Assembly: GCA_041665305.1 (NCBI GenBank)
Contig: JBAYJD010000008.1
Coordinates: 9,209 to 73,208 of the forward strand
DNA: 64,000 bases
Source of the DNA: Elusimicrobiales bacterium
GTDB lineage: Bacteria; Elusimicrobiota; Elusimicrobia; Elusimicrobiales; UBA9959
Reading direction: 5' to 3'
In this document: one piece after another, positions 1 to 64,000 of the stretch
Position numbering within the stretch: the first letter of the stretch is position 1
Layout of the letters: each line of letters opens with the position of its first letter
Notes under the pieces: generated by a model
Told to the model about the DNA's origin: nothing
The model's input: the letters and a program-made list of their open reading frames with translations, nothing else
Database searches by the model: none
Translations under genes and position numbers: made by a program

Positions 1-1
1 T

Positions 2-475
2 TACGAGGCGTTCGCGGCGAAAGCCGAAGCCGAAGGATATCTGGGCGCGGCGAGTCTGTTCAAAGCGGCGGCTTTGTCCGAAAGCATCCACGCGGCCAAG
101 CACGCCAAAGCGCTGGAAGCCATGGGCGCGACGCCCAAAGCCGAGCTTAAGACGCCGGTAGTGAAAGCAACCCGCGAGAACCTTAAAGAGGCTCTTAAAG
201 GCGAGAACCATGAAAGCAAAAAAATGTATCCGGCTTTCCTGAAAAAAGCCGAAGCCGACAAGAACCAGCAGGCCATATACAGTTTCAAGGGCGCGATGGC
301 CGCGGAAAAGATGCATGCCCGGTTCTTTGCCAAGGCCTTGGCCGACCTTAAGGACTGGAAGGCGAAAAAGAAATTCATCGTCTGCCAAACCTGCGGCTAT
401 ACTACCATGGACCTGTCGTTGAAAACCTGCCCGGTGTGCTCCCAGCCCCGCGAGCAGTTCAAAGAAGTGGAATAG
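2..475 (+). CDS. rubrerythrin family protein (5' end cut by window edge)
   Basis: Frame open from position 2. Ferritin-like helices with E/H pairs (ESIHAAKH, ENHESKKMYP, AEKMHARF). C-terminal rubredoxin-like CQTC...CPVC. Confidence 0.85.
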   Translation, partial: YEAFAAKAEAEGYLGAASLFKAAALSESIHAAKHAKALEAMGATPKAELKTPVVKATRENLKEALKGENHESKKMYPAFLKKAEADKNQQAIYSFKGAMAAEKMHARFFAKALADLKDWKAKKKFIVCQTCGYTTMDLSLKTCPVCSQPREQFKEVE

Positions 476-543
476 CGCAGCATGAGGGCACGAAGTCATG
501 AAGGCGATATTTAAAACTTTGCGGCTTCGCGGTTTATGAATAT

Positions 544-714
544 CTAGGAGCCTGTCCGACATAAGGAATTTTGGCTGCAATTGCCGTTTTTTGCCTGCGC
601 CTTTGCGTCGCTCAGCTTACAGTCTCATAGGAGACTGCTCGTTTCGAGTCGCTTCGGCTCGGCTTCAAAACCGTCAATTTCGCCTTAAAAACCTTATCCC
701 GGACAGGCTCCTAG
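544..714. repeat. 171-bp MITE-like imperfect palindromic element
   Basis: Terminal inverted repeats CTAGGAGCCTGTCCG (544-558, and reverse complement at 700-714). The arms pair imperfectly along their whole length. Central perfect hairpin cagtctc/gagactg. The left arm recurs at 32698-32744. Confidence 0.7.
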
Positions 715-768
715 GACCGGCTTTGTGAGCCTGGCCGCCCATGACTTTGTGCCCTTTGTTTTTTGTAT

Positions 769-2100
769 ATGAAAAAGCTACTGCTTGCCACCTTTCCCGT
801 CGGCGCGGCCGCAGCGCTGTACTTTTGGTTTTGCGATAACAGCTCAACCCCCGCCGGAAACCTTTTTGCCGACAGGGCGGGCCTGGTCCTGGCCTTCGGC
901 CGGCTGGCTGGGATCATAGCGGCGCTGGGTATTATGAAGCAGCTGCTGCTGATCTCCCGGGCCAAATGGCTTGAGCCGCTTTTCGGCCTGGACCGCCTCA
1001 CGCGCTTTCATCACCTGGCGGGGCTTCTTATCCCCATAGCCCTGTTGGCTCACCCCGTGCTGATCGTCCGGTACCATGCCATGCAGACGGGCAATAGCTT
1101 TATCGCCCAGTATCTTACGGTGCTTGGCTGGGAAGATGTCCTGGCCGCCGCCTGCGGGGCGCTGCTTATTATCTCCGCCGTGATCCTTTCGTTGCCTTTC
1201 GCGCGGCGGCGGCTGAGCTATGAGGCCTGGCACAACGCCCATCTGGCCTCTTATCTCGGTCTGGCGTTAGCCGTCGGCCACCAGTTCGCGCTGGGCGGGG
1301 ACCTTTCCGCGCCGCTTCCGTATTTCGCCAGGACCTGGTACGCGCTTTATGCTTTCGCCCTGGGCAACCTGGCCTGGGGCCGGGTTTTTAAACCCCTCTG
1401 GCTGTACCGCAAGCATAGGTTTGTGGTGGAAAAAATAGTGCCTGAAACCACGGAGGCGGAGTCTGTCTGGATAACCGGGTGCGACATGGCGTCGCTGCCC
1501 GCCGAAGCCGGCCAGTTCGCCCTGCTGCGCTTCTGGGCTCCCGGTTTCAGGTCCCAGGCCCACCCTTTTTCCATTTCAAAGCCGCCGGACGGCAATTATC
1601 TGCGGTTCACTATAAAAAAATCCGGTGATTTTACCGCTTCGGTGCATAATTCGCTGAAGCCCGGCACCCCGGTCCTTATAGACGGTCCCCACGGCGTTTT
1701 CACGGAAAAAAAATGCCTGGGCGACAAAGCCCTGTTCATCGCCGGGGGCATCGGCATCACGCCCCTGCGCTCGCTTGGCGAGCGGCTCCGGGCGTCCGGC
1801 AAGGACTGCGTCCTGCTTTACGCCAACCGCGCGCAGAAAGATATAGTTTTCAGACGGGAGCTGGAGGAACTTGAGGACCTGGGCGGTTTTACGGTGGACC
1901 ACATCCTCAGCGCCGATCCCGAATGGCCGGGCGAAAAAGGGCATATCGACGCCGGCCGGATAAAGCGCCTGGTCCCGGATTTCGCGGAGCGCGACGCCTT
2001 CCTGTGCGGTCCTCCGCCCATGATGACGGCGGTAACGAACGCGCTTATAAGCCTCGGCGTTTCCAGAACCCGCATACATTCCGAGCTCTTCTCGCTGTGA
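769..2100 (+). CDS. ferric-reductase-like transmembrane protein fused to an FAD/NAD(P)-binding oxidoreductase domain
   Basis: N-terminal multi-TM region with conserved His residues. HPFSIS flavin-binding motif. GGIGITP nucleotide-binding motif. C-terminal CGPPPM typical of the FNR-like family. ATG at 769 preferred over the TTG at 763. Confidence 0.8.
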   Translation: MKKLLLATFPVGAAAALYFWFCDNSSTPAGNLFADRAGLVLAFGRLAGIIAALGIMKQLLLISRAKWLEPLFGLDRLTRFHHLAGLLIPIALLAHPVLIVRYHAMQTGNSFIAQYLTVLGWEDVLAAACGALLIISAVILSLPFARRRLSYEAWHNAHLASYLGLALAVGHQFALGGDLSAPLPYFARTWYALYAFALGNLAWGRVFKPLWLYRKHRFVVEKIVPETTEAESVWITGCDMASLPAEAGQFALLRFWAPGFRSQAHPFSISKPPDGNYLRFTIKKSGDFTASVHNSLKPGTPVLIDGPHGVFTEKKCLGDKALFIAGGIGITPLRSLGERLRASGKDCVLLYANRAQKDIVFRRELEELEDLGGFTVDHILSADPEWPGEKGHIDAGRIKRLVPDFAERDAFLCGPPPMMTAVTNALISLGVSRTRIHSELFSL

Positions 2101-2138
2101 CCACAGGATGGCCATGGACATTCATGGCAGGCATTCCT

Positions 2139-3155
2139 TTATCTCTCCAGAATAAGTACGGCGTTGGGGGGGAGAACCGCCGGGAGGTCCCGCAGTTCCT
2201 CGAAGAGCGGCCGCCAGCCTTTCAGCGCCGGCGGGGGGAGCGGAGTTTCCTTTGCCGAGGGGTTAAGCAGTACAAGATAGCTGCGCCCGTTTTCTTTGTA
2301 AGCCGCAGCGCTCAGCGCCGGGCTAAGTCCCGCCGGAGGGGCGGTTTGCCGGCCTTTCAGGAACACCGGGGCCATGCGGTCCAGTTCCGCCGCCATCCGT
2401 TCGTAACTGCTCCAGCGCTCAGGCCGGTCGGCCAACGTCGTCCCGTCCTTGGAATGGTATGAGAAATAAAAAATACCCTTCGCGCCTCGTACAAGCGCCA
2501 GGTAGGTCATAAAGCGCACCTGTTCGAATGTGGGAAAACCTCCCACCTTCTTAACCCTGCGCTGCGGGTATTCCATCCAGTCGAAGGCCTGCAATACCGC
2601 CCACACGGGTTTGTCCGGATTTTTCGCGTCCAGCGCCTTCGCTCCTTCCCGCACAAGCGTCACCTGCTGGCCCACAGAGCCCAGCTCCAGGTGCGGCACC
2701 GGGTACCAGTCCACCATAAGTATGTCGGCGGCGCCGCCGTAGGTGAAGGCGGCGCCGCCTTCACCCATCACAAAAGCCGTTCTTTGCCCGGGGGACCACT
2801 CTTTTGCCCTCCGGTCCATCTTTGCAAGTTCCGCGAGAGGCACTTTGTGCACTTCCGGTTCGTCATAAAGATACCAGGCCAGCATAGGCCAGCTTTTGGC
2901 CGCCTTATCGTAGGCCGAGCCTATGATCATGTCGGGGGCGGCTAACATCTTAAGGCCCAGTTTCCCGGCCTCCTCCGCCAGCGCGGCCAGCAGTTCCGGA
3001 GACTGCCCATAGGTCTGGAAACAGTTGAAACCGGCGCGTTTTATGATCCGCAGTTCCTGCGGTTTGTTTATGCCGTACATGCACACCGGCATGTCGCCCG
3101 CGGCCCGGACGGGATCCGCGGCTGGTAAAAGGAAAAGCAAGAACAGAGTTTTCAT
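2139..3155 (-). CDS. secreted TIM-barrel glycoside-hydrolase-like protein (tentative)
   Basis: Signal peptide MKTLFLLFLLPAA. WYLYDEPE acid/base-like motif and alternating beta/alpha pattern. Function is not firmly recognised. Confidence 0.4.
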   Translation of the reverse strand: MKTLFLLFLLPAADPVRAAGDMPVCMYGINKPQELRIIKRAGFNCFQTYGQSPELLAALAEEAGKLGLKMLAAPDMIIGSAYDKAAKSWPMLAWYLYDEPEVHKVPLAELAKMDRRAKEWSPGQRTAFVMGEGGAAFTYGGAADILMVDWYPVPHLELGSVGQQVTLVREGAKALDAKNPDKPVWAVLQAFDWMEYPQRRVKKVGGFPTFEQVRFMTYLALVRGAKGIFYFSYHSKDGTTLADRPERWSSYERMAAELDRMAPVFLKGRQTAPPAGLSPALSAAAYKENGRSYLVLLNPSAKETPLPPPALKGWRPLFEELRDLPAVLPPNAVLILER

Positions 3156-3244
3156 TTGTAAAATCCCCATTTTATATGCTTGGACAAAGCACGCCTGTTT
3201 ATGGTATCATATCAGTATACCTAATTAGTCATGGAGACAGCAAA

Positions 3245-3889
3245 ATGAAGCTATTCTGGATAGCGTTGGCCGCGGCTTTGATAGGCATTTTAGGATTTTT
3301 TTCCATCAGGACCACGCCCGGTCCGTCGGACAGTTTAAAGATCGCCAGGATCACCGGCGTGGTTAATGTCGTAAAGGACGGCGCGGTGATAATGGCCCTT
3401 AAACCCGGCGACGCCTTCCCCGAGATCAAGGACGGCTCCATGACCTTTGTCGTGGCGTCCGGTTCCATGGAAATGCAATATGACGGCGGGACCATCACCG
3501 CGGGCCCCGGTTCCAGTTTTACCGTGACCTCCAGCAAGGGCCGTCTTGCCATCGCCCTGGGCCCCAGCGCTCCTGTCGCTATAAAAACCAAATTCAACCA
3601 GAATCTCTTGCTTACCCCCAGGAGCGAGGTTACCATGGTGACCTCCAACGACGAAGTGGAGGTGGGGGTGGGCAGAGGCGATGTTGTCGCAAGCAATTCT
3701 TCAGGCGGAGAGGTCCGCAACATTAAAGCCGGCGAAACCGCCTCCCTGCACGCCCCCGCGGGTTTTAGGGACGCCCCGGGCCTTTTGCCTAATACCCCGG
3801 AACCCCCGTCCTCGCCGCCGCCATCCACGACCGTCATTCCCACTCAGACCCTGGAGGAAGGAACAGAGGTAAGCGGCTCCAATCCGTAA
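3245..3889 (+). CDS. N-terminally anchored beta-rich protein, FecR-like region, paralog A
   Basis: Signal/anchor MKLFWIALAAALIGILGF. Roughly half the residues are identical to the 7465-8115 product. Pro/Ser-rich linker and shared C-terminal TLEEGxEVSGSNP. Confidence 0.6.
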   Translation: MKLFWIALAAALIGILGFFSIRTTPGPSDSLKIARITGVVNVVKDGAVIMALKPGDAFPEIKDGSMTFVVASGSMEMQYDGGTITAGPGSSFTVTSSKGRLAIALGPSAPVAIKTKFNQNLLLTPRSEVTMVTSNDEVEVGVGRGDVVASNSSGGEVRNIKAGETASLHAPAGFRDAPGLLPNTPEPPSSPPPSTTVIPTQTLEEGTEVSGSNP

Positions 3890-3916
3890 GGAGCCGGCGC
3901 TATCGATCGGAAAAAC

Positions 3917-5119
3917 ATGAAAAAAATTTTAACAACGGTTTTAATGCTGGCCTCGGTTAAGATGTGCGTCGCGCAGAACGCCCAGTTGGTCCAATTCGGC
4001 GACCTTGAAGTAAACCCGCTGATCCCGGTCCAACGCGGAATAAGTCCTCTGGTCGCGGTCCAGCAGGGGTACGACAGCAATATTTATCTCGACAAAAACG
4101 CTCCCAAAGCCGCCTGGATCAACCGCTCCGGCGTGGGCGTCGGTTTTGTAAGCAAAGGCGGTTCACGCCTTGATCTGAACGGCTCATACATGCTGGAGTT
4201 CTTGTCCTATTCCCGTTCCCCCAAGATCAACAATGCCACGCATCACCTGGCCACGCTGTCCGCCAAGGTCCTGCTGCCGCGGAATACCTCCGTCACCCTT
4301 GACGAAGATTATAAGCAGACCACGGACCAGGCCACCTCCGAACTCACCGCGCGCGCTTTGCGCGTGGAGAACACCGCCGGTGTCGCCGTGGAAGCCCCGC
4401 TTCGCGGTAAACTGGGTTTCAATCTGGCGGCGCAGCACACTTATAATAACTATCTGGCAGGCATCTACAATGTCCTGGACCGCCAGGAAGTCCTGGCCGG
4501 CGGCGACATCACTTATAAAGTGCAGCCCAAGACCAACTTGGTCCTCGGCTACCGTTACGGCACTATGAATTACCGTCTGGCCTCCGCCGAATCCGGCGAT
4601 TCTTCCTACAATAACCTATCTCTCGGCCTGACCGGAAATATAGCACCCAAGCTTGCGGGCCTTGTAATGGCCGGCGTCCAGTTCCGGAACTATGAGCAGC
4701 ACCTTAACCAAGCCAAAGATAAAGCGACCATCGGCGGCTATAGCGCCAGGCTGGCCTGGAAACCCGAGGAACTGACCGATGTTATCTTCTATGCCAAGCG
4801 GGCCGGTGTTGAAACCACATATCTCAACAGCCGCTATTACATCTCCAGCATGGGGGATGTAGAACTTTCGCGCCAGGTGCGCAAAATCAAGGCCTCCCTG
4901 GGCTTAGGATACGAAAGCGTTGTTTTTCCGGAAAAAACCGCAGCCACCGGCAAAAAACGCCGGGATAACAATACAGGCGTGCGCCTTACCGCCGAATACA
5001 ATATACAGACGTGGCTCAAAGCCGGCGCCGCCTACGCCTATAAGAACCGCGCCTCCAACGAAAGCGCCTTCGCGTACAGCGACAACCTGGTCAGCATAGA
5101 TCTTAAAGGAATGTTTTAA
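3917..5119 (+). CDS. outer-membrane beta-barrel protein associated with the polysaccharide locus
   Basis: Signal peptide ending VAQ. Alternating amphipathic beta-strand pattern rich in Y/G/N. C-terminal ...DLKGMF with terminal Phe typical of OMPs. Confidence 0.65.
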   Translation: MKKILTTVLMLASVKMCVAQNAQLVQFGDLEVNPLIPVQRGISPLVAVQQGYDSNIYLDKNAPKAAWINRSGVGVGFVSKGGSRLDLNGSYMLEFLSYSRSPKINNATHHLATLSAKVLLPRNTSVTLDEDYKQTTDQATSELTARALRVENTAGVAVEAPLRGKLGFNLAAQHTYNNYLAGIYNVLDRQEVLAGGDITYKVQPKTNLVLGYRYGTMNYRLASAESGDSSYNNLSLGLTGNIAPKLAGLVMAGVQFRNYEQHLNQAKDKATIGGYSARLAWKPEELTDVIFYAKRAGVETTYLNSRYYISSMGDVELSRQVRKIKASLGLGYESVVFPEKTAATGKKRRDNNTGVRLTAEYNIQTWLKAGAAYAYKNRASNESAFAYSDNLVSIDLKGMF

Positions 5120-5559
5120 CGGCCTTTGGGCGGCTTAAGTTTCTCCGCAACGAGCACCTTTACAGCCTCTTCTATCTGTTTCATCACCGCTTCGTAAACC
5201 GCGGCGCTTTTCCCCATCGGGTCCCGCAGTTCCCCGCCGGCCAGCAGGCGCGTCTTGCCTATGCTCCTGGGAAATTTATCCGCCAGTATTTCTGAATGCC
5301 CTTTCTCCATCACCAGGATCAGTTCGGCCCATTCTATATCCTCTTCCGTCACCAGGGCCGGTTTATGCGCGATGTCCGTTACCCCGGCCTGTTTTAAAAA
5401 AAATTCAATCTGCGCGGGCATCCGGCAGTAAGGCTGAGCGGCCGTGCCGCGCGAGCGGGCCATAAAACCGGCCTTGGCGCCGTAAAGCGTTAGTAGTTTT
5501 TCCGCCGCCGGGCTGCGGCACATATTACCCGTGCACACGAAAAGTATCTTCATCTCCAA
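5116..5559 (-). CDS. low-molecular-weight protein tyrosine phosphatase (Wzb-like)
   Basis: P-loop CTGNMCRS at the N-terminus and a downstream RDPMG with the general-acid Asp. 147 aa. Sits in a locus with a Wzc-like kinase. Confidence 0.9.
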   Translation of the reverse strand: MEMKILFVCTGNMCRSPAAEKLLTLYGAKAGFMARSRGTAAQPYCRMPAQIEFFLKQAGVTDIAHKPALVTEEDIEWAELILVMEKGHSEILADKFPRSIGKTRLLAGGELRDPMGKSAAVYEAVMKQIEEAVKVLVAEKLKPPKGR

Positions 5560-5639
5560 ATTTTACCTTAATTCCGGGGCATGTATATCTTGAATCTCCG
5601 TTAAATATACTGCCCCGGAATTGAAATAAGGTAAAATTT
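5558..5639. promoter_or_regulatory. long inverted repeat filling the divergent intergenic region
   Basis: Left arm aaattttaccttaattccggggca (5558-5581). Right arm tgccccggaattGAAATaaggtaaaattt (5611-5639), the reverse complement with a 5-nt insertion. Each arm abuts a start codon. Confidence 0.6.
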
Positions 5640-5647
5640 AGGCATTG

Positions 5648-7333
5648 ATGGAGATCTTGCTGCTGGGATCTGTTGTTTTTGCTCCGCTGGCTTTCGCTTC
5701 CGTGGAGCCTTGGGCTTTCGGCCTGTTGTATGCCGTCTTCTTCGGTATGGCGGCTTATATCTTTGTGACCGGCCGCGGGCGGGCCGCTAATCCGCTATAT
5801 AAAAATCTGCTGCCCGCCGTGCTGTGCGTGGCGGCTATAGGCCTGCTACAGGCCCTGACGGAAAATCCTGTCAGCGCGCATCCATCCCCGCTTTTTACCG
5901 CCTGGCGGCCCGCCACTCTTAACGCCGTGGTAACCTGGCTGTTCTATGCCTCCGTCCTTTATTGCGTGCCGCAGATAATCACTACCCCGCGCCGCCTTAA
6001 ACGGCTGCTGTGGGTGATATTCGCGACGGGGGTGTTTATAGCGCTTTTGGGCATGCTGCAAAAGACCGGGGATAATACTCTGGTCTACGGCCTGCGCCGG
6101 GTTCAGGGCGAGGAGCCGTTCGGCCCTTTCGTCAACCGCGATCACGCCGCCACTTTCCTTCTTATGTCTGTCATGTCCGGGCTGGGGTTGTTTGTTTCCG
6201 GGTTCGGGGCGTTGAGGCGGGGCCAGGGCCGCGCGCCATTTTTTGACGTGTTGGCCGCGCAGCTCCTTAAGTTGGTAATGATCTGCGCCGCGGTCTGCGG
6301 CCTCATCCGTACGGATTCGCGCGGGGGGCTGCATTCTTTCGCCCTGGTCTCGGCTGCCGCCGGGTTTATTTGCGCCGGTTCGCTTAAAGCGCGAAAATTA
6401 AGGATGGGAGTTTACGCCGGACTTATACTGCTTGCGGCGGTCTACGGCGTTTTTGTTTCACAGAATAAAAAACTGCTGGGCTTAAAGAACGGCTATTTCG
6501 ACACTTCGGTCGTCATGCGGTTTTCAATGTACAAAAGCGGGTTTGACATGTTCGGGGATTTCCCCGTGTTCGGCGTCGGCCTCGGCGCCGTGGAATACGC
6601 TTTCCCTTATTACAGGCTTCCGGGCATTCCCGAGGACCGCCTGGTGCGTCATGTGCATAGCGACTGGTTGGAACTTTTCCTCCAGACAGGTCTTGCCGGC
6701 GGGCTTCTTTACCTAGCCGGTTTCCTTGCCGCGCTGTATTTCTTTTTTAAAACCTGGTCCCGCGCGCGGTCGTTTACGCTCAAGGCTCTTTGCGGCGGCG
6801 CTTTGGGCGCGATAGCCGCGGTTTCGGCGCATAATCTGACGGAGTTCGGCACACAGATGCCGGCCAATGCGCTGGTTTTTTATATCCTGCTGGGCGCTCT
6901 CGCCTCGAAACCCGCCGTGGAAGGCAGGCCCCGCCACGATCCAGCGTGCGAAGAGCCGCCGCAACGCAGCCCCGCGCCTCTGCCCTATGCCGTTACGGCC
7001 GCCGTTTTGGCCGTGCTGCTTTCCGCCTGGACCCTGCCGCAGTTCATAGCCTGGCGTTATGACCGGCTGGCAAAGGACGCGCCTTTTGACCGGAAAATAA
7101 AATTCCGCGCCGCTTCGCTTAAATGGGCTCCCGGGCCGCAAGCCGCCTTCCGTCTTGGCGCGGATTACTACAACCAGGGCCTTATAGATAAAACAGCCCC
7201 CTGCGCCCTGTTCAGGGATTCACGGCAGGTCATAGAGCCGTATCTGCGCCGCGCCGCTGTAAATTACGATCTTAACCGACTGAAGGGGTTCCTTCTTCTG
7301 CAACTGGAGAATTGTTCCGCCAGTGCCGGGTAA
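5648..7333 (+). CDS. O-antigen ligase/polymerase family membrane protein (Wzy_C-type) with soluble C-terminal extension
   Basis: About 10 TM segments. Hallmark loop RFSMYKSG...FGVGLG...HVHSDWLELFLQTGLAGG. Confidence 0.8.
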   Translation: MEILLLGSVVFAPLAFASVEPWAFGLLYAVFFGMAAYIFVTGRGRAANPLYKNLLPAVLCVAAIGLLQALTENPVSAHPSPLFTAWRPATLNAVVTWLFYASVLYCVPQIITTPRRLKRLLWVIFATGVFIALLGMLQKTGDNTLVYGLRRVQGEEPFGPFVNRDHAATFLLMSVMSGLGLFVSGFGALRRGQGRAPFFDVLAAQLLKLVMICAAVCGLIRTDSRGGLHSFALVSAAAGFICAGSLKARKLRMGVYAGLILLAAVYGVFVSQNKKLLGLKNGYFDTSVVMRFSMYKSGFDMFGDFPVFGVGLGAVEYAFPYYRLPGIPEDRLVRHVHSDWLELFLQTGLAGGLLYLAGFLAALYFFFKTWSRARSFTLKALCGGALGAIAAVSAHNLTEFGTQMPANALVFYILLGALASKPAVEGRPRHDPACEEPPQRSPAPLPYAVTAAVLAVLLSAWTLPQFIAWRYDRLAKDAPFDRKIKFRAASLKWAPGPQAAFRLGADYYNQGLIDKTAPCALFRDSRQVIEPYLRRAAVNYDLNRLKGFLLLQLENCSASAG

Positions 7334-7464
7334 ATACCGATACACCGCCCGAGCCGGTCAGGATCGGTAGCCCATATGGCAGACGGGGGAACCTGAAATC
7401 GACAGCCACCCCGAAAATAAGCTATAATCATAGATTATCCACACATCACCACGGAGACAGAAGA

Positions 7465-8115
7465 ATGAAACTATTTCAAATAGCGATATTGACGGTTGCG
7501 GTATCCTTCGGCGCCGGCGCTTTTGCCAAGCCGCCGTCACGGCCGGCGGGGGACCTAAAGATCACCGGGGTCACCGGTACCGTTAATATCGTAAAGAACG
7601 GCGCTGTGGTAATGACCATTAAGGCGGGCGACGCCCTCCCCGCAGTTAAAGACGGCTCCATGTCGTTTGTCGTGGTGGACGGCTCACTCGAACTGCAATA
7701 TGGCGGCGGAACCATTACCGCCGGCCTCGGCGCCAGCTTCACCATAACAGACAACAAAGGCCGTGTTTCCATAACACTGGGCTCCAGCGCTCCGGTATCC
7801 ATAAAAACCAAATTCGGCCAGAATGTGCTGCTTACCGCAAACAGCCAGGCCGCTATAATTACGAAGAACAACAAAGTGGAAGTGAAGGTGGTTAAGGGGC
7901 ATGTCGTTACAAGCAACGCCTCCGGAGGCGACACGCGCGATCTCAAAGCCGGCGAAACCGTTTTTCTGCGCGCGCCCGTGACGCACAGGGACGCGCCCGG
8001 TCTTTCCGACAAGCATGATCATGACGAGCCGACCCCGTCGGACCCGTCGCAGACGACGGTACACCCGACCCGCACCCTGGAAGAAGGTGAAGAGGTCAGC
8101 GGTTCCAATCCTTAA
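7465..8115 (+). CDS. N-terminally anchored beta-rich protein, FecR-like region, paralog B
   Basis: Signal peptide MKLFQIAILTVAVSFGAGAFA. Colinear with the 3245-3889 product. Same C-terminal TLEEGEEVSGSNP. Confidence 0.6.
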   Translation: MKLFQIAILTVAVSFGAGAFAKPPSRPAGDLKITGVTGTVNIVKNGAVVMTIKAGDALPAVKDGSMSFVVVDGSLELQYGGGTITAGLGASFTITDNKGRVSITLGSSAPVSIKTKFGQNVLLTANSQAAIITKNNKVEVKVVKGHVVTSNASGGDTRDLKAGETVFLRAPVTHRDAPGLSDKHDHDEPTPSDPSQTTVHPTRTLEEGEEVSGSNP

Positions 8116-8158
8116 ATTACGGCTTCAATCGCGCTCTTTGTGATATAATCATATCCAT

Positions 8159-8812
8159 ATGAAGACAGGCGCTATATTAGTTCTAACCATGTTCGTTTCC
8201 GCTTGCGCCGGGCCGCGTCCCGCGCATCCCCCGGTTAACGCGCCTGACCAGCAGTCCGCCATGGAACAGCGCCTGCTTAAAGCTGCCGCCGACCTCAAGA
8301 GCCAGAGCCAGGCAAACTACAAAATACAACCCGGCGACCTGCTGGAAATAACCGTCTTCAAAGAAGCCGACATGTCCCGCACCGCGCGCGTAAGCGGCAA
8401 CGGCACCGTAACTTTCCCGCTGGCCGGCAATCTTAAGCTTGCGGACCTTTCCGTGCCCGACGCCGAAAGGTTCCTGGCCGAAAAACTTTCCGAATTTCTG
8501 GTCAAACCGCAGATCTCCGTGCTCATAAAGGAATACGGCAACAAGCAGATCTATGTGCTGGGCGAGGTTAAAAAGCCCGGCGCCATACAACTGCCGCCGG
8601 AGGGCCGGCTTACCGTGCTTGAGGCTATAACCCTGGCCGGCGGCTTCACGGATCTCGCCGCCCCGGACCGTACCAAGGTGCTGCGCAACGCCAACGGCCA
8701 GAACCAGAACATCCCGGTGGATATCGGCCGCATCACCAAACAGGGAGACAAAAGCGCCGACATTTTCCTCGAACCTAACGACACCGTTTATGTCCCCCAA
8801 AGTTTTTTTTGA
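8159..8812 (+). CDS. polysaccharide export protein (Wza-like, Poly_export + SLBB)
   Basis: Lipoprotein-like MFVSAC. YKIQPGDLLEITVF...VSGNGTVTFPLAGNLKLADLS and a second SLBB-like IYVLGEVKKPG. Confidence 0.9.
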   Translation: MKTGAILVLTMFVSACAGPRPAHPPVNAPDQQSAMEQRLLKAAADLKSQSQANYKIQPGDLLEITVFKEADMSRTARVSGNGTVTFPLAGNLKLADLSVPDAERFLAEKLSEFLVKPQISVLIKEYGNKQIYVLGEVKKPGAIQLPPEGRLTVLEAITLAGGFTDLAAPDRTKVLRNANGQNQNIPVDIGRITKQGDKSADIFLEPNDTVYVPQSFF

Positions 8813-8888
8813 GCGTCCAGCCGTCTGACCGTCCGGCGGTTTTCGTGGCCGGGCGGTCTTATTCTTATGACTAATCAGGAAAAAATTT

Positions 8889-10640
8889 ATGAACGATAAC
8901 AACCCCGACAACGACCAGGAAATGGATTTCGCCTACTATCTCGATCTGATAATGCGCCGGCGCTGGGTGGTCGTCTCCGTGTTCGTTTCCACGCTGATAA
9001 TAGCCGCTCTTGTGACTTTTAATACCCGCCCGGTCTTTCAGGCCCAGTCCCTGCTGATCATAGAAAAAGAGCGCGGCAATAACGGCGTCTCCCAGGGCGG
9101 CCCCATGGTCGAACGCGGCGACGAGGACTATTATCAGACCCAGTATAAGCTGCTTAAAAGCGAGGCCCTGCTTAAAACGGTTTACACCCGCCTGAATCTT
9201 GAGACTCTCCCGGAATTTTCCGGCGTGTACGGCTATCTTAAGCTGATGAAACCTGTCGTCGTGTCTCCGGTCCCGCGCAGCCGCCTGGTCTATGTAAAAG
9301 CGGACTCCTTCGACCCGCAGCTGGCCGCCAGGATAGCCAATACTGTGGCTGAAGTTTTTATAGAGCAGAATCTCTCGAACCAGCTTTTTATTTCAAAAGA
9401 CGTCCTTAAGGCCTTGCAGGGCGAAAAATCCGGCGAGCAATCCCGCGAGGTTTATGAGTCCCTCCCCGCCGTGGTGAACAACGTGCTTATACAACAATTG
9501 AAAAAAGACGCCGCCCAGCTGGAGGCGCAGATGTCGGAGGCCTCCGGTCATTACACCGCCAGGCATCCCCAGATCATGTCCATGAGGGCCAATCTTCAGA
9601 CATTGCAGAACCAGATCCAGTCCGAAACCGACAAAGTGGTGCAGAGCCTTAAAATAGACCTTTCCGGCCAGTTGATGGGCAACAATATCCGTCTTATAGA
9701 CGCGGCCGTGCCGCCCTTAAAGCCTGTAAAACCCAATAAACTGCTTAACATGCTGCTTGGCCTGATAGGCGGCCTGGCGCTGGGCATGTTCGCGGCCGTG
9801 CTGGTGGAATTTATAGACCAGACCGTGCGCACGCAGGATGATGTGGAAAATAAGCTTGGCCTGCCTTTCCTGGGCGTGATCCCGCTTACCGCATATTCGG
9901 AAAAGCAGGCGCCTTACAGCCACCTGCTGCTGCGGGAGCCTTCGCTTATAGGCGAAGCCGTCCGTAATCTGCGGACCATGGTTGACTTCGCGGAAGTGGC
10001 CCAGAAAAGCAAATCCTTTATGGTGACCAGTTCCGTCCCTTACGAGGGCAAAAGCTTTGTGTCGGCCAACCTGGCCGCGGCCATAGCCCAGGCGGGTGAA
10101 AAAGTGCTTATAGTGGACGGGGACCTGCGCCGCTCCAGCCTGCACAAAACTTTCCGCGTTTCAAATTCCAAAGGCCTCAGCGATTTCCTGGCCGGCGGCC
10201 GCAGCGCGCATGATCTTAAACCGCTTATCCAGGAAACGGATGTGCCCAACCTTTTTGTTTTACCGTGCGGCCCCAGGCCGCCGAACCCTGCGGAGCTGCT
10301 TAATCTGCCGCGGCTTTCCGCCTTCCTTGCCTGGGCCGGCGAGGATTACAATCGCGTAATTATAGACTGTCCGCCCATGTTCCCCATAAGCGACGCCCTG
10401 CTCTGGGGCAAATGCATCGCCAACTGCATTTTTGTGGTCAAATTCGGCAAAACCCGCGTGCCGCTTATAAAAACGGCCGCAAAACGCCTTGCCGCCTCCG
10501 GTATAAAGCTGCTAGGCGCCGTGGTCAACATGTCCAAATTCGGCGGGCTTTCCTATTCCTCCTACGGCTATGACCAGTACAAATCCAAATACAGTTACCA
10601 CTACGCCCCGGACGCCCCCGAGCCGCCGGAACAGCCCTGA
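8889..10640 (+). CDS. polysaccharide co-polymerase / tyrosine autokinase (Wzc/GumC-like)
   Basis: Wzz-type N-terminal TM and coiled periplasmic region, then a second TM. Walker A PYEGKS, A' LIVDGDLRR, Walker B VIIDCPP. C-terminal Tyr cluster YSSYGYDQYKSKYSYHY. Confidence 0.9.
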   Translation: MNDNNPDNDQEMDFAYYLDLIMRRRWVVVSVFVSTLIIAALVTFNTRPVFQAQSLLIIEKERGNNGVSQGGPMVERGDEDYYQTQYKLLKSEALLKTVYTRLNLETLPEFSGVYGYLKLMKPVVVSPVPRSRLVYVKADSFDPQLAARIANTVAEVFIEQNLSNQLFISKDVLKALQGEKSGEQSREVYESLPAVVNNVLIQQLKKDAAQLEAQMSEASGHYTARHPQIMSMRANLQTLQNQIQSETDKVVQSLKIDLSGQLMGNNIRLIDAAVPPLKPVKPNKLLNMLLGLIGGLALGMFAAVLVEFIDQTVRTQDDVENKLGLPFLGVIPLTAYSEKQAPYSHLLLREPSLIGEAVRNLRTMVDFAEVAQKSKSFMVTSSVPYEGKSFVSANLAAAIAQAGEKVLIVDGDLRRSSLHKTFRVSNSKGLSDFLAGGRSAHDLKPLIQETDVPNLFVLPCGPRPPNPAELLNLPRLSAFLAWAGEDYNRVIIDCPPMFPISDALLWGKCIANCIFVVKFGKTRVPLIKTAAKRLAASGIKLLGAVVNMSKFGGLSYSSYGYDQYKSKYSYHYAPDAPEPPEQP

Positions 10641-11023
10641 AAGTGTTTTATTAAAAATTTTTGCGGCAAAAATTGTTACCATCGCCCGCCTTTTAGCGCG
10701 GTGCTGTCTTCTTGAAAGCCTTGTTTTCACCGCGTTTTGCAGGGACCGCTGTGAAATATTGCCGGCGCACTCCGGAGGTCTGCCGATCGGCATCCCGGCA
10801 ATACAGCCTCTTACCGCTCCCCAAAGTCCCATCCCCGTATGGGACCTTATGCTCAGGCGCATATTATAACTGCGCGTTATACTATTATTAACAGAATAGG
10901 AAGCGTTTAATTTTTTAGCCTTAGCCGGGGTCCAGGAATCATGCATCCTGTTCCCCTGAGTACTAAGATCCTCATTCCTGCGGGTTATTGGCGGGAATCC
11001 ATATATAACGGACCTTGCGACGA

Positions 11024-12544
11024 ATGCATACGAAAACCAAAAGCTTCCGCAAACAATTTCCAGCTAATATGGCCACTAATGTGGCCTCTTTTATAATCAA
11101 TATAGTGGTGGGCCTTTTCATGGTCCCGTACTATATCCGGCATCTCGGGGTCGCCTCTTATGGGCTTATTCCACTGGCTACCTCTCTTACCGCATATCTA
11201 AGTCTCATTGCTATGGCTCTGAACGGGGCTGTTTCAAGGTATCTGGTCATCGACATCCACAAGAATGATATCGCGTCGGCAAACCGTGTTTTCAATACGG
11301 CTTTTTTCGCTATTACAACCCTGGCGCTTGCTCTTATTCCGGTAGGCGCTGTTTTGTCATGGTATGCACCGCATATTTTCAGCATCCCGGCGAATGTTGA
11401 GGGCGGCGCTAAGTGGCTTTTCTTTTTATCTATGCTGAGTTTTTTGGTTGGAATTATAACCGGAAATTTCTCCGTTTCCACTTATGCCTTTAATCGGCTG
11501 GATCTTCAAAACCTTATTAATATTTCAGCCGTTGTCGGCCGCACCCTGCCTGTGATCATTTTCTTTACCCTGTTTGGCGCAGGAGTTCAATGGGTCGGGT
11601 GGGCTTTCATGGCTGGGGCTTTGATAGCATTGTCTTTGAGCGTTCTGGCTTGGAGAAAACTTACGCCGTTTCTTGCCATAAACACCAGAGATTTTGATTT
11701 GAAAAAACTAGGCCAGTTAACCAATATGGGCTGGTGGCTCACAATAAATCAAGTGGGGACCTTGTTGTTCCTGAACACGGATATAATAATTGTCAATCTG
11801 CTTTTTGGCCCGGAAATTACAGGCAAATATGGCGCGGTTATGCAGTGGCCTATGCTTTTGCGGACTATGGCCGGAGTTTTTGCGGGTGTCTTTTCCCCTA
11901 TGGTGCTTATTTTGTTCGCGCGCGGTGATCATGAGAAGATGCTGTTGTTGTGTAAAAAGTCCCTCAAATTTCTCAGTTTGGGCATGGCGTTGCCTATAGG
12001 TCTTATTTGCGGCTTTGGCGGCATAGTTTTAAAACTTTGGCTAGGGCCTGAATTTACCAGATACTCAGTTCTATTGGTCATAATGTGCGCTCATTTGAGT
12101 GTAAACCTTGCTGTGTTGCCGTTGTTTTCGATACAAACGGCAGCCAACAAGGTCAGGGTTCCCGGCTGGGTTACGCTTGCAAGCGGTGTCATGATGCTTA
12201 TTCTGGCCTTGATCTTGGGTAAATTCACTCCCTTGGGTGTATACGGCGTGGCGCTGGCCGGCGCCGTTATGCTTACTCTTAAAAATGTGGTGTTTACACC
12301 AATATACGCAGCTATGATCCTCGGCATAAATAAAACCGCTTTTTTAAACCCGCTTCTTGGCGGCGTAACCGGAACGATCCTGGTATGGGCGGCGTGTGTT
12401 GTAAGTAGTAAAATTGTTATGCCGGGATCATGGATAACGCTTATTGTTCCCTCAATCCTTATAAGCCTGGTTTATTGCGCCGGAGTTTATTTTAAAGCGA
12501 TAAACCGTGAGGAAAAGGAAATTGTATTGTCGGTTATAGGATGA
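11024..12544 (+). CDS. polysaccharide flippase (Wzx, MOP superfamily)
   Basis: About 12-14 TM helices over the whole length. Position within the glycan assembly cassette. ATG at 11024 preferred over the TTG at 11015. Confidence 0.75.
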   Translation: MHTKTKSFRKQFPANMATNVASFIINIVVGLFMVPYYIRHLGVASYGLIPLATSLTAYLSLIAMALNGAVSRYLVIDIHKNDIASANRVFNTAFFAITTLALALIPVGAVLSWYAPHIFSIPANVEGGAKWLFFLSMLSFLVGIITGNFSVSTYAFNRLDLQNLINISAVVGRTLPVIIFFTLFGAGVQWVGWAFMAGALIALSLSVLAWRKLTPFLAINTRDFDLKKLGQLTNMGWWLTINQVGTLLFLNTDIIIVNLLFGPEITGKYGAVMQWPMLLRTMAGVFAGVFSPMVLILFARGDHEKMLLLCKKSLKFLSLGMALPIGLICGFGGIVLKLWLGPEFTRYSVLLVIMCAHLSVNLAVLPLFSIQTAANKVRVPGWVTLASGVMMLILALILGKFTPLGVYGVALAGAVMLTLKNVVFTPIYAAMILGINKTAFLNPLLGGVTGTILVWAACVVSSKIVMPGSWITLIVPSILISLVYCAGVYFKAINREEKEIVLSVIG

Positions 12545-12545
12545 A

Positions 12546-13880
12546 ATGGCCAATGTAAGTCAAATTATTAAGAATGAATTATGCTCCGGCTGCGGGGTTT
12601 GCGCCGGGGTATGCCCTATTGCCGCTATTGAAATGAACTTTAATGCTGCGGGAGAATATAACCCCGATGTCAACGATGCCTGCACAAATTGTGGATTGTG
12701 TTTAAAAGTTTGCCCCTTTTTCGACCCTAATCCGAACGAGGATGAAATTTCCGACAGGCAATTTAAAAATATTCCCGATATCAACTATAACAAACAAACC
12801 GGGTATTATTTGGATTGTTTCGCAGGTTTTGCGCCTGAGTACCGCGAGATATCCGCCTCCGGCGGGCTGCTCAGTTTTACCTTGCAGAGATTATTTGGAA
12901 CCGGCGCAATAACTAAAGCGGTTTGTGTTATCCCTAACGCGGATCCACAAAAATTATTTAAATTCACAGTGATAAATTCCGCGAGTGAACTAGCCGCTGC
13001 GGCGGGTTCGGTTTATTATCCCGTAGAGATGTCGGAAATTGTCAGGGAGATAACAAAAACACCGGGCAATTATGCCGTTGTTGGCCTCCCGTGTTTTATT
13101 AAAGCAATCCGGAACGCGACCATTATTAACTCTACTATAAAAGACAGAGTTAAGTTTTGTCTTGGGTTAACATGTGGGCAACTAAAAAGCAAGTATTATA
13201 CGCGATATTTGGCTTGTAAAGCTGGCCTGAACGAAGAACTGAAATCCGTAAAATTCAGAGGGAAGGATTTAGATCGTCCGGTATGTATTATCCATGAATT
13301 TGTTCCTAATTCTGGCCGGACAGTTCGTGTTTATTGGTCAGATATAATTGCTAAGGTTTTTACTGGTCGTATGTTTGCGTTACGCGCTTGTTCATTTTGT
13401 GATGATATCTTTGCGGAATGCGCTGATGCCGTTTTTATGGATGCATGGCATCCGAAGTATTCTGAAAACCCCGAAGGCACAAGCTTTGTTATTAATCGAA
13501 GTCTTCTTCTCAATGAAATATTATCGAGTTCTATAACGGTGCAATCAGTAGATATTGAGAATGTTATTTTAAGTCAATCTGGTGTGATTAATATAAAGCG
13601 ATCACATTTGGCCTATAGATTGTATCTTGCTAGAAAAGCTGGACAACCAGTTCCGAATACAAGGATCCTTCCCCTAAGAAAGCTTAATTTTTTTAACCGT
13701 AAGGAGGTAGAAATCAAAGAAGCGCTTAGGGCGGCAAGCAAAGGATTAGCGGAGACGATGTCTCAAAATGGCTCCATAGATATCAGTAAAATTGATTCAG
13801 ACCTTAAGCCGCTTTTTGTGCGTCAGATGTTTTGGGCTACAATTTACAAAGTATTGGCAATATTGCTTGGAAGGCGGTGA
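12546..13880 (+). CDS. 4Fe-4S ferredoxin / coenzyme F420 hydrogenase-dehydrogenase beta-subunit-like protein
   Basis: Two ferredoxin motifs, CSGCGVCAGVCP and CTNCGLCLKVCP. Long FrhB-like C-terminal domain. Classical neighbour of polysaccharide pyruvyl transferases. Confidence 0.75.
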   Translation: MANVSQIIKNELCSGCGVCAGVCPIAAIEMNFNAAGEYNPDVNDACTNCGLCLKVCPFFDPNPNEDEISDRQFKNIPDINYNKQTGYYLDCFAGFAPEYREISASGGLLSFTLQRLFGTGAITKAVCVIPNADPQKLFKFTVINSASELAAAAGSVYYPVEMSEIVREITKTPGNYAVVGLPCFIKAIRNATIINSTIKDRVKFCLGLTCGQLKSKYYTRYLACKAGLNEELKSVKFRGKDLDRPVCIIHEFVPNSGRTVRVYWSDIIAKVFTGRMFALRACSFCDDIFAECADAVFMDAWHPKYSENPEGTSFVINRSLLLNEILSSSITVQSVDIENVILSQSGVINIKRSHLAYRLYLARKAGQPVPNTRILPLRKLNFFNRKEVEIKEALRAASKGLAETMSQNGSIDISKIDSDLKPLFVRQMFWATIYKVLAILLGRR

Positions 13881-13882
13881 CT

Positions 13883-14635
13883 ATGGAAAATGAAAATAAT
13901 TTCAGGTTGGTCGGGCCCCGACCTAAAAAAAATAGTGGAGGGCTGGTCTATGGAATAGGAACCTTCTGCAAAGTTAAAGCATTTATACATAAACTTTATG
14001 ATTTCTATTGTTTGACAGGATGTTCTCCTTTAGTGTGGTGGCAAATCATTTATATTAATCTGCTACGTAAAAATACTATATCAAAAAGGCACATAGGCCT
14101 TTTATTAGCACGACACTGTGCTATTCTTGTAGATAAAAGCGCTCAAATTGAAGTGAAGGCACATTTTGTTTTGGGTTGGAAGCAATTTAGAAGTTCCAGG
14201 GTGGAAACCCGGTTGCTTATTGGTGAAAAAGCATCGCTTGTTATTAATGGGAGCTTTACTGCGTATTCTGGTTCAGATATCCGCATTTTACCCCATGGCA
14301 GATTGACTCTCAATGGCGGTTTTTGCAATGACGGAGTGCAGATTACATGTGGAAAGAAAATTACTATTGGAACAAATTGCGCAATTGCGCGAGAAGTGAT
14401 AATACGTGATTATGATGCGCACCAACTGCAAGACCCCACACACGAAGTTTCAAAAGAAATTTATATCGGAGATAACGTATGGATTGGAACTCGTGCCATT
14501 ATCCTGAAAGGGGTTGCGATTGGCAATGGGGCGGTTATTGCCGCTGGTGCTGTGGTTACAAAAGATGTTCCCGGAAATTGTTTAGCGGCTGGAATTCCTG
14601 CTAGGGTGATTCGAGAAAATGTGACATGGCAATAA
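13883..14635 (+). CDS. hexapeptide-repeat O-acetyltransferase (LbH fold)
   Basis: C-terminal hexapeptide repeats IGDNVWIGTRAIILKGVAIGNGAVIAAGAVVTKDVP. ATG at 13883 follows the upstream stop at 13880. Confidence 0.8.
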   Translation: MENENNFRLVGPRPKKNSGGLVYGIGTFCKVKAFIHKLYDFYCLTGCSPLVWWQIIYINLLRKNTISKRHIGLLLARHCAILVDKSAQIEVKAHFVLGWKQFRSSRVETRLLIGEKASLVINGSFTAYSGSDIRILPHGRLTLNGGFCNDGVQITCGKKITIGTNCAIAREVIIRDYDAHQLQDPTHEVSKEIYIGDNVWIGTRAIILKGVAIGNGAVIAAGAVVTKDVPGNCLAAGIPARVIRENVTWQ

Positions 14636-14700
14636 TGTAAAGCTGTGTTTGCAAATAGAAGTAATTTGTGACATCAATAAAATTTTAAGGCGCTGATTTT

Positions 14701-15912
14701 ATGAAAAATAATAATAATTTCATTTTAGCGGGAAATGGCTCATATCTAAATAGAGGTTGTGAGGCTATTGTTCGCGGTACTACAGTTGTGTTCAGGCAAA
14801 ATTTTCATGAACCATCCTTTGATTTGGTATCAATATTCCCGAACGAAGCATCATTTGACCGGCAAAGAGCCGAGGAGCGGGATCCGGCTATCAGTCATTT
14901 TTCTTTTGCCCGGCAGGTAAAAAGATTTGAGTCTCTTTGGTGGAAAAGAAACCTTTTAAAAATATTTGCTCCTGAGAAAGCCTCGCAGGAATATTATCGT
15001 CCCATGCTGCAACTTTTTAACGGCGCCGCGGCGGTGCTTTCAGTCGGCGGCGATAATTATTCCTTGGAATATGGCTTGCCGGGAATTTTCACCGGGTTGG
15101 ACGATGTGACGCTTGCCGAAAAAAAACCGTTGATTATTTGGGGCGCGTCTATCGGGCCTTTCAACAAAAGACCTGAGTATGAAAAATATATGGCAGCTCA
15201 TTTACGCAAAGTTACGGCCATCTTTGCTAGGGAAACTGCGACCCTGGGATATCTCGATTCGATTGGAGTGAAAGACAACATCTATTACGCAGCGGACCCG
15301 GCTTTTTTAATGGAACCGCAAAAACCGGTTGACGGTTTTAGTCCTCTGGCAGGGGCGGTAGGCATTAACTTAAGTCCCCTGATGGCGCGTTTTGTTTCCG
15401 GCGGCAATCTCGCCGCTTGGGTAAAACTTGCGGCAGAAATGGTCCAGACAACTGCCGGGCTGATAAATCGTAAAATTTATCTTATTCCACATGTTACGGT
15501 CCCTCATGATGATGATCATTCTTTTTTGTCTGCTGTTAAAAAGTTACTGCCATCTCCGGAGATAGAACTGCTGGACGCCGGTTATAACGCCGCTGAATTG
15601 AAGTATATAGTTTCAAAACTGGCGGCAGTGGCCGGTTCCCGCACACATTTTACAATCGCCGCGTTTTCAACAGCCACTCCAGTGCTCAGTTTGGCGTATA
15701 GTATGAAGGCGCGCGGGCTGAACAAAGACATTTTCGGCCATTCGGACTTTTGCCTGGAGCCAGATAAATTGAGCCCCGGTCTTTTTGCCGATAAGATTAA
15801 AATATTGCTTGAGCAGGGGCCGGTTATACGCATGGTACTGGCTGAAAAAGCTCCGGCCTTATCCTGTTCAGCGGCCTCGGCTGGAAGCAGGCTTCGGGAA
15901 CTGCTTAAATGA
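14701..15912 (+). CDS. polysaccharide pyruvyl transferase family protein
   Basis: GNGSYLNRGCEAI N-terminus, GGDNYS, and SRTHFTIAA near the C-terminus (R-x-H region of the family). Adjacent to the FrhB-like FeS protein. Confidence 0.7.
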   Translation: MKNNNNFILAGNGSYLNRGCEAIVRGTTVVFRQNFHEPSFDLVSIFPNEASFDRQRAEERDPAISHFSFARQVKRFESLWWKRNLLKIFAPEKASQEYYRPMLQLFNGAAAVLSVGGDNYSLEYGLPGIFTGLDDVTLAEKKPLIIWGASIGPFNKRPEYEKYMAAHLRKVTAIFARETATLGYLDSIGVKDNIYYAADPAFLMEPQKPVDGFSPLAGAVGINLSPLMARFVSGGNLAAWVKLAAEMVQTTAGLINRKIYLIPHVTVPHDDDHSFLSAVKKLLPSPEIELLDAGYNAAELKYIVSKLAAVAGSRTHFTIAAFSTATPVLSLAYSMKARGLNKDIFGHSDFCLEPDKLSPGLFADKIKILLEQGPVIRMVLAEKAPALSCSAASAGSRLRELLK

Positions 15913-16862
15913 CTCCGCCGATCACGGTGGTTATCCCGCTTTATAACAAGGCCGCATTTATTGCGCGAGCCGTTAAATCAGTGGTTAACCAGACCGTACA
16001 GGACTTTGAATTGATGGTGGTCGATGACGGTTCTACAGACAACGGCGGAGATATCGTTGAAGAGGTCCGGGACCGGCGTGTCAGGCTTGTGCGGCAGAAT
16101 AATGCCGGGGTTGCTGCGGCAAGAAACTATGGTGTGGCGCTAGCCAGGTCCGAGATTGTCAGCTTTCTAGACGCCGACGATGAATACCGCCCTGAATTTT
16201 TGGCGACTATTTTGCGACTGCATGAAAAATATCCGTCGGCAGGATTGTGCGCGACAGCCTATTCCGTAAAGCTTCCCAGCGGCAGGGAACTTAAACAGAG
16301 ATACCTGGCTATGCCGTCTTTTCCCTGGGAAGGGATAATTCCGGATTATTTTGAAAGCGCGTTGGGGGCTCAGCCGGTAAGCGCCAGTTCTTCCGCGGTT
16401 ATGAAAGCGGTCCTGCTCGAGGCGGGAGGTTTTCCGGCCGGTGAAAAGTTGGGAGAGGATCTGGATACCTGGTTTCGGATAGCTTTAAAATATCCAGTAG
16501 CTTTTTCCAGCTATAAAGGGGCTGTATACAACATAGATACTGTCACGAGCGCCTGCGGCTCACTTGCGGAAATCCCGGAGTTCAGGCTGGTTGAAACGGC
16601 CAGGCGGGCGCTTAAAGATGGAACTGTCAAGACAACCAGTGTGAACGCGGTAAAAGGATTGATAGACATGCGACTGATCATTTCGGCGTCATATGCCCTG
16701 AAATGCGGGGAAAAGGCAAAAGCGAGGGTATATTTGTCGCAGGTGTCCACTTCAATCTTTAACCGTGATAAGGCTATTATGAAATTCGCCTCGCTTGTCC
16801 CTTTATGGTTGTTAAAAAAAATCCTTGGCGCAAAAGAGCGCTTTGGTTTATATTTGCCTTGA
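15909..16862 (+). CDS. glycosyltransferase family 2 (type a)
   Basis: VVIPLYNKAAFI...VVDDGSTDNG...FLDADDE (DxD). Clearly paralogous to 20285-21229. Confidence 0.9.
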   Translation: MTPPITVVIPLYNKAAFIARAVKSVVNQTVQDFELMVVDDGSTDNGGDIVEEVRDRRVRLVRQNNAGVAAARNYGVALARSEIVSFLDADDEYRPEFLATILRLHEKYPSAGLCATAYSVKLPSGRELKQRYLAMPSFPWEGIIPDYFESALGAQPVSASSSAVMKAVLLEAGGFPAGEKLGEDLDTWFRIALKYPVAFSSYKGAVYNIDTVTSACGSLAEIPEFRLVETARRALKDGTVKTTSVNAVKGLIDMRLIISASYALKCGEKAKARVYLSQVSTSIFNRDKAIMKFASLVPLWLLKKILGAKERFGLYLP

Positions 16863-16868
16863 TAATTT

Positions 16869-18140
16869 ATGGCACGCATAAGTGAACGCCAAGAAAGACT
16901 AAGTCTGCGGCTTGTCCTGCTGATGACGCTGGCTTTTTTATTAGGATCTAGGAACGCACGGGACCTCCTGGATCTCTTGCCTTTCGCAAGTTTGATTTCC
17001 CATGGGGTAATGTTTCTGATCTTTGGAATTATCGGTTTATTCTCTTTCGCTTTTCTTCGTTCCCTTTTAACGGGAGTTCCATCGGAAAGCGGCCTGAAGT
17101 CCTTTGTCCCTGTGATGATAGTTATCGCCCTGAAGTATTTACTGCTCTTTATTCTTGATCCCGGAGAGTTTATGACCGGTCTGGGAATGGCCGCGCCCGG
17201 CGGTTTTTTTGTGAGTAATCTTATGGATATGTTTCAATTCGGCATTATTTTTCTTCCAGCAATCATGTTTTTGCTGTATAGTCGGGATTTTTACGAGCTT
17301 TCCATGATCAATCTGTCTTTGGTTATTGGTTGCTCTGTCGCTCCGGCTGTCGGGTTTGTTTTTTTTCCAGAAATGATAGGCACCCGCGAAACTAATGTGG
17401 GTGGGATTAGTTTTAGCGGAAGTTTCTGGAACTCTTCTGTTATAGGCGTTGTGGCCACACTGTGGTCTTCGCTGAGTCTCTGGGAACATTATTCGCGGGG
17501 GAAAAAATGGTCGCTTATCGCGTTGCTTACTTTTATTGTTCTTGGCGCAATGGTCGGGCTTTCCCGCACCGCCTTTGTCTGCCTTGGCGGTTCGTTTATG
17601 GCATATCTGTCCGTATCAAAGGGCTTTTTTAAAAAAACCGGGGTAGCTGTTGTAATCCTTGCGGGATTATTCGTGTTTTTTAAAAGTTTTGACGCAGTTA
17701 CCGTTAATTTGGAAAAAAGAATGGCGCATGAAAGCGATCTTAAAGAAGATTCAAGGGTGCGTCTTTGGAAAGATTATTACGAGCATCTTCCGGAGTTTTT
17801 TGCCTTTGGAGTTTGGAAGGAAGGATATAGAAGTTATTCAACTGAAGGAAAAGGCCCGCACAGTATTTATTTGAACTGGCTGGCAAGATTCGGCATCTTC
17901 GGGCTTGCCGCATTTTTCTGGCTTTTGTTCGGTCTTGTTCGTTCAACGCTTAGAATGTGCAAGCTTTTTTCCAGGGATAAAATGGCAATGACGGCCGCCT
18001 GGATTATCTCTTATCTTGCTCTCGGCTCCTATAATGAATCCGGGTTTATGGAACCATGTTTTTATGCGGTAATGGCATTTATCTTTGTTCAGGTCAGGCT
18101 TGGCGTCGCGCAGAGCCGGACGGAAAATATCGCTTTATGA
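16869..18140 (+). CDS. O-antigen/EPS polymerase (Wzy-like membrane protein)
   Basis: About 10-11 TM segments with one larger loop (RMAHESDLKEDSRVRLWKDYYEH...PHSIYLNWLARFG) typical of Wzy/O-antigen ligase-like proteins. Confidence 0.7.
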   Translation: MARISERQERLSLRLVLLMTLAFLLGSRNARDLLDLLPFASLISHGVMFLIFGIIGLFSFAFLRSLLTGVPSESGLKSFVPVMIVIALKYLLLFILDPGEFMTGLGMAAPGGFFVSNLMDMFQFGIIFLPAIMFLLYSRDFYELSMINLSLVIGCSVAPAVGFVFFPEMIGTRETNVGGISFSGSFWNSSVIGVVATLWSSLSLWEHYSRGKKWSLIALLTFIVLGAMVGLSRTAFVCLGGSFMAYLSVSKGFFKKTGVAVVILAGLFVFFKSFDAVTVNLEKRMAHESDLKEDSRVRLWKDYYEHLPEFFAFGVWKEGYRSYSTEGKGPHSIYLNWLARFGIFGLAAFFWLLFGLVRSTLRMCKLFSRDKMAMTAAWIISYLALGSYNESGFMEPCFYAVMAFIFVQVRLGVAQSRTENIAL

Positions 18141-19261
18141 AAATTTTAATCTTAAATGAAACTTTAAATCTGGGGGGGGCTGAAACCCTGGCGGTTGAGC
18201 TGGTCAACGGGTTATCCGCGGCGGGGAGCAATGAGGTTTTGTTCGCTGCGGCAGACGGACCGCTCAGGGACCGGCTTTCCCCTGAAATTAAGTTTTATCC
18301 CATACCGTTGTATTCCCCTTACCGTGTTTTCGCGATAATCCGCAGCCTGGAGAAAATTATCGATGAAATAAAACCTGACATTATTCACTCACAGGGCGCC
18401 ACGGTGGGAGTACTGGCAGGTTTTGCTGCAAAGCGGGTGCATAGCCGGGCTAAGGTGATTTTGACGCATCATTCCAATAGCGCGGAAAGATTGCCGGATT
18501 TTCTGTCCACCCTGTTGTTTAAAAAGTATTGCGATTTTTTTGTGGCTATTTACAGAGAAAAATACGAAGCGCTGCTGCGATCGGGGATTCAGGAAACCAA
18601 ACTGGCCCTGGTCCCGAATTTTATTGATCTTAGCTCGGTCAAACAAATTGTGCGAGGGATCGACACTGCGCGGTTAAAAAATGAGTTGGGGATACAAGAA
18701 GGTTCATTTGTGCTGGTTACAGCGGGCAGGCTGATCCCTGATAAGCGGTTTGACGCTTTTATTAAAATCGTGGCGCTATGCGCCGAAAAAAGCGGCAAAC
18801 GATTTACGGGTATTATTCTTGGCGAAGGCGAAGCAAGGCCGGAACTTGAAGCTTCTGCCGCCAAAATGCCTTTGAACGCCGAGATAATGCTTCTCGGCTA
18901 TCAGAAGGAGGTGCTCAAGTTTTTATCTTTGGCTGATGTGTTCGTTTTCCCTTCGCGGGCGGAGATGCTGCCTATGTCGCTATTGGAAGCGTCCGCGGTA
19001 GGATTGCCTGTCGTGTGTTCCGATATCCCAGGTAATCGGGAAATCGTTAACCATGGTTTTAACGGATTTGTGGTAAAGGGCCCCGAGGCGGATTATTGCG
19101 ACGCGGTGTTGAGGGTAGTGAATGATGCGGAGCTGGCTGCGAAGATGCGTGTGAACGCTGAAAAGATTATAACCGAAAAATTTGAAAAAAGCGTCGTGCT
19201 GAAAAAATTCATGCAGTTATATTCCAGGTTGGCTGTTCCTGGGCCGGGAGATGAGCTGTGA
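18137..19261 (+). CDS. glycosyltransferase family 4 (GT-B)
   Basis: MKILILNETLNLGGAET N-terminus. C-terminal E-x7-E region FPSRAEMLPMSLLEASAVGLPVV. ATGA overlap with the upstream stop. Confidence 0.85.
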   Translation: MKILILNETLNLGGAETLAVELVNGLSAAGSNEVLFAAADGPLRDRLSPEIKFYPIPLYSPYRVFAIIRSLEKIIDEIKPDIIHSQGATVGVLAGFAAKRVHSRAKVILTHHSNSAERLPDFLSTLLFKKYCDFFVAIYREKYEALLRSGIQETKLALVPNFIDLSSVKQIVRGIDTARLKNELGIQEGSFVLVTAGRLIPDKRFDAFIKIVALCAEKSGKRFTGIILGEGEARPELEASAAKMPLNAEIMLLGYQKEVLKFLSLADVFVFPSRAEMLPMSLLEASAVGLPVVCSDIPGNREIVNHGFNGFVVKGPEADYCDAVLRVVNDAELAAKMRVNAEKIITEKFEKSVVLKKFMQLYSRLAVPGPGDEL

Positions 19262-20277
19262 CAGACTCTCCGTTTATTTCAATAATTATCCCATGCCGGG
19301 ATGAGGAGCCGTTCATTGCAAAGTGCCTTGATTCGATCCTCGCTCAGGACTACCCATCAGCCCGGATGGAGGTTCTGATTGCCGAGGGAATGAGTTCGGA
19401 TCGGACTCGTGTTATTCTGGAAGATTATTCCAGCCTGCATCCCAATATCCACTGGTTTGAGAATCCGGCAAAAATTACCGTTGCGGGGCTGAATCTTCTC
19501 ATCGGCCGTGCAAAAGGCGAGATCATCCTTCGCATGGACGCGCATAGTCTTTTCCCCAGAGAGTATGTGTCCAAATGTGTCCGATATTTAAACGAATACA
19601 AGGTCGATAATGTAGGCGGGGTTTTGGAAACCTTGCCGGGAGCGGACACAGCTGTTGCGCGGGCAATTGCGCTGGCTCTTACGAGCCGGTTCGGCGTGGG
19701 GGGGGCCGCGTTTAGAATAGGCGTGAGCGAACCCGCAATCGTTGATACAGTTCCTTTCGGATGTTATCGCAGCGGGATCTTTGCCAGGATCGGATTATTT
19801 AACGAGAATCTTATTCGCAGCGAAGATAATGAGTTTAATGCGCGGTTGGCGAAGACTGGCGGTAAAATTCTTCTGCATCCGGAAATTAAATGCGGTTATT
19901 TCGCGCGGCCTGACATTCCCTCCATCATTAATCAATATTTTAGGAACGGCTTTGGTTGTGTTTATAGCGCCAAATTCGCCGAAAGCCCGTTTTTTTTGCG
20001 GCATCTGGCGCCGGTAGGGTGTCTGATCTTTTTTGCCGCATGTATGCTTCTGGGCATCTGGTTTAAATACTTATTGTGGCTGGGCTGCGGCTCATTACTG
20101 TTATACATCATCGGGGCGCTTGCCGCCTCGGCTATCCTTGCAGTGAAATATGGGTGGAGGCATTTTTTGTATCTTTTGATCGTTTTTCCTGTATTGCATA
20201 TTTCATACGGGATCGGTTCCTTATGGGGAATTTGCCGGTTGTTGTTGGAGGGGGGGCGTTTTAGGAATAGCCGATAG
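19258..20277 (+). CDS. glycosyltransferase family 2 with C-terminal TM segments (type b)
   Basis: ISIIIPCRDEE...RMDAHS...SEDNEFNARL, then 3-4 TM helices. Paralog of 22410-23534. Confidence 0.85.
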   Translation: MTDSPFISIIIPCRDEEPFIAKCLDSILAQDYPSARMEVLIAEGMSSDRTRVILEDYSSLHPNIHWFENPAKITVAGLNLLIGRAKGEIILRMDAHSLFPREYVSKCVRYLNEYKVDNVGGVLETLPGADTAVARAIALALTSRFGVGGAAFRIGVSEPAIVDTVPFGCYRSGIFARIGLFNENLIRSEDNEFNARLAKTGGKILLHPEIKCGYFARPDIPSIINQYFRNGFGCVYSAKFAESPFFLRHLAPVGCLIFFAACMLLGIWFKYLLWLGCGSLLLYIIGALAASAILAVKYGWRHFLYLLIVFPVLHISYGIGSLWGICRLLLEGGRFRNSR

Positions 20278-20284
20278 TATTTTT

Positions 20285-21229
20285 ATGCCTAAAATATCCG
20301 TGGTAATACCGCTTTACAATAAGGCGGCGCATATTATACGCGCTTTGGATTCCGTGACGGCGCAGACGGAACGTGATTTTGAAATTGTAGTGGTTGATGA
20401 CGGGTCAACTGACGGCGGCGGAATGATAGTGAGAACTTATCCCGATCCGCGGGTTAAATATCTCCATCAGGAAAACTCCGGGGTGTCCAGCGCACGTAAT
20501 AATGGGGTCGCCCACGCGCAATCGGATTTTATAAGTTTTTTGGACGCGGATGACGAATATGCTCCAAAATTCATCGCGACACTTCTGGCTTTGAGGCAAA
20601 AATATCCCCAAGCCGGGATATATTCAACGGCATACTATTTTGTCGGAGTTAACGGCAGGAAGATAAAGCCGAAATATCGGGCTATTCCTCAATTCCCATG
20701 GGAAGGTATACTGCCAAATTATTTCGAATCTGCACTGGGCGAACCTCCGGTATGCGCGTCGGCCTCTGCAGTCGCTAAAGCGGTTTTAAGCTGTGTGGGC
20801 AACTTCCCTTTAGGGGAAGCGTTCGGAGAAGATTTGGATATGTGGTTCCGCATCGCCATGAAATATCCGGTCGCGTTTTCAAGTTACGAGGGGGCAGTTT
20901 ACCATTGTGAGGCGCAGAACCGGATTTCCAGCAGATATCTGGCAATAAAAGGGTTTAAGCTTGTGGAAACAGCTAAAAATGCCTTAAATAGCGGGTCTGT
21001 GGCGAGGGAGAGCGTCTCCTTTGTAAAAGGTATCATTGATAAGCATTTGCTGATATCCGCCACTCATTGTATTTATGACGGTGATAATTTGCTCGCAAAA
21101 AAATACCTTGCCCAAATGCAAACTAATTTTTTTCTTAATAAAAAACGGTTTCGCGAGGTGTGTCTGCATATTCCGTATCCAATCCTGAAACTGATAATAT
21201 TTGTAAGGAATAAATTCAGGGAGATGTGA
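20285..21229 (+). CDS. glycosyltransferase family 2 (type a, second copy)
   Basis: VVIPLYNKAAHI...VVDDGSTDGG...FLDADDE. Colinear with the 15909-16862 product, including PWEGI.PNYFESALG and GEDLDMWFRIAMKYPVAFSSY. Confidence 0.9.
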   Translation: MPKISVVIPLYNKAAHIIRALDSVTAQTERDFEIVVVDDGSTDGGGMIVRTYPDPRVKYLHQENSGVSSARNNGVAHAQSDFISFLDADDEYAPKFIATLLALRQKYPQAGIYSTAYYFVGVNGRKIKPKYRAIPQFPWEGILPNYFESALGEPPVCASASAVAKAVLSCVGNFPLGEAFGEDLDMWFRIAMKYPVAFSSYEGAVYHCEAQNRISSRYLAIKGFKLVETAKNALNSGSVARESVSFVKGIIDKHLLISATHCIYDGDNLLAKKYLAQMQTNFFLNKKRFREVCLHIPYPILKLIIFVRNKFREM

Positions 21230-22368
21230 TCATGGATCATACTTCTCAGCCCTTCAGGGTATTGCATGTAATGTCCAGCGTAAATAGCGGCAGCGGCATT
21301 ATGAATGTGGTCATGAATTTGTATCGTAATATCGACCGCGCAAAAATCCAGTTCGACTTTTTATACTTGGAGGAAACCCCCAGTACCTGTAAATCTGAAA
21401 TTGCCGAATTAGGGGGGCGAATATTTTATATTGAAAAGCCAGGGTTGTTAAGTGCAAAACACTTTATATCCAGGATGGACGCTTTTTTTAGGGAACATGC
21501 CCGGGATTATGCGGTCATACACTTGCATGAGTTATTGATAAATGCGGTTTGTCTTGGGCTTGCCAAGAAACATGGGATCAATCATCGTATAGTTCATGCC
21601 CACGCTACAAAATATTCGGATAAAAAAATAAACGCTTTAAGAAATTATTTTTTATGCTTAACGCTGAAAAAATACGCGAATATCCTATTCGCTTGTTCCA
21701 GGAAAGCCGGAGAATTTCTATTCGGCAGAGCTGATGTTAAGAATGGAAAGGTCCATATTTTGAATAATGCGATCGATTGTGAAAAGTACGGCTATAATCC
21801 GGAAACGCGGCGTAAGGTTAGGAAGGAGTTGAGACTCGAGAACTGTTTTGTTATCGGACATGTCGGGCGATTGTGGAAACAGAAAAACCATGCGTTTTTG
21901 CTGGACATATTCTTTGAGTTATATAAAACGGAAAAAGATGCCGTGCTGCTTTTGGCCGGTAGCGGAGAGCTTGAACGGGAGATTAGGGATAAAGCGCATC
22001 GCCAGGGAATAAATAAGAGCGTCATATTCTTGGGGAACAGATCCGATGTCCGCGATTTGCTGCAGGCGATGGATGTGTTCGTTCTGCCGTCATTTTTTGA
22101 GGGCCTGCCGTTGACCTTGGTGGAGGCGCAAGCATCCGGGCTGCGATGTTTTACATCGACAAATGTCACGGAAGAGGCGAAGGTTACCGATTTGGTGCGG
22201 TATATTTCCCTTAGTAAATCAGCGGCGTTTTGGGCGGACACCATTTCGGCATGTCGAGGGTATGAACGGCAAGATGCTGCGATACTTGTCAAAAATAATG
22301 GATACGACATCAAAGATGTGGCCGGCAAATTGACCCAGTATTATTCAAAGCTGGCAGGACGGGCATAA
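21226..22368 (+). CDS. glycosyltransferase family 4 (GT-B, second copy)
   Basis: C-terminal VLPSFFEGLPLTLVEAQASGL (E-x7-E) and GRLWKQKN. Confidence 0.85.
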   Translation: MIMDHTSQPFRVLHVMSSVNSGSGIMNVVMNLYRNIDRAKIQFDFLYLEETPSTCKSEIAELGGRIFYIEKPGLLSAKHFISRMDAFFREHARDYAVIHLHELLINAVCLGLAKKHGINHRIVHAHATKYSDKKINALRNYFLCLTLKKYANILFACSRKAGEFLFGRADVKNGKVHILNNAIDCEKYGYNPETRRKVRKELRLENCFVIGHVGRLWKQKNHAFLLDIFFELYKTEKDAVLLLAGSGELEREIRDKAHRQGINKSVIFLGNRSDVRDLLQAMDVFVLPSFFEGLPLTLVEAQASGLRCFTSTNVTEEAKVTDLVRYISLSKSAAFWADTISACRGYERQDAAILVKNNGYDIKDVAGKLTQYYSKLAGRA

Positions 22369-22409
22369 GATACCGCGATAATCAGGCAAGGTATAATTTA
22401 TATTCAACC

Positions 22410-23534
22410 ATGGAAAGCAAACATCCGATATTGAGTTTTATAGTGGTCGCGCGAAATTCCGGTAAATATTTGCCTGATATTTTTACCGATATAGCAGCCC
22501 AGGATTTCCCAAAATCAGATGTTGAGTTTTTGTTGGTAGACGGCATGAGCGCGGATAATACAAAACAACTTGTCCGTGAATTTTCAGCCGCTAACACGGA
22601 TGTGCAATTCCGGTTCCTTGAAAACCCCGGAAAAATACTATCATCCGGCTGGAATGCGGCGCTTAAAGAGGCGAAAGGTGATATTATTATGCGTATTGAT
22701 GCGCATTCCAGAATACCGGTAAATTTTATTAGTAAAAATGTCGAAGCGATCAAGTCCGGTCACGCTATAGTCGGAGGCCCCAGAATTACCAGGTTGCCGG
22801 AAAATGGTGTGCCCCGCTTTCTGGCCCTTGCTGAGGTTTCCCGTTTCGGCGCCGGGTGCGCCAGCTACAGGCATGTCGGCAAGGCCGGATATACGGACAC
22901 GCTTGCCCATGCCGCCTATCGCAGGGATGTTTTCGGAAAAGTGGGCGGATATAACGAGGAACTGGTCCGGAATCAGGACAACGAAATCCATCGCCGGATG
23001 AAAAATGCCGGATACCGGTTTTGGTTCACCCCGGAAATATGGTCGGAACATTTCGCGCGCACAGATCTCTCAACGCTGCTAAAACAGAAATTCGGCAATG
23101 GATACTGGATCGCTATTGTTTCCGGCTTTTGCCCCAAATGCTTTGGGCTCAGGCATTTTGTGCCGTTTATGTTTCTTATGGCATTGTTCATAACAATAAT
23201 TGCCGCAATATTTGTCACGCCGGAGCCGCTGTACCTGCTCCTTTCAGTTTATTGCGGATCCGCGGCGTTTTTTACCGCAGAAGCTGTAAAGAGTGAAAGT
23301 ATAGAAATTAAATTATTGAGTTTGTGCATGCCGATTCTTTTTTTGTTTATGCATTTTTCTTATGGGTTAGGCACCTTGTGCGGATTTCTAATATTACCGT
23401 TTAAATGGAAGCGATTACGCTCATATAAACCGCCATTCCCAATAACCGAGTCTGGTTGCCTTGACGCCGTGTCGTTGCGCAGCGGGCCGGCTAAGAGCTT
23501 TGAGGAATTAGGTGAAGGAAAAGCGATAGGTTAA
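22410..23534 (+). CDS. glycosyltransferase family 2 with C-terminal TM segments (type b, second copy)
   Basis: LSFIVVARNSGKYL...RIDAHS...NQDNEIHRRM, then TM helices. Same architecture as 19258-20277. Confidence 0.85.
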   Translation: MESKHPILSFIVVARNSGKYLPDIFTDIAAQDFPKSDVEFLLVDGMSADNTKQLVREFSAANTDVQFRFLENPGKILSSGWNAALKEAKGDIIMRIDAHSRIPVNFISKNVEAIKSGHAIVGGPRITRLPENGVPRFLALAEVSRFGAGCASYRHVGKAGYTDTLAHAAYRRDVFGKVGGYNEELVRNQDNEIHRRMKNAGYRFWFTPEIWSEHFARTDLSTLLKQKFGNGYWIAIVSGFCPKCFGLRHFVPFMFLMALFITIIAAIFVTPEPLYLLLSVYCGSAAFFTAEAVKSESIEIKLLSLCMPILFLFMHFSYGLGTLCGFLILPFKWKRLRSYKPPFPITESGCLDAVSLRSGPAKSFEELGEGKAIG

Positions 23535-23536
23535 TT

Positions 23537-24505
23537 ATGAAAAAAATACTAGTTACCGGGGCGGCGGGGTTTATCGGGGCGCGGGTGGCGGCTAAGCTGC
23601 TTGAGCGCGGCGTTGAGGTTGCGGCCATTGACAACCTTAACGATTACTATGATGTCCGCGTTAAACAGTACCGGCTGAAGACTCTGAAGGCTTATAAAAA
23701 TTTCACTTTTTATAAATGCGACATAGAGAACCGCGCGGCAATGAACCGGATCTTTAAAAGCGGAAGGTTCGATGCGGTGATAAATCTTGCCGCCAGGGCC
23801 GGCGTCAGGTACAGCATGGAAAATCCGTTCGTTTACATGACCACCAACGCAGACGGGACCCTGAATCTGCTTGACGCAGCCCGTGAGTACGGCGTTAAAA
23901 AGTTCGTGCTGGCGTCAACTTCCTCGCTGTATGCGGGGCAAAAAATGCCGTTCGCCGAAACCCTGCCGGTCAACACGCCGATCTCGCCTTACGCCGCCAC
24001 CAAGAAGGCCGCGGAGGTTATGGCATATACCTATCATTACCTGTATGGCCTTGATGTGACCGTGCTGCGTTATTTTACGGTTTACGGTCCGGCCGGCCGT
24101 CCCGATATGAGCGTGTTCCGCTTTATTAAGTGGATCGACGAGGGCAAGCCGTTGCAGCTTTTCGGCGACGGCTCCCAGAGCAGGGATTTTACTTTTGTGG
24201 ACGATATCGCCGAAGGCACGATCAAGGCCTTGAAGAAAGTCGGGTGCGAAACGGTGAATCTTGGAGGCAATTCTCCTCACGAGATCAACGAGATGATCGC
24301 CCTGATAGAGGAATTTCTGGGTAAAAAGGCTGAAATTAAGCGGCAGGCTTTTCATAAAACCGACATGAAAGCTACCTGGGCCGATATTCATAAGGCTAAG
24401 GGCCTATTGAACTGGCGGCCCAAACTTGACCTGCGCCGGGGTCTTAAGCTTACGGTAGACTGGTACCAGGCTAATAAAAAATGGCTTGCAGGAATAAAGG
24501 TGTAA
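23537..24505 (+). CDS. NAD-dependent nucleotide-sugar epimerase (UDP-glucuronate 4-epimerase-like SDR)
   Basis: GAAGFIGARV Rossmann motif and YAATKKAAE (YxxxK). Extended-SDR length. Confidence 0.8.
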   Translation: MKKILVTGAAGFIGARVAAKLLERGVEVAAIDNLNDYYDVRVKQYRLKTLKAYKNFTFYKCDIENRAAMNRIFKSGRFDAVINLAARAGVRYSMENPFVYMTTNADGTLNLLDAAREYGVKKFVLASTSSLYAGQKMPFAETLPVNTPISPYAATKKAAEVMAYTYHYLYGLDVTVLRYFTVYGPAGRPDMSVFRFIKWIDEGKPLQLFGDGSQSRDFTFVDDIAEGTIKALKKVGCETVNLGGNSPHEINEMIALIEEFLGKKAEIKRQAFHKTDMKATWADIHKAKGLLNWRPKLDLRRGLKLTVDWYQANKKWLAGIKV

Positions 24506-24641
24506 AGTCGACCGGCTTACCAGGGAATTCGTAGCCCTGGAGTAGTGTCCGTATATTTACCCCTAACTACCAAACGGAGGCGTTAAAATTGTATTACGGT
24601 ATAAAATGGGGGATTCAACAGGAACTTGAGGAGGCTTGTTT

Positions 24642-25784
24642 ATGGAAATATCTTTTCACCGCGCGCATATAACCGAGGATGAAATTAACGGTGTGGTGGC
24701 GGCTGTTAAATCGGGCTGGCTTACCATGGGGCCTAAAACCGTTGAATTTGAGGAGAAGTTCAAGGATTATGTTTTTGCCGGTTCGGCCGTGCCGGCTGAA
24801 AACCGGTTTGCGGTGTCTTTTAATTCCGCCACGGCGGCGCTGCACCTGGCGCTTAAGGCTATCGGTTTAAAAAAAGGCGACGAGGTTATCATCCCCACGA
24901 ATACCTTTATCGCCACCGCCGAGGTCGTGACCTATTTCGGCGCCGTCCCGGTGCTTTGCGATGTCGAGTATGATACACATAATATGGATGTTTCCAAACT
25001 TAAGGCGCTTATAACATCCAGAACCAGGGCTGTTATCCCCGTGCATTACAGCGGCCAGATGTGCGATATGGACGAGCTCATGGCTCTGGCCAAAGAGCGC
25101 GATTTGAAAATTATCGAGGACGCCGCGCATTGTCTGCCCTCGTCTTATAAAGGCCGGCGCGCCGGGACCATAGGCGACATAACCTGTTTTAGTTTCTACG
25201 CCACCAAAACTCTGGCGTGCGGCGAGGGGGGGATGGCCGTTACCACGAACCCCGATTATGCCAAGACCATGAAGATCAACCGCCTGCACGGCATAAGCCG
25301 CGACGCCTGGGACCGCTATACGGCCAAAGGCAACTGGTTCTATGAGGTTGTGGATAACGGGAACAAATACAATACCACCGATATTCATTCCGCCCTGGGG
25401 CTGGCGCAGCTGGCCAAACTTGAAAAAATGTGCGCCATGCGCAAAAGAACGGCCGGTATTTATAATGCGGCTTTTGCCGGTTCTGCCGTAACCATGCCCG
25501 TGGTCCGCGCGGACAGGGATACCGCCTGGCATCTGTACGCTATAAAGGTGAATAACCGCGACGAATTGATGGCAAAGCTTAAAGAAAACGGCATTTCGAC
25601 TTCATTGCATTTTATTCCGGTTCACCGGCAGCCGTATTACACCGCAAAATACGGTTATAAAAAGGAGGATTATCCGGTGTCTGAAAAGATTTACGCCGGG
25701 TCCGTCTCCCTGCCTATTTACCCGGATCTGACGGAAGAGGAATCCCGTTTCGTGGCGGCCAGGGTCCTTGAATATGCGAAATAG
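24642..25784 (+). CDS. DegT/DnrJ/EryC1-family nucleotide-sugar aminotransferase (PglE-like)
   Basis: PLP-lysine context SFYATKTLACGEGG. Strong RBS gaggagg before the ATG at 24642. Confidence 0.85.
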   Translation: MEISFHRAHITEDEINGVVAAVKSGWLTMGPKTVEFEEKFKDYVFAGSAVPAENRFAVSFNSATAALHLALKAIGLKKGDEVIIPTNTFIATAEVVTYFGAVPVLCDVEYDTHNMDVSKLKALITSRTRAVIPVHYSGQMCDMDELMALAKERDLKIIEDAAHCLPSSYKGRRAGTIGDITCFSFYATKTLACGEGGMAVTTNPDYAKTMKINRLHGISRDAWDRYTAKGNWFYEVVDNGNKYNTTDIHSALGLAQLAKLEKMCAMRKRTAGIYNAAFAGSAVTMPVVRADRDTAWHLYAIKVNNRDELMAKLKENGISTSLHFIPVHRQPYYTAKYGYKKEDYPVSEKIYAGSVSLPIYPDLTEEESRFVAARVLEYAK

Positions 25785-26418
25785 TTTGTACGCGCTTTAC
25801 GGCAAGCGCGTCTTTGACATGCTGGCCGCAGCGTGCGGCCTTCTGGTGTTAAGTCCGGTCTTTATTTTAGCCGCGATAGCGGTTAAATTAAGCGGGCCCG
25901 GCCCGGTGCTGTTCGGCCACAGGCGCATAGGGCTTGATTTTAGGCCGTTCTATACGCATAAATTCCGCACTATGGTGGCCGGCGCGGACCGGAAAGGCTC
26001 CGCTATCACCACCGGCGGCGACGCCAGAATAACCGCCGTCGGGCGGTTGCTGCGCAAGACCAAAATCGACGAGCTGCCGCAATTGTTCAATGTGCTTGTG
26101 GGCGAGATGAGCCTGGTCGGCCCTAGGCCGGAAGTGGCGCAGTATGTCGAACTGTTCCGGGAAGACTATAAAACAGTGCTGAGCGTGCGCCCCGGCATAA
26201 CCGATTACGCGGCGATAGAGTACAGGGATGAAGAGGGTGTGCTGCGGGAGCTGGTCGGCGGGGAGGAATCCCCCAAACGATATCCTACCACTCATGACGC
26301 CTATGTGGCTGAAGTGCTTCCCGCCAAGATCGCTCTTTATAAGAAGTACATAGCGGAGCAATCCTTCCTGACGGACATAAAAATAATCATAAGAACATTC
26401 GGGAAAATAGTTGGCTAG
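25774..26418 (+). CDS. undecaprenyl-phosphate sugar phosphotransferase (small PglC-like initiating enzyme)
   Basis: Single N-terminal re-entrant helix. KFRTM, DELPQLFNVLVGEMSLVGPRP hallmark. The last ~20 codons are duplicated at 29591-29648. Confidence 0.9.
   Translation: MRNSLYALYGKRVFDMLAAACGLLVLSPVFILAAIAVKLSGPGPVLFGHRRIGLDFRPFYTHKFRTMVAGADRKGSAITTGGDARITAVGRLLRKTKIDELPQLFNVLVGEMSLVGPRPEVAQYVELFREDYKTVLSVRPGITDYAAIEYRDEEGVLRELVGGEESPKRYPTTHDAYVAEVLPAKIALYKKYIAEQSFLTDIKIIIRTFGKIVG
26349..26376 (+). repeat. left copy of 28-bp exact direct repeat bounding the islet
   Basis: catagcggagcaatccttcctgacggac is identical at 29591-29618. Similarity continues imperfectly for ~25 more nt in both copies. 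Confidence 0.9.
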
Positions 26419-26510
26419 ACGGCTGGACAGGTTGGAAAGTAGCTGTATGATCGGGGGCTAGCTTAATAGTGGTCGTTTTAAATAAGTGCATGAAATTTTA
26501 TATAAAATAC

Positions 26511-26539
26511 TTGCATTTATGAAAAAATTGCTGTATACT
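26511..26539 (+). promoter_or_regulatory. sigma-70-type promoter for the abiE operon
   Basis: TTGCAT (26511-26516), 17-nt spacer, TATACT (26534-26539). Lies 18 nt upstream of the ATG at 26557. Confidence 0.55.
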
Positions 26540-26556
26540 ATAAGCATCGGGGCATT

Positions 26557-27129
26557 ATGAAGAACGCGGAAAAATTAAAAAATTATATGCAGCCGGACCG
26601 GGTTTACAGACGCCAGGATCTGGAGGGGTGTTCAACTGCCGTGGACCGTGATTTGAAAACTCTTGTGGAGAGCGGCGAAGTGCGGAAACTTTCCGGCGGG
26701 CTTTACTATCGTGCCGGCAAAAATGCGTTTGGCTTTACATCGCCTGGTGACGAAGAACTTGTGCGGGCCTTCCTTAAGACCGATGATTTCCTGCTGACTT
26801 CATACAATTACTTCAATCAGCTAGGCCTGGGCCTTACTCAGGTCTATAGCGCCGGGTTGGTGTATAACCATAAACGAGCCGGGGAGTATTCTCTGGGCGG
26901 TAAAAGATTTAAGTTCCGTCTGGTGCCCGCATATCCACATGAGCTAAGCCGGGAATTCCTCCTGGTTGACTTGCTGAATAATCTTAAACGGCTGCCTGAT
27001 AATACCTATGGCGCCCTTGAGAATTTAAAGATCCGCTTAAAGGAATTCGACCGTACCGGTTTGACTGTCTGCGCGCAACGATATGGGAGTCCGGGGGCTA
27101 GAAAGATCCTACGGGGGATTTATGCCTGA
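26557..27129 (+). CDS. AbiEi-family type IV toxin-antitoxin antitoxin (transcriptional regulator-like)
   Basis: About 190 aa with a winged-helix-like N-terminus (DLKTLVESGEVRKLSGGLYY). 8-nt overlap with the AbiEii-type gene. Confidence 0.7.
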   Translation: MKNAEKLKNYMQPDRVYRRQDLEGCSTAVDRDLKTLVESGEVRKLSGGLYYRAGKNAFGFTSPGDEELVRAFLKTDDFLLTSYNYFNQLGLGLTQVYSAGLVYNHKRAGEYSLGGKRFKFRLVPAYPHELSREFLLVDLLNNLKRLPDNTYGALENLKIRLKEFDRTGLTVCAQRYGSPGARKILRGIYA

Positions 27130-28069
27130 CTTTTTCCATGTCAGGCCTGACGCTAAGGAGCTTTTTGAAACGCTTGCCTCACAAAAAGGCCTGCCCCCGG
27201 TCGTGGTGGAAAAAGATTACTGGGTAATGCACTGCCTATGGGGACTAAAGCGGCTGGGTTTGCATTTTGAGATGAAAGGCGGCACTTCTCTGTCTAAAGG
27301 GTGGCGTGTTATTGAGCGGTTTTCCGAAGACATTGATATCCGTTTTGAGCCCCCTCCGGGGTTAAGTGTGAAGGGAGACAAGCCGGCGCAGGTTGAAGCG
27401 CGCTTTGATTTTTATGACGCGTTGGCGGAGAAAATAAAAATACCGGGAATTATGGCGCAGAGGAATCGCGCCTATGATGATGAGAAAGCTCAAAATGGCG
27501 AAATAAGCCTGAAGTACGATTCTTTTTTTGCGTTAAATCCCGGCCTGGGGTTAAGGCCCGAGGTACTGTTGGAAGCCGGTTTTGCCAGAACCGCGCCGAA
27601 CGAACCCAGGGATTTCAGCAGTTGGGCTATGGACAAAGCCCTGGCCGCCGGACTTAAGATCGCTGACAACCGCGCCGGCGGCGTTCTGTGTTTTAATCCC
27701 GAATATACCTTCGTGGATAAGCTCCAGACAGTATGCAGGCGTTTTCGGCAATGGCGGGACCGCAACGATCCGCAAAAAGACAGACCGCGGCAGTTCAGCC
27801 GGCATTATTATGATCTGTACATGCTGCTGGTTGTTGACCGGGTTAAGAATTTTATAGGCACTGCGGGTTATAATAACTATAAAAGCGAAAAAATAAAAGG
27901 ACTTGACGCAAAGGAGTTTTCGTCGCGCAGCGCTTTCGTCTTTAGTGATGCCGGGACTTACGACCTGTTTGAAAAAGAATTTAAAGAATTAAACGGTCTG
28001 TTATTGTCTACTGGTCCGTCATTCAAGGAAGTTGTTGCAAGATTACGGGAGTGGTCTCCCGGATTATAA
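27122..28069 (+). CDS. AbiEii/AbiGii-family nucleotidyltransferase toxin (DUF1814)
   Basis: Hallmark VVEKDYW...GGTSLSKGWRVIERFSEDIDI. Confidence 0.85.
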   Translation: MPDFFHVRPDAKELFETLASQKGLPPVVVEKDYWVMHCLWGLKRLGLHFEMKGGTSLSKGWRVIERFSEDIDIRFEPPPGLSVKGDKPAQVEARFDFYDALAEKIKIPGIMAQRNRAYDDEKAQNGEISLKYDSFFALNPGLGLRPEVLLEAGFARTAPNEPRDFSSWAMDKALAAGLKIADNRAGGVLCFNPEYTFVDKLQTVCRRFRQWRDRNDPQKDRPRQFSRHYYDLYMLLVVDRVKNFIGTAGYNNYKSEKIKGLDAKEFSSRSAFVFSDAGTYDLFEKEFKELNGLLLSTGPSFKEVVARLREWSPGL

Positions 28070-28206
28070 CCAGGGACCAGGTCGGACAGGATCACCAAAA
28101 GGTATTCTACTCTTCATGATGCTTACAAGGAGCCTGGTAAGCAAATCAATTTGTTAATATTACACGCATATTGTAAAAACAACGAGTTGTTTGTGTAATC
28201 AACTCC

Positions 28207-29595
28207 ATGAAAAGAACCGTAGAGGTGCGGCTTGATGCCTGGCTGGCAAGTCCGGACCGGCGCCCGCTTGTTCTGCGTGGGCCCCGGCAGGTTGGGAAAA
28301 CCTGGCTGGTGCGGGAGTTGGCTGCCCGTTCCGGCCGCCGCCTGGTAGAGATTAATTTTGAACGGGATCCTTCCCTGAAGCGAATTTTCAAATTCAAGGA
28401 TCCCCGCCGGGTTTTGGGAGAGCTTTACCTTGCTCTATCTGTTGATATCGATCCGGATAACAGTTTGCTTTTTTTAGACGAGATCCAGGGTGCGGGAGAG
28501 GTGCTTGCCGGTTTACGCTGGTTTTATGAGGAACTGCCCCGGTTGCCGGTGGCGGCGGCGGGTTCGTTGCTGGATTTTGCGCTCGCCGACCATGCTTTCA
28601 GCATGCCGGTAGGACGCATAGCTTTCCAGCATATTGAACCGATGGGGTTTCCCGAATATCTTATAGCCCACGGGCAGGAACGCCTGCTGTCTCCGATCTC
28701 CGCCTGGCGTCCCGGCGAAGAGCTTTCCGTAACGGCGCATGCGCAGGCTTTGAGCTGGTTTTACCGGTTTGCGATGGTCGGCGGTATGCCGGCGGTGGTG
28801 GCGGCGGATGTGGGCGGGCGTGAGCCGCGTCATGTGCGGGAACTGCAAAAAGATCTGGTGGCCGCTTATCGTGCGGACTTTGCAAAGTATTCCGGCCGGA
28901 TGGACAGGGATATCCTTGACGCTGTGTTGAAAACTGTGGTCGCGTCGCTGGGCAGGAAGTTCGTCCACGCTCATGTGCGTGAAGGCGTAAAACAACATCA
29001 AGCAAAACGCGCGTTGGATATGTTGAGCATGGCGCAACTTGTGCATCAGGTCCGTTACACCGCGGCCAACGGGTTGCCTTTGGGCGCAGAAGTGAAAAAT
29101 TCTTTCCGTAAGGTGGTGGCGGCGGATGTGGCGGTTGTTCACGCGATACTGAACACTCCCGCCGCTCAGTCCTACCCGGAGTGGGACTCTTTGGCCCCGG
29201 CGCTGCGGGGTCAGTTGACAGATCAACTGGCGGCTGCTCAGTTACGGTTGACAGATTCCGGGGCTGGTGACGGTCCGGAGCTCTACTACTGGCAGCGAGA
29301 AGGGGGGCGTCCCGGAGAGATCGATTATCTGGTGCAAATGCTGGGCCGCATTATTCCTGTAGAACTCAAGCCAGGAGCGTCAGGCGCTATGAAAAGCCTT
29401 CACCAGTTTATGTTTGAGCGACGCCTGCCGCTCGCCGTGCGGGGTGACTCAAACCCTCCCTCCGTGATAAATGTGGATGTGAAAACTACACAGGGCAATG
29501 CCGTGCGTTACAAGCTTGTAAGCGTACCCGTCTACATGCTCTGGAATCTGCCGGCTATACTGGCGAAAGAACTTGGAACGGTGGGCGCCACATAG
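28207..29595 (+). CDS. AAA-family ATPase with DUF4143-type C-terminal domain
   Basis: Walker A GPRQVGKTW, Walker B LLFLDEIQ. C-terminal EIDYLV...PVELK restriction-endonuclease-like motif typical of this family. Much higher GC than the flanking TA genes. Confidence 0.8.
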   Translation: MKRTVEVRLDAWLASPDRRPLVLRGPRQVGKTWLVRELAARSGRRLVEINFERDPSLKRIFKFKDPRRVLGELYLALSVDIDPDNSLLFLDEIQGAGEVLAGLRWFYEELPRLPVAAAGSLLDFALADHAFSMPVGRIAFQHIEPMGFPEYLIAHGQERLLSPISAWRPGEELSVTAHAQALSWFYRFAMVGGMPAVVAADVGGREPRHVRELQKDLVAAYRADFAKYSGRMDRDILDAVLKTVVASLGRKFVHAHVREGVKQHQAKRALDMLSMAQLVHQVRYTAANGLPLGAEVKNSFRKVVAADVAVVHAILNTPAAQSYPEWDSLAPALRGQLTDQLAAAQLRLTDSGAGDGPELYYWQREGGRPGEIDYLVQMLGRIIPVELKPGASGAMKSLHQFMFERRLPLAVRGDSNPPSVINVDVKTTQGNAVRYKLVSVPVYMLWNLPAILAKELGTVGAT

Positions 29596-29648
29596 CGGAG
29601 CAATCCTTCCTGACGGACCTGAAGATAATCACAAAGATAGTCTGTTAA
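29591..29648 (+). repeat. right copy of the direct repeat, a remnant alternative 3' end of the sugar-transferase gene
   Basis: Read in the transferase frame it gives IAEQSFLTDLKIITKIVC-stop, against IAEQSFLTDIKIIIRTFGKIVG-stop at the intact gene end. Confidence 0.85.
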
Positions 29649-29801
29649 TTCATAATTTATGCCGGACAGACTTCGCCGGGCGGATGGGTCTTTCGGTCCT
29701 TTCCGGGTTCCCCTTTGGCCTCATGCGGCCATTCACGGCATTAGCTATACTATTACCATGCTTCAGGCGGTTACTCACATGAAAATAGAGGGGGAACTTC
29801 T

Positions 29802-31712
29802 ATGAAACTTCTTGCTTTTGCTAAAAAACGGATACGCTATCTTTCGTGCCTACTGGACGCGGGGATCGTGATCTTCTCCTACGGCGCCGCTTTTTTGCTG
29901 CGGTTCGGGCCTCACGCGCCTGGACTCCAGGTGGATCTGTTCTTTAAAACTTTCTTAATGATCATCGCCGTCAATCTGCTGTCGTTCGGATATTTCGGCC
30001 TGTATCGCAGCATCTGGCGCTATACGGGGATGAACGACCTGTTCGCCGTTATCAAGGCCGTGGTCACGGGCAATCTGCTGGCGTCGGCGTTCGTGCTGTT
30101 TTTCTGGCGCGAGGGCTTTTCCCGCTCCATCCTTATCATAGCGCCGCTGCTGACGCTGCTCCTGGTCGGCGGCAAAAAATTCCTTGTAAGGGAATTCCTG
30201 AACAGGCGCGTCAAACAGCCGGCGCCCGGCCGGTCGAAAGTTTTTATTTTCGGCGCGGGCGACCTCGGCGAAAGCGTGCTGCGGGAGCTGCATAGGGCCT
30301 GGCCGCATAAATACAAGGTCGCGGGATTTCTTGACGATTCGTCCGACAAATGGGGCCGCGCGATCCACGGCATACCGATTCTCGGCGGCAGAGAGGAAAT
30401 GGTCAGGCTTATAGAGAAGCACGGCGTGGACGAGATCGTCATCGCCATAAGCCATTCGCGGGGGAGGATCCTCGGCGATCTGATGGAGATCTGCGACGCA
30501 GGAAAACTTAGAAAGAAAGTCCAGTTTAAAACCGTCCCCACGGTTTATGAGGCTTTGACCGGTTCCGGGCAGAGCAGGCACTCTTTGCGGAAAATAGAGC
30601 TGAGCGATCTGCTTCACCGCAGGCCCGTGCAGACCGACATGATGAAGGTGGCCGGGCTTATACAGGGCAGGACGGTCCTTGTTACGGGCGCGGGCGGCAC
30701 TATCGGCTCGGAATTGTCCAGGCAGATCATGAAGTTCAAGCCCAAAACCCTGCTTTTGCTGGAAAACCACAATACGGCGCTGTTTTATATCGAAAAAGAG
30801 CTTGCCGCCGCCACTGATTCCACCAAAGTGGTCCCGATAGCGGGAGATGTCAAGGACCGGAGTCTGCTGGAAAATGTGTTTTCCGCGTATAAGCCGGACC
30901 TTGTTTTTCACGCCGCCGCGCACAAGCATGTGCCGCTGATGGAGTCAAACCCGCAGGAAGCGGTCAAGAACAATACGCTCGCCACCCGCGGCCTGGTTGA
31001 GACGGCCATGGCCCACGGCACGGATAGGATGCTTTTTATCTCGACCGACAAGGCCGTCAGGCCGTCGAGCGTTATGGGGGTTTCCAAGCGCCTGAGCGAG
31101 ATGGTGATCTCTTCTCTGTCCGGCAAGTCCAAGACCAAGCTTATGTCGGTGCGGTTCGGCAATGTTCTGGGCAGTTCAGGCAGCGTGGTTAATATTTTTA
31201 GGGAACAGATAGCCAACGGCGGGCCGGTGACCATCACCCACCCCGACGCCACCCGGTACTTCATGACCACCCAGGAAGCCGTGCAGCTGGTGCTGCAGGC
31301 TTGCGCCCTGAGCGCGGGAGGCGAGGTGTTCGTTTTAAATATGGGAGAACCTGTCAAGGTCATGGATCTGGCCAAAAATGTCATAAGGCTGGCCGGTTTC
31401 GAGCCGGGCAGGGATATCGAGATCCGCTCCATCGGGCTGCGGCCGGGAGAAAAGCTGCATGAGGAATTGTTCCGCCCCACCGACATAAGGGGCGAAACGG
31501 GGCATCCGGATATTTTTATGGCCGTGCCGGAAGGCAGGCTGGTGTCGGACGCCGATATCGTGGAACTGAGAGCGCTTTGCCAGCTGCCGGACCCGGCGCC
31601 GCTGCTTGCCAAAGCCAAAGAGATGGTGCGTTCTTTTAACAGGCTTTTTAACAACGGCGCGGAATTGGAAGCTGATGAAGCCGAAACGGAAAGTTCCGAC
31701 GGGGGGAAATGA
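29802..31712 (+). CDS. membrane-anchored UDP-HexNAc 4,6-dehydratase (CapD/PglF/WbpM family)
   Basis: Four N-terminal TM helices. VTGAGGTIGSEL and FHAAAHKHVPLME hallmark. Confidence 0.9.
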   Translation: MKLLAFAKKRIRYLSCLLDAGIVIFSYGAAFLLRFGPHAPGLQVDLFFKTFLMIIAVNLLSFGYFGLYRSIWRYTGMNDLFAVIKAVVTGNLLASAFVLFFWREGFSRSILIIAPLLTLLLVGGKKFLVREFLNRRVKQPAPGRSKVFIFGAGDLGESVLRELHRAWPHKYKVAGFLDDSSDKWGRAIHGIPILGGREEMVRLIEKHGVDEIVIAISHSRGRILGDLMEICDAGKLRKKVQFKTVPTVYEALTGSGQSRHSLRKIELSDLLHRRPVQTDMMKVAGLIQGRTVLVTGAGGTIGSELSRQIMKFKPKTLLLLENHNTALFYIEKELAAATDSTKVVPIAGDVKDRSLLENVFSAYKPDLVFHAAAHKHVPLMESNPQEAVKNNTLATRGLVETAMAHGTDRMLFISTDKAVRPSSVMGVSKRLSEMVISSLSGKSKTKLMSVRFGNVLGSSGSVVNIFREQIANGGPVTITHPDATRYFMTTQEAVQLVLQACALSAGGEVFVLNMGEPVKVMDLAKNVIRLAGFEPGRDIEIRSIGLRPGEKLHEELFRPTDIRGETGHPDIFMAVPEGRLVSDADIVELRALCQLPDPAPLLAKAKEMVRSFNRLFNNGAELEADEAETESSDGGK

Positions 31713-32689
31713 TGAAAACGGGCGGAATTTTAATTGTGGGCGGCGCCGGGTATATCGGTTCCCATGTGAACAAGCTATTGAGCGAACAGGGCTTCCGTAC
31801 GGTGGTGTTCGATAATTTGTCCACTGGCTATAAGAAGCTTGTGAAATGGGGGGAATTCTATTTGGGCGACCTGGCCGATTTAAAGCGTATAAAGGCCTGT
31901 TTTAAAAAATACCGGCCCTCGGCGGTGATGCATTTCGGCGCGTGTATCTCGGTAGGCGAATCCGTGGAGGCCCCGGCGCTTTATTACCGCAACAATCTGG
32001 TCAACACTGTAAACCTTCTGGACGCCGCGCTGGAATACGGGGCGCCGCCTTTTGTTTTTTCCTCCACAGCCGCCGTTTACGGATATCCGAAGACCCCGAA
32101 GGTGACCGAGACCACGGCCCTTAACCCGATAAATCCATATGGCCGGACGAAGAAAATGGTGGAGGAGATCCTTGCCGATTACGACCGGGCTTACGGCCTG
32201 CGCAGCGTGCGGCTGCGCTATTTTAACGCCGCCGGCGCGGACCCGGACAGTGAGACCGGGTCTTTGCATCCTAAGGAAACCAATCTGATCCCGGTGGCCC
32301 TGGCCGCGGCGTCGGGCGAGAAAGCGGTGCGCGTATTCGGCGGGGACTATCCGACTCCGGACGGCACCTGCCTCAGGGATTATATCCATGTGTCGGATCT
32401 GGCCTCCGCGCATGTCCTGGCGCTTAAATATTTGCGCGGGGGCGGCAAAAGCGAGGTGTTTAATTTAGGCAACGGGAACGGTTTCAGCGTCAAGCAGGTG
32501 CTGGCGGCGGCTGAGAAGGTTATCGGAAAGTCCATTAAAGCCGTGCCGGCCCCCCGCAGGCCCGGAGATCCCGCCATTCTGGTGGCGGACGCCTCCAAAG
32601 CGTGCAAAGCGCTCGGCTGGCGCCCGGAACATCCGAAACTGGAAGATATAATAGAGACCGCCTGGCGCTGGCACAAAAAGAACCTTTAA
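31709..32689 (+). CDS. galE: UDP-glucose 4-epimerase
   Basis: GGAGYIGSH, PYGRTKKMVE (YxxxK), DGTCLRDYIHVSDLA. ATGA overlap with the upstream gene. Confidence 0.9.
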   Translation: MMKTGGILIVGGAGYIGSHVNKLLSEQGFRTVVFDNLSTGYKKLVKWGEFYLGDLADLKRIKACFKKYRPSAVMHFGACISVGESVEAPALYYRNNLVNTVNLLDAALEYGAPPFVFSSTAAVYGYPKTPKVTETTALNPINPYGRTKKMVEEILADYDRAYGLRSVRLRYFNAAGADPDSETGSLHPKETNLIPVALAAASGEKAVRVFGGDYPTPDGTCLRDYIHVSDLASAHVLALKYLRGGGKSEVFNLGNGNGFSVKQVLAAAEKVIGKSIKAVPAPRRPGDPAILVADASKACKALGWRPEHPKLEDIIETAWRWHKKNL

Positions 32690-32697
32690 AAAGGTCC

Positions 32698-32744
32698 AGG
32701 AGCCTGTCCGGCATAAGGAATTTTGGCTGCAATTGCCGTTTTTT
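32698..32744. repeat. half copy of the MITE-like element
   Basis: aggagcctgtccgGcataaggaattttggctgcaattgccgtttttt matches 546-592 with one visible mismatch. Lies between convergent galE and the dehydrogenase gene and overlaps the latter's stop codon. Confidence 0.8.
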
Positions 32745-34032
32745 ACAGCCGCCAGGTTTTTATGCCGGCTTTTTTCAGCGCCTGAACATCGTACATTCCC
32801 TTTACATCCACAAGCACGGGGTTTTTCCTGACCAACAGGCGGCGCAGCGCCCGCGCATCCATGGTCCTGTACTGGTCATGGGAGACGGCGGCTATCAGCG
32901 CGGCGGCCGGTTTCAGCTTGTTCAGGTCCACCAGCTTTACGCCGTACTCATGGGCAGCCTCGGCTTTGTCGGCCAGGGGATCGTGCACCTGCACGGTGAT
33001 CCCGTAGTCCTTAAGCTCGCGGATGATGTCATACACCTTGGAGTTGCGCAGATCGTTGCAATTCTCTTTAAAGGTGAGGCCCAGCACGGTAACCACGCTG
33101 TCCAGCACATTATGGCCGGACCGTACCATTTCTTTTACGGTCCGTTGCGCTATGAATTTGCCCATGCCGTCGTTGATCCTTCTGCCCGCGAGTATGACCT
33201 GGGGAATGTAGCCCAGCGATTCGGCTTTATGGGTGAGATAATACGGGTCCACGCCTATGCAATGTCCCCCGACAAGGCCGGGCTTGAATTTTAAAAAATT
33301 CCATTTGGTGCCCGCCGCCGCCAGCACTTCGCCGGTATCTATCCCCATATGGTCGAAAATTATGGCCAGTTCGTTCATAAAGGCTATGTTGATATCGCGC
33401 TGGGAGTTCTCTATGACCTTGGCCGCCTCGGCCACCTTGATGGAGGACGCTCTGTGCACGCCGGCGGTCACCACTTCGCCGTAGACCTCGGCGACCACCG
33501 CAAGCGACTCCGCGTCCATGCCGGACACGATCTTAAGTATTTTGGTGAAAGCGTGTTCCCTGTCGCCGGGGTTTATGCGCTCCGGGCTGTAGCCCACTTT
33601 AAAATCCCTGCCGCATTTCAGGCCGGATTCGCGCTCAAGGATCGGGACGCACACATCTTCGGTCACTCCGGGATAGACGGTGGATTCGTAGACCACAATG
33701 GCGCCTTTTCTCAGCGCTTTACCGGCCGTTTCGCTGGCCCGTATGACCGGGGTCAGGTCCGGGATGTTGGCTTTGTCCACCGGAGTGGGCACGGCGACGA
33801 TATGAAAATCAGCCCGGCTCAGTTCTTTGATGTCGCCGGTGTAATGGATGTCGGCCGCTTTCAGGTCCGCGGGCAAAACTTCTTCGGTGCGGTCAAAACC
33901 TTTTTTAAGTTCAGCGATCCTGTCGGGTTTTATGTCGAAGCCTATAGTTTTGCGCAGTTTGCCGAAAGCGACGGCCACGGGCAGCCCCACATAACCAAGG
34001 CCTATAACCGAAACGAACCGTTTGGTATTCAT
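32743..34032 (-). CDS. UDP-N-acetyl-hexosamine 6-dehydrogenase family (TviB/WbpO/Cap5O-like nucleotide-sugar dehydrogenase)
   Basis: GLGYVGLP Rossmann motif and catalytic-Cys context LVGGHCIGVDPYY. 429 aa. Confidence 0.85.
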   Translation of the reverse strand: MNTKRFVSVIGLGYVGLPVAVAFGKLRKTIGFDIKPDRIAELKKGFDRTEEVLPADLKAADIHYTGDIKELSRADFHIVAVPTPVDKANIPDLTPVIRASETAGKALRKGAIVVYESTVYPGVTEDVCVPILERESGLKCGRDFKVGYSPERINPGDREHAFTKILKIVSGMDAESLAVVAEVYGEVVTAGVHRASSIKVAEAAKVIENSQRDINIAFMNELAIIFDHMGIDTGEVLAAAGTKWNFLKFKPGLVGGHCIGVDPYYLTHKAESLGYIPQVILAGRRINDGMGKFIAQRTVKEMVRSGHNVLDSVVTVLGLTFKENCNDLRNSKVYDIIRELKDYGITVQVHDPLADKAEAAHEYGVKLVDLNKLKPAAALIAAVSHDQYRTMDARALRRLLVRKNPVLVDVKGMYDVQALKKAGIKTWRL

Positions 34033-34054
34033 AATGTTGTGTGCGATCCTTCGG

Positions 34055-34510
34055 TCATTTTTTGTGAGCCAATTCGAATTTTCTGTCGGCGGCCAGGTTC
34101 TTGATCTCCTGCGCGAAGGAGGGGTTCTCCGCCAGCACCTGGTCGAAATGGTCTCCCATCAGGACGAAGATCTTTGAGCTTTCTTCGCATGTCACCGTGG
34201 CGCTGCGGGGGGCGCGGTCCAAAAGCGCCATCTCGCCGAAGCAGTCCCCCGGCCCGAAATGCGCCAGGGTCCTTGAAAGAAAAAAGGCCTCCCGCACGCT
34301 TACTTTAAGCCTGCCTTCGCAGACCACAAAAAAAGTGTCGCCGGGCTCTCCCTGCCTGCACACCCTCTCCCCGCTGTCGTACTGGTAGAAGTTTATGCGG
34401 TTCAGGATCTTTTCCAGCAGTCCTATGTTCATGGCGGCGAAAAAATTTATTTTCTTCACCATTTTGGTGAACTGTATGGCGTCGGCGTCCGTAAGCGGCA
34501 GTTTTTTCAT
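34055..34510 (-). CDS. stand-alone cyclic-nucleotide-binding domain protein
   Basis: cNMP-binding beta-barrel motifs GEPGDTFFVVCEGRL and FGEMALLDRAPRSATV. No HTH follows. ATG at 34510 preferred over the longer ORF. Confidence 0.75.
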   Translation of the reverse strand: MKKLPLTDADAIQFTKMVKKINFFAAMNIGLLEKILNRINFYQYDSGERVCRQGEPGDTFFVVCEGRLKVSVREAFFLSRTLAHFGPGDCFGEMALLDRAPRSATVTCEESSKIFVLMGDHFDQVLAENPSFAQEIKNLAADRKFELAHKK

Positions 34511-34592
34511 TTTGCAGGCACCCCTTCTGAGCTTAATTATATCAAACTTTGAAATGCCTTCGTAAAAATGAGAATATATACGCTTACCGCCT

Positions 34593-37316
34593 ATGACAGA
34601 CCCCGCCATAAAACCGACTCTTGCCGTCAATCCTCACGGCCATCTTTACTGGGACGCTGCCGGAGGCGAGGAGGCCTGGCCGGACCCTTCGGCCGCGGCG
34701 CGCCTGGCGGAGGCTTTCGCTTCGGGAGCGCCGCAGGGGCTGCTGCATCTGGGTTCTCGGGAGCCGGAGACCCCGCTGCCTGCGGCCGCCGCATTCTGGA
34801 GGGAAATAAGCCGCCGCTGCCTTTCCGGTTTTTGCCGGACCGTTGTGGACGGCGCGGGCGGCCTGCCGCCTTGCGCGCCGGCGCCGCTGGAAGAGTTGCG
34901 CTCCTGGCTGGAACGGCTGCCCCCCGTCAAAGGCGGAGAGTATCTTACCGTGGAGGCGCTGGCGGGGATCTGGACCTCGCTCGACGCTCACGCGCGCGCC
35001 GGGGCCGCCGCGCATCCCGGCGGCCCCGCGGAATTTTTAAAAACCCTGGGTCCGGTCTGGCATACCGTGGGCCGGGTGGTCTTCCATCTAGCCGAGAACC
35101 GTAAAAATGAAAATTATCCGTTCGCTTTTCTTGCGACTTACGCCTCGGGGGTGTCGGGGCACGGCCGGGTGAGGTATCAGCCGCTGGCGGAGGCGCTGAA
35201 GGAATACGCCGGCGGGGGCAATAAAGCGGCGCTGCTGCGCCTGCTGGCTCCCGTGCACGCGGCGGCGGAAAAAAGCGCGGTCGCGCGCGAACTGCTGGAA
35301 ACCGGCGCGTTGTTCAAGCCTCTGGCCTGGAGCCCGTCCCAGGCTTACCGGTTTTTAAAAGACGCCTCCGTGATCTCCGAAGGCGGGGTGGTAGTGCGGC
35401 TGCCGGACTGGTGGCGCGGCGGCCGCGCGCCCCGGGCGCGGGTGGGCGTGCGCCTGGGCGACGCCGCGGGCGCGGGGCTGGGGCTGGGCGCGCTGCTGGA
35501 TTTTAAGCTTGAAAAAAGCCTGGACGGAGAGCCCCTGAGGGAGGCCGACTGGAAAACGCTGATGAGCTCGTCCGGCGGGCTGGTCCTGATCCGGGGCCGC
35601 TGGATCGAAGCCGACCCGGAAAAACTGAAAACGGCGCTTGAACACTGGGAGCGCGTAGGGAAGTCCGCGGACGGCGTGAGCCTGGCCGAAGCTATGCGTC
35701 TTCTTTCGGGCGCGGATCTCAACGGCGGCCCTGCGGACGGAGTTGAGGCCGCCGCGGTAAGGGAGTGGAGCGGGGTTAAAGCCGGCGGCTGGCTTGCGGC
35801 CGCGCTGGCCGGTCTCCGCGATCCCGGCAAGGCGGGGAAGCTTCCCGCGATGCCGGGGCTTGCGGCCGAATTGCGGCCTTACCAGAAAACCGGCGTCGCC
35901 TGGCTGCGTTTTATGACCGGGCTTGGCCTGGGCGCCTGCCTGGCCGACGATATGGGCCTGGGAAAAACGGTCCAGGTGCTGGCCCTCCTGCTGGCCCGCA
36001 AAGCGGAACAGCGCGCGGCCCCGCCCAGCCTGATCGTCGCGCCGGCCTCCCTGCTCGCGAATTGGCGTGCGGAAATTATGCGCTTCGCCCCTTCATTGAA
36101 GCACCGGATCCTGCATCCGTCGGAAATGGAGACGGACGAGTGGAAGGCTCTTCAAAAAGACGCCGGCGGGGCCGTGGCCGGTTACGATCTGGTCCTGACC
36201 ACCTACGGGCTGGTCGCAAGGCTTGAGAGCCTGCGCCGGGCGCGATGGGATGTTGTGGCGCTGGACGAAGCCCAGGCCGTCAAGAATTCCGCCGCGCGCC
36301 AGACCCGCGCCGTTAAGGAGCTTGCCTGCGCCCAGCGTCTTGTCCTGACAGGCACGCCGGTGGAGAACCGTCTGGGCGACCTGTGGTCCATTTTCGACTT
36401 TCTTAACCCCGGCCTGCTAGGGTCCGCCGCGCAATTCGGCCGGTTCATAAAGGCGGGGCCGCGGGACGGGAGCGGCCTGGGGGCGCTGCGCGCGCTGGCC
36501 AAGCCGTATATCCTGCGCCGGATGAAGACGGATAAAAGCGTGATAACGGACCTCCCGGAGAAGACGGAGGTGAAGGCTTATTGCGGGCTGGCGCCCAGGC
36601 AGGCCGCGCTTTATGAAGCCGCCGTGCGCGAGCTGGGGTCGCAGGTGAAAAATGCCGGAGGGGGGATACGGCGCCGCGGCCTGGTGCTGTCATATCTGAT
36701 GCGGTTGAAACAGATCTGCAACCACCCGTCGCATTGGCTGCGGGACGGGGGCTACGCGGAAGCCGAAAGCGGCAAATTCCAGCGGCTGCGGCTTATCGCC
36801 GAGGAGATCGCTTCCCGCCAGGAAAAGGCGCTGGTCTTCACGCAGTTCCGGGAACTGACCGGCCCGCTGCTGGAATTCCTTACCGGCCTGTTCGGGCGCC
36901 CGGGGCTGGCTCTGCACGGCGGAACGCCGGTAAGGGCCCGCAAAGGGCTGGTGGACGCCTTCCAGGCTGAGAACGGCCCGCCGTTCTTTGTGCTTACCTC
37001 CAAGGCCGGAGGTTCGGGGCTGAATCTGACGGAAGCGTCGCATGTGATCCACTTCGACCGCTGGTGGAACCCGGCGGTGGAGAACCAGGCCACGGACCGC
37101 GCCTTCCGGATCGGGCAGAAACGCAATGTGCTGGTGCATAAATTCGTCTGCCGGGGCACGCTTGAAGAGCGCATCGACGAGCTGATAGAAAGCAAGGCGC
37201 GGCTGGCGGACAGCGTGATAGGCGGGGGCGGGGAAACGATGCTGACCGAAATGAGCGACGCCGACCTGCTGAAATTCGTTTCGCTCGATCTCAACCGGGC
37301 CGCCGAGTCGCAATAA
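34593..37316 (+). CDS. SNF2-family helicase/ATPase with long N-terminal SNF2-associated region
   Basis: LRPYQ..GVAWL, LADDMGLGKT (motif I), LDEAQAVKN (II), LTGTPVENRL (III), helicase-C GGSGLNLTEASHVIHFDRWWNPAVENQATDRAFRIGQ. Confidence 0.9.
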   Translation: MTDPAIKPTLAVNPHGHLYWDAAGGEEAWPDPSAAARLAEAFASGAPQGLLHLGSREPETPLPAAAAFWREISRRCLSGFCRTVVDGAGGLPPCAPAPLEELRSWLERLPPVKGGEYLTVEALAGIWTSLDAHARAGAAAHPGGPAEFLKTLGPVWHTVGRVVFHLAENRKNENYPFAFLATYASGVSGHGRVRYQPLAEALKEYAGGGNKAALLRLLAPVHAAAEKSAVARELLETGALFKPLAWSPSQAYRFLKDASVISEGGVVVRLPDWWRGGRAPRARVGVRLGDAAGAGLGLGALLDFKLEKSLDGEPLREADWKTLMSSSGGLVLIRGRWIEADPEKLKTALEHWERVGKSADGVSLAEAMRLLSGADLNGGPADGVEAAAVREWSGVKAGGWLAAALAGLRDPGKAGKLPAMPGLAAELRPYQKTGVAWLRFMTGLGLGACLADDMGLGKTVQVLALLLARKAEQRAAPPSLIVAPASLLANWRAEIMRFAPSLKHRILHPSEMETDEWKALQKDAGGAVAGYDLVLTTYGLVARLESLRRARWDVVALDEAQAVKNSAARQTRAVKELACAQRLVLTGTPVENRLGDLWSIFDFLNPGLLGSAAQFGRFIKAGPRDGSGLGALRALAKPYILRRMKTDKSVITDLPEKTEVKAYCGLAPRQAALYEAAVRELGSQVKNAGGGIRRRGLVLSYLMRLKQICNHPSHWLRDGGYAEAESGKFQRLRLIAEEIASRQEKALVFTQFRELTGPLLEFLTGLFGRPGLALHGGTPVRARKGLVDAFQAENGPPFFVLTSKAGGSGLNLTEASHVIHFDRWWNPAVENQATDRAFRIGQKRNVLVHKFVCRGTLEERIDELIESKARLADSVIGGGGETMLTEMSDADLLKFVSLDLNRAAESQ

Positions 37317-37336
37317 CATCATACAGGAGAATTATC

Positions 37337-38206
37337 ATGGGCTGGGGTTATTCTAATTTTTACAAACCGTATGTGAGCGCGCAGGAGTGCCGCCGCCGCG
37401 CGGAAAAAGCGGCGGCTAAAATGATGAAGGGCGGGCGCGCTCTCTCCCCCGTAGGGCTGGAGGGGCAGGCCATCGCCCGGTCCTTCTGGGGAAAAGCGTG
37501 GTGCGCCAATCTGGAATCTTACGGCGATTATTCCAACAGAATGCCGCGCGGCCGCTCCTATGTGCGCAACGGCTCCGTCATCCACCTCGACATCCGGCGG
37601 GGGGAAGTGGAGGCTTTGGTCAGCGGCGCGTTTTTATACAAGGTAAAAGTGAAGATCGCGCCGGTAGAGCCGGGGCGGTGGCGGGCTTTGTGCCGGGAAT
37701 GCGCGGGCGGCATAAGTTCGCTGATGGACCTGCTGCGCGGGAAGCTGTCGGAGCGGGTGATGGGGATCATGACGCGCCGCGGCGTCGGCTTGTTCCCCTC
37801 GCCGAAAGAGATAAAACTTGCCTGCGATTGTCCGGACGGGGCGCGGATGTGCAAGCATGTGGCGGCGGCGCTTTACGGGGTGGGCGCGCGGCTCGATACG
37901 AAGCCGGAACTGTTGTTCCTGCTGCGCCATGTCAGCCATCAGGAACTGCTCGCTCATTCCGGCACCTTGTCGGATTTAACCGAAACGAAAACAGCTCCCG
38001 GGCACGCGACGCTGTCCGCGGCGGAAATAAACGAGGTTTTCGGCATCGAGATGGAAACCGGCGAAGCGACGGCTGGCGGCGCGCCGGAGGTCCCGCCGGC
38101 CGCCAGGCGGGCCCGCAAGACGGACGCAAAACCCGCGCGACGGAGACCGCCGGTTAAAAAAAGTTTAAAGCGGAAAAATAAGCCTGTCTCCAAACGGCGC
38201 CGGTGA
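37337..38206 (+). CDS. SWIM zinc-finger protein with basic C-terminal tail
   Basis: CDCPDGARMCKHVAAALYGV (CxC...CxH SWIM signature). Lys/Arg-rich tail. Immediately downstream of the SNF2 gene, a recurrent pairing. Confidence 0.85.
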   Translation: MGWGYSNFYKPYVSAQECRRRAEKAAAKMMKGGRALSPVGLEGQAIARSFWGKAWCANLESYGDYSNRMPRGRSYVRNGSVIHLDIRRGEVEALVSGAFLYKVKVKIAPVEPGRWRALCRECAGGISSLMDLLRGKLSERVMGIMTRRGVGLFPSPKEIKLACDCPDGARMCKHVAAALYGVGARLDTKPELLFLLRHVSHQELLAHSGTLSDLTETKTAPGHATLSAAEINEVFGIEMETGEATAGGAPEVPPAARRARKTDAKPARRRPPVKKSLKRKNKPVSKRRR

Positions 38207-38226
38207 GACGCCCCGCTTGCGGGCCT

Positions 38227-40494
38227 TCAAAGGTCAAGCTGTTTAAGCCGTACGGGCAGTTTTACGCTGATAACGGTTCCTTTGCCGGGTTCGCTCTCTG
38301 CGGTTATCTCGCCGCCGTGAAGGCGGACTATCTGCCGGCAGACATAAAGACCCAGTCCGGTGCCTTTCGCCTTGGTCGTGAAGAACGGTTCGAAGATCTT
38401 GTCTAGATTCTCCGTTTCTATCCCCGGTCCGGTGTCTTCGATACGGACATTGAGCTCCCCGGCGCTTTCAGCGCCGCGGATCCGTATTTTCCCTCCGGGT
38501 CCGGAGGCAAGGGCGTCGCAGGCGTTATCCAGAATATTGGAAAAAACCTCTTTTATCTGCAGCGGATCGGCGTCGATCCTCGTGTGTTTAAGCGGATCGA
38601 TATCCTTGGTTAGCGGGATCCGTCTTTTAGATTTGTTTTTGGCCAGTTCGATCGATTCTTCGAGGATGCCTGAAATATCCGTTTTTTCATATTGCGGAGG
38701 TTTCAGGCGCGAATAGAACAGCAGATTGCTTATGATCTGGTTGCTTTCGGCCACTTTGTTACTGATGTTGTTAAGATGGGTCTCCAGCAGCGGATTGCCG
38801 GCTTTTCTTCTGATGTTGGCGGCCGCCATGCTTATGGCCGCCAGGGGATTTCGCAGTTCATGCGCGACGGTGGCCGATAAGACGCCGATATCCGAAAGGC
38901 GTTTGCCTCTTTCCAGTTCTATTTGCGTTTTGATCAGTTCCCGCGTCCGTTCTTTGACAAGGCGCTCGGTGGCTTCTTTATCGCGCTTCAGGATCTCCTC
39001 GGCCTTTTTGCGTTCGGCGCGCAGGCGCAGCGCCTGTATCCCGTAGGCCAGGTCGTCGGCCAGTTCCGAGAGCATCTGGATCTCATTCGTATGGAAGGAA
39101 TTCGGTTTTTTAGAGTAGATCGTTATGGCGCCCAGGGTTTCTCCCGCCGTGATCAGCGGGAAAACTATCGAAGACGCGTAGCCGCGTTTTAACGCCTCCT
39201 TGCGCCAGGGCCTGAAATCGGGATCCGTCAGCATGTTCGCGCACATGCAGGGCTTTCCGGTGCGGATGGCCGTGCCTGTCGGCCCCCGGCCTCGTTCGGT
39301 ATCCGCCCAGGTGATATTCAGGGTCTTCAGGTAGCCGTCCTCGAACCCCGCCTGCGCCGCCGGACGCACTGTTTTCGCCTCGTCGTGTAAGGCGAATCCG
39401 ATCCAGACCATGAAATAACCGCAATCCCTGACTATAATACCGCAGACCTCTTCCAGATATTCCTGCTCGGAGTCCGCGTGCAGCATCGCCTTGCTGGAAT
39501 CGCTGTGCGCCGTGAGCGTTTTGTTCAGCTTTATAAGCTCTTTTTCGTTTTTGCGCGAAACGGCCTCGGTGCGCTTTCGCGCCGTGATATTGCTGAAGGA
39601 GAGCAGGACGCATCTCTTCCCGTTGACGACGAGAGGGTCCGCGCCGACATCCAGCCAGATAGCGGTGCGCCGTCCGTTAAGCAGCAGAACGGCTTGAGCT
39701 TCCACGCCGTGGACCGGTTTCCCGGAGCGCAAGACCGTTTCAAATGTTTTGCGGATGGGGCAGGAAGAGCACTGCGGCGTGTGTCCGCAACCCGCAGGGT
39801 CGTTTAAGGCGTAGACGCATCCGACCAGATCTCCGGGCTGAAGGCTGCCGCTGAGCGCGGCGTCCCTGCCGATCCAGTTCGCCGCCGCGTTATTTATCCG
39901 TTTTACGGCGCCGCGCTCATCGAGCAGGAACATGCCGACATTTACCGCGTCGAAGATCTTTTTAAGATTGGCCCTCTCTTCGTTTAATAGTTTTTCCATG
40001 CGTTTTCTTCCGGTGATATCCCTGAAGTTCACGGCAAAATAGCCCTTGCGGGGGCTGAAAGCGGAAACGGAGTGCCATTTTTTAAGCCGTTCCGAATAAC
40101 TTTCGAATTGCGCGGGCTTCCCCGTCAGAGCGACCTTTCCGTATTTGTCCAGCCAGTCCGCGGGGTTCCGCTTTATGCCCGGAAGGACCTGCGTAATTTT
40201 TTTGCCGGCGATATTTGTCCGTTTGAGGCCGGTAAGTCTTTCGAACGCCCGGTTGACCTCAAGGAAGATAGAGTCGCACGGCTTTCCAGCGTCGTCCAGC
40301 ACCAGTTTGTGGTAGGCGAAGCCTTCCGACATGTTGTTGAACAGGGTCCGGAATATTCCCTCGCTTTTTACCGCGGCATCCTTGGCCGTCGGCGTTGCGG
40401 AACTCAGGATGCCGGCTGCCGCCGGGGCGCCGGTTTTTAAGCTTTTGCGACGAACAGTTCGTATATTCTTCATAGAAGCCTTATAACGCGGCAT
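38227..40494 (-). CDS. PAS/GAF multi-sensor histidine kinase
   Basis: Several PAS-like modules and a GAF-like region. H-box SATVAHELRNPLAAI. ATPase boxes NILDNACDAL, DTGPGI, GTGLGLYVC. Confidence 0.85.
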   Translation of the reverse strand: MPRYKASMKNIRTVRRKSLKTGAPAAAGILSSATPTAKDAAVKSEGIFRTLFNNMSEGFAYHKLVLDDAGKPCDSIFLEVNRAFERLTGLKRTNIAGKKITQVLPGIKRNPADWLDKYGKVALTGKPAQFESYSERLKKWHSVSAFSPRKGYFAVNFRDITGRKRMEKLLNEERANLKKIFDAVNVGMFLLDERGAVKRINNAAANWIGRDAALSGSLQPGDLVGCVYALNDPAGCGHTPQCSSCPIRKTFETVLRSGKPVHGVEAQAVLLLNGRRTAIWLDVGADPLVVNGKRCVLLSFSNITARKRTEAVSRKNEKELIKLNKTLTAHSDSSKAMLHADSEQEYLEEVCGIIVRDCGYFMVWIGFALHDEAKTVRPAAQAGFEDGYLKTLNITWADTERGRGPTGTAIRTGKPCMCANMLTDPDFRPWRKEALKRGYASSIVFPLITAGETLGAITIYSKKPNSFHTNEIQMLSELADDLAYGIQALRLRAERKKAEEILKRDKEATERLVKERTRELIKTQIELERGKRLSDIGVLSATVAHELRNPLAAISMAAANIRRKAGNPLLETHLNNISNKVAESNQIISNLLFYSRLKPPQYEKTDISGILEESIELAKNKSKRRIPLTKDIDPLKHTRIDADPLQIKEVFSNILDNACDALASGPGGKIRIRGAESAGELNVRIEDTGPGIETENLDKIFEPFFTTKAKGTGLGLYVCRQIVRLHGGEITAESEPGKGTVISVKLPVRLKQLDL

Positions 40495-40647
40495 ATGCCG
40501 TCCCCCCGGCCCCGCCCGCGGTCCCTTTAGAATTCTATAAAATTAAAACAGGGAGAGCGACGAATGGCGCCGCCCCTATTTTTCAGAAGTGCTATAATCA
40601 AGTCCTTGCCTGGTTTCTTTGCGCGAGGCGGAAGGTCGCGGGAAAAT

Positions 40648-43191
40648 ATGCCGGTAGAAAAAACGGGTTATGACAAGCTTATCCTTGACGCGCTTAGCGA
40701 AGGCGTCTACGGCATGGATATGAACGGGAATGTCGTGTTCGTCAACAAAGCCGCGGAGCGGATCCTTGGTTACGACGCGGCCGGGCTTATAGGAAAGCAT
40801 TCCCATGAATGTTTTCATTACGCTAGGCCGGACGGTTCGAAATACGATCCCAAAGACTGCAATATCTACGCCACTTCCCATGACGGGAAAGTGCGCCGTA
40901 TAGACACGGAGGCGTTCTGGAAGAAGGACGGGACAGCCGTGCCGGTGGAATATGTCGCCACGCCCGTGACCGAAAACGGGACTATAACGGGCGTCGTAGT
41001 GTCGTTTAACGACCTGACCGCCAGGCTGCTTGCGGAAGAAAAGACCAGGGAATATCTCCAGACGAGCGCGATCACCAATCACATCCTGAAACTTTCGCTG
41101 GAGAATAAACCGCTGTCGGAGATCCTGCAGAACACGCTCGATGAAATACTCTCGGTCAAATGGCTGTCAATAGAGACCAAAGGGGCGATCTTTCTCGCCG
41201 ACGAAAAGACGCGCTGTCTAAAGATGGCGGCCAAGGCCGGCCTGGGCGAGTTTATTTTAAAGACCTGCGCCGAAGTGCCCGCTGGCCGCTGCCTTTGCGG
41301 CAAGGCTTTGTTAAGCGGCAAGCCCGTGTTTAAGGCCCATCTTGACGGCGAGCATGAAAACTCTTATCCTGGGATCCCCGATCACGGGCACTATATAATC
41401 CCGATCACGGCCGGCGGCAGGGTGTACGGCGTTCTTAACGTTTATACCGGGCACGGCCATGCCCGCTCCGCTTACGATATTAATTTCCTCTCCGGCATAG
41501 CCGACATCCTGGCCGGCGTGATCTACAGGAGAAAACTGAACGAGAGGCTCGCGCTGTTGAGGGACCTGCGGCTCAAGGCCCTTGAAGCGCGGGATATAAG
41601 CGCGGCGCTTAAACTGCTGACTGACAACATTTGTGAAATAACCGGCTGGGCGGCAGGCGAGGTGTGGCTGCCTGGCCTGGATAAGCTCCATCTGTCCCGG
41701 TCCTATTATTACGGTAAAAACGAGCGCAGGCTGGAAACCTTCGCCAGCCGGTCGAAAAATTTTACTTTTAAAAAGGGGGAAGGCCTTCCCGGCGCCGTCT
41801 GGCAGAAGCTTGAGCCGGTCTGGTTCAGGGAGATGCCCAAAAGCGGGAATTTGCCCAGGAAAAAGATGGCGATGACGGCCGGGCTCAGGTCCGGCGTCGG
41901 AATCCCCATAATCGCGAACGGGGAGTTCATCGCCGCTATAACCTTTTTATCCACCGAAGTGAAGATCGGGGACGAGGAGCTGGTGAATTTTCTCGGCGAG
42001 GCGGCGGGCCAGTTGGGCATGATCTTCCACCAGAACCTGCTGGCGGAACAGCTGGTGCAGACGCAGAAAATGGACACGGTGGGGAAACTTGCCGGCGGCA
42101 TCGCGCACGATTTTAATAATATCCTCGGCGCGATCCTCGGCTACACAGGATTTCTGATCAGGGACCTTAAGAACATGCCCAGCCAGCTTTCCGACGCGCT
42201 GGAAGTAAAAAAAGCCGCGGAAAGGGCCGCCGCGCTGACGAAACAGCTGCTTGCCTTCAGCCGCAAGAAGCCGGCCGTTCAGCGGATCATAGATCTGAAC
42301 GGCACGATCAAGGGCCTGGCCTTGATGCTGGGAAAGATCATAGGGGAGAACATTAAACTTGAGATCGTTCCGGAAGCAGGCGTGCCGCTTGTAAAGATCG
42401 ATCCGACCCACCTTGAGCAGATCGTGATCAACCTTGTGGTGAACGCCAGGGATGCCATTGCGGGCAGCGGAGTTATAACGATAAAAACCGGCCAAAAGCG
42501 GTTCGCGGAGGGTGCGGCTCCGGCCGGCCTGAAAGCGGGAACATACGCCATGCTCACCGTCTCCGACACCGGCTCCGGCATGAGCGAAGAAATTAAAAAA
42601 AAGATATTCGAACCGTTCTTCACCACCAAGCCGCCTGGAAAAGGGACCGGAATGGGGCTTGCGATCGTCTATGGGGTTATAAAGCAGAATAATGCGCAGA
42701 TAACCGTCGACAGCGTGCCGGACGAGGGCTCCACCTTCACGGTATATATCCCGGCGTCCTCCTGCGACGGCCAGGCGGACGCAGAGGCCGGACACCGGGC
42801 GGAAGACGCCCGCCTGCGCGGTTCCGAAACCATACTTATAGCGGAGGATGACGAAGCGTTCAGGCCCGTGCTTGTGCGGGTCCTGAAAGAGCACGGTTAC
42901 AATGCTCTTGCCGCCGCCGGCGCCGCCGGGGCGCTGGAGCTTGCGGAACAACACGCCGGAGAGATCCATCTGCTGCTGACGGACATACGGATGCCGGGCA
43001 AAAGCGGAGCCGAGTTAGCCGGCGAGATGCTGAAATTGCGCCCCGGCATCAAGCTTCTTTATATGACCGGCCACATCGACATTGATGTCGAGATCCAGGA
43101 AAAGCATCACATAACAGACGATGCGCTGTTTTACAAACCGATAGAATACCCGCGCCTGCTTGCCAGGATCCGTGAAGTGCTAAATAAATAG
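40648..43191 (+). CDS. hybrid PAS/GAF histidine kinase with C-terminal receiver domain
   Basis: H-box [39 protein letters not shown]. Receiver ILIAEDDE...[10 protein letters not shown]. Start uncertain (40564 or 40648). Confidence 0.85.
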
Positions 43192-43226
43192 GGACAGCGA
43201 CCGGTTATTAAATGGTCGCTGTCCCT
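43190..43226. terminator. bidirectional hairpin between convergent genes
   Basis: Perfect 13-bp stem agggacagcgacc / ggtcgctgtccct with an 11-nt loop. A/T-rich flanks on both sides. Confidence 0.7.
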
Positions 43227-43231
43227 ATTTA

Positions 43232-43978
43232 TCAATATTCGCGGAGTTCGATCTCTTCGGGGTCCGCGTCGGCGGCGGTTCGTTTCTTGTAGTCCCTGCA
43301 ATACTCCGCGCTTGTAGAACCCGCGGGATTATCCTTTAAGAATGTGTCGATCTCCTCGACAGCGATGAACCCGCCTTCTACCCTTTTGTATTTTTGGTCT
43401 TTTTCCGGAGCCCGTTGGGGGTCGATGTCGAAGGAGGCCATTCCGGTCCTGGCCGCGGCCGCCAGATGACTTTGCCTTTTTTTGTCCGGGTTCATCAGGT
43501 CTTCGCCCTGGTAAACGGCGCGGCAGCCGGCCGCGGCCGCCGCTTCCATCGCTTTGCAGAACATGTATCGGTTCGGCTTGCGCCTGAAATTCCAGCCGGG
43601 GATCAAAACCCCGCCGGAATTTTCAAAAACAGACCAATCAAATACCGCGCCGTCATGGAGGTGGCTTCTTTTGAAATCCAGCTCCACCTCGGCCTTTAAG
43701 TCTGCCATGGACATGGTTTCTGGAATATTGATGATCATTCCGACCGGAAACCCTTTGTCCCGGAGGGCCTTCAGATAATTCAAGACGCCGGGGCGATAAA
43801 ATTCCTCCAGAAAATTACCGTATTGGTCGCGGTGGGAGGTGTCGGTGATAGTATTGCCCATATCAAAAAATATCCATGGCCGGAGACATGCGCCCTCAGC
43901 CCCGGCCCGCGTTCCGGAAACGGCCGCGCAAGCGCAGAATAAAAGCAATACCCTGGTCGTTTTGAAATTCTTCTTCAC
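43232..43978 (-). CDS. secreted hypothetical protein (possible degenerate HAD-like fold)
   Basis: Signal peptide LLLFCACAAVSGTRAGA. FFDMGNT resembles HAD motif I but lacks the second Asp. Function not supported. Confidence 0.4.
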   Translation of the reverse strand: MKKNFKTTRVLLLFCACAAVSGTRAGAEGACLRPWIFFDMGNTITDTSHRDQYGNFLEEFYRPGVLNYLKALRDKGFPVGMIINIPETMSMADLKAEVELDFKRSHLHDGAVFDWSVFENSGGVLIPGWNFRRKPNRYMFCKAMEAAAAAGCRAVYQGEDLMNPDKKRQSHLAAAARTGMASFDIDPQRAPEKDQKYKRVEGGFIAVEEIDTFLKDNPAGSTSAEYCRDYKKRTAADADPEEIELREY

Positions 43979-44281
43979 GTCATTTCCTCCATCGAACCGC
44001 AGTCAGTCGTTTTACCGCGCAAATATTATATACCCACCAGAGTCCTGCGGCCAGGACTTTAGGCCTATTCTATGCAAGGAATTAGACCTAACAAAACGAT
44101 CCTGCGGCTGAAGAAGAAACTGAAAGCGGAGCGCTGCTTTTATCCCTTTATCGAGCCGCTTCCGGTCTTCACCGAGGTTTCGCCGGCGTTTGGTATCCTT
44201 GAAACGAAGATGTCGCCGTCCAAAATCTATCAGGCATTGCGGTAGCGCTTAAGACTTACTAGAATTCATAGCCTCCTAACT

Positions 44282-44300
44282 CTGCCATAAAAATTGCTCC
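44282..44300 (+). promoter_or_regulatory. variant -24/-12 element, copy 1 (upstream of the sigma-54-like gene)
   Basis: CTGCCATAAAAATTGCTCC, i.e. TGCCAT-N5-TTGCT with the same spacing as TGGCAC-N5-TTGCW. Lies 39 nt before the ATG at 44339. Confidence 0.6.
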
Positions 44301-44338
44301 ATTTTCGCATAACGGCTATAATATGCGAGGGTGAGGCT

Positions 44339-45397
44339 ATGAGCAAATTCCATAAATTCGGTTTCAACCATTCCGCAAGAACTAAAGCGGCGGCTATGGG
44401 CGCTATGAAGCTGGCGCAGATGTCCGAAATGTCGGAAGGCGAATTTGAAAGCTTTCTGAAGAAGATCGAAGATAACCGTTTTTTTAAATTGCTTAAAGCA
44501 TCCGGCGCCGTCAGCCTGGCGGAATTCCCGAATGCGCGTTATGCCGCAAAAAAATACGCCGGCTACGGGCTTAAACTGTCCTCCGGAGGTCTGCCGGAAC
44601 TAGCCGACGGCAAAGGCGATCTGGTCGGCCTGATACAGGGTATAGGCCAGGAAAAATTTGAAACCTGCTTCCTGAAAGACGCGGCCATGAGTGACGTAGA
44701 GCGGGCAGAGGAATGCGACATAACCGTCAAAGACGCCGCCCGCCTGCGTGATTTCGTCAACCGCGCGTTTATACAGGCTGAATTTGAAAGCGCGCCCGAA
44801 GCTCCTGTGTCGGAAGTGTTCAGTGTCGTGGCCGGCATAGAGCTTGAAAACGGCAAGCCTCTCCTGGCGTTCTTTCACCGGGAAATCTGGAAAGGCTGTT
44901 ATAAAGTGGACGGGGAAAAACTTTCAGAAGCGTTGAAAGGCCTCCCCGCCTCTGAACAAACCGCCGTGGAAAAGCTTGTAAGGCGTATGGAACTGGCGGA
45001 CAAGCGAAAATCCACGCTTTACCGCGCGCTGGAAATAGTTATGGAGCGGCAAACCGAGTACCTGATAACCGGAGAGCCTGTGCGCAGGGCGCCGTTGCCG
45101 CAGAAAGTTCTGGCAGCGGAACTTGAAGTCCATCCCAGCGTTCTTAACCGGCTTATCTCAAATAAATCCATACAGATGCCTTGGGGCACCGAAGCGCCTA
45201 TGTCGGTGCTGCTGCCCAGCTCTAAAGCCATAAATTTAGAGCGGCTATACGCCATAGCCGTTGAAAATCCTGGTATGAACGACACTGAGTTGCGCGCCGA
45301 GCTTAAAATCCGCCACGGCGTAGAATTATCCCGCCAGTCCATAGTGCAATACCGCAAAGATTTATCATTGTCCAGGAATACTTCCAGCACGCTGTAA
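44339..45397 (+). CDS. short divergent sigma-54 (RpoN)-like factor
   Basis: The C-terminal half aligns by eye with RpoN. Pre-HTH region KRKSTLYRALEIVMERQTEYL. HTH LPQKVLAAELEVHPSVLNRLISNKSIQMPWG (compare MHESTISRVT..KY..TP.G). RpoN-box-like SRQSIVQYRKDL (compare ARRTVAKYR). N-terminus MKLAQMSEMSEGEFESFLKKIEDN resembles region I. About 352 aa against the usual ~450-500. Confidence 0.65.
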   Translation: MSKFHKFGFNHSARTKAAAMGAMKLAQMSEMSEGEFESFLKKIEDNRFFKLLKASGAVSLAEFPNARYAAKKYAGYGLKLSSGGLPELADGKGDLVGLIQGIGQEKFETCFLKDAAMSDVERAEECDITVKDAARLRDFVNRAFIQAEFESAPEAPVSEVFSVVAGIELENGKPLLAFFHREIWKGCYKVDGEKLSEALKGLPASEQTAVEKLVRRMELADKRKSTLYRALEIVMERQTEYLITGEPVRRAPLPQKVLAAELEVHPSVLNRLISNKSIQMPWGTEAPMSVLLPSSKAINLERLYAIAVENPGMNDTELRAELKIRHGVELSRQSIVQYRKDLSLSRNTSSTL

Positions 45398-45412
45398 AAC
45401 CCACTGTTGGGT

Positions 45413-45445
45413 TTCAAAATGAAAGCATTTATCTCAAAATGAGAT
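45413..45445. promoter_or_regulatory. enhancer-like repeat pair upstream of the lanthipeptide operon
   Basis: TCAAAATGA at 45414 and 45434 (20-bp phasing), ~100 bp upstream of the -24/-12 element at 45532. Confidence 0.5.
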
Positions 45446-45531
45446 GATGTTTGCTTCTTTTCTACTCCCCTGCCTCCGCAGATTTCCTGATTTCCCCAAT
45501 AGAAACGCATAAAATCGTCCAGTACATCCAT

Positions 45532-45550
45532 CTGCCATGAAAATTGCTCC
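45532..45550 (+). promoter_or_regulatory. variant -24/-12 element, copy 2
   Basis: CTGCCATGAAAATTGCTCC. Lies 46 nt before the lanA1 ATG. Confidence 0.6.
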
Positions 45551-45595
45551 ATAGAAGGTGTAGGCGGTCAAAACAAGCTAAGGAGAACGAACCAA

Positions 45596-45688
45596 ATGAC
45601 TAAAGTACTTGAACTGCAGAAACTGGAAACCGGATCAGAGGGCGAGACCCGCTTGGGCAGTTGGATCAGCAACAGCTGCGGGCAATAG
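45596..45688 (+). CDS. class III lanthipeptide precursor (30 aa), absent from the ORF track
   Basis: MTKVLELQKLETGSEGETRLGSWISNSCGQ. RBS aaggag. Leader VLELQ motif. Core S-x-x-S-x-x-C. Confidence 0.8.
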   Translation: MTKVLELQKLETGSEGETRLGSWISNSCGQ

Positions 45689-45724
45689 TGAGTGTGCCGA
45701 TATTAAACAATAGGAGAAAATAAA

Positions 45725-45826
45725 ATGAACACGATACTTGAGTTGCAGAAACTGGAAGTAAAGTCGGAAAACGAGACTCGCGGGGGAAGCTGGATCAGCA
45801 ACTGCTGCGGCGGGCAGAACGAATGA
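45725..45826 (+). CDS. class III lanthipeptide precursor (33 aa), absent from the ORF track
   Basis: MNTILELQKLEVKSENETRGGSWISNCCGGQNE. RBS aggag. Leader ILELQ motif. Core SWISNCC. Confidence 0.8.
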   Translation: MNTILELQKLEVKSENETRGGSWISNCCGGQNE

Positions 45827-45838
45827 GCGGTAGGATAA

Positions 45839-45872
45839 CTCCGGAGGTGGGGAGATTCGGCCACCTCCGGAG
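45839..45872 (+). terminator. strong hairpin between precursor genes and lanKC (attenuator or mRNA stabiliser)
   Basis: Perfect 12-bp stem ctccggaggtgg / ccacctccggag with a 10-nt loop. No clear U-tract. Confidence 0.5.
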
Positions 45873-45889
45873 CGGATTGTTAAGTTCGG

Positions 45890-48556
45890 GTGGGTAATGA
45901 TATGAATAGCGCAAACAACTTGAATTACTACCTGTTCGCAGACAAACGGTTCTATGAGCCCATGGATTATTGCGTGGTAAATGAGGGCGATTATTTTGAT
46001 TTCGTCCGAAGCCAGGCTGATGCGGAATGGAAGTTTGTCAGAAGCGGTATCTGGATAAACTGTATATACCTTAAACATACGATGCCTCTTCAGGGCTGGA
46101 AAATACATTTGTCGGCGACTCATTCGGATTCTGAAGGCATTTTCAGCGCGGCGGCAGAGTTTCTTATGGCGAACAAGGTGACTTTTAAGTTCCTGTTAGA
46201 CAAAAAAACATTGGCGATAACCAATTCAAAAGGCTGGTCTCGCGGCGCTTCCGGGAAATTTATGACGGTGTATCCGACGGATCCGGAGCACTGCAAGTGG
46301 CTGCTGGAAAAACTGCATTCACTGACGGCGGATTTTTGCGGCCCGTATATCCTCTCTGATATGCGTTATAAAGACAGCAAAGTCCTGTACTACAGATATG
46401 GCGGATTCAGGCCGAATTTACGGCTTGATGTGAATGGGAAACGTATCCCGGTGCTGGTTTCCCCTGATGGAAAAGAGGAGGCCGATGTGCGGCCGCCGTA
46501 TTACCGTCTCCCCGGATGGGTGGATGAGATATTCCCGAAGAAGAATACAAATGAGTCTGGTGGCGGATTGAATAACGGGAGATATGCAGTTGAGAGATCT
46601 CTGCATTTCTCCAATACAGGCGGGATATATATCGCCTATGACAATATCGGGAAAAAAAGAGTTGTGCTGAAAGAGGCGCGTGCGCATGTCAACGCGTTCG
46701 CGGAAAATGTGGACGCCGCCAGAATGCTTAAGAGGGAGTATGATATCCTGAAAAAAGTCGGGAACTGCGGCATCGCGCCGGAGCCGGTTGAATTATTCAG
46801 GGAATGGGAGCACCTTTTCCTGGCGGAAGAATATCTGGAGGGTTATATCACGCTTCACGCTTTCGCCGCGCAGAACAGTATTCTGCTGGAGGCGCGCCCT
46901 ACCGAAGAGAAGGTTAAATCCTACCTGGAAAAATATATCGCAATTTTCAGAAAACTCGCGGGAATTATTGAGGCCCTTCATTCCCGGAATATCATATTCG
47001 GGGATTTTTCGGTCAATAATGTCCTGGTCAATCCCGCCACGCTGGATATAAAAATTATCGACCTGGAAGGGGCGCTTGTGGAGGGCGAGGAGGAAGCTTA
47101 TAAACTTTTTACACGCGGGTTTGCCGCCGTCGAGCAGGTCAAGGGGGCGGCGCCTACGCGGGAAAGCGATTATTACGCATTCGGCGCGATAATGCTGTAT
47201 ATGCTGACGCATATAAACGGGATTCTGGATTTAAAGCCTGATGCCGGAACTGAAGCATTGCAGATGGTGGGCCGGGATTTTGGCATACCTGTAAAGTTGA
47301 GAAGGATTATAAATACCCTCATGCACTCCGATCCCGCGAAGCGGCGGGGCCCGGGTGTTTTGCGCGATCAGAAGCAGGAAACTGCTTTAAGGAAGACATG
47401 CGCGGTCAGATTGTCCGCAGCTGCTCCCCGGTTGTCCAGGAAGTACATTACTGATACCGTGCGGTCGGCATGCAGCTTTATTGAATCGAGCGCGGACTAC
47501 GCCAGGAAAGACAGGCTCTTTCCCGCAGACCCGGAAATTTTTGAAACGAATCCGCTCAGTCTTGCGCATGGGGCCGTAGGGGTTCTTTATACATTATCAA
47601 AACTCGGACGCAAGCCTGCTCCCGAAATGCTGCAATGGGTGCGCCAGCATGAAATTTCCGGCAAAAATTGTCCGCCCGGCTTATATCCGGGAATGTCCGG
47701 CATAGCCTGGGGACTGCTTGAGCTTGGCGATAAGGCTGGCGCCGAGGCTGTGTTCGGTAAAACATTCAATTCCCCGCTTTTAGCTGTTTCTTCATCGCTG
47801 TATACCGGCCTGGCCGGTTGGGGGATGACCAATCTTAAGTTCTGGCTGGCCACCCGCAAGGAAATTTACCTGGACAATGCCAAAAAGGCGGGGGAAACAT
47901 TGCTTGATTCCGCGCGCAACGATTCTCACGGTGCGCACTGGCCTGATCAGGCCGGCAAAGTGCCTATCGGGCTGGCGCACGGAGCGGGAGGAATAGGTCT
48001 TTTCCTGCTGTATCTTTACGCGGCCACCGGCAATCAAAAATACCGGCAAAAAGCCGTGGAGGCATTGGATCACGACATCGCTTATGCCGATGCGTTCGGA
48101 AACGGTAATATGGCCTGGGCGAAGACAGCCGGAGAGAACGGGGCGCTTTACCCTTACTGGGAATACGGCAGCGCCGGTATCGGAATTGCCTGCCTGCGCT
48201 ATTTCAGCGTGTTAAAGGAACCTAAGTACATGAAACTTGTGGAAAAGATATATGAAAGCTGCGCGACAAAATATGCGATTTTCCCAGGAAGAAATATGGG
48301 CATGGCAGGTCTGGGCGAGTTTCTGCTTGACGCTTATGCCGTGACAAAAGACGTAAAATACCTCAATAGCGCGCACAGTGTCGCAAGCGGATTCAAACGT
48401 TTTGCGATACGAAGCCCAAAAGGCGTCGCGTTCCCCGGCGACGGTCTGGCACGGATAAGTTGTGATTACGCCGCCGGGATGAGCGGGATCATACTGTTCC
48501 TCGACCGGCTGGTGTCAGGCCGGCCTGCGGATTTTATGCTTGATGAATTGCTTTAA
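45890..48556 (+). CDS. class III lanthipeptide synthetase (LanKC: lyase-kinase-cyclase)
   Basis: Central kinase-like VVLKEARAH, FGDFSVNNVLVN, IIDLEGA. C-terminal LanC-like GxxG repeats (SLAHGAVG, GMSGIAWG, GLAGWG, GLAHGAGG). The Zn-ligand positions read WEYGSAG and GRNMGMAG rather than WCxG and CHG, as expected for class III. Start is GTG 45890 or ATG 45902. Confidence 0.85.
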   Translation: MGNDMNSANNLNYYLFADKRFYEPMDYCVVNEGDYFDFVRSQADAEWKFVRSGIWINCIYLKHTMPLQGWKIHLSATHSDSEGIFSAAAEFLMANKVTFKFLLDKKTLAITNSKGWSRGASGKFMTVYPTDPEHCKWLLEKLHSLTADFCGPYILSDMRYKDSKVLYYRYGGFRPNLRLDVNGKRIPVLVSPDGKEEADVRPPYYRLPGWVDEIFPKKNTNESGGGLNNGRYAVERSLHFSNTGGIYIAYDNIGKKRVVLKEARAHVNAFAENVDAARMLKREYDILKKVGNCGIAPEPVELFREWEHLFLAEEYLEGYITLHAFAAQNSILLEARPTEEKVKSYLEKYIAIFRKLAGIIEALHSRNIIFGDFSVNNVLVNPATLDIKIIDLEGALVEGEEEAYKLFTRGFAAVEQVKGAAPTRESDYYAFGAIMLYMLTHINGILDLKPDAGTEALQMVGRDFGIPVKLRRIINTLMHSDPAKRRGPGVLRDQKQETALRKTCAVRLSAAAPRLSRKYITDTVRSACSFIESSADYARKDRLFPADPEIFETNPLSLAHGAVGVLYTLSKLGRKPAPEMLQWVRQHEISGKNCPPGLYPGMSGIAWGLLELGDKAGAEAVFGKTFNSPLLAVSSSLYTGLAGWGMTNLKFWLATRKEIYLDNAKKAGETLLDSARNDSHGAHWPDQAGKVPIGLAHGAGGIGLFLLYLYAATGNQKYRQKAVEALDHDIAYADAFGNGNMAWAKTAGENGALYPYWEYGSAGIGIACLRYFSVLKEPKYMKLVEKIYESCATKYAIFPGRNMGMAGLGEFLLDAYAVTKDVKYLNSAHSVASGFKRFAIRSPKGVAFPGDGLARISCDYAAGMSGIILFLDRLVSGRPADFMLDELL

Positions 48557-48566
48557 GGAGAATCCA

Positions 48567-50117
48567 ATGTTTAAGAATATGCGGCTTATTGTTCGGCCTT
48601 ATACAACCTCGTTTACCCTCGCATTGGCGGGCGTGGTCGCTATGGATGCGGTCATGAGCCTGCTCAATCCGCTTTTATTGAAATACATATTTGATGAGGG
48701 AGTGATAAAAAAGGATTTCAGGCTGTTTATTGTGGTTACTGTCGGGTTTATGATCCTTGCGACCTTATTCCGGTTGTTCTCTTTATGGAACAACCTTTAC
48801 GTGCAGGATCTGAAAAACAGAATACTTAAACGGCTTATAGGAAGCATGCTGGAAAGCTACTATAAAATGCCGTATATACAGGTCATGAAGAATAAAACCG
48901 GCTATTATACCTCAAGGATTTATGACGAGCCGCTGAGCGCCTCATCCACGGCGATAGATCTCGCTTTCGCGGTATGCCCGGCCGCTGTTTCGTTTCTTGT
49001 GGCGTTTGGGGTTGTTGTTTTCTTGTCGATCAAAGCCACGTTTGCGCTGGTGCTTACGGTGCCGTTCCTTATAATGCTCGCAAATAAATACCATTCCGAG
49101 ATCAAGCAGCATTCCCGCGACGAAAAAGAGGGGGAGGGCGAGTTGCGCGGCGTTATAACCGGTTCTGCGGAATCATATCGTACCGTCAACCTGTTCGGCC
49201 TGCATTCCGCGGTGCTGTCAAAAATTAACGAGAAGTTCGAAAAGTACACGACAAGTCTTAATGCCCGTGTCAGAAACAGCGCAAAACATAACACTTATGG
49301 CGCTATTTTCATGTCCTACGGCGAAATGCTGGTTATAATCGTCTGCGGATACGCGATTTTGAAAGGGGAGATGAGTTTCGGGGGATTCATGGCTTTTATG
49401 AACGCATTCTGGCTTGCCGTCGGCAATATGAGAACGCTTGTGCAGAAAATACCTGAATTCTCACGGAACTCAATGGCGTTGCATCGGTTGGCGGAGTTCG
49501 GCATGCCAGCTTCAGAAGCGGCTGGTACCGGCGGTGGAACCGGGATCGGCGCAATTACACTTGAAAACGTGGGGTTCAGCTATGGTGATAAGCAAGTATT
49601 TTCAAACCTGAGTTTCAGCGCGGGCAAAGGCGAAAAATTGCTGCTAAGCGGCAAGAACGGCTCCGGAAAATCCACGGTGGCGAATATGCTCTCCGGATTC
49701 CTCGCGCCGGATAATGGGACCGCGCGGATTCTGGGCGTTGAAAAGACCAGCGCCTGCGTCTCCCCGCATCACTTCGCGCCTGGCACATTACGCGACAACC
49801 TGAAATTCGATAGCCATACGGACGAACAGCGCCGATACCTGAATGGCGTGCTGGCGGACTTCAAGCTGACGGAAAGTCTTGATAAGAGCCCTGATGCGCT
49901 GTCCGCCGGGCAGAAGAAAAAGGCCGAGATCGCTATGGGGTTGATGAAAGACGCTGAATTGTTTCTGTTCGACGAACCTCTCGCCAACGTGGACGTGGAG
50001 AGCAAGCCGATAATAATGGAGCATATCTTTAACCGGACCAAAGATAAAATCCTGGTAGTTGTAATGCATGGGGATGATGAATTCCGTGGGCAGTTTACCA
50101 GGATGGTGAGTTTATGA
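48567..50117 (+). CDS. ABC transporter, fused permease/ATPase (peptide exporter)
   Basis: Six N-terminal TM helices. Walker A GKNGSGKST, signature LSAGQKKK, Walker B LFLFDEP. RBS aaggag. Confidence 0.85.
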   Translation: MFKNMRLIVRPYTTSFTLALAGVVAMDAVMSLLNPLLLKYIFDEGVIKKDFRLFIVVTVGFMILATLFRLFSLWNNLYVQDLKNRILKRLIGSMLESYYKMPYIQVMKNKTGYYTSRIYDEPLSASSTAIDLAFAVCPAAVSFLVAFGVVVFLSIKATFALVLTVPFLIMLANKYHSEIKQHSRDEKEGEGELRGVITGSAESYRTVNLFGLHSAVLSKINEKFEKYTTSLNARVRNSAKHNTYGAIFMSYGEMLVIIVCGYAILKGEMSFGGFMAFMNAFWLAVGNMRTLVQKIPEFSRNSMALHRLAEFGMPASEAAGTGGGTGIGAITLENVGFSYGDKQVFSNLSFSAGKGEKLLLSGKNGSGKSTVANMLSGFLAPDNGTARILGVEKTSACVSPHHFAPGTLRDNLKFDSHTDEQRRYLNGVLADFKLTESLDKSPDALSAGQKKKAEIAMGLMKDAELFLFDEPLANVDVESKPIIMEHIFNRTKDKILVVVMHGDDEFRGQFTRMVSL

Positions 50118-50126
50118 TGCGGTTTT

Positions 50127-50205
50127 CTCATTTTGAGAAAAGAGATCCCATAAGTTTTCATTGATGGGGTTTGTCAAAATGAGAGTAAGTATCTTAAAAT
50201 GAAAC
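50127..50205. promoter_or_regulatory. enhancer-like repeat array upstream of the second precursor operon
   Basis: Palindrome TCTCATTTTGAGA (50127-50139), TTTCATTGA (50157), TCAAAATGA (50174), TTAAAATGA (50194). The last two are 20 bp apart. The array ends ~87 bp before the promoter. Confidence 0.55.
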
Positions 50206-50280
50206 ATTGTTGTCTGGCTTTTAAATCCTTTGCATCCCGGACTGTTGAATTTTCCCAATGAAGGCAATTAAATTTGATAA

Positions 50281-50299
50281 CTGCCATAAAAATTGCTCC
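50281..50299 (+). promoter_or_regulatory. variant -24/-12 element, copy 3
   Basis: CTGCCATAAAAATTGCTCC. Lies 43 nt before the ATG at 50342. Confidence 0.6.
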
Positions 50300-50341
50300 G
50301 TAGTGGGTGTAAGTGCAGAAAACCACTAAAGGAGAACTTAA

Positions 50342-50509
50342 ATGAACGCAATGCAGATGAACCTTAACAATACGGACGAAAATAACTTCACTTCCGGGTT
50401 CAACCGTGCGCCTGAGTTGGAGGATGTGTTTATGTCTGGTTTCAACCGCGCGCCAGAGCTGGAAGAGAGTTTTACTTCCGGTTTCAATCGCGCTCCCGAA
50501 CTGGCCTAA
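50342..50509 (+). CDS. repeat-containing RiPP precursor (55 aa), absent from the ORF track
   Basis: MNAMQMNLNNTDENNF-TSGFNRAPELEDVF-MSGFNRAPELEESF-TSGFNRAPELA. RBS aaaggag. Three 14-codon units with SGFNRAPEL invariant while 8 of its 9 codons differ synonymously between units. Confidence 0.8.
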   Translation: MNAMQMNLNNTDENNFTSGFNRAPELEDVFMSGFNRAPELEESFTSGFNRAPELA

Positions 50510-50521
50510 TCTGGTTATGAT

Positions 50522-50553
50522 CCGGGCCGGGGACAGTAAAGGTCCCGGCCCGG
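50522..50553 (+). terminator. GC-rich hairpin between precursor and radical SAM gene
   Basis: ccgggccgg(g)gac / gtcccggcccgg, a 12-bp stem with one bulge. No U-tract. Confidence 0.5.
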
Positions 50554-50566
50554 TTCCGGAGCTTAT

Positions 50567-51703
50567 ATGACAAAACCATTTTTCTCTTATTCCACTCCAC
50601 GAATAAACAGCCTTGTATTCAAGCTGGTGGACTATTGCAATCAAGGTTGCACTTATTGCTACCGTGAAAACGACAAAGAGCGTCCAGTGCGCATAATGTC
50701 AGATGAACTGATAGAAACTACTATCGTGAAATATATAGATTTTCTTAAGTCCAAAGGAAACGCCCGCAGCGTAGTATATCTGATCTGGCATGGCGGGGAG
50801 CCATTGCTGGCAGGAATCAGTAAGTTCAGGACGATAATGGAAATACAGGCGCAGCTTGCGGCCAGGTATGAGGTCGGTTTTGTGAATTCCGTGCAAACCA
50901 ATGGGGTCTATATTGATGAGGAATGGGCAAAGTTCTTCAACGAAAACAGGTTCCTGGTCGGGGTGAGCCTGGACGGCCCTAAGCAGATTCATGATATCTA
51001 CAGAAAAAACAAAGGCGGAGTTTCCACCTTCGCGGAGACGATGCGCGGGATCAAATTGCTGCAAGCGCACAAAATAAAAACTAATCTTATCGGTGTTGTA
51101 ACCAATGAGAGCGCTCCGCACGCCGATATGATGTATGAGTTTTTCAGGGATTTTGGCGTGCAGGACATAGACCTCATCCCTTGTTTTGATTATAACGATC
51201 CGCTTACCTTGTCGCCGGAGCTGTACCGCGCTTTTATGGTTACGATTTTTAAGCGGTGGCGTTCGGACGGATTTGCGCCGCTGAGAATAAGGTTCCTTTC
51301 CGATGTTTTGAAAAAGATCTCGGTGCTGCGTTCCGGCGGTTGCGCTACTATAGGCTGCGAGCTTATGGGCGGCTGCGGGCAGAACTGGTCCATAGGCGTG
51401 GAAGGGGAAGTATATCCGTGCGAGTGCCTCACCCCGATAAAGCGCATGGAGCTGGGAAATATTATGGAATCTTCTTTTGAAGGGCTCATGTCCTGCGGCG
51501 CTTTCACTAACGTGAAATCGGAGAACAATGATATCGCGCAAGATTGCCGCGACTGCGACGTGCTGGCGGTATGCCGGGCAGGCTGCCTCAACAGGCGTCT
51601 TAAGGATTATAAACTTGACGGGAAAAGGGACCCTTACTGCCTTGCCCGCCGTGACGTGATCAAACTTGCCCTGGAGGATGCGTATGCAATCCCGGCTAAA
51701 TAA
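50567..51703 (+). CDS. radical SAM/SPASM-domain peptide maturase
   Basis: CNQGCTYC (CxxxCxxC), WHGGEPLL. C-terminal Cys clusters GGCATIGCELMGGCGQ...YPCEC and CRDCDVLAVCRAGC typical of SPASM auxiliary clusters. Confidence 0.85.
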   Translation: MTKPFFSYSTPRINSLVFKLVDYCNQGCTYCYRENDKERPVRIMSDELIETTIVKYIDFLKSKGNARSVVYLIWHGGEPLLAGISKFRTIMEIQAQLAARYEVGFVNSVQTNGVYIDEEWAKFFNENRFLVGVSLDGPKQIHDIYRKNKGGVSTFAETMRGIKLLQAHKIKTNLIGVVTNESAPHADMMYEFFRDFGVQDIDLIPCFDYNDPLTLSPELYRAFMVTIFKRWRSDGFAPLRIRFLSDVLKKISVLRSGGCATIGCELMGGCGQNWSIGVEGEVYPCECLTPIKRMELGNIMESSFEGLMSCGAFTNVKSENNDIAQDCRDCDVLAVCRAGCLNRRLKDYKLDGKRDPYCLARRDVIKLALEDAYAIPAK

Positions 51704-52877
51704 AAACGCCTGGTTATTGTTGTCAGCCGTAGCCATTTCATCCGTAGGGGATTGGCTCAATATCCTTGCCCTGATTACTGTGTTTAGCAAGGCGTATGGG
51801 GCGGCAAGCGTGGCATTCCTGATGGCGATGCGGGCTGTTCCCGGCGTCCTGCTGGGGCCGTGGGTTGCCAATCACATAGATCGCTTTCAGAAAACACGCG
51901 TACTCATTTTTTTAAGCGTCGCTCAGGCAGCCCTGGCGTTAACATTGGGCGTTCTCTCTGACCGTTGGGCGCTTCTCGGCGCGGCGGCGGCGCTTTCCAC
52001 GCTTAATTTGTTCTCCGCCCCTTTGATCAAGGCTCTCCTCCCCACGGTATGCAACTCCGCATCGCTTAGCCGCGTGAATTCGTATTTCGCATCTATACAG
52101 TCAAGTTCCTATGTTCTGATACCGCTTCTTAGCGGGGTGCTGATATCAATCTTTGGCCCGGCGGCATGTTTTAATATAGATGCGGCGACATTTGTCGTCT
52201 TTGGCGTAATGATCGCAGCTGTGCATGTTTCTGATGCGGGGCGTGTCGGCGTTCAGGGGGGGGCGGTAGAGTCCGGGAGTCTCTTCAGGGATCTGCTAAA
52301 TACGCCTGATCTAAAGCGGACATTGTTTGCTTTTGCAGTGGCGGGATTTTCACTGGGGACGATCTACTCGGTGGAGATTTCTTTTTTCGCCAAATACCTG
52401 AATGTAGATCCTCGCGGTTACGGAAGCTTTGTGGCGATCGCCGGCGCGGGTGTGTTGATGGGATCCCTGCTCTGCGGGCGGTTTACGGCTTCGGCAACGC
52501 TTGAGCGGGTGTTTGTAGCGGGGCTTGCCTTATTCGGGACAATGACGGTGCTCTTTTCTTTTAACCGCAGTTTGGTTGTGGCGATCGGGTTGATTATGCT
52601 GTCAGGATTCGGAGAGGGCCTGTTTTCCGTTTCAGGCACCATCCTCGTCCAATTACAATCGCGCGCGGACCGGTTGGCCGGAAATTTTACACTGCTTGGC
52701 GTTTTGTCCAAGAGCTTCAGTCTTTTTGCGATGCTTGTAGCCGCAATGTTTATGGATTACATGCAGCCGGCAGGATTGTTGCTTGTGGCGGGGCTGGTTG
52801 CATTGGGTGTAGCTGCGGTATGGGGCGTAACAAAAGCTCAGGTCAGCAATGTTGCTGCGCCAAAATGCGCCGAATGA
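51684..52877 (+). CDS. MFS transporter (putative peptide exporter)
   Basis: 12 predicted TM helices. N-terminus LLLSAVAISSVGDWLNILAL typical of the MFS_3/EntS-like group. Overlaps the rSAM 3' end. RBS ggagg. Confidence 0.75.
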   Translation: MQSRLNKNAWLLLSAVAISSVGDWLNILALITVFSKAYGAASVAFLMAMRAVPGVLLGPWVANHIDRFQKTRVLIFLSVAQAALALTLGVLSDRWALLGAAAALSTLNLFSAPLIKALLPTVCNSASLSRVNSYFASIQSSSYVLIPLLSGVLISIFGPAACFNIDAATFVVFGVMIAAVHVSDAGRVGVQGGAVESGSLFRDLLNTPDLKRTLFAFAVAGFSLGTIYSVEISFFAKYLNVDPRGYGSFVAIAGAGVLMGSLLCGRFTASATLERVFVAGLALFGTMTVLFSFNRSLVVAIGLIMLSGFGEGLFSVSGTILVQLQSRADRLAGNFTLLGVLSKSFSLFAMLVAAMFMDYMQPAGLLLVAGLVALGVAAVWGVTKAQVSNVAAPKCAE

Positions 52878-52904
52878 ATGCGTTTTGGTGAAAAAGGGCT
52901 ATCG

Positions 52905-52983
52905 GCTCATTTTGAGATAGTAGTTTTGTCTAATCTTCATTGAAAGGATTTTCAAAATGAAAATGTTTATATCAGAATGATAG
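52905..52983. promoter_or_regulatory. enhancer-like repeat array upstream of the third precursor operon
   Basis: GCTCATTTTGAGA (52905), CTTCATTGA (52935), TCAAAATGA (52952), TCAGAATGA (52972). Same order and near-identical spacing as the array at 50127-50205. Confidence 0.55.
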
Positions 52984-53069
52984 GTTTTGTTTGTTCTTAA
53001 ATCCCTGAAAATATCGTCAGGCAGTCATTTCTCCAATGGGGGCGTATGAAATAGGTTGGTTGTCCGCCC

Positions 53070-53088
53070 CTGCCATAAAAATTGCTCC
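53070..53088 (+). promoter_or_regulatory. variant -24/-12 element, copy 4
   Basis: CTGCCATAAAAATTGCTCC. Lies 40 nt before the ATG at 53128. Confidence 0.6.
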
Positions 53089-53127
53089 GTAGGAGGCGTA
53101 AGCAGACATAATATACGGAGGATACAA

Positions 53128-53304
53128 ATGAAACGGATAACGATCAAAATAGCAATAGCGGGGATATCGGCTTTGTTTATAATGGCAGTTTTACTGAAGC
53201 CGCAGCACTTGACTGGCGGCGAGGCCAGCAAAAAGCAGACCGTAGTTCACTATACCAGCGTTGGAGTGTTTCCCAATTCGCCGCTGTTCTATGCGGAGAA
53301 CTAA
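53128..53304 (+). CDS. small peptide (58 aa) with hydrophobic N-terminus, candidate precursor or secreted peptide
   Basis: MKRITIKIAIAGISALFIMAVLLKPQHLTGGEASKKQTVVHYTSVGVFPNSPLFYAEN. RBS acggagg. The longer track ORF from 53056 would begin inside the promoter element. Confidence 0.6.
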   Translation: MKRITIKIAIAGISALFIMAVLLKPQHLTGGEASKKQTVVHYTSVGVFPNSPLFYAEN

Positions 53305-53442
53305 GCAAAGACCCACGGTGGATATAGGTCCAAAGGCCCTTACAAACTTATGAGTCACAGACTACACTATTGTATGATTCTTGACAGCTCGGGGGATTGG
53401 CCTCGGAATATCTGCGACCGGACCTTGATCATGTGTATCCAG

Positions 53443-53487
53443 GGAAAGCAGAATCGAATTTGCTTTTCCTCTTTTAATTGAAAAGCA
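53443..53487 (+). promoter_or_regulatory. two mutually exclusive hairpins (terminator/antiterminator-like)
   Basis: Hairpin 1 is ggaaagca / tgcttttcc (53443-53469), followed by tctttt. Hairpin 2 is tgctttt / aaaagca (53461-53487). Both use the same tgctttt segment. Confidence 0.4.
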
Positions 53488-53529
53488 GTTTCTGAAATGG
53501 CAGAATACAGCAGATAAGGAGAATGCGAT

Positions 53530-53730
53530 ATGACGAACAAAGATAAAGTGATTGTATCGTTCCTGGTGTCCATCGGGATATTTTCTTCCGCCCAAGCGGT
53601 TCGCTATGTTAAGACTCTTGAAATTAGTGAGAAGAACTCCATGATATCCGTGGCCAAACTATCTAATTCCGGCATAGTTCTTTGTGAAGATTCTACCAGT
53701 CGTTCCGGTTTAGATAATCATAAAGGATAA
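53530..53730 (+). CDS. small protein (66 aa) with signal-peptide-like N-terminus, translationally coupled to the radical SAM gene
   Basis: MTNKDKVIVSFLVSIGIFSSAQA... RBS aaggag. Its TAA overlaps the ATG of the next gene (TAATG). Confidence 0.55.
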   Translation: MTNKDKVIVSFLVSIGIFSSAQAVRYVKTLEISEKNSMISVAKLSNSGIVLCEDSTSRSGLDNHKG

Positions 53731-54629
53731 TGGATGGGCACGCTTTGGGGCAGACCGTCGATATTCGTAAGCTAGGAATAGTTGTCGGTACCGCATGCAA
53801 TTTTAATTGCAGCCATTGCTTGATCAAGAAGGAAGACAGGCGTGAACGACTGTCTCTGAAAGAGGTTCGGCTATTGTGCGATACGGTGGCCAGATATCGT
53901 CCGAAGTCGATTTTGTTCACCGGAGGGGAACCGACCTTTTGGATCAAGGAAATAAACGAAATTATTTCCTCCCACCCTTGCCCTGAAAACCTTAAAATCA
54001 CTTTGACCACTAATGGCCATTTCGCAGGGTCGGTCTCTTTGGCGAAGAAGGTGCTCTCCTCGTTTACCAGACTTGATTATGTGCAATTGTCGTATGATGT
54101 TTTCCATAAAATCTTCCTGTCGTTTTCAAAAGCTAAAAATCTTCATTCAGCGTGTACGGAGTTGCGGGTCGGTTTCAGCGCGATTCTAACGATGTCGTCT
54201 CCGTTGGACCTGCTTCTCGTTAAACAGTTGCGAAGTTTCGGGCGGTTCAAGATAGGGGTGCAAAAGGTCGCTAGTATTGGAGAGGCGAAGAGAAACGGCA
54301 TTCGGTTCATCTTCCCATGCTTTGACGAGAAAGTACTCTCTAAATATTGTCCCAACAGGAACAGTCTCGGGTATATTTGCGGACGCGGATTCTCGATCTG
54401 TTGTGCGGAACTGGCCTTTAATAATTCTATGCCCGGGGTGTTTCACTCAACGCTGGGTGAACATTTGGCCAGTCCTTTATACGGATTGATGCGGAAACAC
54501 AATTTTGCGGAACTGATGAAAATATTGCGGGTACCTAAAAAGTCCCTGCTGCCGGATCATTCCTCGGAGTGTGTGCTGTGCGACCATATTTTTAAAAATG
54601 CCAGGAGGAAAGTGCGGTTGACGCCGTAA
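53730..54629 (+). CDS. radical SAM protein with C-terminal Cys-rich (twitch/SPASM-like) region
   Basis: CNFNCSHC (CxxxCxxC), FTGGEPTF. C-terminal CPNRNSLGYICGRGFSICC and CVLC. Confidence 0.8.
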   Translation: MDGHALGQTVDIRKLGIVVGTACNFNCSHCLIKKEDRRERLSLKEVRLLCDTVARYRPKSILFTGGEPTFWIKEINEIISSHPCPENLKITLTTNGHFAGSVSLAKKVLSSFTRLDYVQLSYDVFHKIFLSFSKAKNLHSACTELRVGFSAILTMSSPLDLLLVKQLRSFGRFKIGVQKVASIGEAKRNGIRFIFPCFDEKVLSKYCPNRNSLGYICGRGFSICCAELAFNNSMPGVFHSTLGEHLASPLYGLMRKHNFAELMKILRVPKKSLLPDHSSECVLCDHIFKNARRKVRLTP

Positions 54630-54636
54630 ATCGTGT

Positions 54637-55332
54637 ATGAAATCAAACCCCCGTCTTGTTCAGAAGGAAAAAGGAAAAATAACCTATCAAATGCCGGATT
54701 TTACCCGGCTTAATACTTCGGCGATAGATAAGCTTGCCTGGCCGAAGGAAATCCCGGTCTTGTGGCTGAAATACTACGAAAACCTCGACGGCTGCTACGA
54801 GGCGTTGGATAAAAGGATATCCCGCAAATATATCGTGCGGGTAATATACTCCGCCGATAAGAAAGATATTCATTTGAAGGGGAGAAAGGAATCTGCCTGC
54901 GCGATAAAAGCCAGGGAATCGCTTACAACGGCGGAATTATTGGCACTATATCTTGAAACACATGCTAAATCCTTTATCGCGCCGTGGGCCGGACAACTTG
55001 ATAGTAAATATATAGACGAGGTTTCCTCGTTCATTAAAGAAGATCTGCCGATCTCAAAGTCGTTGAGCTTCTTTAAGGATAAATCCCCAGTGGGATTGGT
55101 GCTCCTGACGGAGTTAGGCAGCGGAGCTGGGCTTATTTCATGGATATGGTTCGCGCCGTCTTTAAGCATTGCTGAAAGACGGAAAGCGCACAATCTCTTT
55201 GCCGCCTGGCTGAGGAACGGGAAATATCCGCAAATTAAAAGTGTCGTTCATTCTTTCAACCTGCGCTCTAACAGATTCTTTATAAAAATGGGATTCCATA
55301 CTCAATGCATTGCTATCACCAGACGAAGCTGA
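54637..55332 (+). CDS. GNAT-family acetyltransferase-like protein (tentative)
   Basis: C-terminal pattern GLVLLTEL...ISWIWFAP...RRKAHNLFAAWL...NLRSNRFFIKMGF resembles GNAT motifs A/B. The N-terminal half is unassigned. Confidence 0.5.
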   Translation: MKSNPRLVQKEKGKITYQMPDFTRLNTSAIDKLAWPKEIPVLWLKYYENLDGCYEALDKRISRKYIVRVIYSADKKDIHLKGRKESACAIKARESLTTAELLALYLETHAKSFIAPWAGQLDSKYIDEVSSFIKEDLPISKSLSFFKDKSPVGLVLLTELGSGAGLISWIWFAPSLSIAERRKAHNLFAAWLRNGKYPQIKSVVHSFNLRSNRFFIKMGFHTQCIAITRRS

Positions 55333-56711
55333 TCTTTCTGCTTCTGGCCGCTTGCGGCGTTCTCTGCGGTTGCCGGAAGGCGGAACAGCGGACGGATACA
55401 TGGACAGTGTTGCTCAGTGACCTTCCCGTACGCCTGTTTGTCGCTGACGCCGGGCTTAATGGGACTTTTTACCTTTTAAAACAGACGCATGAGCCGCTTT
55501 TTAGGCAGGATGACGGGGAAATTTTTTCTTCTCGGCTTTTGGAGAAGTGGAGCAGGGATATCCGGTCTTCTGAATATCTTTTCTGTCCCGACACCTCTTT
55601 GCGTTTTGACGCAGATAACACTTTTTCAATGGCATTCTTTTATAAATATATACGGAAAACCGCTAAGGCGTTCGACCAGGGGGCGGAGGTTGAAAAACAT
55701 GGTGAATGCGTTAGGATAAAATTGGGAAGTCACTCGAATTTCCTGGCTTACCTGTCTCTTTTCGAAAACGCTCCTACTTTGAAAAGGACGGAAAAGATAG
55801 AGGTCGGACTCGGCGCTTTTTCCGTTGAAACATTGTCCGCCGAAAAGGTCGTGCTTAAAAGAAAGCAGAGAGTTTCCAATGGCTATAACGCGATAGTGTT
55901 CCACCAGTATAAGGGCGGCGGTGACCCAAATTTACAGAATAGGCAGATAAGTGATTTCAATAATATCCCATCATTCGAGATACCGGAATGGGTAAAGAAA
56001 GATTATCGGCATTTTGATAGTCCTATACTCCGGTCGATAAGCCTTATAATAAATTACCCCGATAAGGCGGTCCGGAAAGCGGTCTATAACTGTCTTAACT
56101 ATGATTCCCTTCGGCGCGCCTATGTGCCGCGGCGAAAAAACTTTTATGATATATGCAATATACTTCCCGTTGGGGTTCCCGGTGCCGAAGCCGGGCCTCC
56201 GAGGCAGGAATGCTATGGTATAGCGAGAATAAACCGTCATTTTGAATTGACATTCCTGAACCTTGCCTATAATAATGATAAAACGCTGAAGGAAGTGTTA
56301 TCGGCTTTTCATAAAAGAACGGGGATAAAGATCGTCGTCAGGACATATCCTGATAACCAGATCGATGCGGCGCTTCTTCAATCCCCACGCCGGTATAATC
56401 TGGCGATAGTGGTTATGGATGCTGTTCGTCCTAATCATGAAGCGTTCTTTGATTATTTAATCAAGAAAAACGGATACTTTGATACCGATAATCCCGCACT
56501 AACACACTTGTATGAAAAAATGTTGAAAGAACCGGATGAGGAAAAGAAAAATAGTTTAGCGAAAGTCATAGCAGAAAAGCTGGATTCCGAAGCGCTGGTT
56601 TTGCCTCTGTATCAGAATGTGGCGACTTTCTATTATCCGAGAAACATAAAAAGTATTATTCTCGGCAGAGGTTTTATCGAATATCCAGAGGTTGCGGAGT
56701 TCAGATGGTAA
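55305..56711 (+). CDS. lipoprotein, solute-binding protein family 5-like (peptide/oligomer binding)
   Basis: Lipobox-like LLAACGVLCGC. Size and LLKQTHEPLF / periplasmic-binding fold pattern. Overlaps the kinase gene start by 7 nt. Confidence 0.5.
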   Translation: MHCYHQTKLIFLLLAACGVLCGCRKAEQRTDTWTVLLSDLPVRLFVADAGLNGTFYLLKQTHEPLFRQDDGEIFSSRLLEKWSRDIRSSEYLFCPDTSLRFDADNTFSMAFFYKYIRKTAKAFDQGAEVEKHGECVRIKLGSHSNFLAYLSLFENAPTLKRTEKIEVGLGAFSVETLSAEKVVLKRKQRVSNGYNAIVFHQYKGGGDPNLQNRQISDFNNIPSFEIPEWVKKDYRHFDSPILRSISLIINYPDKAVRKAVYNCLNYDSLRRAYVPRRKNFYDICNILPVGVPGAEAGPPRQECYGIARINRHFELTFLNLAYNNDKTLKEVLSAFHKRTGIKIVVRTYPDNQIDAALLQSPRRYNLAIVVMDAVRPNHEAFFDYLIKKNGYFDTDNPALTHLYEKMLKEPDEEKKNSLAKVIAEKLDSEALVLPLYQNVATFYYPRNIKSIILGRGFIEYPEVAEFRW

Positions 56712-58864
56712 AAATTATAGGCCGGGCTTTTTCTTATAACTGGAAATACTACAGCGCGGCGGTGGCCGTGTTTGTGGTTTTCTGGCAGATGTTTTCCGTG
56801 TTCTCTGCCGTGCGCGTAGCTGATGATAATCTGCTAACCGCCATGCGGCAGAATGCGGCCTATTTTGAAAAAGCATTTCTTAAAGGTGATGTGTTTGAGA
56901 CTCAGCGCATAATGTGGCGCATAAAGAACGACAATATAAAGCACATAACATTCCACCCCACTGAGTTTAACGGCAGTAAGTGGATATTTAAAGAGGCCAT
57001 AATCGGGAATATTTACGACAGACCTCGCGCGCAGCTAACGTGCAATGTGCCTTTTATATCAAATGGCGCAGTGCTTGGCCAGCTGGAATATGTTATAGAT
57101 CTGGTGGATGTCAACGCTGTCGTCTTCGGTGAGAACTATATTTTATTTATAACCATAGTGGCTTTTTTTATGGGCCTTTTGTTTCTGTCCAATGTCGGGG
57201 CTATTAAAACTATTTTCAGCATAGAGCGCTGTGTTACAGAAACAAACGCTCTGGTCGATGCCGGTAAACACGCCGACATTCAGGATTCTATACAACGCAG
57301 CATCCAGTTGCTGCCGCAAAGTTTGCGCGATACACCATTCGCCGTGTTGATAAGCGGGTTGGCGGAAGTGCTGAAAAAAGCCTCCCGTCTTGAAAGTGAC
57401 CTTGCTGTTTCAAAAGCCACATCTGATATGGCGGTGCAAGTGGCGCATGACATTCGGTCGCCGCTGGCGGCGTTGGATACAGCGCTGAATAAAACTGATC
57501 AGCTCCCGGAACAACAGCGCATTATGGTGCGCCATGCGGTGAACCGGATACGCGATATCGCCAACAATCTCCTTGAAAAGAACCGGCAGCAGGCCAAAAC
57601 CTCTTCAGTGGCCATATCCCAGCCCACTGATGCCCGCGAAGCTCAGGAAACGCGCCTGCTTTCAAGCGCTATAGACCCGGTTATAACCGAGAAACGCCTG
57701 CAATTTGAATCAAAGCCGGGAATAAACATTGATTTTGAGCTGACAAAGGAATCTTACGGCTTGTTCGCTAAAATACAGCCGGTGGAATTCAGGCGCATAA
57801 TTTCAAATCTTGTGAATAATGCCGTTGAAGTGTTGGGCGATCAAGGCAAGGTCTCCGTAGGCTTGGGCCAGGATGCCGGGAATATTGTTTTAACTGTCGC
57901 CGATAACGGCAAAGGCATTCCGGCTGAAATACTGGCGAAACTCGGCCAGAGGGGAGAAACGCACGGGAAGGCTGGCGGATCGGGTCTGGGGCTTTTCCAT
58001 GCAAGAACAACAGTGGAAAGTTTGGGTGGCAGTCTTGCGATAGCTTCCGAAGTAGGCAAAGGCACGACGATTACAATAAAATTGCCCAGGGCGGAGGCTC
58101 CAAATAATTTTGTGCCTGTGCTTGAACTTGTTCCCGGCCGGCCCGTGGTAGTCTTGGATGATGACGCTACAATACACCAGATCTGGGATGGCCGGTTTGA
58201 GTCCGCCAGGGTTCAGGAGCGCAATATCGAAGTAATTCATTTCAGCGAGCCGGATAAACTGCGCGAATGGGTTAAAACCAACACGGCAAAGGCCGAAAAA
58301 GCGGTTTATCTGTTTGACTATGAGTTGATCGGTTATAAAGAAACGGGACTTAGCCTTGCCGAAGAGCTGGGGATATGCGGCACGACAATATCTGTGACCA
58401 GCCGTTACGACGAGAAACGCATAATTGATGAGTGCAAGCGTCTTAAAGTGCGGATGATCCCCAAGGGGCTGGCAAGCCTTGTGCCGATAGCCATCCAAAA
58501 GCCTGATGCAAAACCGGAAGCAGTGCCTCCCTCCGGCCAGGTAGACGCCGTTTTAGTTGATGATGATAAATTGGCCCGCATGAGTTGGGAAATGGTCGCC
58601 AAGGCAAAAGGCGTAAACCTGGTTGTCTTCGACAATCCGGGCGATTTCCTCGCCCGTATAGAGGAATTCCCCAAAGAGACGCCTGTTTATCTTGATTCCG
58701 AGCTGGACGACGACCAGGAAAACGGCGTTAAAGGCCAGAATATAGCCGTGGATCTGCACAACAAAGGCTATGCCGATATCACGCTTGAGACCGGCCACAT
58801 GCCGGAAGATTTCGCCCACTTGCCCTGGCTTAAAGTGATAGACAAAACTCCGCCCTGGAGTTAA
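56705..58864 (+). CDS. membrane sensor histidine kinase with two C-terminal receiver-like domains
   Basis: TM, ~130-aa periplasmic loop, TM. H-box VAHDIRSPLAAL. NLVNNAVEV, DNGKGIP, GGSGLGLFHA. Then VVVLDDD...LFDYEL and AVLVDDD...YLDSEL modules. Confidence 0.85.
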   Translation: MVKIIGRAFSYNWKYYSAAVAVFVVFWQMFSVFSAVRVADDNLLTAMRQNAAYFEKAFLKGDVFETQRIMWRIKNDNIKHITFHPTEFNGSKWIFKEAIIGNIYDRPRAQLTCNVPFISNGAVLGQLEYVIDLVDVNAVVFGENYILFITIVAFFMGLLFLSNVGAIKTIFSIERCVTETNALVDAGKHADIQDSIQRSIQLLPQSLRDTPFAVLISGLAEVLKKASRLESDLAVSKATSDMAVQVAHDIRSPLAALDTALNKTDQLPEQQRIMVRHAVNRIRDIANNLLEKNRQQAKTSSVAISQPTDAREAQETRLLSSAIDPVITEKRLQFESKPGINIDFELTKESYGLFAKIQPVEFRRIISNLVNNAVEVLGDQGKVSVGLGQDAGNIVLTVADNGKGIPAEILAKLGQRGETHGKAGGSGLGLFHARTTVESLGGSLAIASEVGKGTTITIKLPRAEAPNNFVPVLELVPGRPVVVLDDDATIHQIWDGRFESARVQERNIEVIHFSEPDKLREWVKTNTAKAEKAVYLFDYELIGYKETGLSLAEELGICGTTISVTSRYDEKRIIDECKRLKVRMIPKGLASLVPIAIQKPDAKPEAVPPSGQVDAVLVDDDKLARMSWEMVAKAKGVNLVVFDNPGDFLARIEEFPKETPVYLDSELDDDQENGVKGQNIAVDLHNKGYADITLETGHMPEDFAHLPWLKVIDKTPPWS

Positions 58865-59034
58865 CCCTTTAAATCCTTCTCAAGCCGGGACAGGCAATCC
58901 ATGATATCCTGCCCCGCTTCTTTCATAAGGGCAAGCAATTCCAGCTTTTTCTCAAGCGTGCAGGTCTTGAACATTTCCGCGATTGTTTTAAGGCTCGTGC
59001 ATTGCGAGCGTATCTTGTGAAGCGGCTTTTCCAT
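58861..59034 (-). CDS. small helical protein, possible Hpt-like phosphorelay component (speculative)
   Basis: MEKPLHKIRSQCTSLKTIAEMF... has a His in an HxxxxS-like context resembling Hpt helices. Sits between the kinase and the regulator. Start ambiguous (59034-59079). Confidence 0.3.
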   Translation of the reverse strand: MEKPLHKIRSQCTSLKTIAEMFKTCTLEKKLELLALMKEAGQDIMDCLSRLEKDLKG

Positions 59035-59038
59035 TTTG

Positions 59039-60400
59039 TTATTTTCTTCCATCCGGTTCATCGCCCTTGTTCGGTCCAAATTTCTTTAACCTGGCATAAA
59101 GCAGGTTGGTGGAGATCTTAAGATTGGCCATTACCTTGCTTTTGTTGCCGTTGTTCTCCTGCATATTGCGGCGGATTATCTCGTAGGTGAACAGTTCGGA
59201 CGCGGCGTCCAGGCCGTTTTTTACGGCGTATTTATACTGCGCGTTCGTAAGGAACCCGCCTGGCGGCAGGGGGTTAAGTTCCTGCGAAAGGTGCTTACGG
59301 ATAGTTTCAAGCGTGACGCGGTTTCCCGTGCCTGAAACAAGCAGGTCCACCAGCTTCTTCAATTCCCGGATATTGCCCGGCCATTCGTATTGGAGCATGA
59401 AAGTTCTGGCGTCCGGCGCAAATGATAATTGCCGTGCCCCGCTCGTGAATTGCCGTATGAGGGGGAAAATATCGCAGGAGCGTTCGCACAACGGCTTAAG
59501 GTTGACGGTCAGGCCGTGTATGCGCTGAAAGAAGTCCAGCCGCAGTTTCCCTTGCGTTATAAGCGCCTTAAGGTCTTCTAGCGTGGCGCTGATTATCCTG
59601 AAATCGGAACGCTCCGGTTTGTCGGAGCCCAGCGGGTAAAACGATTTCTCCTCAATGGCTTTAAGCAGCTTGGTCTGCATATTAAGGCTCATAGAACCTA
59701 TTTCATCCAAAAACAATGTGCCGTTGTTGGCCTGCAAGAGTCGGCCCTTTCTGTTTTCATTTGCCCCGGTGAATGCGCCTTTCCTGTAGCCGAACAATTC
59801 GGCTTCCATCAATTCCTCGGTATAGGCCGAGCAATTCATGGCGACGAATTCGCCGGAACGTCCGGAATATTTGTGAATTATCCGGGCCAGGCAGGTTTTT
59901 CCTGTGCCGGTTGGCCCAAGGATAAGGATAGGGGAGCCGGAGGCCGCGTATTTAAGCGCTTCGGTGACATTGGCGCGCGTTGCCGGGTCTTCGGTTATAA
60001 ATTCCTCGGAGAAGACTTTATTGAGGTTCCCGCTTTTGCCGCGCTGCAGGTATTTGGCGATAACCGCGCTGATATTGGCTTTCTCGTTGCCTTTGATATA
60101 GAAATCGTCGCAGCCGAGTTCATAGGCCTTATTTATGATATCGTCGGAATCCGAGCTTGTCATGACCACGGAGTAAAACCCTTTTGATCTGGCGTCCGCG
60201 ATAAGTTTTAAACCCGAATAATCATCATCAAGCCCCAGCATCAGGTCCAGGAAGCATAGGTCATAAGAACCGCCGGCCAGTTTTTTCCTGGCGGTCTTTG
60301 TATCTTTTGCGAAGTCCACGGCATGGCCTGTCAACTGGGCCGCCATGACCGCCTGCGCCGGATTTTCGTCTTCAACCACCAGAATCTTCAGTTTGTCCAT
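59039..60400 (-). CDS. sigma-54-dependent response regulator (NtrC-type enhancer-binding protein)
   Basis: Receiver ILVVEDE...CFLDLML. AAA+ Walker A GPTGTGKT, intact GAFTGA loop, Walker B LFLDEIG, EWPGNIREL. C-terminal Fis-type HTH KSKVMANLKISTNLLYARLKKFG. Confidence 0.9.
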   Translation of the reverse strand: MDKLKILVVEDENPAQAVMAAQLTGHAVDFAKDTKTARKKLAGGSYDLCFLDLMLGLDDDYSGLKLIADARSKGFYSVVMTSSDSDDIINKAYELGCDDFYIKGNEKANISAVIAKYLQRGKSGNLNKVFSEEFITEDPATRANVTEALKYAASGSPILILGPTGTGKTCLARIIHKYSGRSGEFVAMNCSAYTEELMEAELFGYRKGAFTGANENRKGRLLQANNGTLFLDEIGSMSLNMQTKLLKAIEEKSFYPLGSDKPERSDFRIISATLEDLKALITQGKLRLDFFQRIHGLTVNLKPLCERSCDIFPLIRQFTSGARQLSFAPDARTFMLQYEWPGNIRELKKLVDLLVSGTGNRVTLETIRKHLSQELNPLPPGGFLTNAQYKYAVKNGLDAASELFTYEIIRRNMQENNGNKSKVMANLKISTNLLYARLKKFGPNKGDEPDGRK

Positions 60401-60615
60401 TAAACCCCTCCAAAATGAGAGAAACCACTTTCAAAATGCAATATTTAACCCCAAAAATATTATACAGAACTTTGCCGTAAGGATACATCGTTATATTGTT
60501 ATTTATGTGCGCGGTCTGCGGGATCTTCCGGGAGTTAATGCGGGAGTTGAAAATGAGCTCGGGAGCAATTTCAAAACTGGTGGCTAAAGACAGGCTTCAA
60601 GCCCAAGCCCTGTTA

Positions 60616-60637
60616 GGAAGATAGGAAGCAGCGTCCC
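60616..60637. repeat. left arm of the perfect 22-bp inverted repeat flanking the protease gene
   Basis: ggaagataggaagcagcgtccc. The exact reverse complement is at 62030-62051. Confidence 0.9.
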
Positions 60638-60729
60638 CTGCCCCCCTTTTTTTTACAAAAGCCTTGACACAGATTAACAAAAGTTTTACGATTCCCTTCT
60701 AAGGTCATAGTTCCGGTCCGGAGGAGAAA

Positions 60730-61941
60730 ATGAAACGAGTATTCGTACTGGCGTCGGGGCTCATCACCGCCGCCGCCGTCTGCGCGCAGGCGTCCCAGAA
60801 GATAATAAGCTTTGAGACCGCCTACCGTGGCGCTATAGACAAGAATATAGAAGAAGTAGGTGGGAAGGTAACGCGCAAATTCACCCTGATAGACTCCGTG
60901 GTTGCGATATTCCCCGACAATGCGAAGACCGACGCGATTATGTCCATTAAGGGCGTGACCGCCGTTTACGAGGATAAATACAGGAAATGGCTGAACGAAG
61001 CGCCAGTTTCATTGAGTGCGGTCCAGTTCCCTTCGGTAAAGGAAATTATCGCCAAGGCCCGCTCCGGCGAAGGCTGGAACAGGCCCGCACCGTTCGCGAC
61101 CAGACCGTCCGAAACCGAGATACCTTGGGGCGTTAAGCGCGTTAACGCTTCCGCTGCCTGGGGAACATTGACCGGCAAAGGCGTCAAAGTCTGTATCATA
61201 GACACCGGCGTGGACGGCAATCATCCCGACTTGGCGCCTAATTATAAGGGCGGTTACAATGCCGTGGTCTCTACCGAGCCTCCGACCGACGAACACGGCC
61301 ACGGCACACACGTCGCCGGCACCATAGCCGCCGCGTTGAACGATAAGGGCGTGGTCGGAGTGGCCCCCAACGCCGAAATATACGGGGTCAAGGTCCTTGG
61401 CAAGGACGGCTACGGTCAGGATTCCTGGGTGGCCGCAGGAGTGGAATGGGCCATCATGAATCACATGAACGTGACCAACATGAGCCTCGGTGACAAGGAA
61501 GAGTCCGTCCCGCTGAAGCAAATGATGGAAAAAGCCGACCAGGCCGGGATAACCCAGGTTGTGGCGGCCGGAAACTTGATGACATTCTGGGGCACCTGCC
61601 CGGTCATGTATCCCGCCAAGTACGACGTGGCCATCGCGATCTCCGCCTCAGATTCATCCGACAAGATAGCGTCTTTCTCCTGCCGTGGACCCGAAGTGGA
61701 CCTGATAGCGCCCGGCGCCAGGATTAACTCCACTAAACCCGGCGGCGGCTACCAAACGATGGACGGGACCTCGATGGCCTGTCCTCATGTGGCGGGCCTG
61801 GCTGCGCTGGCGGTGAACGCCGGTGCCAAAACCCCGGCCGAAGTGCGCGCGGCCTTGGTCAAGGCGGCCTCTCCTCTCGCCGGCCTGAGGCCCGAGGAAG
61901 AGGGCGCGGGCCTGGTGAATGCGGCCAAACTGCTGAAGTAA
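60730..61941 (+). CDS. secreted subtilisin-like serine protease (peptidase S8)
   Basis: Signal peptide. Propeptide-like N-terminus. Catalytic triad contexts IDTGVD, HGTHVAG, GTSMACPHVAG. Confidence 0.9.
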   Translation: MKRVFVLASGLITAAAVCAQASQKIISFETAYRGAIDKNIEEVGGKVTRKFTLIDSVVAIFPDNAKTDAIMSIKGVTAVYEDKYRKWLNEAPVSLSAVQFPSVKEIIAKARSGEGWNRPAPFATRPSETEIPWGVKRVNASAAWGTLTGKGVKVCIIDTGVDGNHPDLAPNYKGGYNAVVSTEPPTDEHGHGTHVAGTIAAALNDKGVVGVAPNAEIYGVKVLGKDGYGQDSWVAAGVEWAIMNHMNVTNMSLGDKEESVPLKQMMEKADQAGITQVVAAGNLMTFWGTCPVMYPAKYDVAIAISASDSSDKIASFSCRGPEVDLIAPGARINSTKPGGGYQTMDGTSMACPHVAGLAALAVNAGAKTPAEVRAALVKAASPLAGLRPEEEGAGLVNAAKLLK

Positions 61942-61960
61942 GTTTAAAGTCTCACGAACG

Positions 61961-61998
61961 AAAAAGCCTCTGTGACGAAAGTCCAGAGGCTTTTTTAT
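61961..61998 (+). terminator. rho-independent terminator
   Basis: agcctctg / cagaggct stem followed by tttttt, 20 nt after the protease stop. Confidence 0.8.
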
Positions 61999-62029
61999 TC
62001 GGGAAAAATCGGGACAGACAGAAATTTAC

Positions 62030-62051
62030 GGGACGCTGCTTCCTATCTTCC
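62030..62051. repeat. right arm of the perfect 22-bp inverted repeat
   Basis: gggacgctgcttcctatcttcc is the reverse complement of 60616-60637. Confidence 0.9.
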
Positions 62052-62437
62052 AAACTATTCACCACCGAGCCCGCGTTACCGGCAGGATTGCTTTTGGCCA
62101 GCATTGAAGTCCGGGGGCTACGACGCCGCCGAATTACTGCCGACGCAAAATCAGCCCCTCCTGGAAACCCAAAAAAAGTATATATTTTCCCGGCTTTTTC
62201 TCTGTCCTGGCCACTTTTCTGGCACCGCATCAATAACGGCGAAAGAGTTGTCAGGGAAATGTTATATTGACGGGACCAAAAAACCTACCGGCCGCCGGCC
62301 CCAAAGTTCCAATACCGTCGTAGCCCTCCAAGAACGATGGGACTTACCACTGCCGCTCTGCATAATATACTAAGTCACTTAGTCTTTCATGTTGTGATTG
62401 GGGAAGTTTTATCGGCAATTTATCGGCAATTTTTGGG

Positions 62438-62500
62438 GAAAATAGCCATTTTCATCGCGACAGGACGTTGTCGGGATTGTCTGCTATACTTTTTTTATGA
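62438..62500 (+). promoter_or_regulatory. promoter/operator module, copy 1
   Basis: cattttcatcgcgacaggacgttgtcgggattgtcTGcTATACTttttttATG. Extended -10, internal cgaca/tgtcg palindrome, and the ATG 6 nt after the -10. Confidence 0.55.
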
Positions 62501-63021
62501 AATCTCAAAAAGTGTCGAACATTGTTGTTCCGGAAGCGCTAGAAAAACAGATAATTCTGATCCGCGGCCACCGGGTGATGCTGGACCGTGACCTGGCCAG
62601 GACATACGGAGTGACAACTGCGCGTCTCAACGAGCAGATTAAGAGGAATCGCAAACGGTTTCCTGATGATTTTGTGTTTCAACTCACTAAACAGGAGATG
62701 ACCGATTGGATATCGCAAACTGCGACATCCAATTCCGCGATAAAGATGGGTTTGCGTAAGCCTCCGTTCGCCTTCACGGAACACGGCGCGGTTGCCGCAG
62801 CCTTCGTCCTCAACAGTCCCATCGCCGTGGCCGCCAGCGTTCAAATCGTGCGGGCTTTCGTACGGCTTCGAGAGATGGTTGGTACCCATGCGGCCCTGGC
62901 GCGCAAACTTCAGGAACTGGAAAAGAGGTATGACACCCAATTCAAGGTTGTATTCGATGCGATCAGGGAACTGATGAGCCCGCCGGAAACGCCGAGGCGG
63001 GCCATTGGCTTTCGGCCATAA
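62497..63021 (+). CDS. ORF6N-domain DNA-binding protein
   Basis: IRGHRVMLDRDLARTYGVTTARLNEQIKRNRKRFPDDFVFQLTKQE is the canonical ORF6N/KilA-N-related motif. Confidence 0.85.
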   Translation: MKSQKVSNIVVPEALEKQIILIRGHRVMLDRDLARTYGVTTARLNEQIKRNRKRFPDDFVFQLTKQEMTDWISQTATSNSAIKMGLRKPPFAFTEHGAVAAAFVLNSPIAVAASVQIVRAFVRLREMVGTHAALARKLQELEKRYDTQFKVVFDAIRELMSPPETPRRAIGFRP

Positions 63022-63030
63022 GGTTTTCTT

Positions 63031-63345
63031 ATGAACACATTGATGGAGTATTTGTATCGAGATGCGTCGAATTACAAACAGTACGGCAGCATCGTGTTGC
63101 AGGGGTCTATAGCTCTAACCAGCATCCGCCATTTATTGTTCGATAAAACATATTTTATCCCGTCCCAGGTCGGTCTTCCCGATTTACACCATAAATTTGC
63201 AGAGCAGGGCTTTGAGTATCCGACCGAGGATGACCACGAGTGGCATGAAATCATATCAATGCGGCCGACTTCACGGGAACCGACAACTCCGCTGCAGCGA
63301 AACGAGTTTTTGTCCCGGTTGAGGAAATCTAAGGGCGAAAAATAA
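63031..63345 (+). CDS. hypothetical protein (104 aa)
   Basis: Open frame starting 9 nt after the ORF6N gene stop, so apparently co-transcribed with it. No motif recognised. Confidence 0.45.
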   Translation: MNTLMEYLYRDASNYKQYGSIVLQGSIALTSIRHLLFDKTYFIPSQVGLPDLHHKFAEQGFEYPTEDDHEWHEIISMRPTSREPTTPLQRNEFLSRLRKSKGEK

Positions 63346-63400
63346 TCATTTTCATCGCGACAGGACGCTGTCGGGGTCGTCTGCTATACTTTTAATATGA
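63338..63400 (+). promoter_or_regulatory. promoter/operator module, copy 2
   Basis: Same ~63-bp module, exactly 900 bp downstream of copy 1, with ~7 substitutions. Followed by the ATG at 63397 of a 44-codon ORF of uncertain reality. Confidence 0.5.
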
Positions 63401-63593
63401 GATTCTATTTTAAACCTAGCGGAAATCATCATCGGAAATCTGCAAAAGATATTGAGGGCGAAGCAAAAAAGTCATTGACGTTTTTGGGCTCAAGTGTTAT
63501 ACTATACTTGCGTCTGGGAGGAGTCGCCTAGCGTCTCCTAAGAAAGGCTGTCAAGCCTTATCCCCAGTCGCTTTTTTTTGGGGGGTACAAATC

Positions 63594-64000
63594 ATGTACT
63601 TTTGTTATATTGACGAATCTGGGACACCGGACATCCCAGGTAATTCGAATCATTATATCTTAGCAGGTGTTTCTATCCCGGTTTTTGAATGGAAAGATCT
63701 GGATGCACAAGTAACAGCCTTCAAAAATAGATGGGCGCTTGCTGACGCAGAAATCCATGTCGCATGGCTGCTGCGTTCATTATACGAGCAAAACAAGATT
63801 CCCAATTTTGAATCGCTATCGTATTCTGATAGAAGAACTCAGGTTATTTACTTCCGCAACACGGAAATATTACGTTTGCAGAAAAGCAATCCCAAGTCTT
63901 TGCCACAAGTCAGAAAGACCCATAGAAACACAGAGGCATATATCCATTTGACAATATCGGAGCGTCGCCAAATTGCGCTTCAGTTTGCGGAATTAATAGG
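63594..64000 (+). CDS. DUF3800-family protein (3' end cut by window edge)
   Basis: MYFCYIDESGTPD N-terminus is the DUF3800 signature. The frame is open to the end of the window. Absent from the ORF track because no stop codon is reached. Confidence 0.65.
   Translation, partial: MYFCYIDESGTPDIPGNSNHYILAGVSIPVFEWKDLDAQVTAFKNRWALADAEIHVAWLLRSLYEQNKIPNFESLSYSDRRTQVIYFRNTEILRLQKSNPKSLPQVRKTHRNTEAYIHLTISERRQIALQFAELI

What the first reader, a model, noticed from the sequence alone, without database searches (positions are those of the whole stretch)
26349..29648. A 3.2-kb AbiE plus DUF4143-ATPase islet inserted into the 3' end of the initiating sugar-transferase gene, with the gene end duplicated
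A 28-bp exact repeat (catagcggagcaatccttcctgacggac) occurs at 26349 and 29591. In both places it continues as a recognisable but diverged coding end of the PglC-like gene (…IAEQSFLTDIKIIIRTFGKIVG-stop versus …IAEQSFLTDLKIITKIVC-stop). Between the copies lie an AbiEi/AbiEii type IV TA pair with its own sigma-70 promoter and a much more GC-rich AAA/DUF4143 ATPase. The ATPase stop codon sits inside the right repeat. This is the footprint of site-specific integration into a gene 3' end that regenerates the reading frame, yet no integrase or transposase is present. Without the islet, the PglC-like and PglF-like genes would be adjacent.
Basis: partly seen in the sequence, partly recalled or inferred. 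Interest (0 to 1): 0.6.

Follow-up and report, generated by a model that had tools for sequence, protein, structure and literature searches.

The report
Defence islet with duplicated gene end
Two small anti-phage gene cassettes, with no recombinase of their own, sit inside a sugar-coat gene cluster of an uncultured Elusimicrobiales bacterium, and the end of the neighbouring gene is duplicated on both sides; this is a rarely noticed but already described way for defence genes to insert.

Summary
A 29-bp exact direct repeat lies at 26348-26376 and 29590-29618. It brackets 3.2 kb that splits a DegT–PglC–PglF gene order which three relatives keep intact.

The left copy completes an intact PglC-like gene. 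The right copy is a degenerate orphan tail, shorter than the tail of any of 106 homologues.

The insert is not one element. It holds an AbiEi/AbiEii toxin–antitoxin operon and a solo AAA+/PD-(D/E)XK ATPase (PADLOC candidate PDC-S01). Elsewhere the two occur independently of each other.

No integrase or transposase was found in the 64-kb window, and there is no tRNA gene. No copy of the 3.2-kb unit was found elsewhere.

Other copies of both cassettes carry locus-specific flanking repeats of 26-200 nt:
- ATPase loci: 11 of 72, against 5 of 222 control frames.
- AbiE loci: 7 of 37.

The cassette ends are ragged. This fits "insertion with long target duplication", described for restriction-modification genes (Furuta et al. 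2010). It also fits 3'-end displacement by homology-facilitated illegitimate recombination better than it fits integrase-mediated integration.

Verdict: a new member of a known kind. Interest is moderate.

The parts
24636..25784 (+). DegT/DnrJ-type sugar aminotransferase gene; conserved left neighbour (context)
   Evidence: PF01041 E=1.7e-122. It is 84-87% identical to the gene upstream of PglC in L008, L009 and L011.
25774..26418 (+). PglC-like initiating phosphoglycosyl transferase (Bac_transf), intact. The ORF opens at TTG 25768; the database protein P0001 starts at ATG 25774.
   Evidence: PF02397 E=3.7e-57, covering profile positions 1-178 of 179. P0001 is 100% identical and named sugar transferase, Elusimicrobiales. 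The tail after the conserved D is 13 aa, the family mode.
26348..26376 (+). Left copy of the 29-bp exact direct repeat, inside the PglC-like coding end (YIAEQSFLTD)
   Evidence: Both copies share CAA (Q) and GAC (D), where three relatives have CAG and GAT.
26377..26418 (+). Functional last 13 codons plus stop of the PglC-like gene (IKIIIRTFGKIVG*). Inferred to have arrived with the insert.
   Evidence: It matches the family consensus DLKILIRTLGKIVG. It differs from the right tail at 8 of 30 aligned bases plus 12 nt of indel. Its origin is an inference.
26482..26545 (+). AbiE operator/promoter: a conserved palindrome-like block AAGTGCATGAAATTTTATATAAAATACTTGCAT, then TATACT. It marks the left edge of the AbiE cassette homology.
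   Evidence: Matches of 93-97% over 32-36 nt to the same position in L022, L024, L025, L045, L058/59 and L062. Upstream flanks all differ.
26557..27129 (+). AbiEi antitoxin/regulator gene
   Evidence: PADLOC AbiEi PDLC02234 E=1.3e-66, full length. It lies immediately upstream of AbiEii in all 71 of the 80 related loci that keep that flank.
27122..28069 (+). AbiEii nucleotidyltransferase toxin gene; overlaps AbiEi by 8 nt
   Evidence: PF08843 E=1.6e-23. PADLOC AbiEii E=1.2e-59, residues 1-310.
28170..28203 (+). Conserved upstream motif of the ATPase cassette: palindrome AAACAACG/CGTTGTTT followed by a TGTGTAAT -10-like box
   Evidence: Alignment A1. Among the first 20 loci the pattern was found only upstream of ATPase genes, plus the PglC–PglF spacer of L011-13.
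28207..29595 (+). Solo AAA_14 + DUF4143 ATPase (PD-(D/E)XK nuclease-family C-terminal domain); PADLOC candidate PDC-S01. Homology to other copies ends near 29573. The last 7 codons and the stop come from flanking or repeat DNA.
   Evidence: PF13173 and PF13635. PDC-S01 E=2.4e-118. C-termini and 3' alignment. Walker A GPRQVGKT, Walker B LFLDEIQ and EID...VELK are read directly from the translation.
29590..29618 (+). Right copy of the 29-bp exact direct repeat; contains the ATPase stop codon TAG at 29593-29595
29619..29648 (+). Degenerate orphan tail of a PglC-like gene (LKIITKIVC*); inferred displaced resident gene end
   Evidence: My PglC C-terminal HMM hits it at E=4e-5. It has 9 residues after the conserved D, against at least 12 in all 106 parsed homologues.
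29802..31712 (+). PglF-like polysaccharide biosynthesis dehydratase gene; conserved right neighbour (context)
   Evidence: PF02719 E=1.6e-108. It follows PglC directly in L008, L009 and L011.

Best explanation
**What it is.** The segment is a composite defence islet inside a surface-polysaccharide locus of an uncultured Elusimicrobiales bacterium. It holds two self-contained cassettes.
- An AbiEi/AbiEii type IV toxin–antitoxin (abortive-infection) operon with its own operator and promoter.
- A single-gene AAA+ ATPase fused to a PD-(D/E)XK nuclease-family domain (candidate system PDC-S01) with its own palindromic upstream motif.

**How it got there.** Neither cassette encodes a recombinase. I infer that the DNA entered by host recombination anchored on the conserved 3' end of the PglC-like gene.
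- One joint is homologous. It lies in, or at the right edge of, the 29-bp block.
- The other joint is illegitimate. It lies between the end of the ATPase cassette and the resident gene, 75 nt before the resident stop codon.
- The incoming DNA carried its own version of the last 13 codons, which now completes the PglC-like gene.
- The resident last codons were pushed 3.2 kb downstream and survive as a decaying orphan.
- The 29-bp repeat is therefore a recombination footprint, not a dedicated attachment site.

**Class.** Descriptively this is 'insertion with long target duplication'. Mechanistically it is a 3'-end displacement by homology-facilitated illegitimate recombination.

**Shown:** the insertion, the repeat, the intact left end, the degenerate right end, the independence of the two cassettes, the absence of a recombinase, and similar repeats around other copies.

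**Inferred:** the kind of recombination and which tail is resident.
For: **Insertion into a conserved gene order**
- Three relatives have DegT–PglC–PglF adjacent, with one gene end.

**Repeat structure**
- The 29-bp repeat is exact and non-random.
- Both copies share lineage-specific synonymous bases.
- Identity then drops sharply: 0 of 29 mismatches, then 8 of 30 plus 12 nt of indel (Fisher p=0.0046). That is expected if one edge of the block is a crossover between diverged homologues.
- The right tail is shorter than in any of 106 homologues.

**Two independent cassettes**
- AbiE homology across loci starts at 26482.
- ATPase homology runs from the upstream motif near 28170 to about 29573.
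- The two types were not found together in 80 AbiE loci or 83 ATPase loci.

**Ragged cassette ends**
- The ATPase ORF ends at different points and borrows its stop codon from flanking DNA. This is seen in the window and in L103, L153, L016, L020 and L181.

**Same footprint elsewhere**
- Locus-specific direct repeats of 26-150 nt flank 11 of 72 ATPase loci, against 5 of 222 shifted control frames.
- Repeats of 29-200 nt flank 7 of 37 AbiE loci.
- PglF gene fragments are duplicated around AbiE-type and ATPase cassettes in L101-L103.

**No recombinase**
- No integrase or transposase was found, there is no tRNA gene, and no Rfam family matched 25500-30200.

**Precedent in the literature**
- PMC2853133 describes restriction-modification genes inserted with 30-420 bp variable target duplications and no mobility genes. 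One example is a 46-bp repeat overlapping a gene's 3' end.
- PMC5361080 describes orphan 3' ends left by homology-facilitated illegitimate recombination.
Against: - No empty site exists at species level. All four samples carry the identical islet, and the nearest PglC is only 75-77% identical. So neither the direction of the event nor the resident tail can be proven.
- An exact block next to a diverged copy of the gene end that still regenerates the ORF is also the textbook signature of an att site.
- L025 shows ATPase, then a transferase-tail remnant, then AbiE. That is the order an excised circular form of this islet would have.
- It is not explained why both cassettes, elsewhere independent, lie inside a single pair of repeats with no repeat between them.
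- Homology-facilitated illegitimate recombination is rare wherever it has been measured (PMC5361080).
- Natural competence of Elusimicrobia is unknown to me.
Confidence: 0.55

Rival explanations
1. Site-specific integration. A 3.2-kb integrase-less element (like a cis-mobilisable element, or a decayed island) integrated into the 3' end of the PglC-like gene by a tyrosine or serine recombinase. The recombinase was supplied in trans or later lost. The 29-mer is the att core and the element carries a replacement gene end.
For: - A direct repeat of exact identity is followed by a diverged but functional gene-end copy on the element side.
- The ORF of the target gene is regenerated.
- L025 has the circularly permuted order: ATPase, transferase-tail remnant, AbiE.
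- L028 is an AbiE contig with 100-nt terminal redundancy that could be a circle.
Against: - No integrase, resolvase or transposase domain was found in the 64-kb window.
- The 3.2-kb unit was not found elsewhere. AbiE and this ATPase are distributed independently.
- Repeats around other copies vary from 26 to 200 nt, and no common core was seen among those printed.
- Cassette ends are not precise.
- In L101 the repeated PglF remnants have different left boundaries.
- The L025 ATPase and transferase tail belong to other subfamilies.
Confidence: 0.17
2. True long target duplication made at insertion. A staggered break or a replicative capture, possibly driven by a nuclease such as the PD-(D/E)XK domain of the ATPase, duplicated about 75 nt or more of the resident PglC end. 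The unselected right copy then decayed.
For: - Both 29-mers carry the same lineage-specific synonymous bases.
- The same kind of locus-specific repeat recurs around solo ATPase genes in several phyla.
- The last ORF of the cassette often runs into the repeat.
- PMC2853133 proposes DNA double-strand breakage as the property shared by cassettes that insert this way.
Against: - Decay would be spread evenly over the orphan. Instead it shows 0 of 29, then 8 of 30 plus two 6-nt deletions (p=0.0046).
- AbiE cassettes, which encode no nuclease, show flanking repeats at a similar rate: 7 of 37 against 11 of 72.
- L170 and L180 share the ATPase at one locus but only L170 has the left repeat copy.
Confidence: 0.13
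3. Polysaccharide-locus replacement. The variable glycosyltransferase cluster, together with a new PglC-like gene, was swapped in by recombination. An older PglC gene had already been truncated by defence-gene insertions, and the right copy is what remains of it.
For: - DegT–PglC–PglF sit at the conserved edge of a locus whose upstream glycosyltransferases differ between relatives.
- Gene remnants pile up at this edge in relatives L101-L103.
- The upstream cluster has a lower GC content, 46%.
Against: - It requires more events.
- It does not explain why the remnant begins exactly where identity with the live gene begins, or why that block is 29 of 29 identical with shared synonymous states.
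- DegT, to the left of the repeat, is the best-conserved gene of the three compared with relatives.
Confidence: 0.1
4. Chance repeat or assembly artefact.
For: The source is a metagenomic de Bruijn assembly.
Against: - No match is expected by chance.
- The sequence is identical in four assemblies made by different pipelines.
- The repeat is shorter than the assembly k-mer implied by the contig name, k141. It therefore cannot cause a graph loop; this last step is my inference.
Confidence: 0.01

Closest known systems
Insertion with long target duplication of restriction-modification gene complexes (Nobusato et al. 2000, as cited in Furuta et al.; Furuta, Abe & Kobayashi 2010, PMC2853133)
   Same: - A small defence-gene cassette with no mobility gene.
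- Flanked by a long, locus-specific direct repeat whose length varies between loci.
- The repeat can overlap the 3' end of the neighbouring gene; their example is 46 bp overlapping 15 bp of HI0105.
- The repeat sequence is present once in genomes without the insert.
   Different: - The cargo is an AbiE toxin–antitoxin plus an ATPase-nuclease candidate, not a restriction-modification system.
- Exact identity here is 29 bp, just under their 30-bp cut-off. The rest of the repeat is diverged with indels, whereas their repeats are mostly 93-100% identical.
- The empty site is seen only in distant relatives.
- Their mechanism is itself unresolved.
C-terminal (3'-end) displacement with orphan 3' ends at Rhs, CDI and T6SS effector loci, attributed to homology-facilitated illegitimate recombination (Kirchberger et al. 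2017, PMC5361080, which cites Jackson et al. 2009)
   Same: - A conserved upstream part of a gene serves as the homology anchor.
- Incoming DNA brings a new gene end plus cargo.
- The old end is shifted downstream and kept as an orphan.
- Repeated events build arrays, as seen for PglF remnants in L101.
   Different: - The displaced piece here is a 9-codon membrane-proximal tail with no known polymorphic function, not a toxin domain.
- The cargo is unrelated to the gene whose end is displaced.
Integrative islands without their own integrase (cis-mobilisable elements, pseudo-SCC elements). This comparison rests on my own knowledge, not on a paper read here.
   Same: - Direct repeats at both ends.
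- Insertion into the 3' end of a protein gene, with the reading frame restored.
- No recombinase inside.
   Different: - No partner element or integrase is detectable.
- The unit is not recurrent.
- Ends and repeat lengths are not fixed across related cassettes.
AbiE type IV toxin–antitoxin / abortive infection system, and PADLOC candidate PDC-S01
   Same: - Full-length matches to both AbiE components and to PDC-S01.
- The AbiE genes form an overlapping bicistronic operon, with a conserved palindromic block in the promoter.
- PDC-S01 is described as an ATPase fused to a PD-(D/E)XK domain and as the fourth most common defence candidate (PMC12988326).
   Different: - Neither activity was tested here.
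- Defence by PDC-S01 is unvalidated in the papers I read.

Membership tests
Insertion with long target duplication (criteria of PMC2853133) | The inserted segment carries defence genes and is shorter than 20 kb | tested here: met
   The insert is 3.2 kb and carries AbiEi, AbiEii and PDC-S01. The cargo class differs: it is not a restriction-modification system.
Insertion with long target duplication (criteria of PMC2853133) | No mobility gene or other mobile element in or next to the insert | tested here: met
   No integrase or transposase domain in the called genes from about 15.8 to 41.7 kb. None in the long ORFs scanned in the rest of the window. No tRNA gene.
Insertion with long target duplication (criteria of PMC2853133) | Flanking direct repeat longer than 30 bp | tested here: inconclusive
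   29 bp are exact and 45 bp are 91% identical. About 75 nt are homologous if two 6-nt indels are allowed.
Insertion with long target duplication (criteria of PMC2853133) | The repeat aligns with a single-copy sequence in a genome that lacks the insert (empty site) | tested here: inconclusive
   A single gene end followed directly by PglF is seen in L008, L009 and L011. These are only 71-75% identical in PglC. No empty site exists within the species.
Site-specific integrative element (att-flanked island) | A cognate integrase or recombinase gene in the element, or an identifiable partner | tested here: not met
Site-specific integrative element (att-flanked island) | Direct repeats (attL/attR) with a core of identity at both ends, and the target gene end regenerated | tested here: met
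Site-specific integrative element (att-flanked island) | The same unit recurs with the same ends at the same kind of site, or as a circular attP form | tested here: not met
   None of 80 AbiE loci and none of 83 ATPase loci carries the partner cassette type. Ends are ragged. L025 only resembles the permuted order, with other subfamilies.
3'-end displacement by homology-facilitated illegitimate recombination | A live gene with a new 3' end, cargo after it, and an orphan old 3' end downstream in the same orientation | tested here: met
3'-end displacement by homology-facilitated illegitimate recombination | One homologous joint and one illegitimate joint, shown by comparing donor and recipient | not testable with these tools
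   Neither a donor sequence nor an ancestral recipient sequence is available. Only the abrupt change from 0 of 29 to 8 of 30 mismatches is consistent with it.
AbiE type IV toxin–antitoxin | An AbiEi regulator/antitoxin gene followed by an AbiEii (DUF1814) nucleotidyltransferase gene in one operon | tested here: met
   PADLOC E=1e-66 and 1e-59, Pfam PF08843. The genes overlap by 8 nt. The pair is kept in all related loci that keep that flank.
AbiE type IV toxin–antitoxin | Toxicity, neutralisation and abortive-infection phenotype | not testable with these tools
   This needs experiments.
PDC-S01 (PADLOC candidate) | A single gene with an AAA_14 ATPase domain followed by a DUF4143 PD-(D/E)XK-family domain | tested here: met
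   PF13173 and PF13635. PDC-S01 HMM E=2.4e-118 over residues 1-454. DUF4143 is listed in the PD-(D/E)XK superfamily (PMC3424549).
PDC-S01 (PADLOC candidate) | Anti-phage activity | not testable with these tools
   Reported as not yet validated (PMC12988326).
PglC-like phosphoglycosyl transferase (Bac_transf) | A full-length Bac_transf domain with a C-terminal tail of family-typical length | tested here: met
   The left copy covers profile positions 1-178 of 179 and has a 13-residue tail. With the right copy the tail would be 9 residues, shorter than in any homologue.

The most novel reading that the evidence does not exclude
AbiE operons and PDC-S01 ATPase genes, like the restriction-modification genes of Kobayashi's studies, would belong to one general class of recombinase-less mobile defence cassettes. 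These would enter genomes by a dedicated but unknown process that duplicates tens to hundreds of bases of the target. For PDC-S01, the fused PD-(D/E)XK nuclease might help make the break. On this reading, one of the most common 'defence systems' in prokaryotes would be partly a selfish, self-spreading gene, and the window's duplicated PglC end would be its footprint.
Probability: 0.1. Interest if true: 0.75.

Novelty: new member of a known kind. Interest (0 to 1): 0.4.

Why it matters
- **The islet itself is ordinary.** Its cargo is two of the commonest defence modules.
- **The value lies in how it got there.** It is a clean, fully intact example of a defence islet that entered a conserved operon without a recombinase, kept the interrupted gene working and left an orphan gene end.
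- **The footprint is not unique to this locus.** The same kind of repeat turned up around about 15-19% of other AbiE and PDC-S01 cassettes across several phyla.
- **This extends an older observation.** Long target duplication had been described for restriction-modification genes in cultured bacteria. Here it appears for toxin–antitoxin and ATPase-nuclease cassettes in uncultured lineages.
- **It points to a hotspot.** The edge of surface-polysaccharide loci seems to collect such cassettes in Elusimicrobia. That is plausible where phage receptors and phage defences evolve side by side.
- **A practical warning.** Short orphan gene ends next to defence genes are recombination scars, not attachment sites.

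Tried and rejected
- **Species-level empty site.** Exact-protein look-ups for PglC, ATPase, PglF and P0001 found only the same islet in four samples. No closer relative than 75-77% PglC identity exists in the protein collection.
- **Right copy as a conserved PglF leader.** Rejected: no similarity to relatives' spacers.
- **AbiE pair next to PglF in L011 as the same cassette.** Rejected: the proteins are unrelated in sequence.
- **ATPase C-terminus derived from PglC sequence** ('LPAILAKE' against 'LPAKIALYKK'). Rejected: LPxILAKE is conserved in ATPase homologues elsewhere.
- **A shared junction motif** (GGACAGGYTG, with GGACAG at all three junctions in the window). It occurs at the L101 and L103 junctions and once in the window. 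It is absent from the other cassette loci and overlaps a -35-like box. Left as unexplained, not used.
- **L025 as a closed 3.2-kb circle.** There is no terminal redundancy.
- **tRNA or known RNA targets.** No tRNA in the window or in the repeat-flanked loci except one distant tRNA in L167. No Rfam match in 25500-30200.
- **Using complete E. coli genomes to see filled and empty sites.** Not possible: there was no E. coli plasmid homologue to seed a DNA search among the hits summarised and listed.
- **Flanking repeats in L015, L016, L020 and L181.** None found. The repeats are therefore frequent but not universal.
- **Ferrying the ccdO157 precedent from memory.** The key paper is not held, so it is not used.

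Full report
**1.
- The reported 28-mer occurs exactly twice in 64 kb, where none is expected by chance.
- Exact identity is 29 nt: ACATAGCGGAGCAATCCTTCCTGACGGAC, at 26348-26376 and 29590-29618. It extends to 45 nt at 91%.
- The left copy lies inside the end of an intact Bac_transf (PglC-like) gene. That gene covers profile positions 1-178 of 179.
- The right copy continues as ...DLKIITKIVC*.
- Three genes lie between the copies:
  - AbiEi (26557-27129), recognised by PADLOC at E=1e-66 although Pfam misses it.
  - AbiEii (27122-28069), matching PF08843.
  - An AAA_14+DUF4143 ATPase (28207-29595), matching PADLOC candidate PDC-S01 at E=2e-118.
- The ATPase stop codon (TAG, 29593-29595) is inside the right repeat.
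- The window comes from a 73.7-kb contig of an Elusimicrobiales MAG.
- The same 4.2 kb is 100% identical in contigs from four samples and pipelines, so this is not an assembly artefact.
- The ATPase is 57.6% GC against 49-50% for AbiE. That is no higher than the flanking PglC and PglF genes.

**2. It is an insertion into a conserved gene order.**
- The nearest PglC homologues in 5.8 billion proteins are only 71-77% identical.
- Three of them lie on long contigs: L008, L009 and L011. All three show DegT–PglC–PglF directly adjacent, with spacers of 49, 142 and 245 bp and a single gene end.
- The right copy and the 153 nt after it have no counterpart upstream of PglF in these relatives. The 'conserved PglF leader' alternative therefore fails.
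- In 106 homologues the tail after the conserved aspartate is 12-25 residues, with a mode of 13-14. The left copy has 13 residues and the right copy 9.
- The right copy is still recognised by an HMM of PglC C-termini at E=4e-5.
- So the left copy is the working gene end and the right copy is a degenerate orphan.

**3. The islet is two cassettes, not one element.**

*AbiE cassette*
- Eighty loci encode relatives of this AbiEii (39-82% identity). AbiEi is immediately upstream in every one that keeps that flank. None has a homologue of the window's ATPase nearby. About 30-33 of them have more than 1.5 kb of flank on a given side.
- DNA similarity among these loci begins abruptly at a conserved operator/promoter block, AAGTGCATGAAATTTTATAAAAAATACTTGCAT...TATACT, at window 26482. 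The upstream flanks all differ.

*ATPase cassette*
- The ATPase has relatives at 80-88% identity in other Elusimicrobia and at 50-68% in about ten other phyla.
- In the first three contexts examined it sits alone and tightly wedged between unrelated genes. In L020 it lies between ileS and lspA.
- These copies share a roughly 35-nt upstream motif: a palindrome AAACAACG/CGTTGTTT plus a -10-like box, at window 28170-28203.
- Homology ends at or just before the last codons. The ORF then reads into whatever follows and borrows its stop codon from it. This is seen in the window and in L016, L020, L103, L153 and L181.
- Cassette ends are thus functional boundaries with ragged edges, not fixed termini.

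**4. The same footprint surrounds other copies of both cassettes.**
- I aligned 450 nt upstream against 390 nt at and beyond the 3' end of each ATPase homologue. Locus-specific direct repeats of 26-150 nt appeared in 12 of 83 loci, where shuffled controls scored at most 14.
- With strict flank requirements the count is 11 of 72, against 5 of 222 same-sized frames shifted within the same loci.
- L103 adds a repeat of about 45 nt. Its left copy holds the PglF stop codon and its right copy holds the ATPase stop codon.
- AbiE cassettes behave alike. Seven of 37 loci have flanking repeats of 29-200 nt:
  - In L058/59, a duplicated intergenic hairpin plus promoter.
  - In L040, a 29-nt repeat whose edge forms the AbiEii stop codon.
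  - L028, a 2.3-kb contig with 100-nt terminal redundancy.
- The repeats differ from locus to locus and none is a tRNA gene.
- In relatives L101-L103, PglF gene fragments of different lengths are repeated around AbiE-type pairs and the ATPase.
- L181 has two DUF4143 ATPases right after PglF.
- L025 has a DUF4143 ATPase of another subfamily, then a Bac_transf tail remnant, then an AbiE operon 79% identical to the window's.
- The edge of sugar-pathway loci is therefore a recurrent landing place in this phylum.

**5. Mechanism.**
- No integrase, resolvase or transposase domain was found. The called genes around the islet (about 15.8 to 41.7 kb) and the long ORFs scanned in the rest of the window were checked.
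- There is no tRNA gene, and no Rfam family matches 25500-30200.
- Both 29-mers share two synonymous states, CAA and GAC, that differ from all three relatives. The sequences after them nevertheless differ at 8 of 30 aligned bases and by two 6-nt indels.
- That break in identity is unlikely under uniform decay (Fisher p=0.0046).
- The simplest account has three parts:
  - Incoming DNA carried a diverged PglC end, followed by AbiE and the ATPase.
  - One joint formed by homologous exchange, ending in the 29-nt block.
  - The other end was joined illegitimately to the resident gene at the start of that block, 75 nt before its stop codon.
- The segment between the two joints is then present twice, and the resident tail becomes an orphan.
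- This is homology-facilitated illegitimate recombination. It has been invoked for orphan 3' ends at T6SS and Rhs loci (PMC5361080).
- A single crossover with a circularised fragment would give the same product.
- Descriptively the structure belongs to 'insertion with long target duplication'. That class was documented for restriction-modification genes of all types, with repeats of 30-420 bp, no mobility genes and proven empty sites. One of those repeats overlaps a gene's 3' end (PMC2853133). The mechanism of that class is unresolved.

**6. Rivals.**
- *Integrase-mediated integration, with the enzyme in trans or lost.* This fits the att-like look and the permuted order in L025. Against it: no recombinase was found, the unit is not recurrent, and repeat lengths and cassette ends vary.
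- *A true target duplication of about 75 nt followed by decay.* This fits the shared synonymous bases. Against it: the uneven divergence, and AbiE cassettes, which encode no nuclease, showing repeats at a similar rate.
- *Replacement of the upstream polysaccharide cluster, leaving an old remnant.* This needs more events and does not explain the exact 29-nt block.
- *Chance or artefact.* Excluded.

**7. Function of the cargo (inferred from family membership, not tested).**
- AbiEii is the nucleotidyltransferase toxin. AbiEi is the antitoxin and autorepressor of a type IV toxin–antitoxin, abortive-infection system.
- The conserved palindrome-like block in the promoter is the likely AbiEi operator.
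- The ATPase has Walker A (GPRQVGKT), Walker B (LFLDEIQ) and an EID...VELK motif in a domain placed in the PD-(D/E)XK superfamily (PMC3424549).
- PDC-S01 is reported as the fourth most common defence candidate in prokaryotes and remains unvalidated (PMC12988326).

**8. Verdict.**
The insertion is real, and the gene end is duplicated with the reading frame preserved.
- The proposed mechanism, site-specific integration of one element, is the less likely reading.
- The locus is a new member of a known but little-studied kind.
- Its main interest is as a clean example. It is also a lead to a wider pattern: long flanking repeats around AbiE and PDC-S01 cassettes, which still needs empty-site proof.

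Noticed in passing
L011 8680-8715 (also L012, L013); compare window 28170-28203: The conserved upstream motif of the ATPase cassette (AATCAACGCATTGTTTGTATA) sits in the PglC–PglF spacer of a relative that has no ATPase gene there. Three other assemblies of that organism end their contigs within about 130 nt after the PglC stop. This may be a scar of a lost ATPase cassette at the same site, or a polymorphic site.
   Followed up: partly
L025 1-3275 (JGI Ga0172379_10058666): The order is a DUF4143 ATPase of another subfamily, then a Bac_transf C-terminal remnant, then a hairpin, then an AbiE operon 79% identical to the window's. These are the same three components as the window islet, in circularly permuted order. 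The contig is not terminally redundant.
   Followed up: partly
L167, L176, L174, L153, L172, L170, L111, L179, L161, L108, L157, L107, L103 (ATPase); L078, L058/59, L036, L064, L040, L028 (AbiE): Locus-specific direct repeats of 26-200 nt flank solo PDC-S01 ATPase genes and AbiE operons in several phyla. The rates are about 15% and 19% of loci, against 2% of control frames. No empty sites could be checked.
   Followed up: partly
L028 1-100 and 2185-2284: A 2284-nt contig carrying only an AbiE operon has an exact 100-nt terminal redundancy. It is either a small circle or the assembly loop of a cassette flanked by repeats of at least 100 nt.
   Followed up: no
L101 1-4450; L102 1-1860; L103 380-2320: In three Elusimicrobia MAG contigs, PglF pseudogene fragments of different lengths are repeated around AbiE-type pairs and the 85-88% identical ATPase. 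Some of the fragments are internally deleted. A recurring junction sequence GGGGACAGGCTGCTTTA appears at L101 and L103 junctions, with a one-base variant in L102. A 10-nt match to it lies 7 nt after the PglC stop in the window, at 26425.
   Followed up: partly
window 28794-28813 and 29112-29131: A 20-nt exact repeat lies inside the ATPase gene, spaced 318 nt apart and coding VVAADV twice. The same spacing recurs in homologues L015, L020 and L103, so it is a conserved internal feature of the gene.
   Followed up: no
L170 3719-3932 versus L180: Two relatives, 93-97% identical across the aligned flanks, share the ATPase at one locus. Only L170 has a 214-nt segment that carries the left copy of the flanking repeat. 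So the repeat can be gained or lost independently of the gene.
   Followed up: no
window 45890-52877: A RamC-like lanthipeptide synthetase (kinase plus LanC domains) is followed by an ABC transporter, a radical SAM/SPASM protein and an MFS transporter. This is probably a peptide natural-product cluster.
   Followed up: no
window 34593-38206: An SNF2-family helicase with a DUF3670 domain is followed by a 289-aa protein with no Pfam match. It lies just beyond the polysaccharide locus.
   Followed up: no
window 62497-63021: A small ORF with an ORF6N domain was the only hit I would associate, from my own knowledge, with phage or mobile-element regulators. It lies 33 kb from the islet.
   Followed up: no
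L181 4762-7392 and 9683-11940: Another Elusimicrobia contig has PglF followed by two DUF4143 ATPases in tandem, one of them shortened. A glycosyltransferase gene follows, then RES–Xre and SocA/Panacea toxin–antitoxin genes. This is a larger defence islet at the same kind of site, without flanking repeats.
   Followed up: partly

What the first reader, a model, noticed from the sequence alone, without database searches (positions are those of the whole stretch)
44282..61998. Candidate undescribed system: a multi-RiPP island wired to its own sigma-54-like factor, enhancer-binding regulator and sensor module
Within 17.7 kb there are several linked components.
- (a) A truncated, divergent RpoN-like gene.
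- (b) Three operons, each opening with unannotated small peptide genes followed by a peptide-modifying enzyme (LanKC, rSAM/SPASM, small rSAM plus GNAT). The first two also carry an exporter (ABC, MFS).
- (c) A lipoprotein binding protein translationally overlapped with a hybrid histidine kinase, a small helical protein, and an NtrC-type regulator with an intact GAFTGA loop.
- (d) A secreted S8 protease that could remove leaders.

The sigma gene and all three precursor operons carry the same 19-nt -24/-12-like element. The three precursor operons also have the same upstream repeat arrays. The simplest reading is a self-contained regulon: an external signal, possibly one of the peptides sensed through the binding protein, activates the bEBP. 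The bEBP then fires a private sigma-54 paralog on private promoters, including the sigma gene itself (positive feedback). I am not aware of RiPP clusters described as controlled by a dedicated sigma-54 paralog, but I cannot verify novelty without searches.
Basis: partly seen in the sequence, partly recalled or inferred. Interest (0 to 1): 0.9.

Follow-up and report, generated by a model that had tools for sequence, protein, structure and literature searches.

The report
Rewired sigma-54 factor driving peptide island
An uncultured Elusimicrobia bacterium carries a short sigma-54-type transcription factor whose DNA-reading arginine has changed to glutamine, and the promoters of three neighbouring peptide-natural-product operons have changed to match; published work states that this arginine never varies in nature.

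Summary
The element CTGCCAT-N5-TTGCT occurs exactly four times in 64 kb, against 0.32 expected. The sites precede a 352-aa sigma-54-like gene and three RiPP operons: class III lanthipeptide, rSAM/SPASM repeat peptide, and small rSAM plus GNAT-fold protein. The three peptide promoters also carry paired TCAAAATGA enhancer-like sites 107-118 bp upstream.

Comparison with about 85 related loci, all Elusimicrobiota, changes the picture.
- The short sigma is a phylum-wide family. It is nearly always linked to one NtrC-type activator and a small His-containing helical protein, and often to a binding-protein/kinase operon.
- Most members have the RpoN box LSRRS and canonical GG promoters (93 of 95 sites).
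- The window's clade has LSRQS, where Q aligns with E. coli R456, and only GC promoters (9 of 9, plus 4 metagenomic).
- A second clade, with the first Arg replaced by L/A/S, has NG promoters.
- Two MAGs carry both RR and RQ sigmas, each followed by a promoter of its own type.

This mirrors engineered orthogonal sigma-54 R456 mutants.

Not supported: the S8 protease as a member, and positive autoregulation.

Untested: whether a canonical rpoN coexists.

Verdict: a new variant of sigma-54/bEBP control, of high interest.

The parts
44282..44300 (+). sigma-54-type promoter element (GC variant) in front of the sigma-like gene. It overlaps a sigma-70-like -35 TTGCTC (44294-44299), a 17-nt spacer and -10 TATAAT (44317-44322).
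   Evidence: The orthologous site in the RR-type relative L011 reads CGGCAT.
44339..45397 (+). Short sigma-54-family factor, 352 aa, with RpoN box LSRQSIVQYR. R332 and Q333 correspond to E. coli R455 and R456.
   Evidence: Pfam Sigma54_DBD E=7e-11. AF2 pLDDT 83.5; the top 27 Foldseek PDB hits are all sigma-54. Profile alignment to PDB sigma-54 and hhalign give 99.8% probability.
45414..45442 (+). Enhancer-like pair TCAAAATGA-N11-TCAAAATGA, 118 bp upstream of the lanthipeptide promoter.
45532..45550 (+). GC-variant -24/-12 promoter of the lanthipeptide operon.
45596..45826 (+). Two class III lanthipeptide precursors, at 45596-45688 and 45725-45826. Each has an (V/I)LELQKLE leader motif and an S-x2-S-x2-C core. 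A 12-bp stem-loop follows at about 45839-45872.
   Evidence: Hairpin z = -4.45.
45902..50117 (+). LanKC class III lanthionine synthetase (45902-48556) and ABC exporter (48567-50117).
50128..50202 (+). Enhancer-like sites: an inverted copy at 50128-50136 and a direct pair at 50174 and 50194.
50281..50299 (+). GC-variant promoter of the rSAM/SPASM operon.
50342..50509 (+). 55-aa precursor with three SGFNRAPEL(E) repeats, followed by a GC-rich hairpin.
50567..52877 (+). Radical SAM/SPASM peptide maturase (50567-51703) and MFS exporter (51684-52877).
   Evidence: The nearest NCBIfam models are anaerobic sulfatase maturase, DynA and cyclophane-forming maturases, all below their cutoffs.
52907..52980 (+). 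Enhancer-like sites: an inverted copy at 52907-52915 and a direct pair at 52952 and 52972.
53070..53088 (+). GC-variant promoter of the third (core) operon.
53128..53304 (+). 58-aa protein with a hydrophobic N-terminus and a conserved ...FYAEN/K C-terminus. It always lies upstream of the 66-aa/rSAM pair in relatives. A hairpin follows at 53441-53470.
53530..55332 (+). 66-aa protein, 299-aa radical SAM enzyme (weakly YydG-like) and a GNAT-fold protein of 213-231 aa. The genes overlap or abut.
   Evidence: The 66-aa protein and the 299-aa rSAM co-occur in about 14 related loci; the GNAT-fold protein was found in 6.
55305..58864 (+). Lipoprotein-like solute-binding protein (55305-56711) overlapping a membrane histidine kinase (56705-58864). 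The kinase has receiver-like C-terminal extensions.
   Evidence: Relatives show a clear SBP_bac_5 next to the kinase.
58861..59079 (-). Small helical protein with an invariant His in an H-box-like motif; candidate phosphotransfer protein. It is conserved downstream of the bEBP.
   Evidence: (42 loci). Similarity to a kinase DHp domain is only suggestive.
59039..60400 (-). NtrC-type enhancer-binding protein: receiver domain, AAA+ domain with GAFTGA, and C-terminal HTH.
   Evidence: An ortholog lies next to the sigma gene in 64 of 86 loci.
60410..60439 (+). Enhancer-like pair abutting the bEBP start. It is followed by a conserved ATATTATACAGAA block and a decayed promoter-like sequence, a relic of the ancestral bEBP-sigma intergenic region.

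Best explanation
The island is a dedicated sigma-54-type regulon of an Elusimicrobiota bacterium.

**The sigma factor.** The 352-aa protein is a short, phylum-restricted sigma-54 homolog. I infer that it binds core RNA polymerase and reads the -24/-12 elements in front of the three peptide operons.

**Activation (inferred).** These promoters would be silent until the NtrC-type activator opens them. The activator would bind the paired TCAAAATGA sites about 110 bp upstream. It would be switched on by phosphorylation through a relay: lipoprotein binding protein, then membrane kinase with receiver-like domains, then small His protein, then the activator's receiver domain.

**Outputs.** A class III lanthipeptide with an ABC exporter. 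A repeat peptide modified by an rSAM/SPASM enzyme, with an MFS exporter. And the core operon itself, which encodes a small secreted-type peptide, a 66-aa protein, a small rSAM, a GNAT-fold protein, the binding protein and the kinase. The sensor therefore sits inside its own regulon.

**The special feature.** In this clade the second arginine of the RpoN box, the equivalent of E. coli R456, has become glutamine. Every promoter of the regulon has changed the second G of the -24 GG to C. I infer that this insulates the circuit from sister sigma factors of the same family, which keep RR and GG promoters and coexist with RQ sigmas in at least two related MAGs.

**Shown versus inferred.** Shown by sequence comparison: the anatomy, the synteny and the covariation. 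Inferred: core binding, activator dependence, the phosphorelay, orthogonality, and the nature of the signal.
For: **1. The protein is a sigma-54 homolog.**
- Pfam DBD hit.
- AF2 model whose top 27 PDB matches are all sigma-54 chains.
- Profile and hhalign alignment of LSR[R/Q]S..QYR to ARRTVAKYR.

**2. The module is conserved.**
- All 79 GTDB loci are Elusimicrobiota.
- The bEBP is adjacent in 64 of 86 loci and the small His protein in 42.
- The rSAM/binding-protein/kinase operon appears in part or whole in 12-25 loci, depending on the gene.

**3. The promoters are real.**
- 113 unique sites against 3.9 in shuffles.
- 80 of 83 sites lie on the sigma strand.
- They precede the sigma gene, Cys-rich peptides and secreted proteins.

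**4. The RpoN box co-varies with the -24 dinucleotide.**
- RR gives GG at 93 of 95 sites.
- RQ gives GC at 9 of 9 sites, plus 4 metagenomic sites.
- LR, AR and SR give TG, AG or CG and never GG.
- The two derived clades are independent on the tree.
- An orthologous sigma-gene promoter reads CGGCAT in the RR relative L011 and TGCCAT in the window.

**5. Paralogs of both types coexist.** MAGs CAZYFL01 and DMES01 hold both RQ and RR paralogs. In CAZYFL01 and at both RQ copies of DMES01, a promoter of the sigma's own type follows the gene; the RR copy of DMES01 (L060) has a GG promoter about 1 kb upstream instead.

**6. There is an engineered precedent.** E. coli R456 substitutions re-specify exactly the second G of the -24 GG (PMC12096077).

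**7. The surrounding sequence fits a regulated promoter.**
- Enhancer-like pairs lie at typical distances.
- The GAFTGA loop is intact.
- Precursor-proximal hairpins are present.
- There are no GG-type or canonical sigma-54 promoters elsewhere in the 64 kb.
Against: - There is no experimental or transcript data.
- The N-terminal half shows no significant sequence match to canonical region I or the core-binding domain. Structural matches have a TM-score of only about 0.4. Core binding and activator contact are therefore unproven.
- Each covariation rests on one evolutionary event.
- MAG co-residence could reflect binning errors.
- The engineered study did not list R456Q among the variants that lost GG recognition. 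RQ may therefore not be fully orthogonal.
- The sigma gene's own site lacks enhancers and overlaps a sigma-70-like promoter.
- The His-protein/kinase similarity is not significant.
- Whether the genome has a canonical rpoN is unknown.
Confidence: 0.7

Rival explanations
1. This is simply the lineage's only, housekeeping sigma-54, and the motif is that lineage's consensus. Nothing is private. The island merely happens to hold several of its promoters.
For: - No canonical rpoN was seen in 1.38 Mb of related sequence.
- Elusimicrobium minutum lacks sigma-54 altogether (PMC3162934).
- Most family members use an essentially canonical TGGCAT-N5-TTGCT.
- JGI annotates some members as sigma-54.
Against: - Several MAGs hold two or three paralogs, including RR plus RQ pairs with matching promoters.
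- Synteny is with a single dedicated bEBP, not with lptB/hpf/ptsN.
- Promoters cluster around the module and precede peptides and secreted proteins only.
- There are four sites within 9 kb and none in the other 55 kb of the window, which includes an exopolysaccharide cluster.
Confidence: 0.2
2. The sigma-54-like protein is no longer a sigma factor. It is a sequence-specific DNA-binding regulator derived from one, and another sigma transcribes the peptide genes.
For: - The N-terminal half is not recognisably region I or a core-binding domain by sequence.
- It scores far below the NCBIfam rpoN cutoffs: 42 bits against 277.
- Its site overlaps a sigma-70-like promoter at its own gene.
Against: - The predicted structure matches sigma-54 chains over 280-440 aligned columns.
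- It is constantly linked to an activator with an intact GAFTGA loop, whose only known target is sigma-54.
- The element has -24/-12 geometry, enhancers at about -110 and a fixed distance to start codons.
- No good sigma-70 promoters sit at the peptide genes.
Confidence: 0.07
3. The identical elements are copies of one recently duplicated promoter cassette, so their identity reflects recent duplication and not selection. The G-to-C change would then be a neutral founder mutation.
For: The three peptide promoters share about 250 bp of block-wise similarity. The RQ clade is young, with at least 86% identity among members.
Against: - Similarity is confined to functional blocks, with diverged sequence between them.
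- The sigma promoter shares only the 19-nt core.
- The same GC element precedes different cargo genes in at least six other contigs.
- The change coincides with R-to-Q at the contacting residue.
- An independent clade shows the analogous pairing at the other Arg and the other G.
Confidence: 0.03

Closest known systems
Engineered orthogonal sigma-54 R456 variants (Liu et al. 2025, NAR, PMC12096077)
   Same: A single substitution at the second RpoN-box arginine re-specifies the second G of the -24 GG. R456Y/M/W/F prefer GC, H prefers GA and L prefers GT. The resulting sigma/promoter pairs are insulated from each other and still need a bEBP.
   Different: Those variants are laboratory mutants of E. 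coli sigma-54. The authors state that no residue other than R has been found at this site in nature. Here the residue is Q in a natural, divergent 352-aa homolog. A second natural clade varies the first arginine.
Cereibacter (Rhodobacter) sphaeroides RpoN1-4 with cognate bEBPs
   Same: Several sigma-54 paralogs in one genome, each working with its own activator on its own gene set (PMC11999139).
   Different: Those are full-length RpoNs. [quoted passage not shown] Their targets are nif, flagellar and xrpA genes, not RiPP clusters.
Canonical RpoN/NtrC-type two-component control (NtrBC, ZraSR, PrsK/PrsR of PEP-CTERM systems, LuxO)
   Same: A receiver-AAA+-HTH activator with GAFTGA, upstream enhancer sites and a -24/-12 promoter. 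The window's bEBP scores against the models for these families, but below every curated cutoff.
   Different: The sigma is 352 aa rather than about 480 and lacks recognisable AID and CBD Pfam domains. The promoter is conserved far beyond -24/-12, with an A5 spacer and a -10 to +6 block. The regulon is compact and co-located.
Autoinduced lantibiotic clusters (NisRK and SpaRK type) and peptide quorum sensing
   Same: RiPP operons sit next to a sensor kinase/regulator pair. The sensor genes lie inside the induced regulon.
   Different: Those use OmpR-type regulators and sigma-70 promoters. Here a sigma-54-type factor, a bEBP, a binding protein and a probable phosphorelay are used. No inducer has been identified.
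YydFGHIJ epipeptide system of Bacillus subtilis
   Same: A small peptide gene lies next to a small radical SAM enzyme. The window's 299-aa rSAM gives a weak YydG-family match of 50 bits against a cutoff of 300.
   Different: The score is far below the cutoff. The partners also differ: a 66-aa protein, a GNAT-fold protein, a binding protein and a kinase.

Membership tests
Sigma-54 (RpoN) family | C-terminal DNA-binding domain with an HTH and an RpoN box (ARRTVAKYR) | tested here: met
   Pfam Sigma54_DBD at 42.6 bits against a cutoff of 22.8. The profile aligns to PDB sigma-54 at E=4e-21. hhalign gives 99.8% probability. The box reads SRQSIVQYR, with the second Arg replaced by Gln.
Sigma-54 (RpoN) family | N-terminal region I (activator-interacting domain) | tested here: inconclusive
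   No Pfam AID hit. There is only a weak, non-significant alignment of the family N-terminus to E. coli residues 1-62. The conserved helices at residues 13-55 are predicted with high confidence.
Sigma-54 (RpoN) family | Core-binding domain | tested here: inconclusive
   No Pfam CBD hit. Foldseek aligns 280-440 columns to sigma-54 chains, but the TM-score is about 0.4. Scores are far below the NCBIfam rpoN cutoffs.
Sigma-54 (RpoN) family | Recognises a -24 GG / -12 GC promoter with fixed spacing | tested here: not met
   The spacing and the -12 TTGC are kept. In the window, however, the -24 reads GC at all 4 sites. Relatives with an RR box do have GG. Binding itself was not tested.
Sigma-54 (RpoN) family | Transcription strictly dependent on a bEBP ATPase | not testable with these tools
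   Only indirect evidence: a linked bEBP with GAFTGA, and enhancer-like sites.
NtrC-type bacterial enhancer-binding protein | Receiver domain, Sigma54_activat AAA+ domain with a GAFTGA loop, and a C-terminal DNA-binding domain | tested here: met
   Response_reg E=2e-10; Sigma54_activat E=7e-57; AAA_lid_14. GAFTGA is present in the sequence.
Class III lanthipeptide cluster | LanKC synthetase (lyase, kinase and cyclase domains) with precursors that carry an ILELQ-type leader and an S-x2-S-x2-5-C core | tested here: met
   NCBIfam lanthi_synth_III at 747 bits against a cutoff of 575. RamC_N, Pkinase and LANC_like domains. Precursors read VLELQKLE...SWISNSC and ILELQKLE...SWISNCC. The leader and core motif definitions come from my own knowledge.
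Cyclophane-forming (three-residue) rSAM/SPASM RiPPs | rSAM/SPASM maturase with a precursor that carries repeated aromatic-x-x motifs | tested here: inconclusive
   Radical_SAM plus SPASM domains. The precursor has three SGFNRAPEL repeats. The best NCBIfam hits are sulfatase maturase, DynA, GrrM and XyeB, all below their cutoffs.
His-Asp-His-Asp phosphorelay | Hybrid kinase with a receiver domain, plus a separate His-phosphotransfer protein | tested here: inconclusive
   Pfam finds no Response_reg domain in the kinase. There is a weak NahK/ErcS hybrid-kinase match. The small protein has an invariant His in HD(L/I)RSKC. Its similarity to DHp domains is not significant.

The most novel reading that the evidence does not exclude
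Elusimicrobiota carry a previously undescribed family of short sigma-54 factors in which the two DNA-reading arginines of the RpoN box have diversified in nature: RR, RQ, and LR/AR/SR/CR. The -24 dinucleotide of their promoters has changed in step: GG, GC, NG. This would give naturally orthogonal sigma-54 circuits that can coexist in one cell. Each would be wired to RiPP or secreted-protein cargo through a shared activator/phosphorelay, possibly as a peptide-autoinduced, quorum-sensing-like loop. It would overturn the published claim that R456 and the -24 GG are invariant, and it would provide ready-made orthogonal parts.
Probability: 0.55. Interest if true: 0.9.

Novelty: new variant of a known kind. 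Interest (0 to 1): 0.82.

Why it matters
Sigma-54 promoter recognition is textbook-invariant: GG at -24, read by the RpoN-box arginines. A 2025 engineering paper states that no residue other than Arg occurs naturally at R456.

A natural R-to-Q variant with a matched G-to-C change in all its promoters would show that sigma-54 specificity does evolve. So would a second clade that varies the other arginine and the other G. Together they would reveal how paralogous enhancer-dependent circuits become insulated. They would also supply natural orthogonal sigma/promoter/activator sets for synthetic biology.

The finding also defines a phylum-wide regulatory module in uncultured Elusimicrobiota. The module appears to govern RiPP and secreted-protein production, and its promoters can be used to find new precursor peptides. 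If confirmed, it would also be the first sigma-54 paralog shown to be dedicated to RiPP clusters.

Tried and rejected
1. **Canonical rpoN in the same genomes.** I could not test this. The single genome-contig scan went on retrieving family loci. tblastn with E. coli RpoN against 1.38 Mb of related loci found only the short family, but that sample is local.

2. **Metagenome scan for TGCCATRAAAATTGCTCC.** Only L097 (two sites), L147 and L175 are real.

3. **The small helical protein as a recognised HPt or DHp domain.** There are no Pfam or NCBIfam hits. The PDB profile search was not significant; the best relevant hit was the ZraS DHp at E=0.8.

4. **The S8 protease as leader peptidase of the system.** Rejected as a core part.

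5. **A sigma-70 -35/-10 overlap at sigma-gene promoters.** It holds in the satellite clade but not at main-clade promoters, where TATAAT lies only 8-10 nt after TTGCTC.

6. **Rfam and tRNA scans of the window.** Nothing found.

7. **Literature searches.** Sigma-54 with RiPP, lanthipeptide or Elusimicrobia turned up no description of such a system.

Full report
**1. Observation**

CTGCCAT-N5-TTGCT occurs four times in the 64-kb window, at 44282, 45532, 50281 and 53070, all on the + strand. The expectation is 0.32, and no shuffle out of 100 reached four. Three copies share the full 19 nt CTGCCATAAAAATTGCTCC. Canonical TGGCAC-N5-TTGC is not enriched: 3 one-mismatch hits against 4.9 expected.

Each site ends 39-46 nt before a start codon. 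The downstream genes are:
- a 352-aa sigma-like gene;
- two 30-33-aa peptides;
- a 55-aa peptide with three SGFNRAPEL repeats;
- a 58-aa protein with a hydrophobic N-terminus.

The three peptide promoters share further blocks. They carry pairs of TCAAAATGA spaced 20 bp apart, lying 107-118 bp upstream of the -24 element. Two of them have an inverted copy further upstream. The sigma gene's promoter shares only the 19-nt core.

**2. Genes**

Pfam, NCBIfam and public gene calls for the same contig give the following.
- The sigma-like protein has a Sigma54_DBD hit only.
- The LanKC enzyme scores above the NCBIfam class III cutoff and is followed by an ABC exporter.
- There is an rSAM/SPASM maturase plus an MFS exporter.
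- The next operon is tightly overlapping. It encodes a 66-aa protein, a 299-aa rSAM (weakly YydG-like), and a protein of 213-231 aa.
- That last protein has no family hit. Its AF2 model (pLDDT 78) matches GNAT, FemX and MprF-type acyltransferase folds.
- The same operon continues with a binding protein that has a lipobox-like N-terminus, and a membrane histidine kinase.
- On the other strand lie an NtrC-type activator with an intact GAFTGA loop and a 66-72-aa helical protein.
- Beyond these lies a secreted S8 protease.

The lanthipeptide precursors carry the (I/V)LELQ leader and the S-x2-S-x2-C core typical of class III. That motif knowledge is my own. Every precursor gene is followed by a stable stem-loop before the enzyme gene.

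So components (a) to (c) of the finding are confirmed. The GNAT call is supported by fold.

**3. The sigma-like protein**

It is not a truncated gene. It belongs to a conserved family.
- Close homologs number in the hundreds. All are about 350 aa, and every one that carries an organism name is from Elusimicrobia.
- The exhaustive search found 302 cluster representatives at E<1e-10, nearly all 340-390 aa.
- The two distant members that carry names are also Elusimicrobiota.
- The AF2 model (pLDDT 83.5) has sigma-54 chains from RNAP complexes as its best 27 PDB matches.
- Profile searches align its C-terminal 135-195 residues to sigma-54 with high confidence.

The N-terminal half shows no significant sequence similarity to region I or to the core-binding domain. 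There is only a weak region-I-like alignment. Those two membership features remain inconclusive.

The alignment places the family motif LSRRSIAQYR on the canonical RpoN box ARRTVAKYR. The window protein reads LSRQSIVQYR, so Q333 occupies the position of E. coli R456.

**4. Related loci**

I retrieved 79 loci from GTDB species genomes. All are Elusimicrobiota MAGs.

tblastn with the window's proteins gave these counts.

| Component | Loci with a homolog (of 86) |
|---|---|
| Activator ortholog next to the sigma gene | 64 |
| Small helical protein downstream of the activator | 42 |
| Histidine kinase | 25 |
| 66-aa protein and 299-aa rSAM | 14 each |
| Binding protein | 12 |
| GNAT-fold protein | 6 |
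| LanKC | 4 |
| S8 protease | 3 |

In the closer clades the activator and sigma genes are divergent neighbours. In distant clades the order is activator, small protein, sigma, in one operon with outward-facing promoters on both sides.

Cargo varies between loci. Examples are six tandem 48-aa Cys-rich peptides, each with its own promoter. Others include further rSAM clusters, lanthipeptides and several families of secreted proteins.

**5. Covariation: the key result**

I detected promoters with a pattern that ignores the -24 dinucleotide: NN-CA[TC], an A/T-rich five-base spacer, then TTG[AC]T. This gave 113 unique sites against 3.9 in shuffles. Nearly all lie on the sigma strand.

| RpoN box | Loci | -24 dinucleotide |
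|---|---|---|
| RR | 49 loci | GG at 93 of 95 sites |
| RQ | window, L005/6/9 (two copies), L007, L008, L147 | GC at 9 of 9 sites, plus 4 metagenomic sites; never GG |
| LR, AR, SR | L075, L076, L078-L081, L083 | TG, AG or CG; never GG |
| CR | L069, L071 (L068: no promoter found) | AG or GG |

- On a neighbour-joining tree the RQ clade and the XR clade are separate, derived groups nested among RR proteins.
- An orthologous site upstream of the sigma gene reads CGGCAT in the RR relative L011 and TGCCAT in the window.
- A Fisher test on sites gives p of about 1e-11. The honest count, however, is two independent evolutionary events, each involving many promoters.
- The pattern matches the known structure-function picture. 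R455 and R456 hydrogen-bond the -24 bases, and engineered R456 substitutions change preference at exactly the second G: GC for Y/M/W/F, GA for H, GT for L. Those substitutions give mutually orthogonal pairs (PMC12096077).
- The authors of that paper state that no residue other than R has been found at this site in nature. The window contradicts that statement.

**6. Paralogs and privacy**

Several MAGs hold more than one family member.
- CAZYFL01 has an RQ copy (L007) and an RR copy (L011).
- DMES01 has two RQ copies (L009) and an RR copy (L060).
- CAIPTO01 has an activator-linked copy (L049) and a satellite copy (L010).

In CAZYFL01, and at both RQ copies of DMES01, each sigma gene is followed by a promoter of its own type. 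L060, the RR copy of DMES01, instead has a GG promoter about 1 kb upstream of the gene.

The window's sigma belongs to the satellite subgroup that heads RiPP operons. The intergenic region next to the window's activator still holds three things: an enhancer pair, a conserved ATATTATACAGAA block and a decayed promoter-like sequence. This marks the place where main-clade genomes have their sigma gene.

These facts support a dedicated, insulated circuit. They do not prove it, because MAG binning can err.

I could not test whether a canonical full-length rpoN coexists. E. minutum is reported to lack sigma-54 and its activators (PMC3162934). No canonical rpoN occurs in the 1.38 Mb sampled, where all 67 GAFTGA proteins are of the module type.

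**7.

- The S8 protease has only a sigma-70-like promoter and no enhancer or -24/-12 element. It is also not conserved with the module.
- Positive feedback on the sigma gene is doubtful, for three reasons. The window's sigma promoter has no enhancer sites. It overlaps TTGCTC-N17-TATAAT, which is conserved in the satellite clade. And the -24 half is decaying in the closest relatives: TGCCGT in L008 and L147, TGGGTT in L007. Basal sigma-70 expression, possibly with occlusion by the sigma-54-type holoenzyme, fits better.
- In main-clade relatives the shared activator-sigma intergenic region does contain enhancer-like sites.
- The phosphorelay is an inference. It rests on an invariant His in an H-box-like motif, without statistical support.
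- The idea that the 58-aa peptide/rSAM/GNAT product is the signal sensed by the binding protein rests only on conserved operon linkage.

**8. Comparison and novelty**

The mechanism class, a sigma-54-type factor with an enhancer-binding activator and a two-component input, is known. Dedicated RpoN paralogs with cognate activators are known in Cereibacter sphaeroides, where specificity rests on the -11 position.

Four things appear to be new.
- A short, phylum-restricted sigma-54 family.
- Natural re-specification of the RpoN box together with the -24 dinucleotide.
- A compact regulon centred on RiPPs and secreted proteins.
- An unusually extended conserved promoter, with an A5 spacer and a -10 to +6 block.

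Literature searches found no description of any of these.

I rate it a new variant of a known kind, with interest 0.82. Confidence in the main explanation is 0.7.

Noticed in passing
window 45549-45565, 50298-50314, 53087-53103; also L003/L004 and others: Conservation at peptide promoters runs well past the -12 element. The block CCGTAG-N-GGG-Y-GTA-R-GC, at roughly -10 to +6, and the A5 spacer are kept from the RQ clade to relatives of 65% identity. They are absent at the sigma gene's own promoter. This is unusual for sigma-54 promoters.
   Followed up: partly
window 45493-45518, 50243-50268, 53028-53055: A conserved block, ATTTCCCCAAT-GAA-N-C-N-T-AAAT, lies between the enhancer sites and the -24 element. 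It may be a site for a DNA-bending protein.
   Followed up: no
window 60440-60500: The bEBP-S8 intergenic region keeps an ATATTATACAGAA block shared with bEBP-sigma intergenic regions of relatives. It also has a decayed promoter-like TTTGCCGTAAGGATACATCG. This looks like a relic of a lost or relocated sigma gene.
   Followed up: partly
L076, L078-L081, L083, L052, L055, L061, L065, L085: Distant clades use TTGATC instead of TTGCTC at the -12 element. In the LR clade two outward-facing promoters flank a bEBP, small-protein, sigma operon.
   Followed up: partly
L003/L004 15247-17318: Six tandem 46-48-aa Cys-rich precursor genes lie ahead of an rSAM/SPASM maturase. At least five have their own enhancer pair and TGGCAT promoter; none was found for the sixth (L004 17178-17318).
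   Followed up: partly
L005 9880-9960 and 480-560; L010 about 1600-1700: Some satellite sigma genes sit directly downstream of what looks like a tRNA gene or fragment on the opposite strand. This may be an integration or rearrangement point.
   Followed up: no
window 5645-31712: A large exopolysaccharide/O-antigen cluster. It encodes Wzy-like, Wzz/GNVR tyrosine-kinase-like, flippase, pyruvyl transferase, FrhB/FdhB-like Fe-S protein, many glycosyltransferases, DegT aminotransferase and epimerases. It contains no sigma-54-type promoter of either kind.
   Followed up: partly
window 28207-29595; L005 8406-9566: An AAA_14/DUF4143 ATPase gene is embedded in the polysaccharide cluster. A homologous type lies next to a satellite sigma gene in L005.
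   Followed up: no
window 34593-43191: An SNF2/DUF3670 helicase is followed by two large PAS-GAF histidine kinases, one of them hybrid, immediately upstream of the island. No link to the regulon was seen.
   Followed up: no
window 62497-63021: An ORF6N-domain (KilA-N-like) protein lies just beyond the S8 gene. It hints at a mobile-element or phage-derived border of the island.
   Followed up: no

What the first reader, a model, noticed from the sequence alone, without database searches (positions are those of the whole stretch)
44282..53088. Four copies of a 19-nt element with sigma-54 spacing but a GC in place of the -24 GG
CTGCCAT(A/G)AAAATTGCTCC occurs at 44282, 45532, 50281 and 53070. Each copy lies 39-46 nt upstream of a start codon with a good RBS. 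Aligned to TGGCAC-N5-TTGCW, it matches T, G, C, A at -26/-25/-23/-22 and TTGCT at -12 with exact spacing. It differs at the normally invariant second G (-24) and at -21. At the three precursor operons, similarity continues downstream (TTGCTCC-rTAG-nrGG-yGTA-rGC) into the predicted 5' UTR. A TT(T/C)(C/T)CCAAT box lies 30-42 bp upstream (45491, 50251, 53028), and TTAAATCC is shared by copies 3 and 4. Four near-identical copies in 9 kb of otherwise unrelated sequence cannot be chance.
Basis: seen in the sequence. Interest (0 to 1): 0.85.

Follow-up and report, generated by a model that had tools for sequence, protein, structure and literature searches.

The report
Natural sigma-54-type promoters reading GC, not GG
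Four identical promoter-like elements in an Elusimicrobia peptide-antibiotic gene cluster look like sigma-54 promoters with one "forbidden" base change. The compact sigma-54-like protein encoded beside them carries the matching change in its DNA-reading helix, at an arginine reported never to vary in nature, so this looks like a naturally evolved private sigma/promoter pair.

Summary
CTGCCATRAAAATTGCTCC occurs exactly four times on the + strand, against 0.02 expected by chance. Each copy lies 38-45 nt upstream of a start codon.

The gene after copy 1 (44339-45397) encodes a 352-aa protein. Its C-terminal half is a sigma-54 DNA-binding region. Its RpoN box reads SRQSIVQYR, and Q333 aligns with E. 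coli sigma-54 R456, the residue that reads the second G of the -24 GG.

Across 106 related Elusimicrobia loci the partition is perfect:
- Loci with an Arg-Gln box have only TGCCAT-N5-TTGCT sites (15 of 15).
- Loci with an Arg-Arg box have TGGCAT-N5-TTGCT sites (120 G, 1 A, 0 C).

Homologous promoters in the 78%-identical sister clade differ in the core only at this base. Published engineering (Liu et al. 2025) shows that R456 substitutions retarget exactly this base, and states that no natural variant is known.

Copies 2-4 also carry paired upstream dyads about 95-118 bp away. The cluster encodes a GAFTGA enhancer-binding response regulator and a kinase. Copy 1 has no such dyads and overlaps a sigma-70-like promoter.

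Not shown: core-RNAP binding, since the N-terminal half has no detectable sigma-54 similarity; transcription starts; activator dependence.

The parts
44282..44300 (+). Copy 1 of the GC-type -24/-12 element (TGCCAT-N5-TTGCT), in front of the sigma-54-like gene. Class A: it has no upstream dyads.
   Evidence: Orthologous to the GG-type site in front of the sister-clade gene (L083/L084).
44294..44322 (+). Sigma-70-like promoter overlapping copy 1: TTGCTC (3 of 6 to TTGACA), a 17-nt spacer, then TATAAT.
   Evidence: One search gives the geometry. TATAATATGC is invariant in 9 upstream regions of paralogous sigma-like genes, including three that lack the -24/-12 element. It is below the threshold of the generic scan.
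44339..45397 (+). Compact sigma-54-like protein, 352 aa. The RpoN box is LSRQSIVQYR. Q333 (codon CAG, 45335-45337) aligns with E. coli sigma-54 R456.
   Evidence: Pfam Sigma54_DBD E 7e-11. Sigma-54 structures are matched by sequence and by predicted fold, where the top 28 Foldseek hits are all sigma-54. hhalign gives 95.7% over the C-terminus only. dN/dS is 0.07-0.19.
45414..45442 (+). Upstream activator-site candidates for copy 2: two TCAAAATGA dyads 20 bp apart (45414 and 45434), about 98-118 bp upstream of the -24 element.
   Evidence: The same layout occurs at 11 GC-type sites in 5 lineages.
45492..45500 (+). TTYYCCAAT box between the dyads and copy 2. Its role is unknown.
45532..45550 (+). 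Copy 2 of the GC-type -24/-12 element, in front of two lanthipeptide-type precursor genes.
45596..50117 (+). Operon driven by copy 2: precursors 45596-45688 and 45725-45826, a RamC_N/kinase/LanC synthetase at 45890-48556, and an ABC exporter at 48540-50117.
50128..50202 (+). Dyad sites for copy 3: an inverted TCATTTTGA at 50128, TTCATTGA at 50157, TCAAAATGA at 50174 and TTAAAATGA at 50194.
50281..50299 (+). Copy 3 of the GC-type -24/-12 element.
50342..52877 (+). Operon driven by copy 3: a three-repeat precursor (SGFNRAPELE x3) at 50342-50509, a radical-SAM/SPASM maturase at 50567-51703, and an MFS transporter at 51666-52877.
52907..52980 (+). Dyad sites for copy 4: an inverted TCATTTTGA at 52907, TTCATTGA at 52936, TCAAAATGA at 52952 and TCAGAATGA at 52972.
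53070..53088 (+). Copy 4 of the GC-type -24/-12 element.
   Evidence: Homologous over about 200 bp to GG-type promoter regions of the sister clade.
53128..58864 (+). Operon driven by copy 4: a small ORF at 53128-53304, a purine-riboswitch-like leader, ORF 53530-53730, a YydG-like radical-SAM enzyme at 53730-54629, ORF 54637-55332, a solute-binding-like protein at 55305-56711, and a sensor histidine kinase at 56705-58864.
   Evidence: The gene order radical-SAM / binding protein / kinase recurs in related loci.
59039..60400 (-). Response-regulator enhancer-binding protein: a receiver domain, a sigma-54-interaction AAA+ domain with GAFTGA at residue 208, and a weak Fis-type HTH.
   Evidence: Its ortholog lies within 600 bp upstream of the sigma-like gene in 65 of 94 evaluable loci.

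Best explanation
The four 19-nt elements are -24/-12 (sigma-54-type) promoter cores of a private regulon. A cluster-encoded, compact sigma-54-like factor reads them.

In this factor the RpoN-box arginine that normally reads the second G of the -24 GG (E. coli R456) is a glutamine (Q333). Every cognate promoter has the matching G-to-C change (TGCCAT-N5-TTGCT).

At copies 2-4, a phosphorylated response-regulator enhancer-binding protein (59039-60400) binds paired TCAAAATGA dyads about 100 bp upstream. It then uses ATP to open the closed complex, switching on three peptide-natural-product operons. One of these operons also carries the partner kinase, which would give positive feedback.

Copy 1 sits on the -35 region of a sigma-70-like promoter of the sigma gene itself and has no activator sites. 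It probably serves autoregulation, of unknown sign.

Shown: the elements, their geometry, the protein's sigma-54-type DNA-binding half, the residue/base covariation, and the conserved linkage of the activator gene. Inferred: core-RNAP binding, activator dependence, transcription starts, and the direction of autoregulation.
For: 1. The element is non-random and positioned like a promoter.

2. The adjacent gene has a sigma-54 ELH-HTH-RpoN region: Pfam E 7e-11, PDB sequence hits to sigma-54 only, and sigma-54 as the top 28 Foldseek hits for the full-length model.

3. Q333 aligns with E. coli R456.

4. Covariation. A matrix neutral at that base was used on non-redundant sites. Arg-Gln loci gave 15/15 C. 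Arg-Arg loci gave 120 G, 1 A and 0 C.

5. Q333 is the only clade-fixed change at a site invariant (54/54 R) in relatives of at least 60% identity.

6. Two separate promoter lineages switched. The own-gene site and the operon sites each have GG orthologs in the 78% sister clade.

7. The Gln-type genes are under purifying selection and are well diverged (dS 0.27-0.69, dN/dS 0.07-0.19). The 19-mer stays intact all the same.

8. Liu et al. 2025 (PMC12096077). E. coli R456 substitutions shift preference at exactly this base: wild type GG; R456Y/M/W/F to GC; H to GA; L to GT. The resulting pairs are orthogonal.

9. One MAG holds both a Gln/GC pair (L001) and an Arg/GG pair (L005).

10. Activator architecture. 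Paired dyads lie 20-21 bp apart at about -95/-118 at GC and GG sites. The cluster has a GAFTGA enhancer-binding protein. Its gene is adjacent to the sigma-like gene in 65/94 loci.
Against: - The N-terminal ~160-200 residues show no similarity to sigma-54 Region I or the core-binding domain. There was no Pfam AID/CBD hit in any of 88 members. NCBIfam rpoN scored 42 bits against a cut-off of 277. hhalign aligned the C-terminus only.
- The N-terminal model alone has low confidence and no significant fold match.
- The R-to-Q change in this clade is a single evolutionary event, so the covariation is not replicated.
- A second Gln-bearing clade was found, but no promoters could be identified around it.
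- R456Q itself was not among the engineered variants characterised.
- Whether these genomes also hold a canonical rpoN could not be checked.
- No transcript data exist.
Confidence: 0.75

Rival explanations
1. The Sigma54_DBD protein is not a sigma factor. It is a DNA-binding regulator (repressor, decoy or activator) that has kept only the promoter-reading half of sigma-54. The 19-mers would then be its operators, and another sigma would carry out transcription.
For: No detectable Region I or core-binding domain by sequence or by N-terminal fold search. Copy 1 overlaps a sigma-70-like promoter whose -10 box is conserved even where the element is absent.
Against: - No convincing sigma-70-type promoter lies at copies 2-4.
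- The sites keep full -24/-12 geometry and sit about 100 bp downstream of paired dyads.
- A GAFTGA enhancer-binding protein gene is linked in 65/94 loci. Such a protein has no known target other than a sigma-54-type holoenzyme.
- If a canonical sigma-54 were the real sigma, the GC change should disable the promoters.
- The full-length model matches whole sigma-54 chains.
- The N-terminal half is strongly conserved across the family.
Confidence: 0.12
2. The elements are ordinary, slightly degenerate sigma-54 promoters read by a standard Arg-Arg sigma-54 (canonical or family paralog) present elsewhere in the genome. On this view the Gln is irrelevant.
For: Everything except one base matches the family's GG-type consensus. 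At least one MAG holds an Arg-type paralog as well.
Against: - The partition of C versus G by RpoN-box type is perfect.
- All 15 sites of the Gln clade have C, and the site upstream of the Gln gene itself has C.
- Wild-type sigma-54 barely activates promoters changed at this base.
Confidence: 0.06
3. The conserved 19-mer plus downstream block acts at the RNA level, as a leader or processing motif, or is simply a recently duplicated cassette with no function of its own.
For: Similarity extends about 20 nt downstream of the element at copies 2-4 and in related lineages.
Against: - RNAalifold finds -4.6 kcal/mol and no compensatory pair.
- There is no Rfam family at the elements.
- With a start about 12 nt after TTGC, most of the element would not be transcribed.
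- The core is kept across lineages with dS of about 0.5, while the flanks drift.
- Covariation with a protein residue is not expected for an RNA motif.
Confidence: 0.04

Closest known systems
Canonical sigma-54 (RpoN) promoters, TGGCAC-N5-TTGCW, activated by bacterial enhancer-binding proteins
   Same: The -24/-12 bipartite layout with identical spacing. The TTGC at -12. Upstream activator sites about 100 bp away. A GAFTGA AAA+ response regulator and kinase in the cluster. A reader protein with an ELH-HTH-RpoN-box C-terminal half.
   Different: The second G of the otherwise invariant GG is a C in all sites. The reader protein has Gln at the R456 position and is only 352 aa. It has no recognisable Region I or core-binding domain and fails the curated rpoN model (42 bits against 277).
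Engineered orthogonal E. coli sigma-54 R456 variants with rewired -24 elements (Liu et al. 2025, NAR gkaf442, PMC12096077)
   Same: The same residue and the same promoter base. Replacing R456 moves preference from GG to GC (Y/M/W/F), GA (H) or GT (L) and gives mutually orthogonal sigma/promoter pairs that still need an enhancer-binding protein.
   Different: Those pairs are laboratory constructs. The authors state that R456 is 100% conserved and that no other residue is known in nature. The case here is natural, uses Gln (not characterised there), and occurs in a divergent compact family.
Cereibacter (Rhodobacter) sphaeroides RpoN1-4 paralogs, each with a cognate activator (PMC11999139, citing Poggio et al. 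2006)
   Same: Several sigma-54-type paralogs in one genome. Each is insulated by promoter discrimination plus a dedicated enhancer-binding protein.
   Different: Discrimination there rests on the -11 position and on activator specificity, and the GG and the RpoN-box arginines are kept. Here the -24 GG itself and its reading residue have changed.
Sigma-54 control of natural-product gene clusters (Sci Rep 2021, PMC7910581)
   Same: Sigma-54-type promoters and enhancer-binding proteins that directly drive secondary-metabolite genes.
   Different: That case uses the housekeeping canonical sigma-54 at polyketide and non-ribosomal-peptide genes. Here a cluster-encoded variant sigma drives ribosomal-peptide operons.

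Membership tests
Sigma-54-dependent (-24/-12) promoter | Bipartite TGGCAC / TTGCW elements separated by 5 nt (GG and GC 10 nt apart) | tested here: met
   TGCCAT-N5-TTGCT with exact spacing at all four copies. The same geometry occurs in 120+ GG-type sites of relatives.
Sigma-54-dependent (-24/-12) promoter | Invariant GG dinucleotide in the -24 element | tested here: not met
   GC in all four window copies and in all 15 non-redundant sites of the Gln clade.
Sigma-54-dependent (-24/-12) promoter | Upstream enhancer sites for an AAA+ activator, typically 80-150 bp away | tested here: met
   Two TCAAAATGA dyads 20 bp apart, about 95-118 bp upstream of copies 2-4. Absent at copy 1. Binding was not tested.
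Sigma-54-dependent (-24/-12) promoter | Transcription start about 11-13 nt downstream of the -12 GC, with strict dependence on activator ATPase | not testable with these tools
   No transcript or biochemical data. Predicted starts are near 45558-45560, 50307-50309 and 53096-53098.
Sigma-54 (RpoN) protein family | C-terminal DNA-binding region (extra-long helix, HTH, RpoN domain; Pfam PF04552) | tested here: met
   PF04552 E 7e-11, found in all 88 members. hhalign to E. coli RpoN gave 95.7%. PDB hits were to sigma-54 only.
Sigma-54 (RpoN) protein family | RpoN box ARRTVAKYR with both arginines (E. coli R455, R456) | tested here: not met
   SRQSIVQYR: R455 is kept and R456 is replaced by Gln.
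Sigma-54 (RpoN) protein family | Core-binding domain (PF04963) | tested here: inconclusive
   No Pfam hit at E<=1 in any member. The N-terminal model had pLDDT 62.6, and the sigma-54 CBD (2k9l) appeared only at E 4.1. The full-length model aligns along whole sigma-54 chains, but TM is only 0.36-0.42.
Sigma-54 (RpoN) protein family | Region I / activator-interacting domain (PF00309) | tested here: not met
   No Pfam hit. BLASTP of the N-terminus against E. coli gave E 22. A conserved helical N-terminus exists, but homology is not shown.
Sigma-54 (RpoN) protein family | Curated whole-protein model (NCBIfam TIGR02395 rpoN_sigma) | tested here: not met
   42.2 bits against a cut-off of 277.
Bacterial enhancer-binding protein (window 59039-60400) | Sigma-54-interaction AAA+ domain with GAFTGA loop, plus regulatory and DNA-binding domains | tested here: met
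   PF00158 E 7e-57 and a receiver domain. GAFTGA at residue 208. HTH_8 is weak (E 0.0013, below the cut-off).
Orthogonal sigma-54/promoter pair (sense of Liu et al. 2025) | Substitution at R456 paired with a changed base at the second G of the -24 element, and no cross-recognition with the Arg/GG pair | tested here: inconclusive
   The residue/base pairing is met, and both pair types occur in one MAG. Lack of cross-recognition cannot be tested here.

The most novel reading that the evidence does not exclude
Elusimicrobia and their relatives harbour a large, unannotated family of compact (~350 aa) sigma-54-like factors. Their N-terminal half would be a new kind of core-binding and activator-receiving module. 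Their RpoN boxes have diversified in nature: Gln in two clades, plus His, Trp, Pro, Cys and Ser at the R456 position, and several changes at R455. The result would be sets of mutually insulated sigma / promoter / enhancer-binding-protein triads. These would privately control peptide natural products, secreted proteins and even mobile elements. That would be a natural counterpart of engineered orthogonal sigma-54 systems, and a counterexample to the claimed universal GG/R456 rule.
Probability: 0.4. Interest if true: 0.9.

Novelty: new variant of a known kind. Interest (0 to 1): 0.82.

Why it matters
The -24 GG and the arginine that reads it are treated as fixed features of sigma-54 transcription. 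A 2025 engineering paper states that no other residue exists in nature at that site, and asks why evolution never explored alternatives.

This locus appears to be such an alternative: a Gln-bearing factor with a coherent set of GC promoters, next to an Arg/GG sister system. If confirmed, four things follow.
1. It shows how a sigma paralog and its whole regulon can shift specificity together to become insulated.
2. It supplies ready-made natural orthogonal parts for synthetic biology.
3. It exposes a blind spot in promoter scans and rpoN annotation. GG-anchored matrices and three-domain rpoN models both miss this system.
4. It gives a handle on the regulation of silent peptide natural-product clusters in an uncultivated phylum.

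Tried and rejected
1. RNA-level reading. There is no Rfam family at the elements. The consensus fold of 11 leaders is -4.6 kcal/mol with no compensatory pair. Rejected.

2. Antisense canonical promoter. TGCCA is the reverse complement of TGGCA, so I checked for a TTGC at the right spacing on the minus strand. The upstream flanks are not conserved and contain none. Rejected.

3. Extra sites in the window. None appears at up to 3 mismatches or at 12 bits or more. There is none in front of the activator, kinase or protease genes.

4. Independent replication of the covariation. A second Gln clade (P0113, P0121, P0123) and a Pro variant (P0122) were found and their contigs fetched. No recurring -24/-12 motif could be identified there. 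Only a single GG-type candidate, TGGCGC-N5-AAGCA, turned up at L113 about 7651. Inconclusive.

5. A clade lacking the first arginine (L065-L074, LS[SLA]RS). No autoregulatory site and no enriched -24 variant were found. Dead end.

7. Presence of a canonical rpoN in the same genomes.

8. Generic sigma-70 scan of 44000-54000. It found 17 sites against 11.2 +/- 3.8 expected, and none is convincing at copies 2-4.

Full report
**1. The observation**

The 19-mer CTGCCATRAAAATTGCTCC occurs at 44282, 45532, 50281 and 53070, all on the + strand. There is no further match at up to three mismatches, and 0.02 matches are expected by chance. A weight matrix built from related sites finds only these four in the 64-kb window.

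Each copy lies 38-45 nt upstream of a start codon with a Shine-Dalgarno sequence. The downstream genes are:

| Copy | Downstream gene(s) | Coordinates |
|---|---|---|
| 1 | 352-aa Sigma54_DBD protein | 44339-45397 |
| 2 | two lanthipeptide-type precursors, then a RamC_N/kinase/LanC synthetase and an ABC exporter | 45596-50117 |
| 3 | a three-repeat precursor, a radical-SAM/SPASM maturase and an MFS transporter | 50342-52877 |
| 4 | a small ORF followed by a YydG-like radical-SAM enzyme, a solute-binding-like protein and a histidine kinase | 53128-58864 |

A response-regulator enhancer-binding protein with a GAFTGA loop lies at 59039-60400 on the minus strand. The window is a metagenomic contig (ENA ERZ27249449 k141_1616754). 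All relatives are Elusimicrobia MAGs.

**2. The protein next to copy 1**

By sequence, only its C-terminal ~130-190 residues resemble sigma-54:
- Pfam Sigma54_DBD, E 7e-11.
- Aquifex and E. coli sigma-54 chains are the only significant PDB matches.
- hhalign against E. coli RpoN gives 95.7% probability over residues 220-351 versus 333-474.

An AlphaFold model (pLDDT 74.6) has the extra-long helix, HTH and three-helix RpoN domain. Its top 28 Foldseek hits are all sigma-54 chains, down to E 6e-9.

The alignments place the box LSRQSIVQYR on E. coli ARRTVAKYR (454-462). That makes Q333 the equivalent of R456. The codon is CAG, one transition away from CGG.

The N-terminal ~160-200 residues are well conserved in the family. 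They show no significant similarity to Region I or to the core-binding domain by Pfam, NCBIfam, hhalign, BLASTP or a separate fold search. Sigma function is therefore inferred, not demonstrated.

**3. Comparative test**

The protein belongs to a large family of ~350-aa DBD-only proteins. More than 238 clusters at 90% identity were found. A profile search gave 249 representatives at 50% identity with E<=1e-30, matched end to end.

I collected 79 genome loci and 27 metagenome loci. In nearly all of them the RpoN box is LSRRS[IV]AQYR. In those at least about 60% identical to the window protein, the flanks also carry TGGCAT/C-N5-TTGCT sites. These sites lie in front of the sigma-like gene itself, Cys-rich small peptides, radical-SAM maturases and secreted proteins.

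Only the clade 86-92% identical to the window protein has LSRQS. It comprises the window, L001/L080, L002/L081, two paralogs in L003, and L082. Only those loci have TGCCAT-N5-TTGCTCC.

I then applied a matrix made neutral at the base in question, with a threshold of 18 bits, to non-redundant sites:

| RpoN-box type of locus | C | G | A |
|---|---|---|---|
| Arg-Gln | 15 | 0 | 0 |
| Arg-Arg | 0 | 120 | 1 |

Several further results bear on what drives this partition:
- L002 keeps Ala at the next variable box position. R-to-Q alone therefore tracks the promoter change.
- Among 60 unique proteins of at least 60% identity, Q333 is the only clade-fixed substitution at a site otherwise invariant (54/54 Arg).
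- The Gln-type genes are intact and constrained (dN/dS 0.07-0.19) yet diverged (dS 0.27-0.69). The 19-mer is nevertheless kept while the flanks drift.
- The nearest Arg-Arg clade (77-78% identity: L004, L005, L083, L084) has homologous promoter regions. In these the core differs only at this G/C. This holds both for the site in front of the sigma gene and for the operon promoters. At least two promoter lineages therefore switched.
- One MAG (CAZYFL01) contains a Gln/GC locus (L001) and an Arg/GG locus (L005).

**4. Mechanistic support from the literature**

Liu et al. 2025 (NAR gkaf442, PMC12096077) randomised E. coli sigma-54 R455/R456 and the -24 hexamer. Their results:

| E. coli sigma-54 | Preferred -24 dinucleotide |
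|---|---|
| wild type | GG |
| R456Y, M, W, F | GC |
| R456H | GA |
| R456L | GT |

The resulting pairs are orthogonal to one another and to the native system, and they remain activator-dependent. [quoted passage not shown]

The window therefore shows, in nature, a change of that same residue coupled to a change of that same base. R456Q itself was not among the variants they characterised.

**5. Activator architecture**

Copies 2-4 and all operon-type GC sites in related lineages carry two TCAAAATGA dyads. They lie 20 bp apart, about 95-118 bp upstream of the -24 element. Copies 3 and 4 have additional inverted copies further upstream.

GG-type promoters of the main clade have the same layout with a different dyad (TTTTC-N4-GAAAA). 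The sister clade uses CCCAAAATGGG. Both the activator sites and the -24 base thus differ between sister systems. This resembles the paralog-specific RpoN/activator pairs of Cereibacter sphaeroides.

An ortholog (54-66% identity) of the window's enhancer-binding protein lies within 600 bp upstream of the sigma-like gene in 65 of 94 evaluable loci. It is divergent in 53 and on the same strand in 12. A radical-SAM / binding-protein / kinase operon is often nearby.

In the window the kinase is the last gene of the operon behind copy 4. This would close a positive feedback loop. The binding-protein-plus-kinase pair suggests that the signal is a peptide. That last point is inference.

**6. Copy 1 is different**

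It has no upstream dyads. Its TTGCTC lies 17 nt upstream of a perfect TATAAT at 44317-44322. TATAATATGC is invariant in nine upstream regions of this paralog group. Three of those have a tRNA gene in place of the -24/-12 element.

The sigma gene is therefore probably expressed from a sigma-70-type promoter. Copy 1 would give the factor a way to regulate itself. I cannot tell the sign. Occlusion of the -35 region would predict repression.

**7. Rivals**

- RNA-level motif: unsupported.
- Antisense canonical promoter: excluded, since there is no minus-strand TTGC.
- Ordinary weak sigma-54 promoter read by an Arg-type factor: contradicted by the perfect partition and by the published behaviour of wild-type sigma-54.
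- The most serious rival is that the DBD-only protein binds the elements without acting as a sigma. That reading leaves copies 2-4 without a promoter. It also leaves the conserved GAFTGA activator without a target.

**8. Verdict**

What is there is a sigma-54-type regulon whose sigma-like factor and promoters have changed together at the residue/base pair considered invariant. It is a new variant of a known kind. The evidence is strong but purely comparative, and it rests on one evolutionary switch.

Other RpoN-box variants exist in the wider family: Gln in a second clade on an apparent conjugative element, plus Pro, Cys, His, Trp and Ser, and changes at the first arginine. These suggest the phenomenon is broader. 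I could not link them to promoters.

Noticed in passing
window 53376-53470 (+); L087:11316-11386: A full-length match to the 2'-dG-II purine-riboswitch aptamer (RF03165) scores 32 bits against a gathering score of 60, with local E 3e-6. A terminator-like hairpin follows at 53441-53470. It lies between the small ORF after copy 4 and the YydG-like radical-SAM operon. In related locus L087 the same position holds a bona fide hit (80 bits), upstream of the homologous radical-SAM gene and downstream of a GG-type promoter.
   Followed up: partly
L111 (10001-11047) and L113 (3775-4848), same 47-kb contig ERZ27313068 k141_8352; L110; L114: A second, distant clade of the family (about 54% identity) independently has LSRQSIVQYR (P0113, P0121, P0123). 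A neighbour on the same contig has LSRPSIVQYR (P0122), and P0194 has LSRCS. The contig carries TraG/TrwB/TraC/TrbC, an integrase and AbiE genes, so it looks like a conjugative element. Each sigma-like gene follows a histidine kinase gene. One is followed by an HU/IHF-like gene and an enhancer-binding protein. No cognate promoter motif was found.
   Followed up: partly
protein family (P0205-P0352): I aligned 354 family members to the profile. At the R456-equivalent position they carry R (about 325), Q (11), H (3), and one each of P, C, W and S. The R455-equivalent position also varies (L, P, S, V, C, T, Q). Genomic context for these could not be fetched.
   Followed up: partly
window 50342-50509 (+): The precursor peptide has three near-identical SGFNRAPELE(D/E)(V/S)F repeats. 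It sits next to a radical-SAM/SPASM enzyme whose best matches are anaerobic sulfatase maturase and DynA-type maturases. This may be a multi-core ribosomal peptide.
   Followed up: no
window 45550-45570, 50299-50320, 53088-53108; related loci: The block TTGCTC(C/T)GTA(G/T)nGGGyGTArGC, running from about -11 to +8, is conserved downstream of the -12 element. It is strong in the Gln clade and weaker but visible in 84 GG-type sites. This is unusual for sigma-54 promoters and remains unexplained.
   Followed up: partly
L003 ~560-600 and ~9950-9990; L004 ~1680-1720: Directly upstream of three sigma-like paralogs there is tRNA-like sequence on the minus strand in place of the -24/-12 element. The TATAATATGC box is retained there. 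This hints that these clusters sit at tRNA-linked insertion sites. L082 also has a tRNA at 1528-1600.
   Followed up: no
window 53730-60400; L008, L018, L021, L024, L035, L039, L040, L041: A conserved module recurs around the sigma-like gene in many Elusimicrobia loci: a YydG-like radical-SAM enzyme, a family-5-like solute-binding protein, a hybrid histidine kinase and an enhancer-binding protein. This may be a peptide-sensing circuit.
   Followed up: partly
GG-type loci, e.g. L010 ~9830-9870, L016, L017: The main-clade activator sites are two TTTTC-N4-GAAAA dyads 21 bp apart. A TGTATAAT extended -10 for the divergent activator gene lies between them and the -24 element. The Gln clade's dyads have a 5-nt centre instead of 4.
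   Followed up: partly
L110:1917-1949: The contig ends in a (CCTG)n simple repeat right after the sigma-like gene's stop codon. This is probably an assembly end.
   Followed up: no
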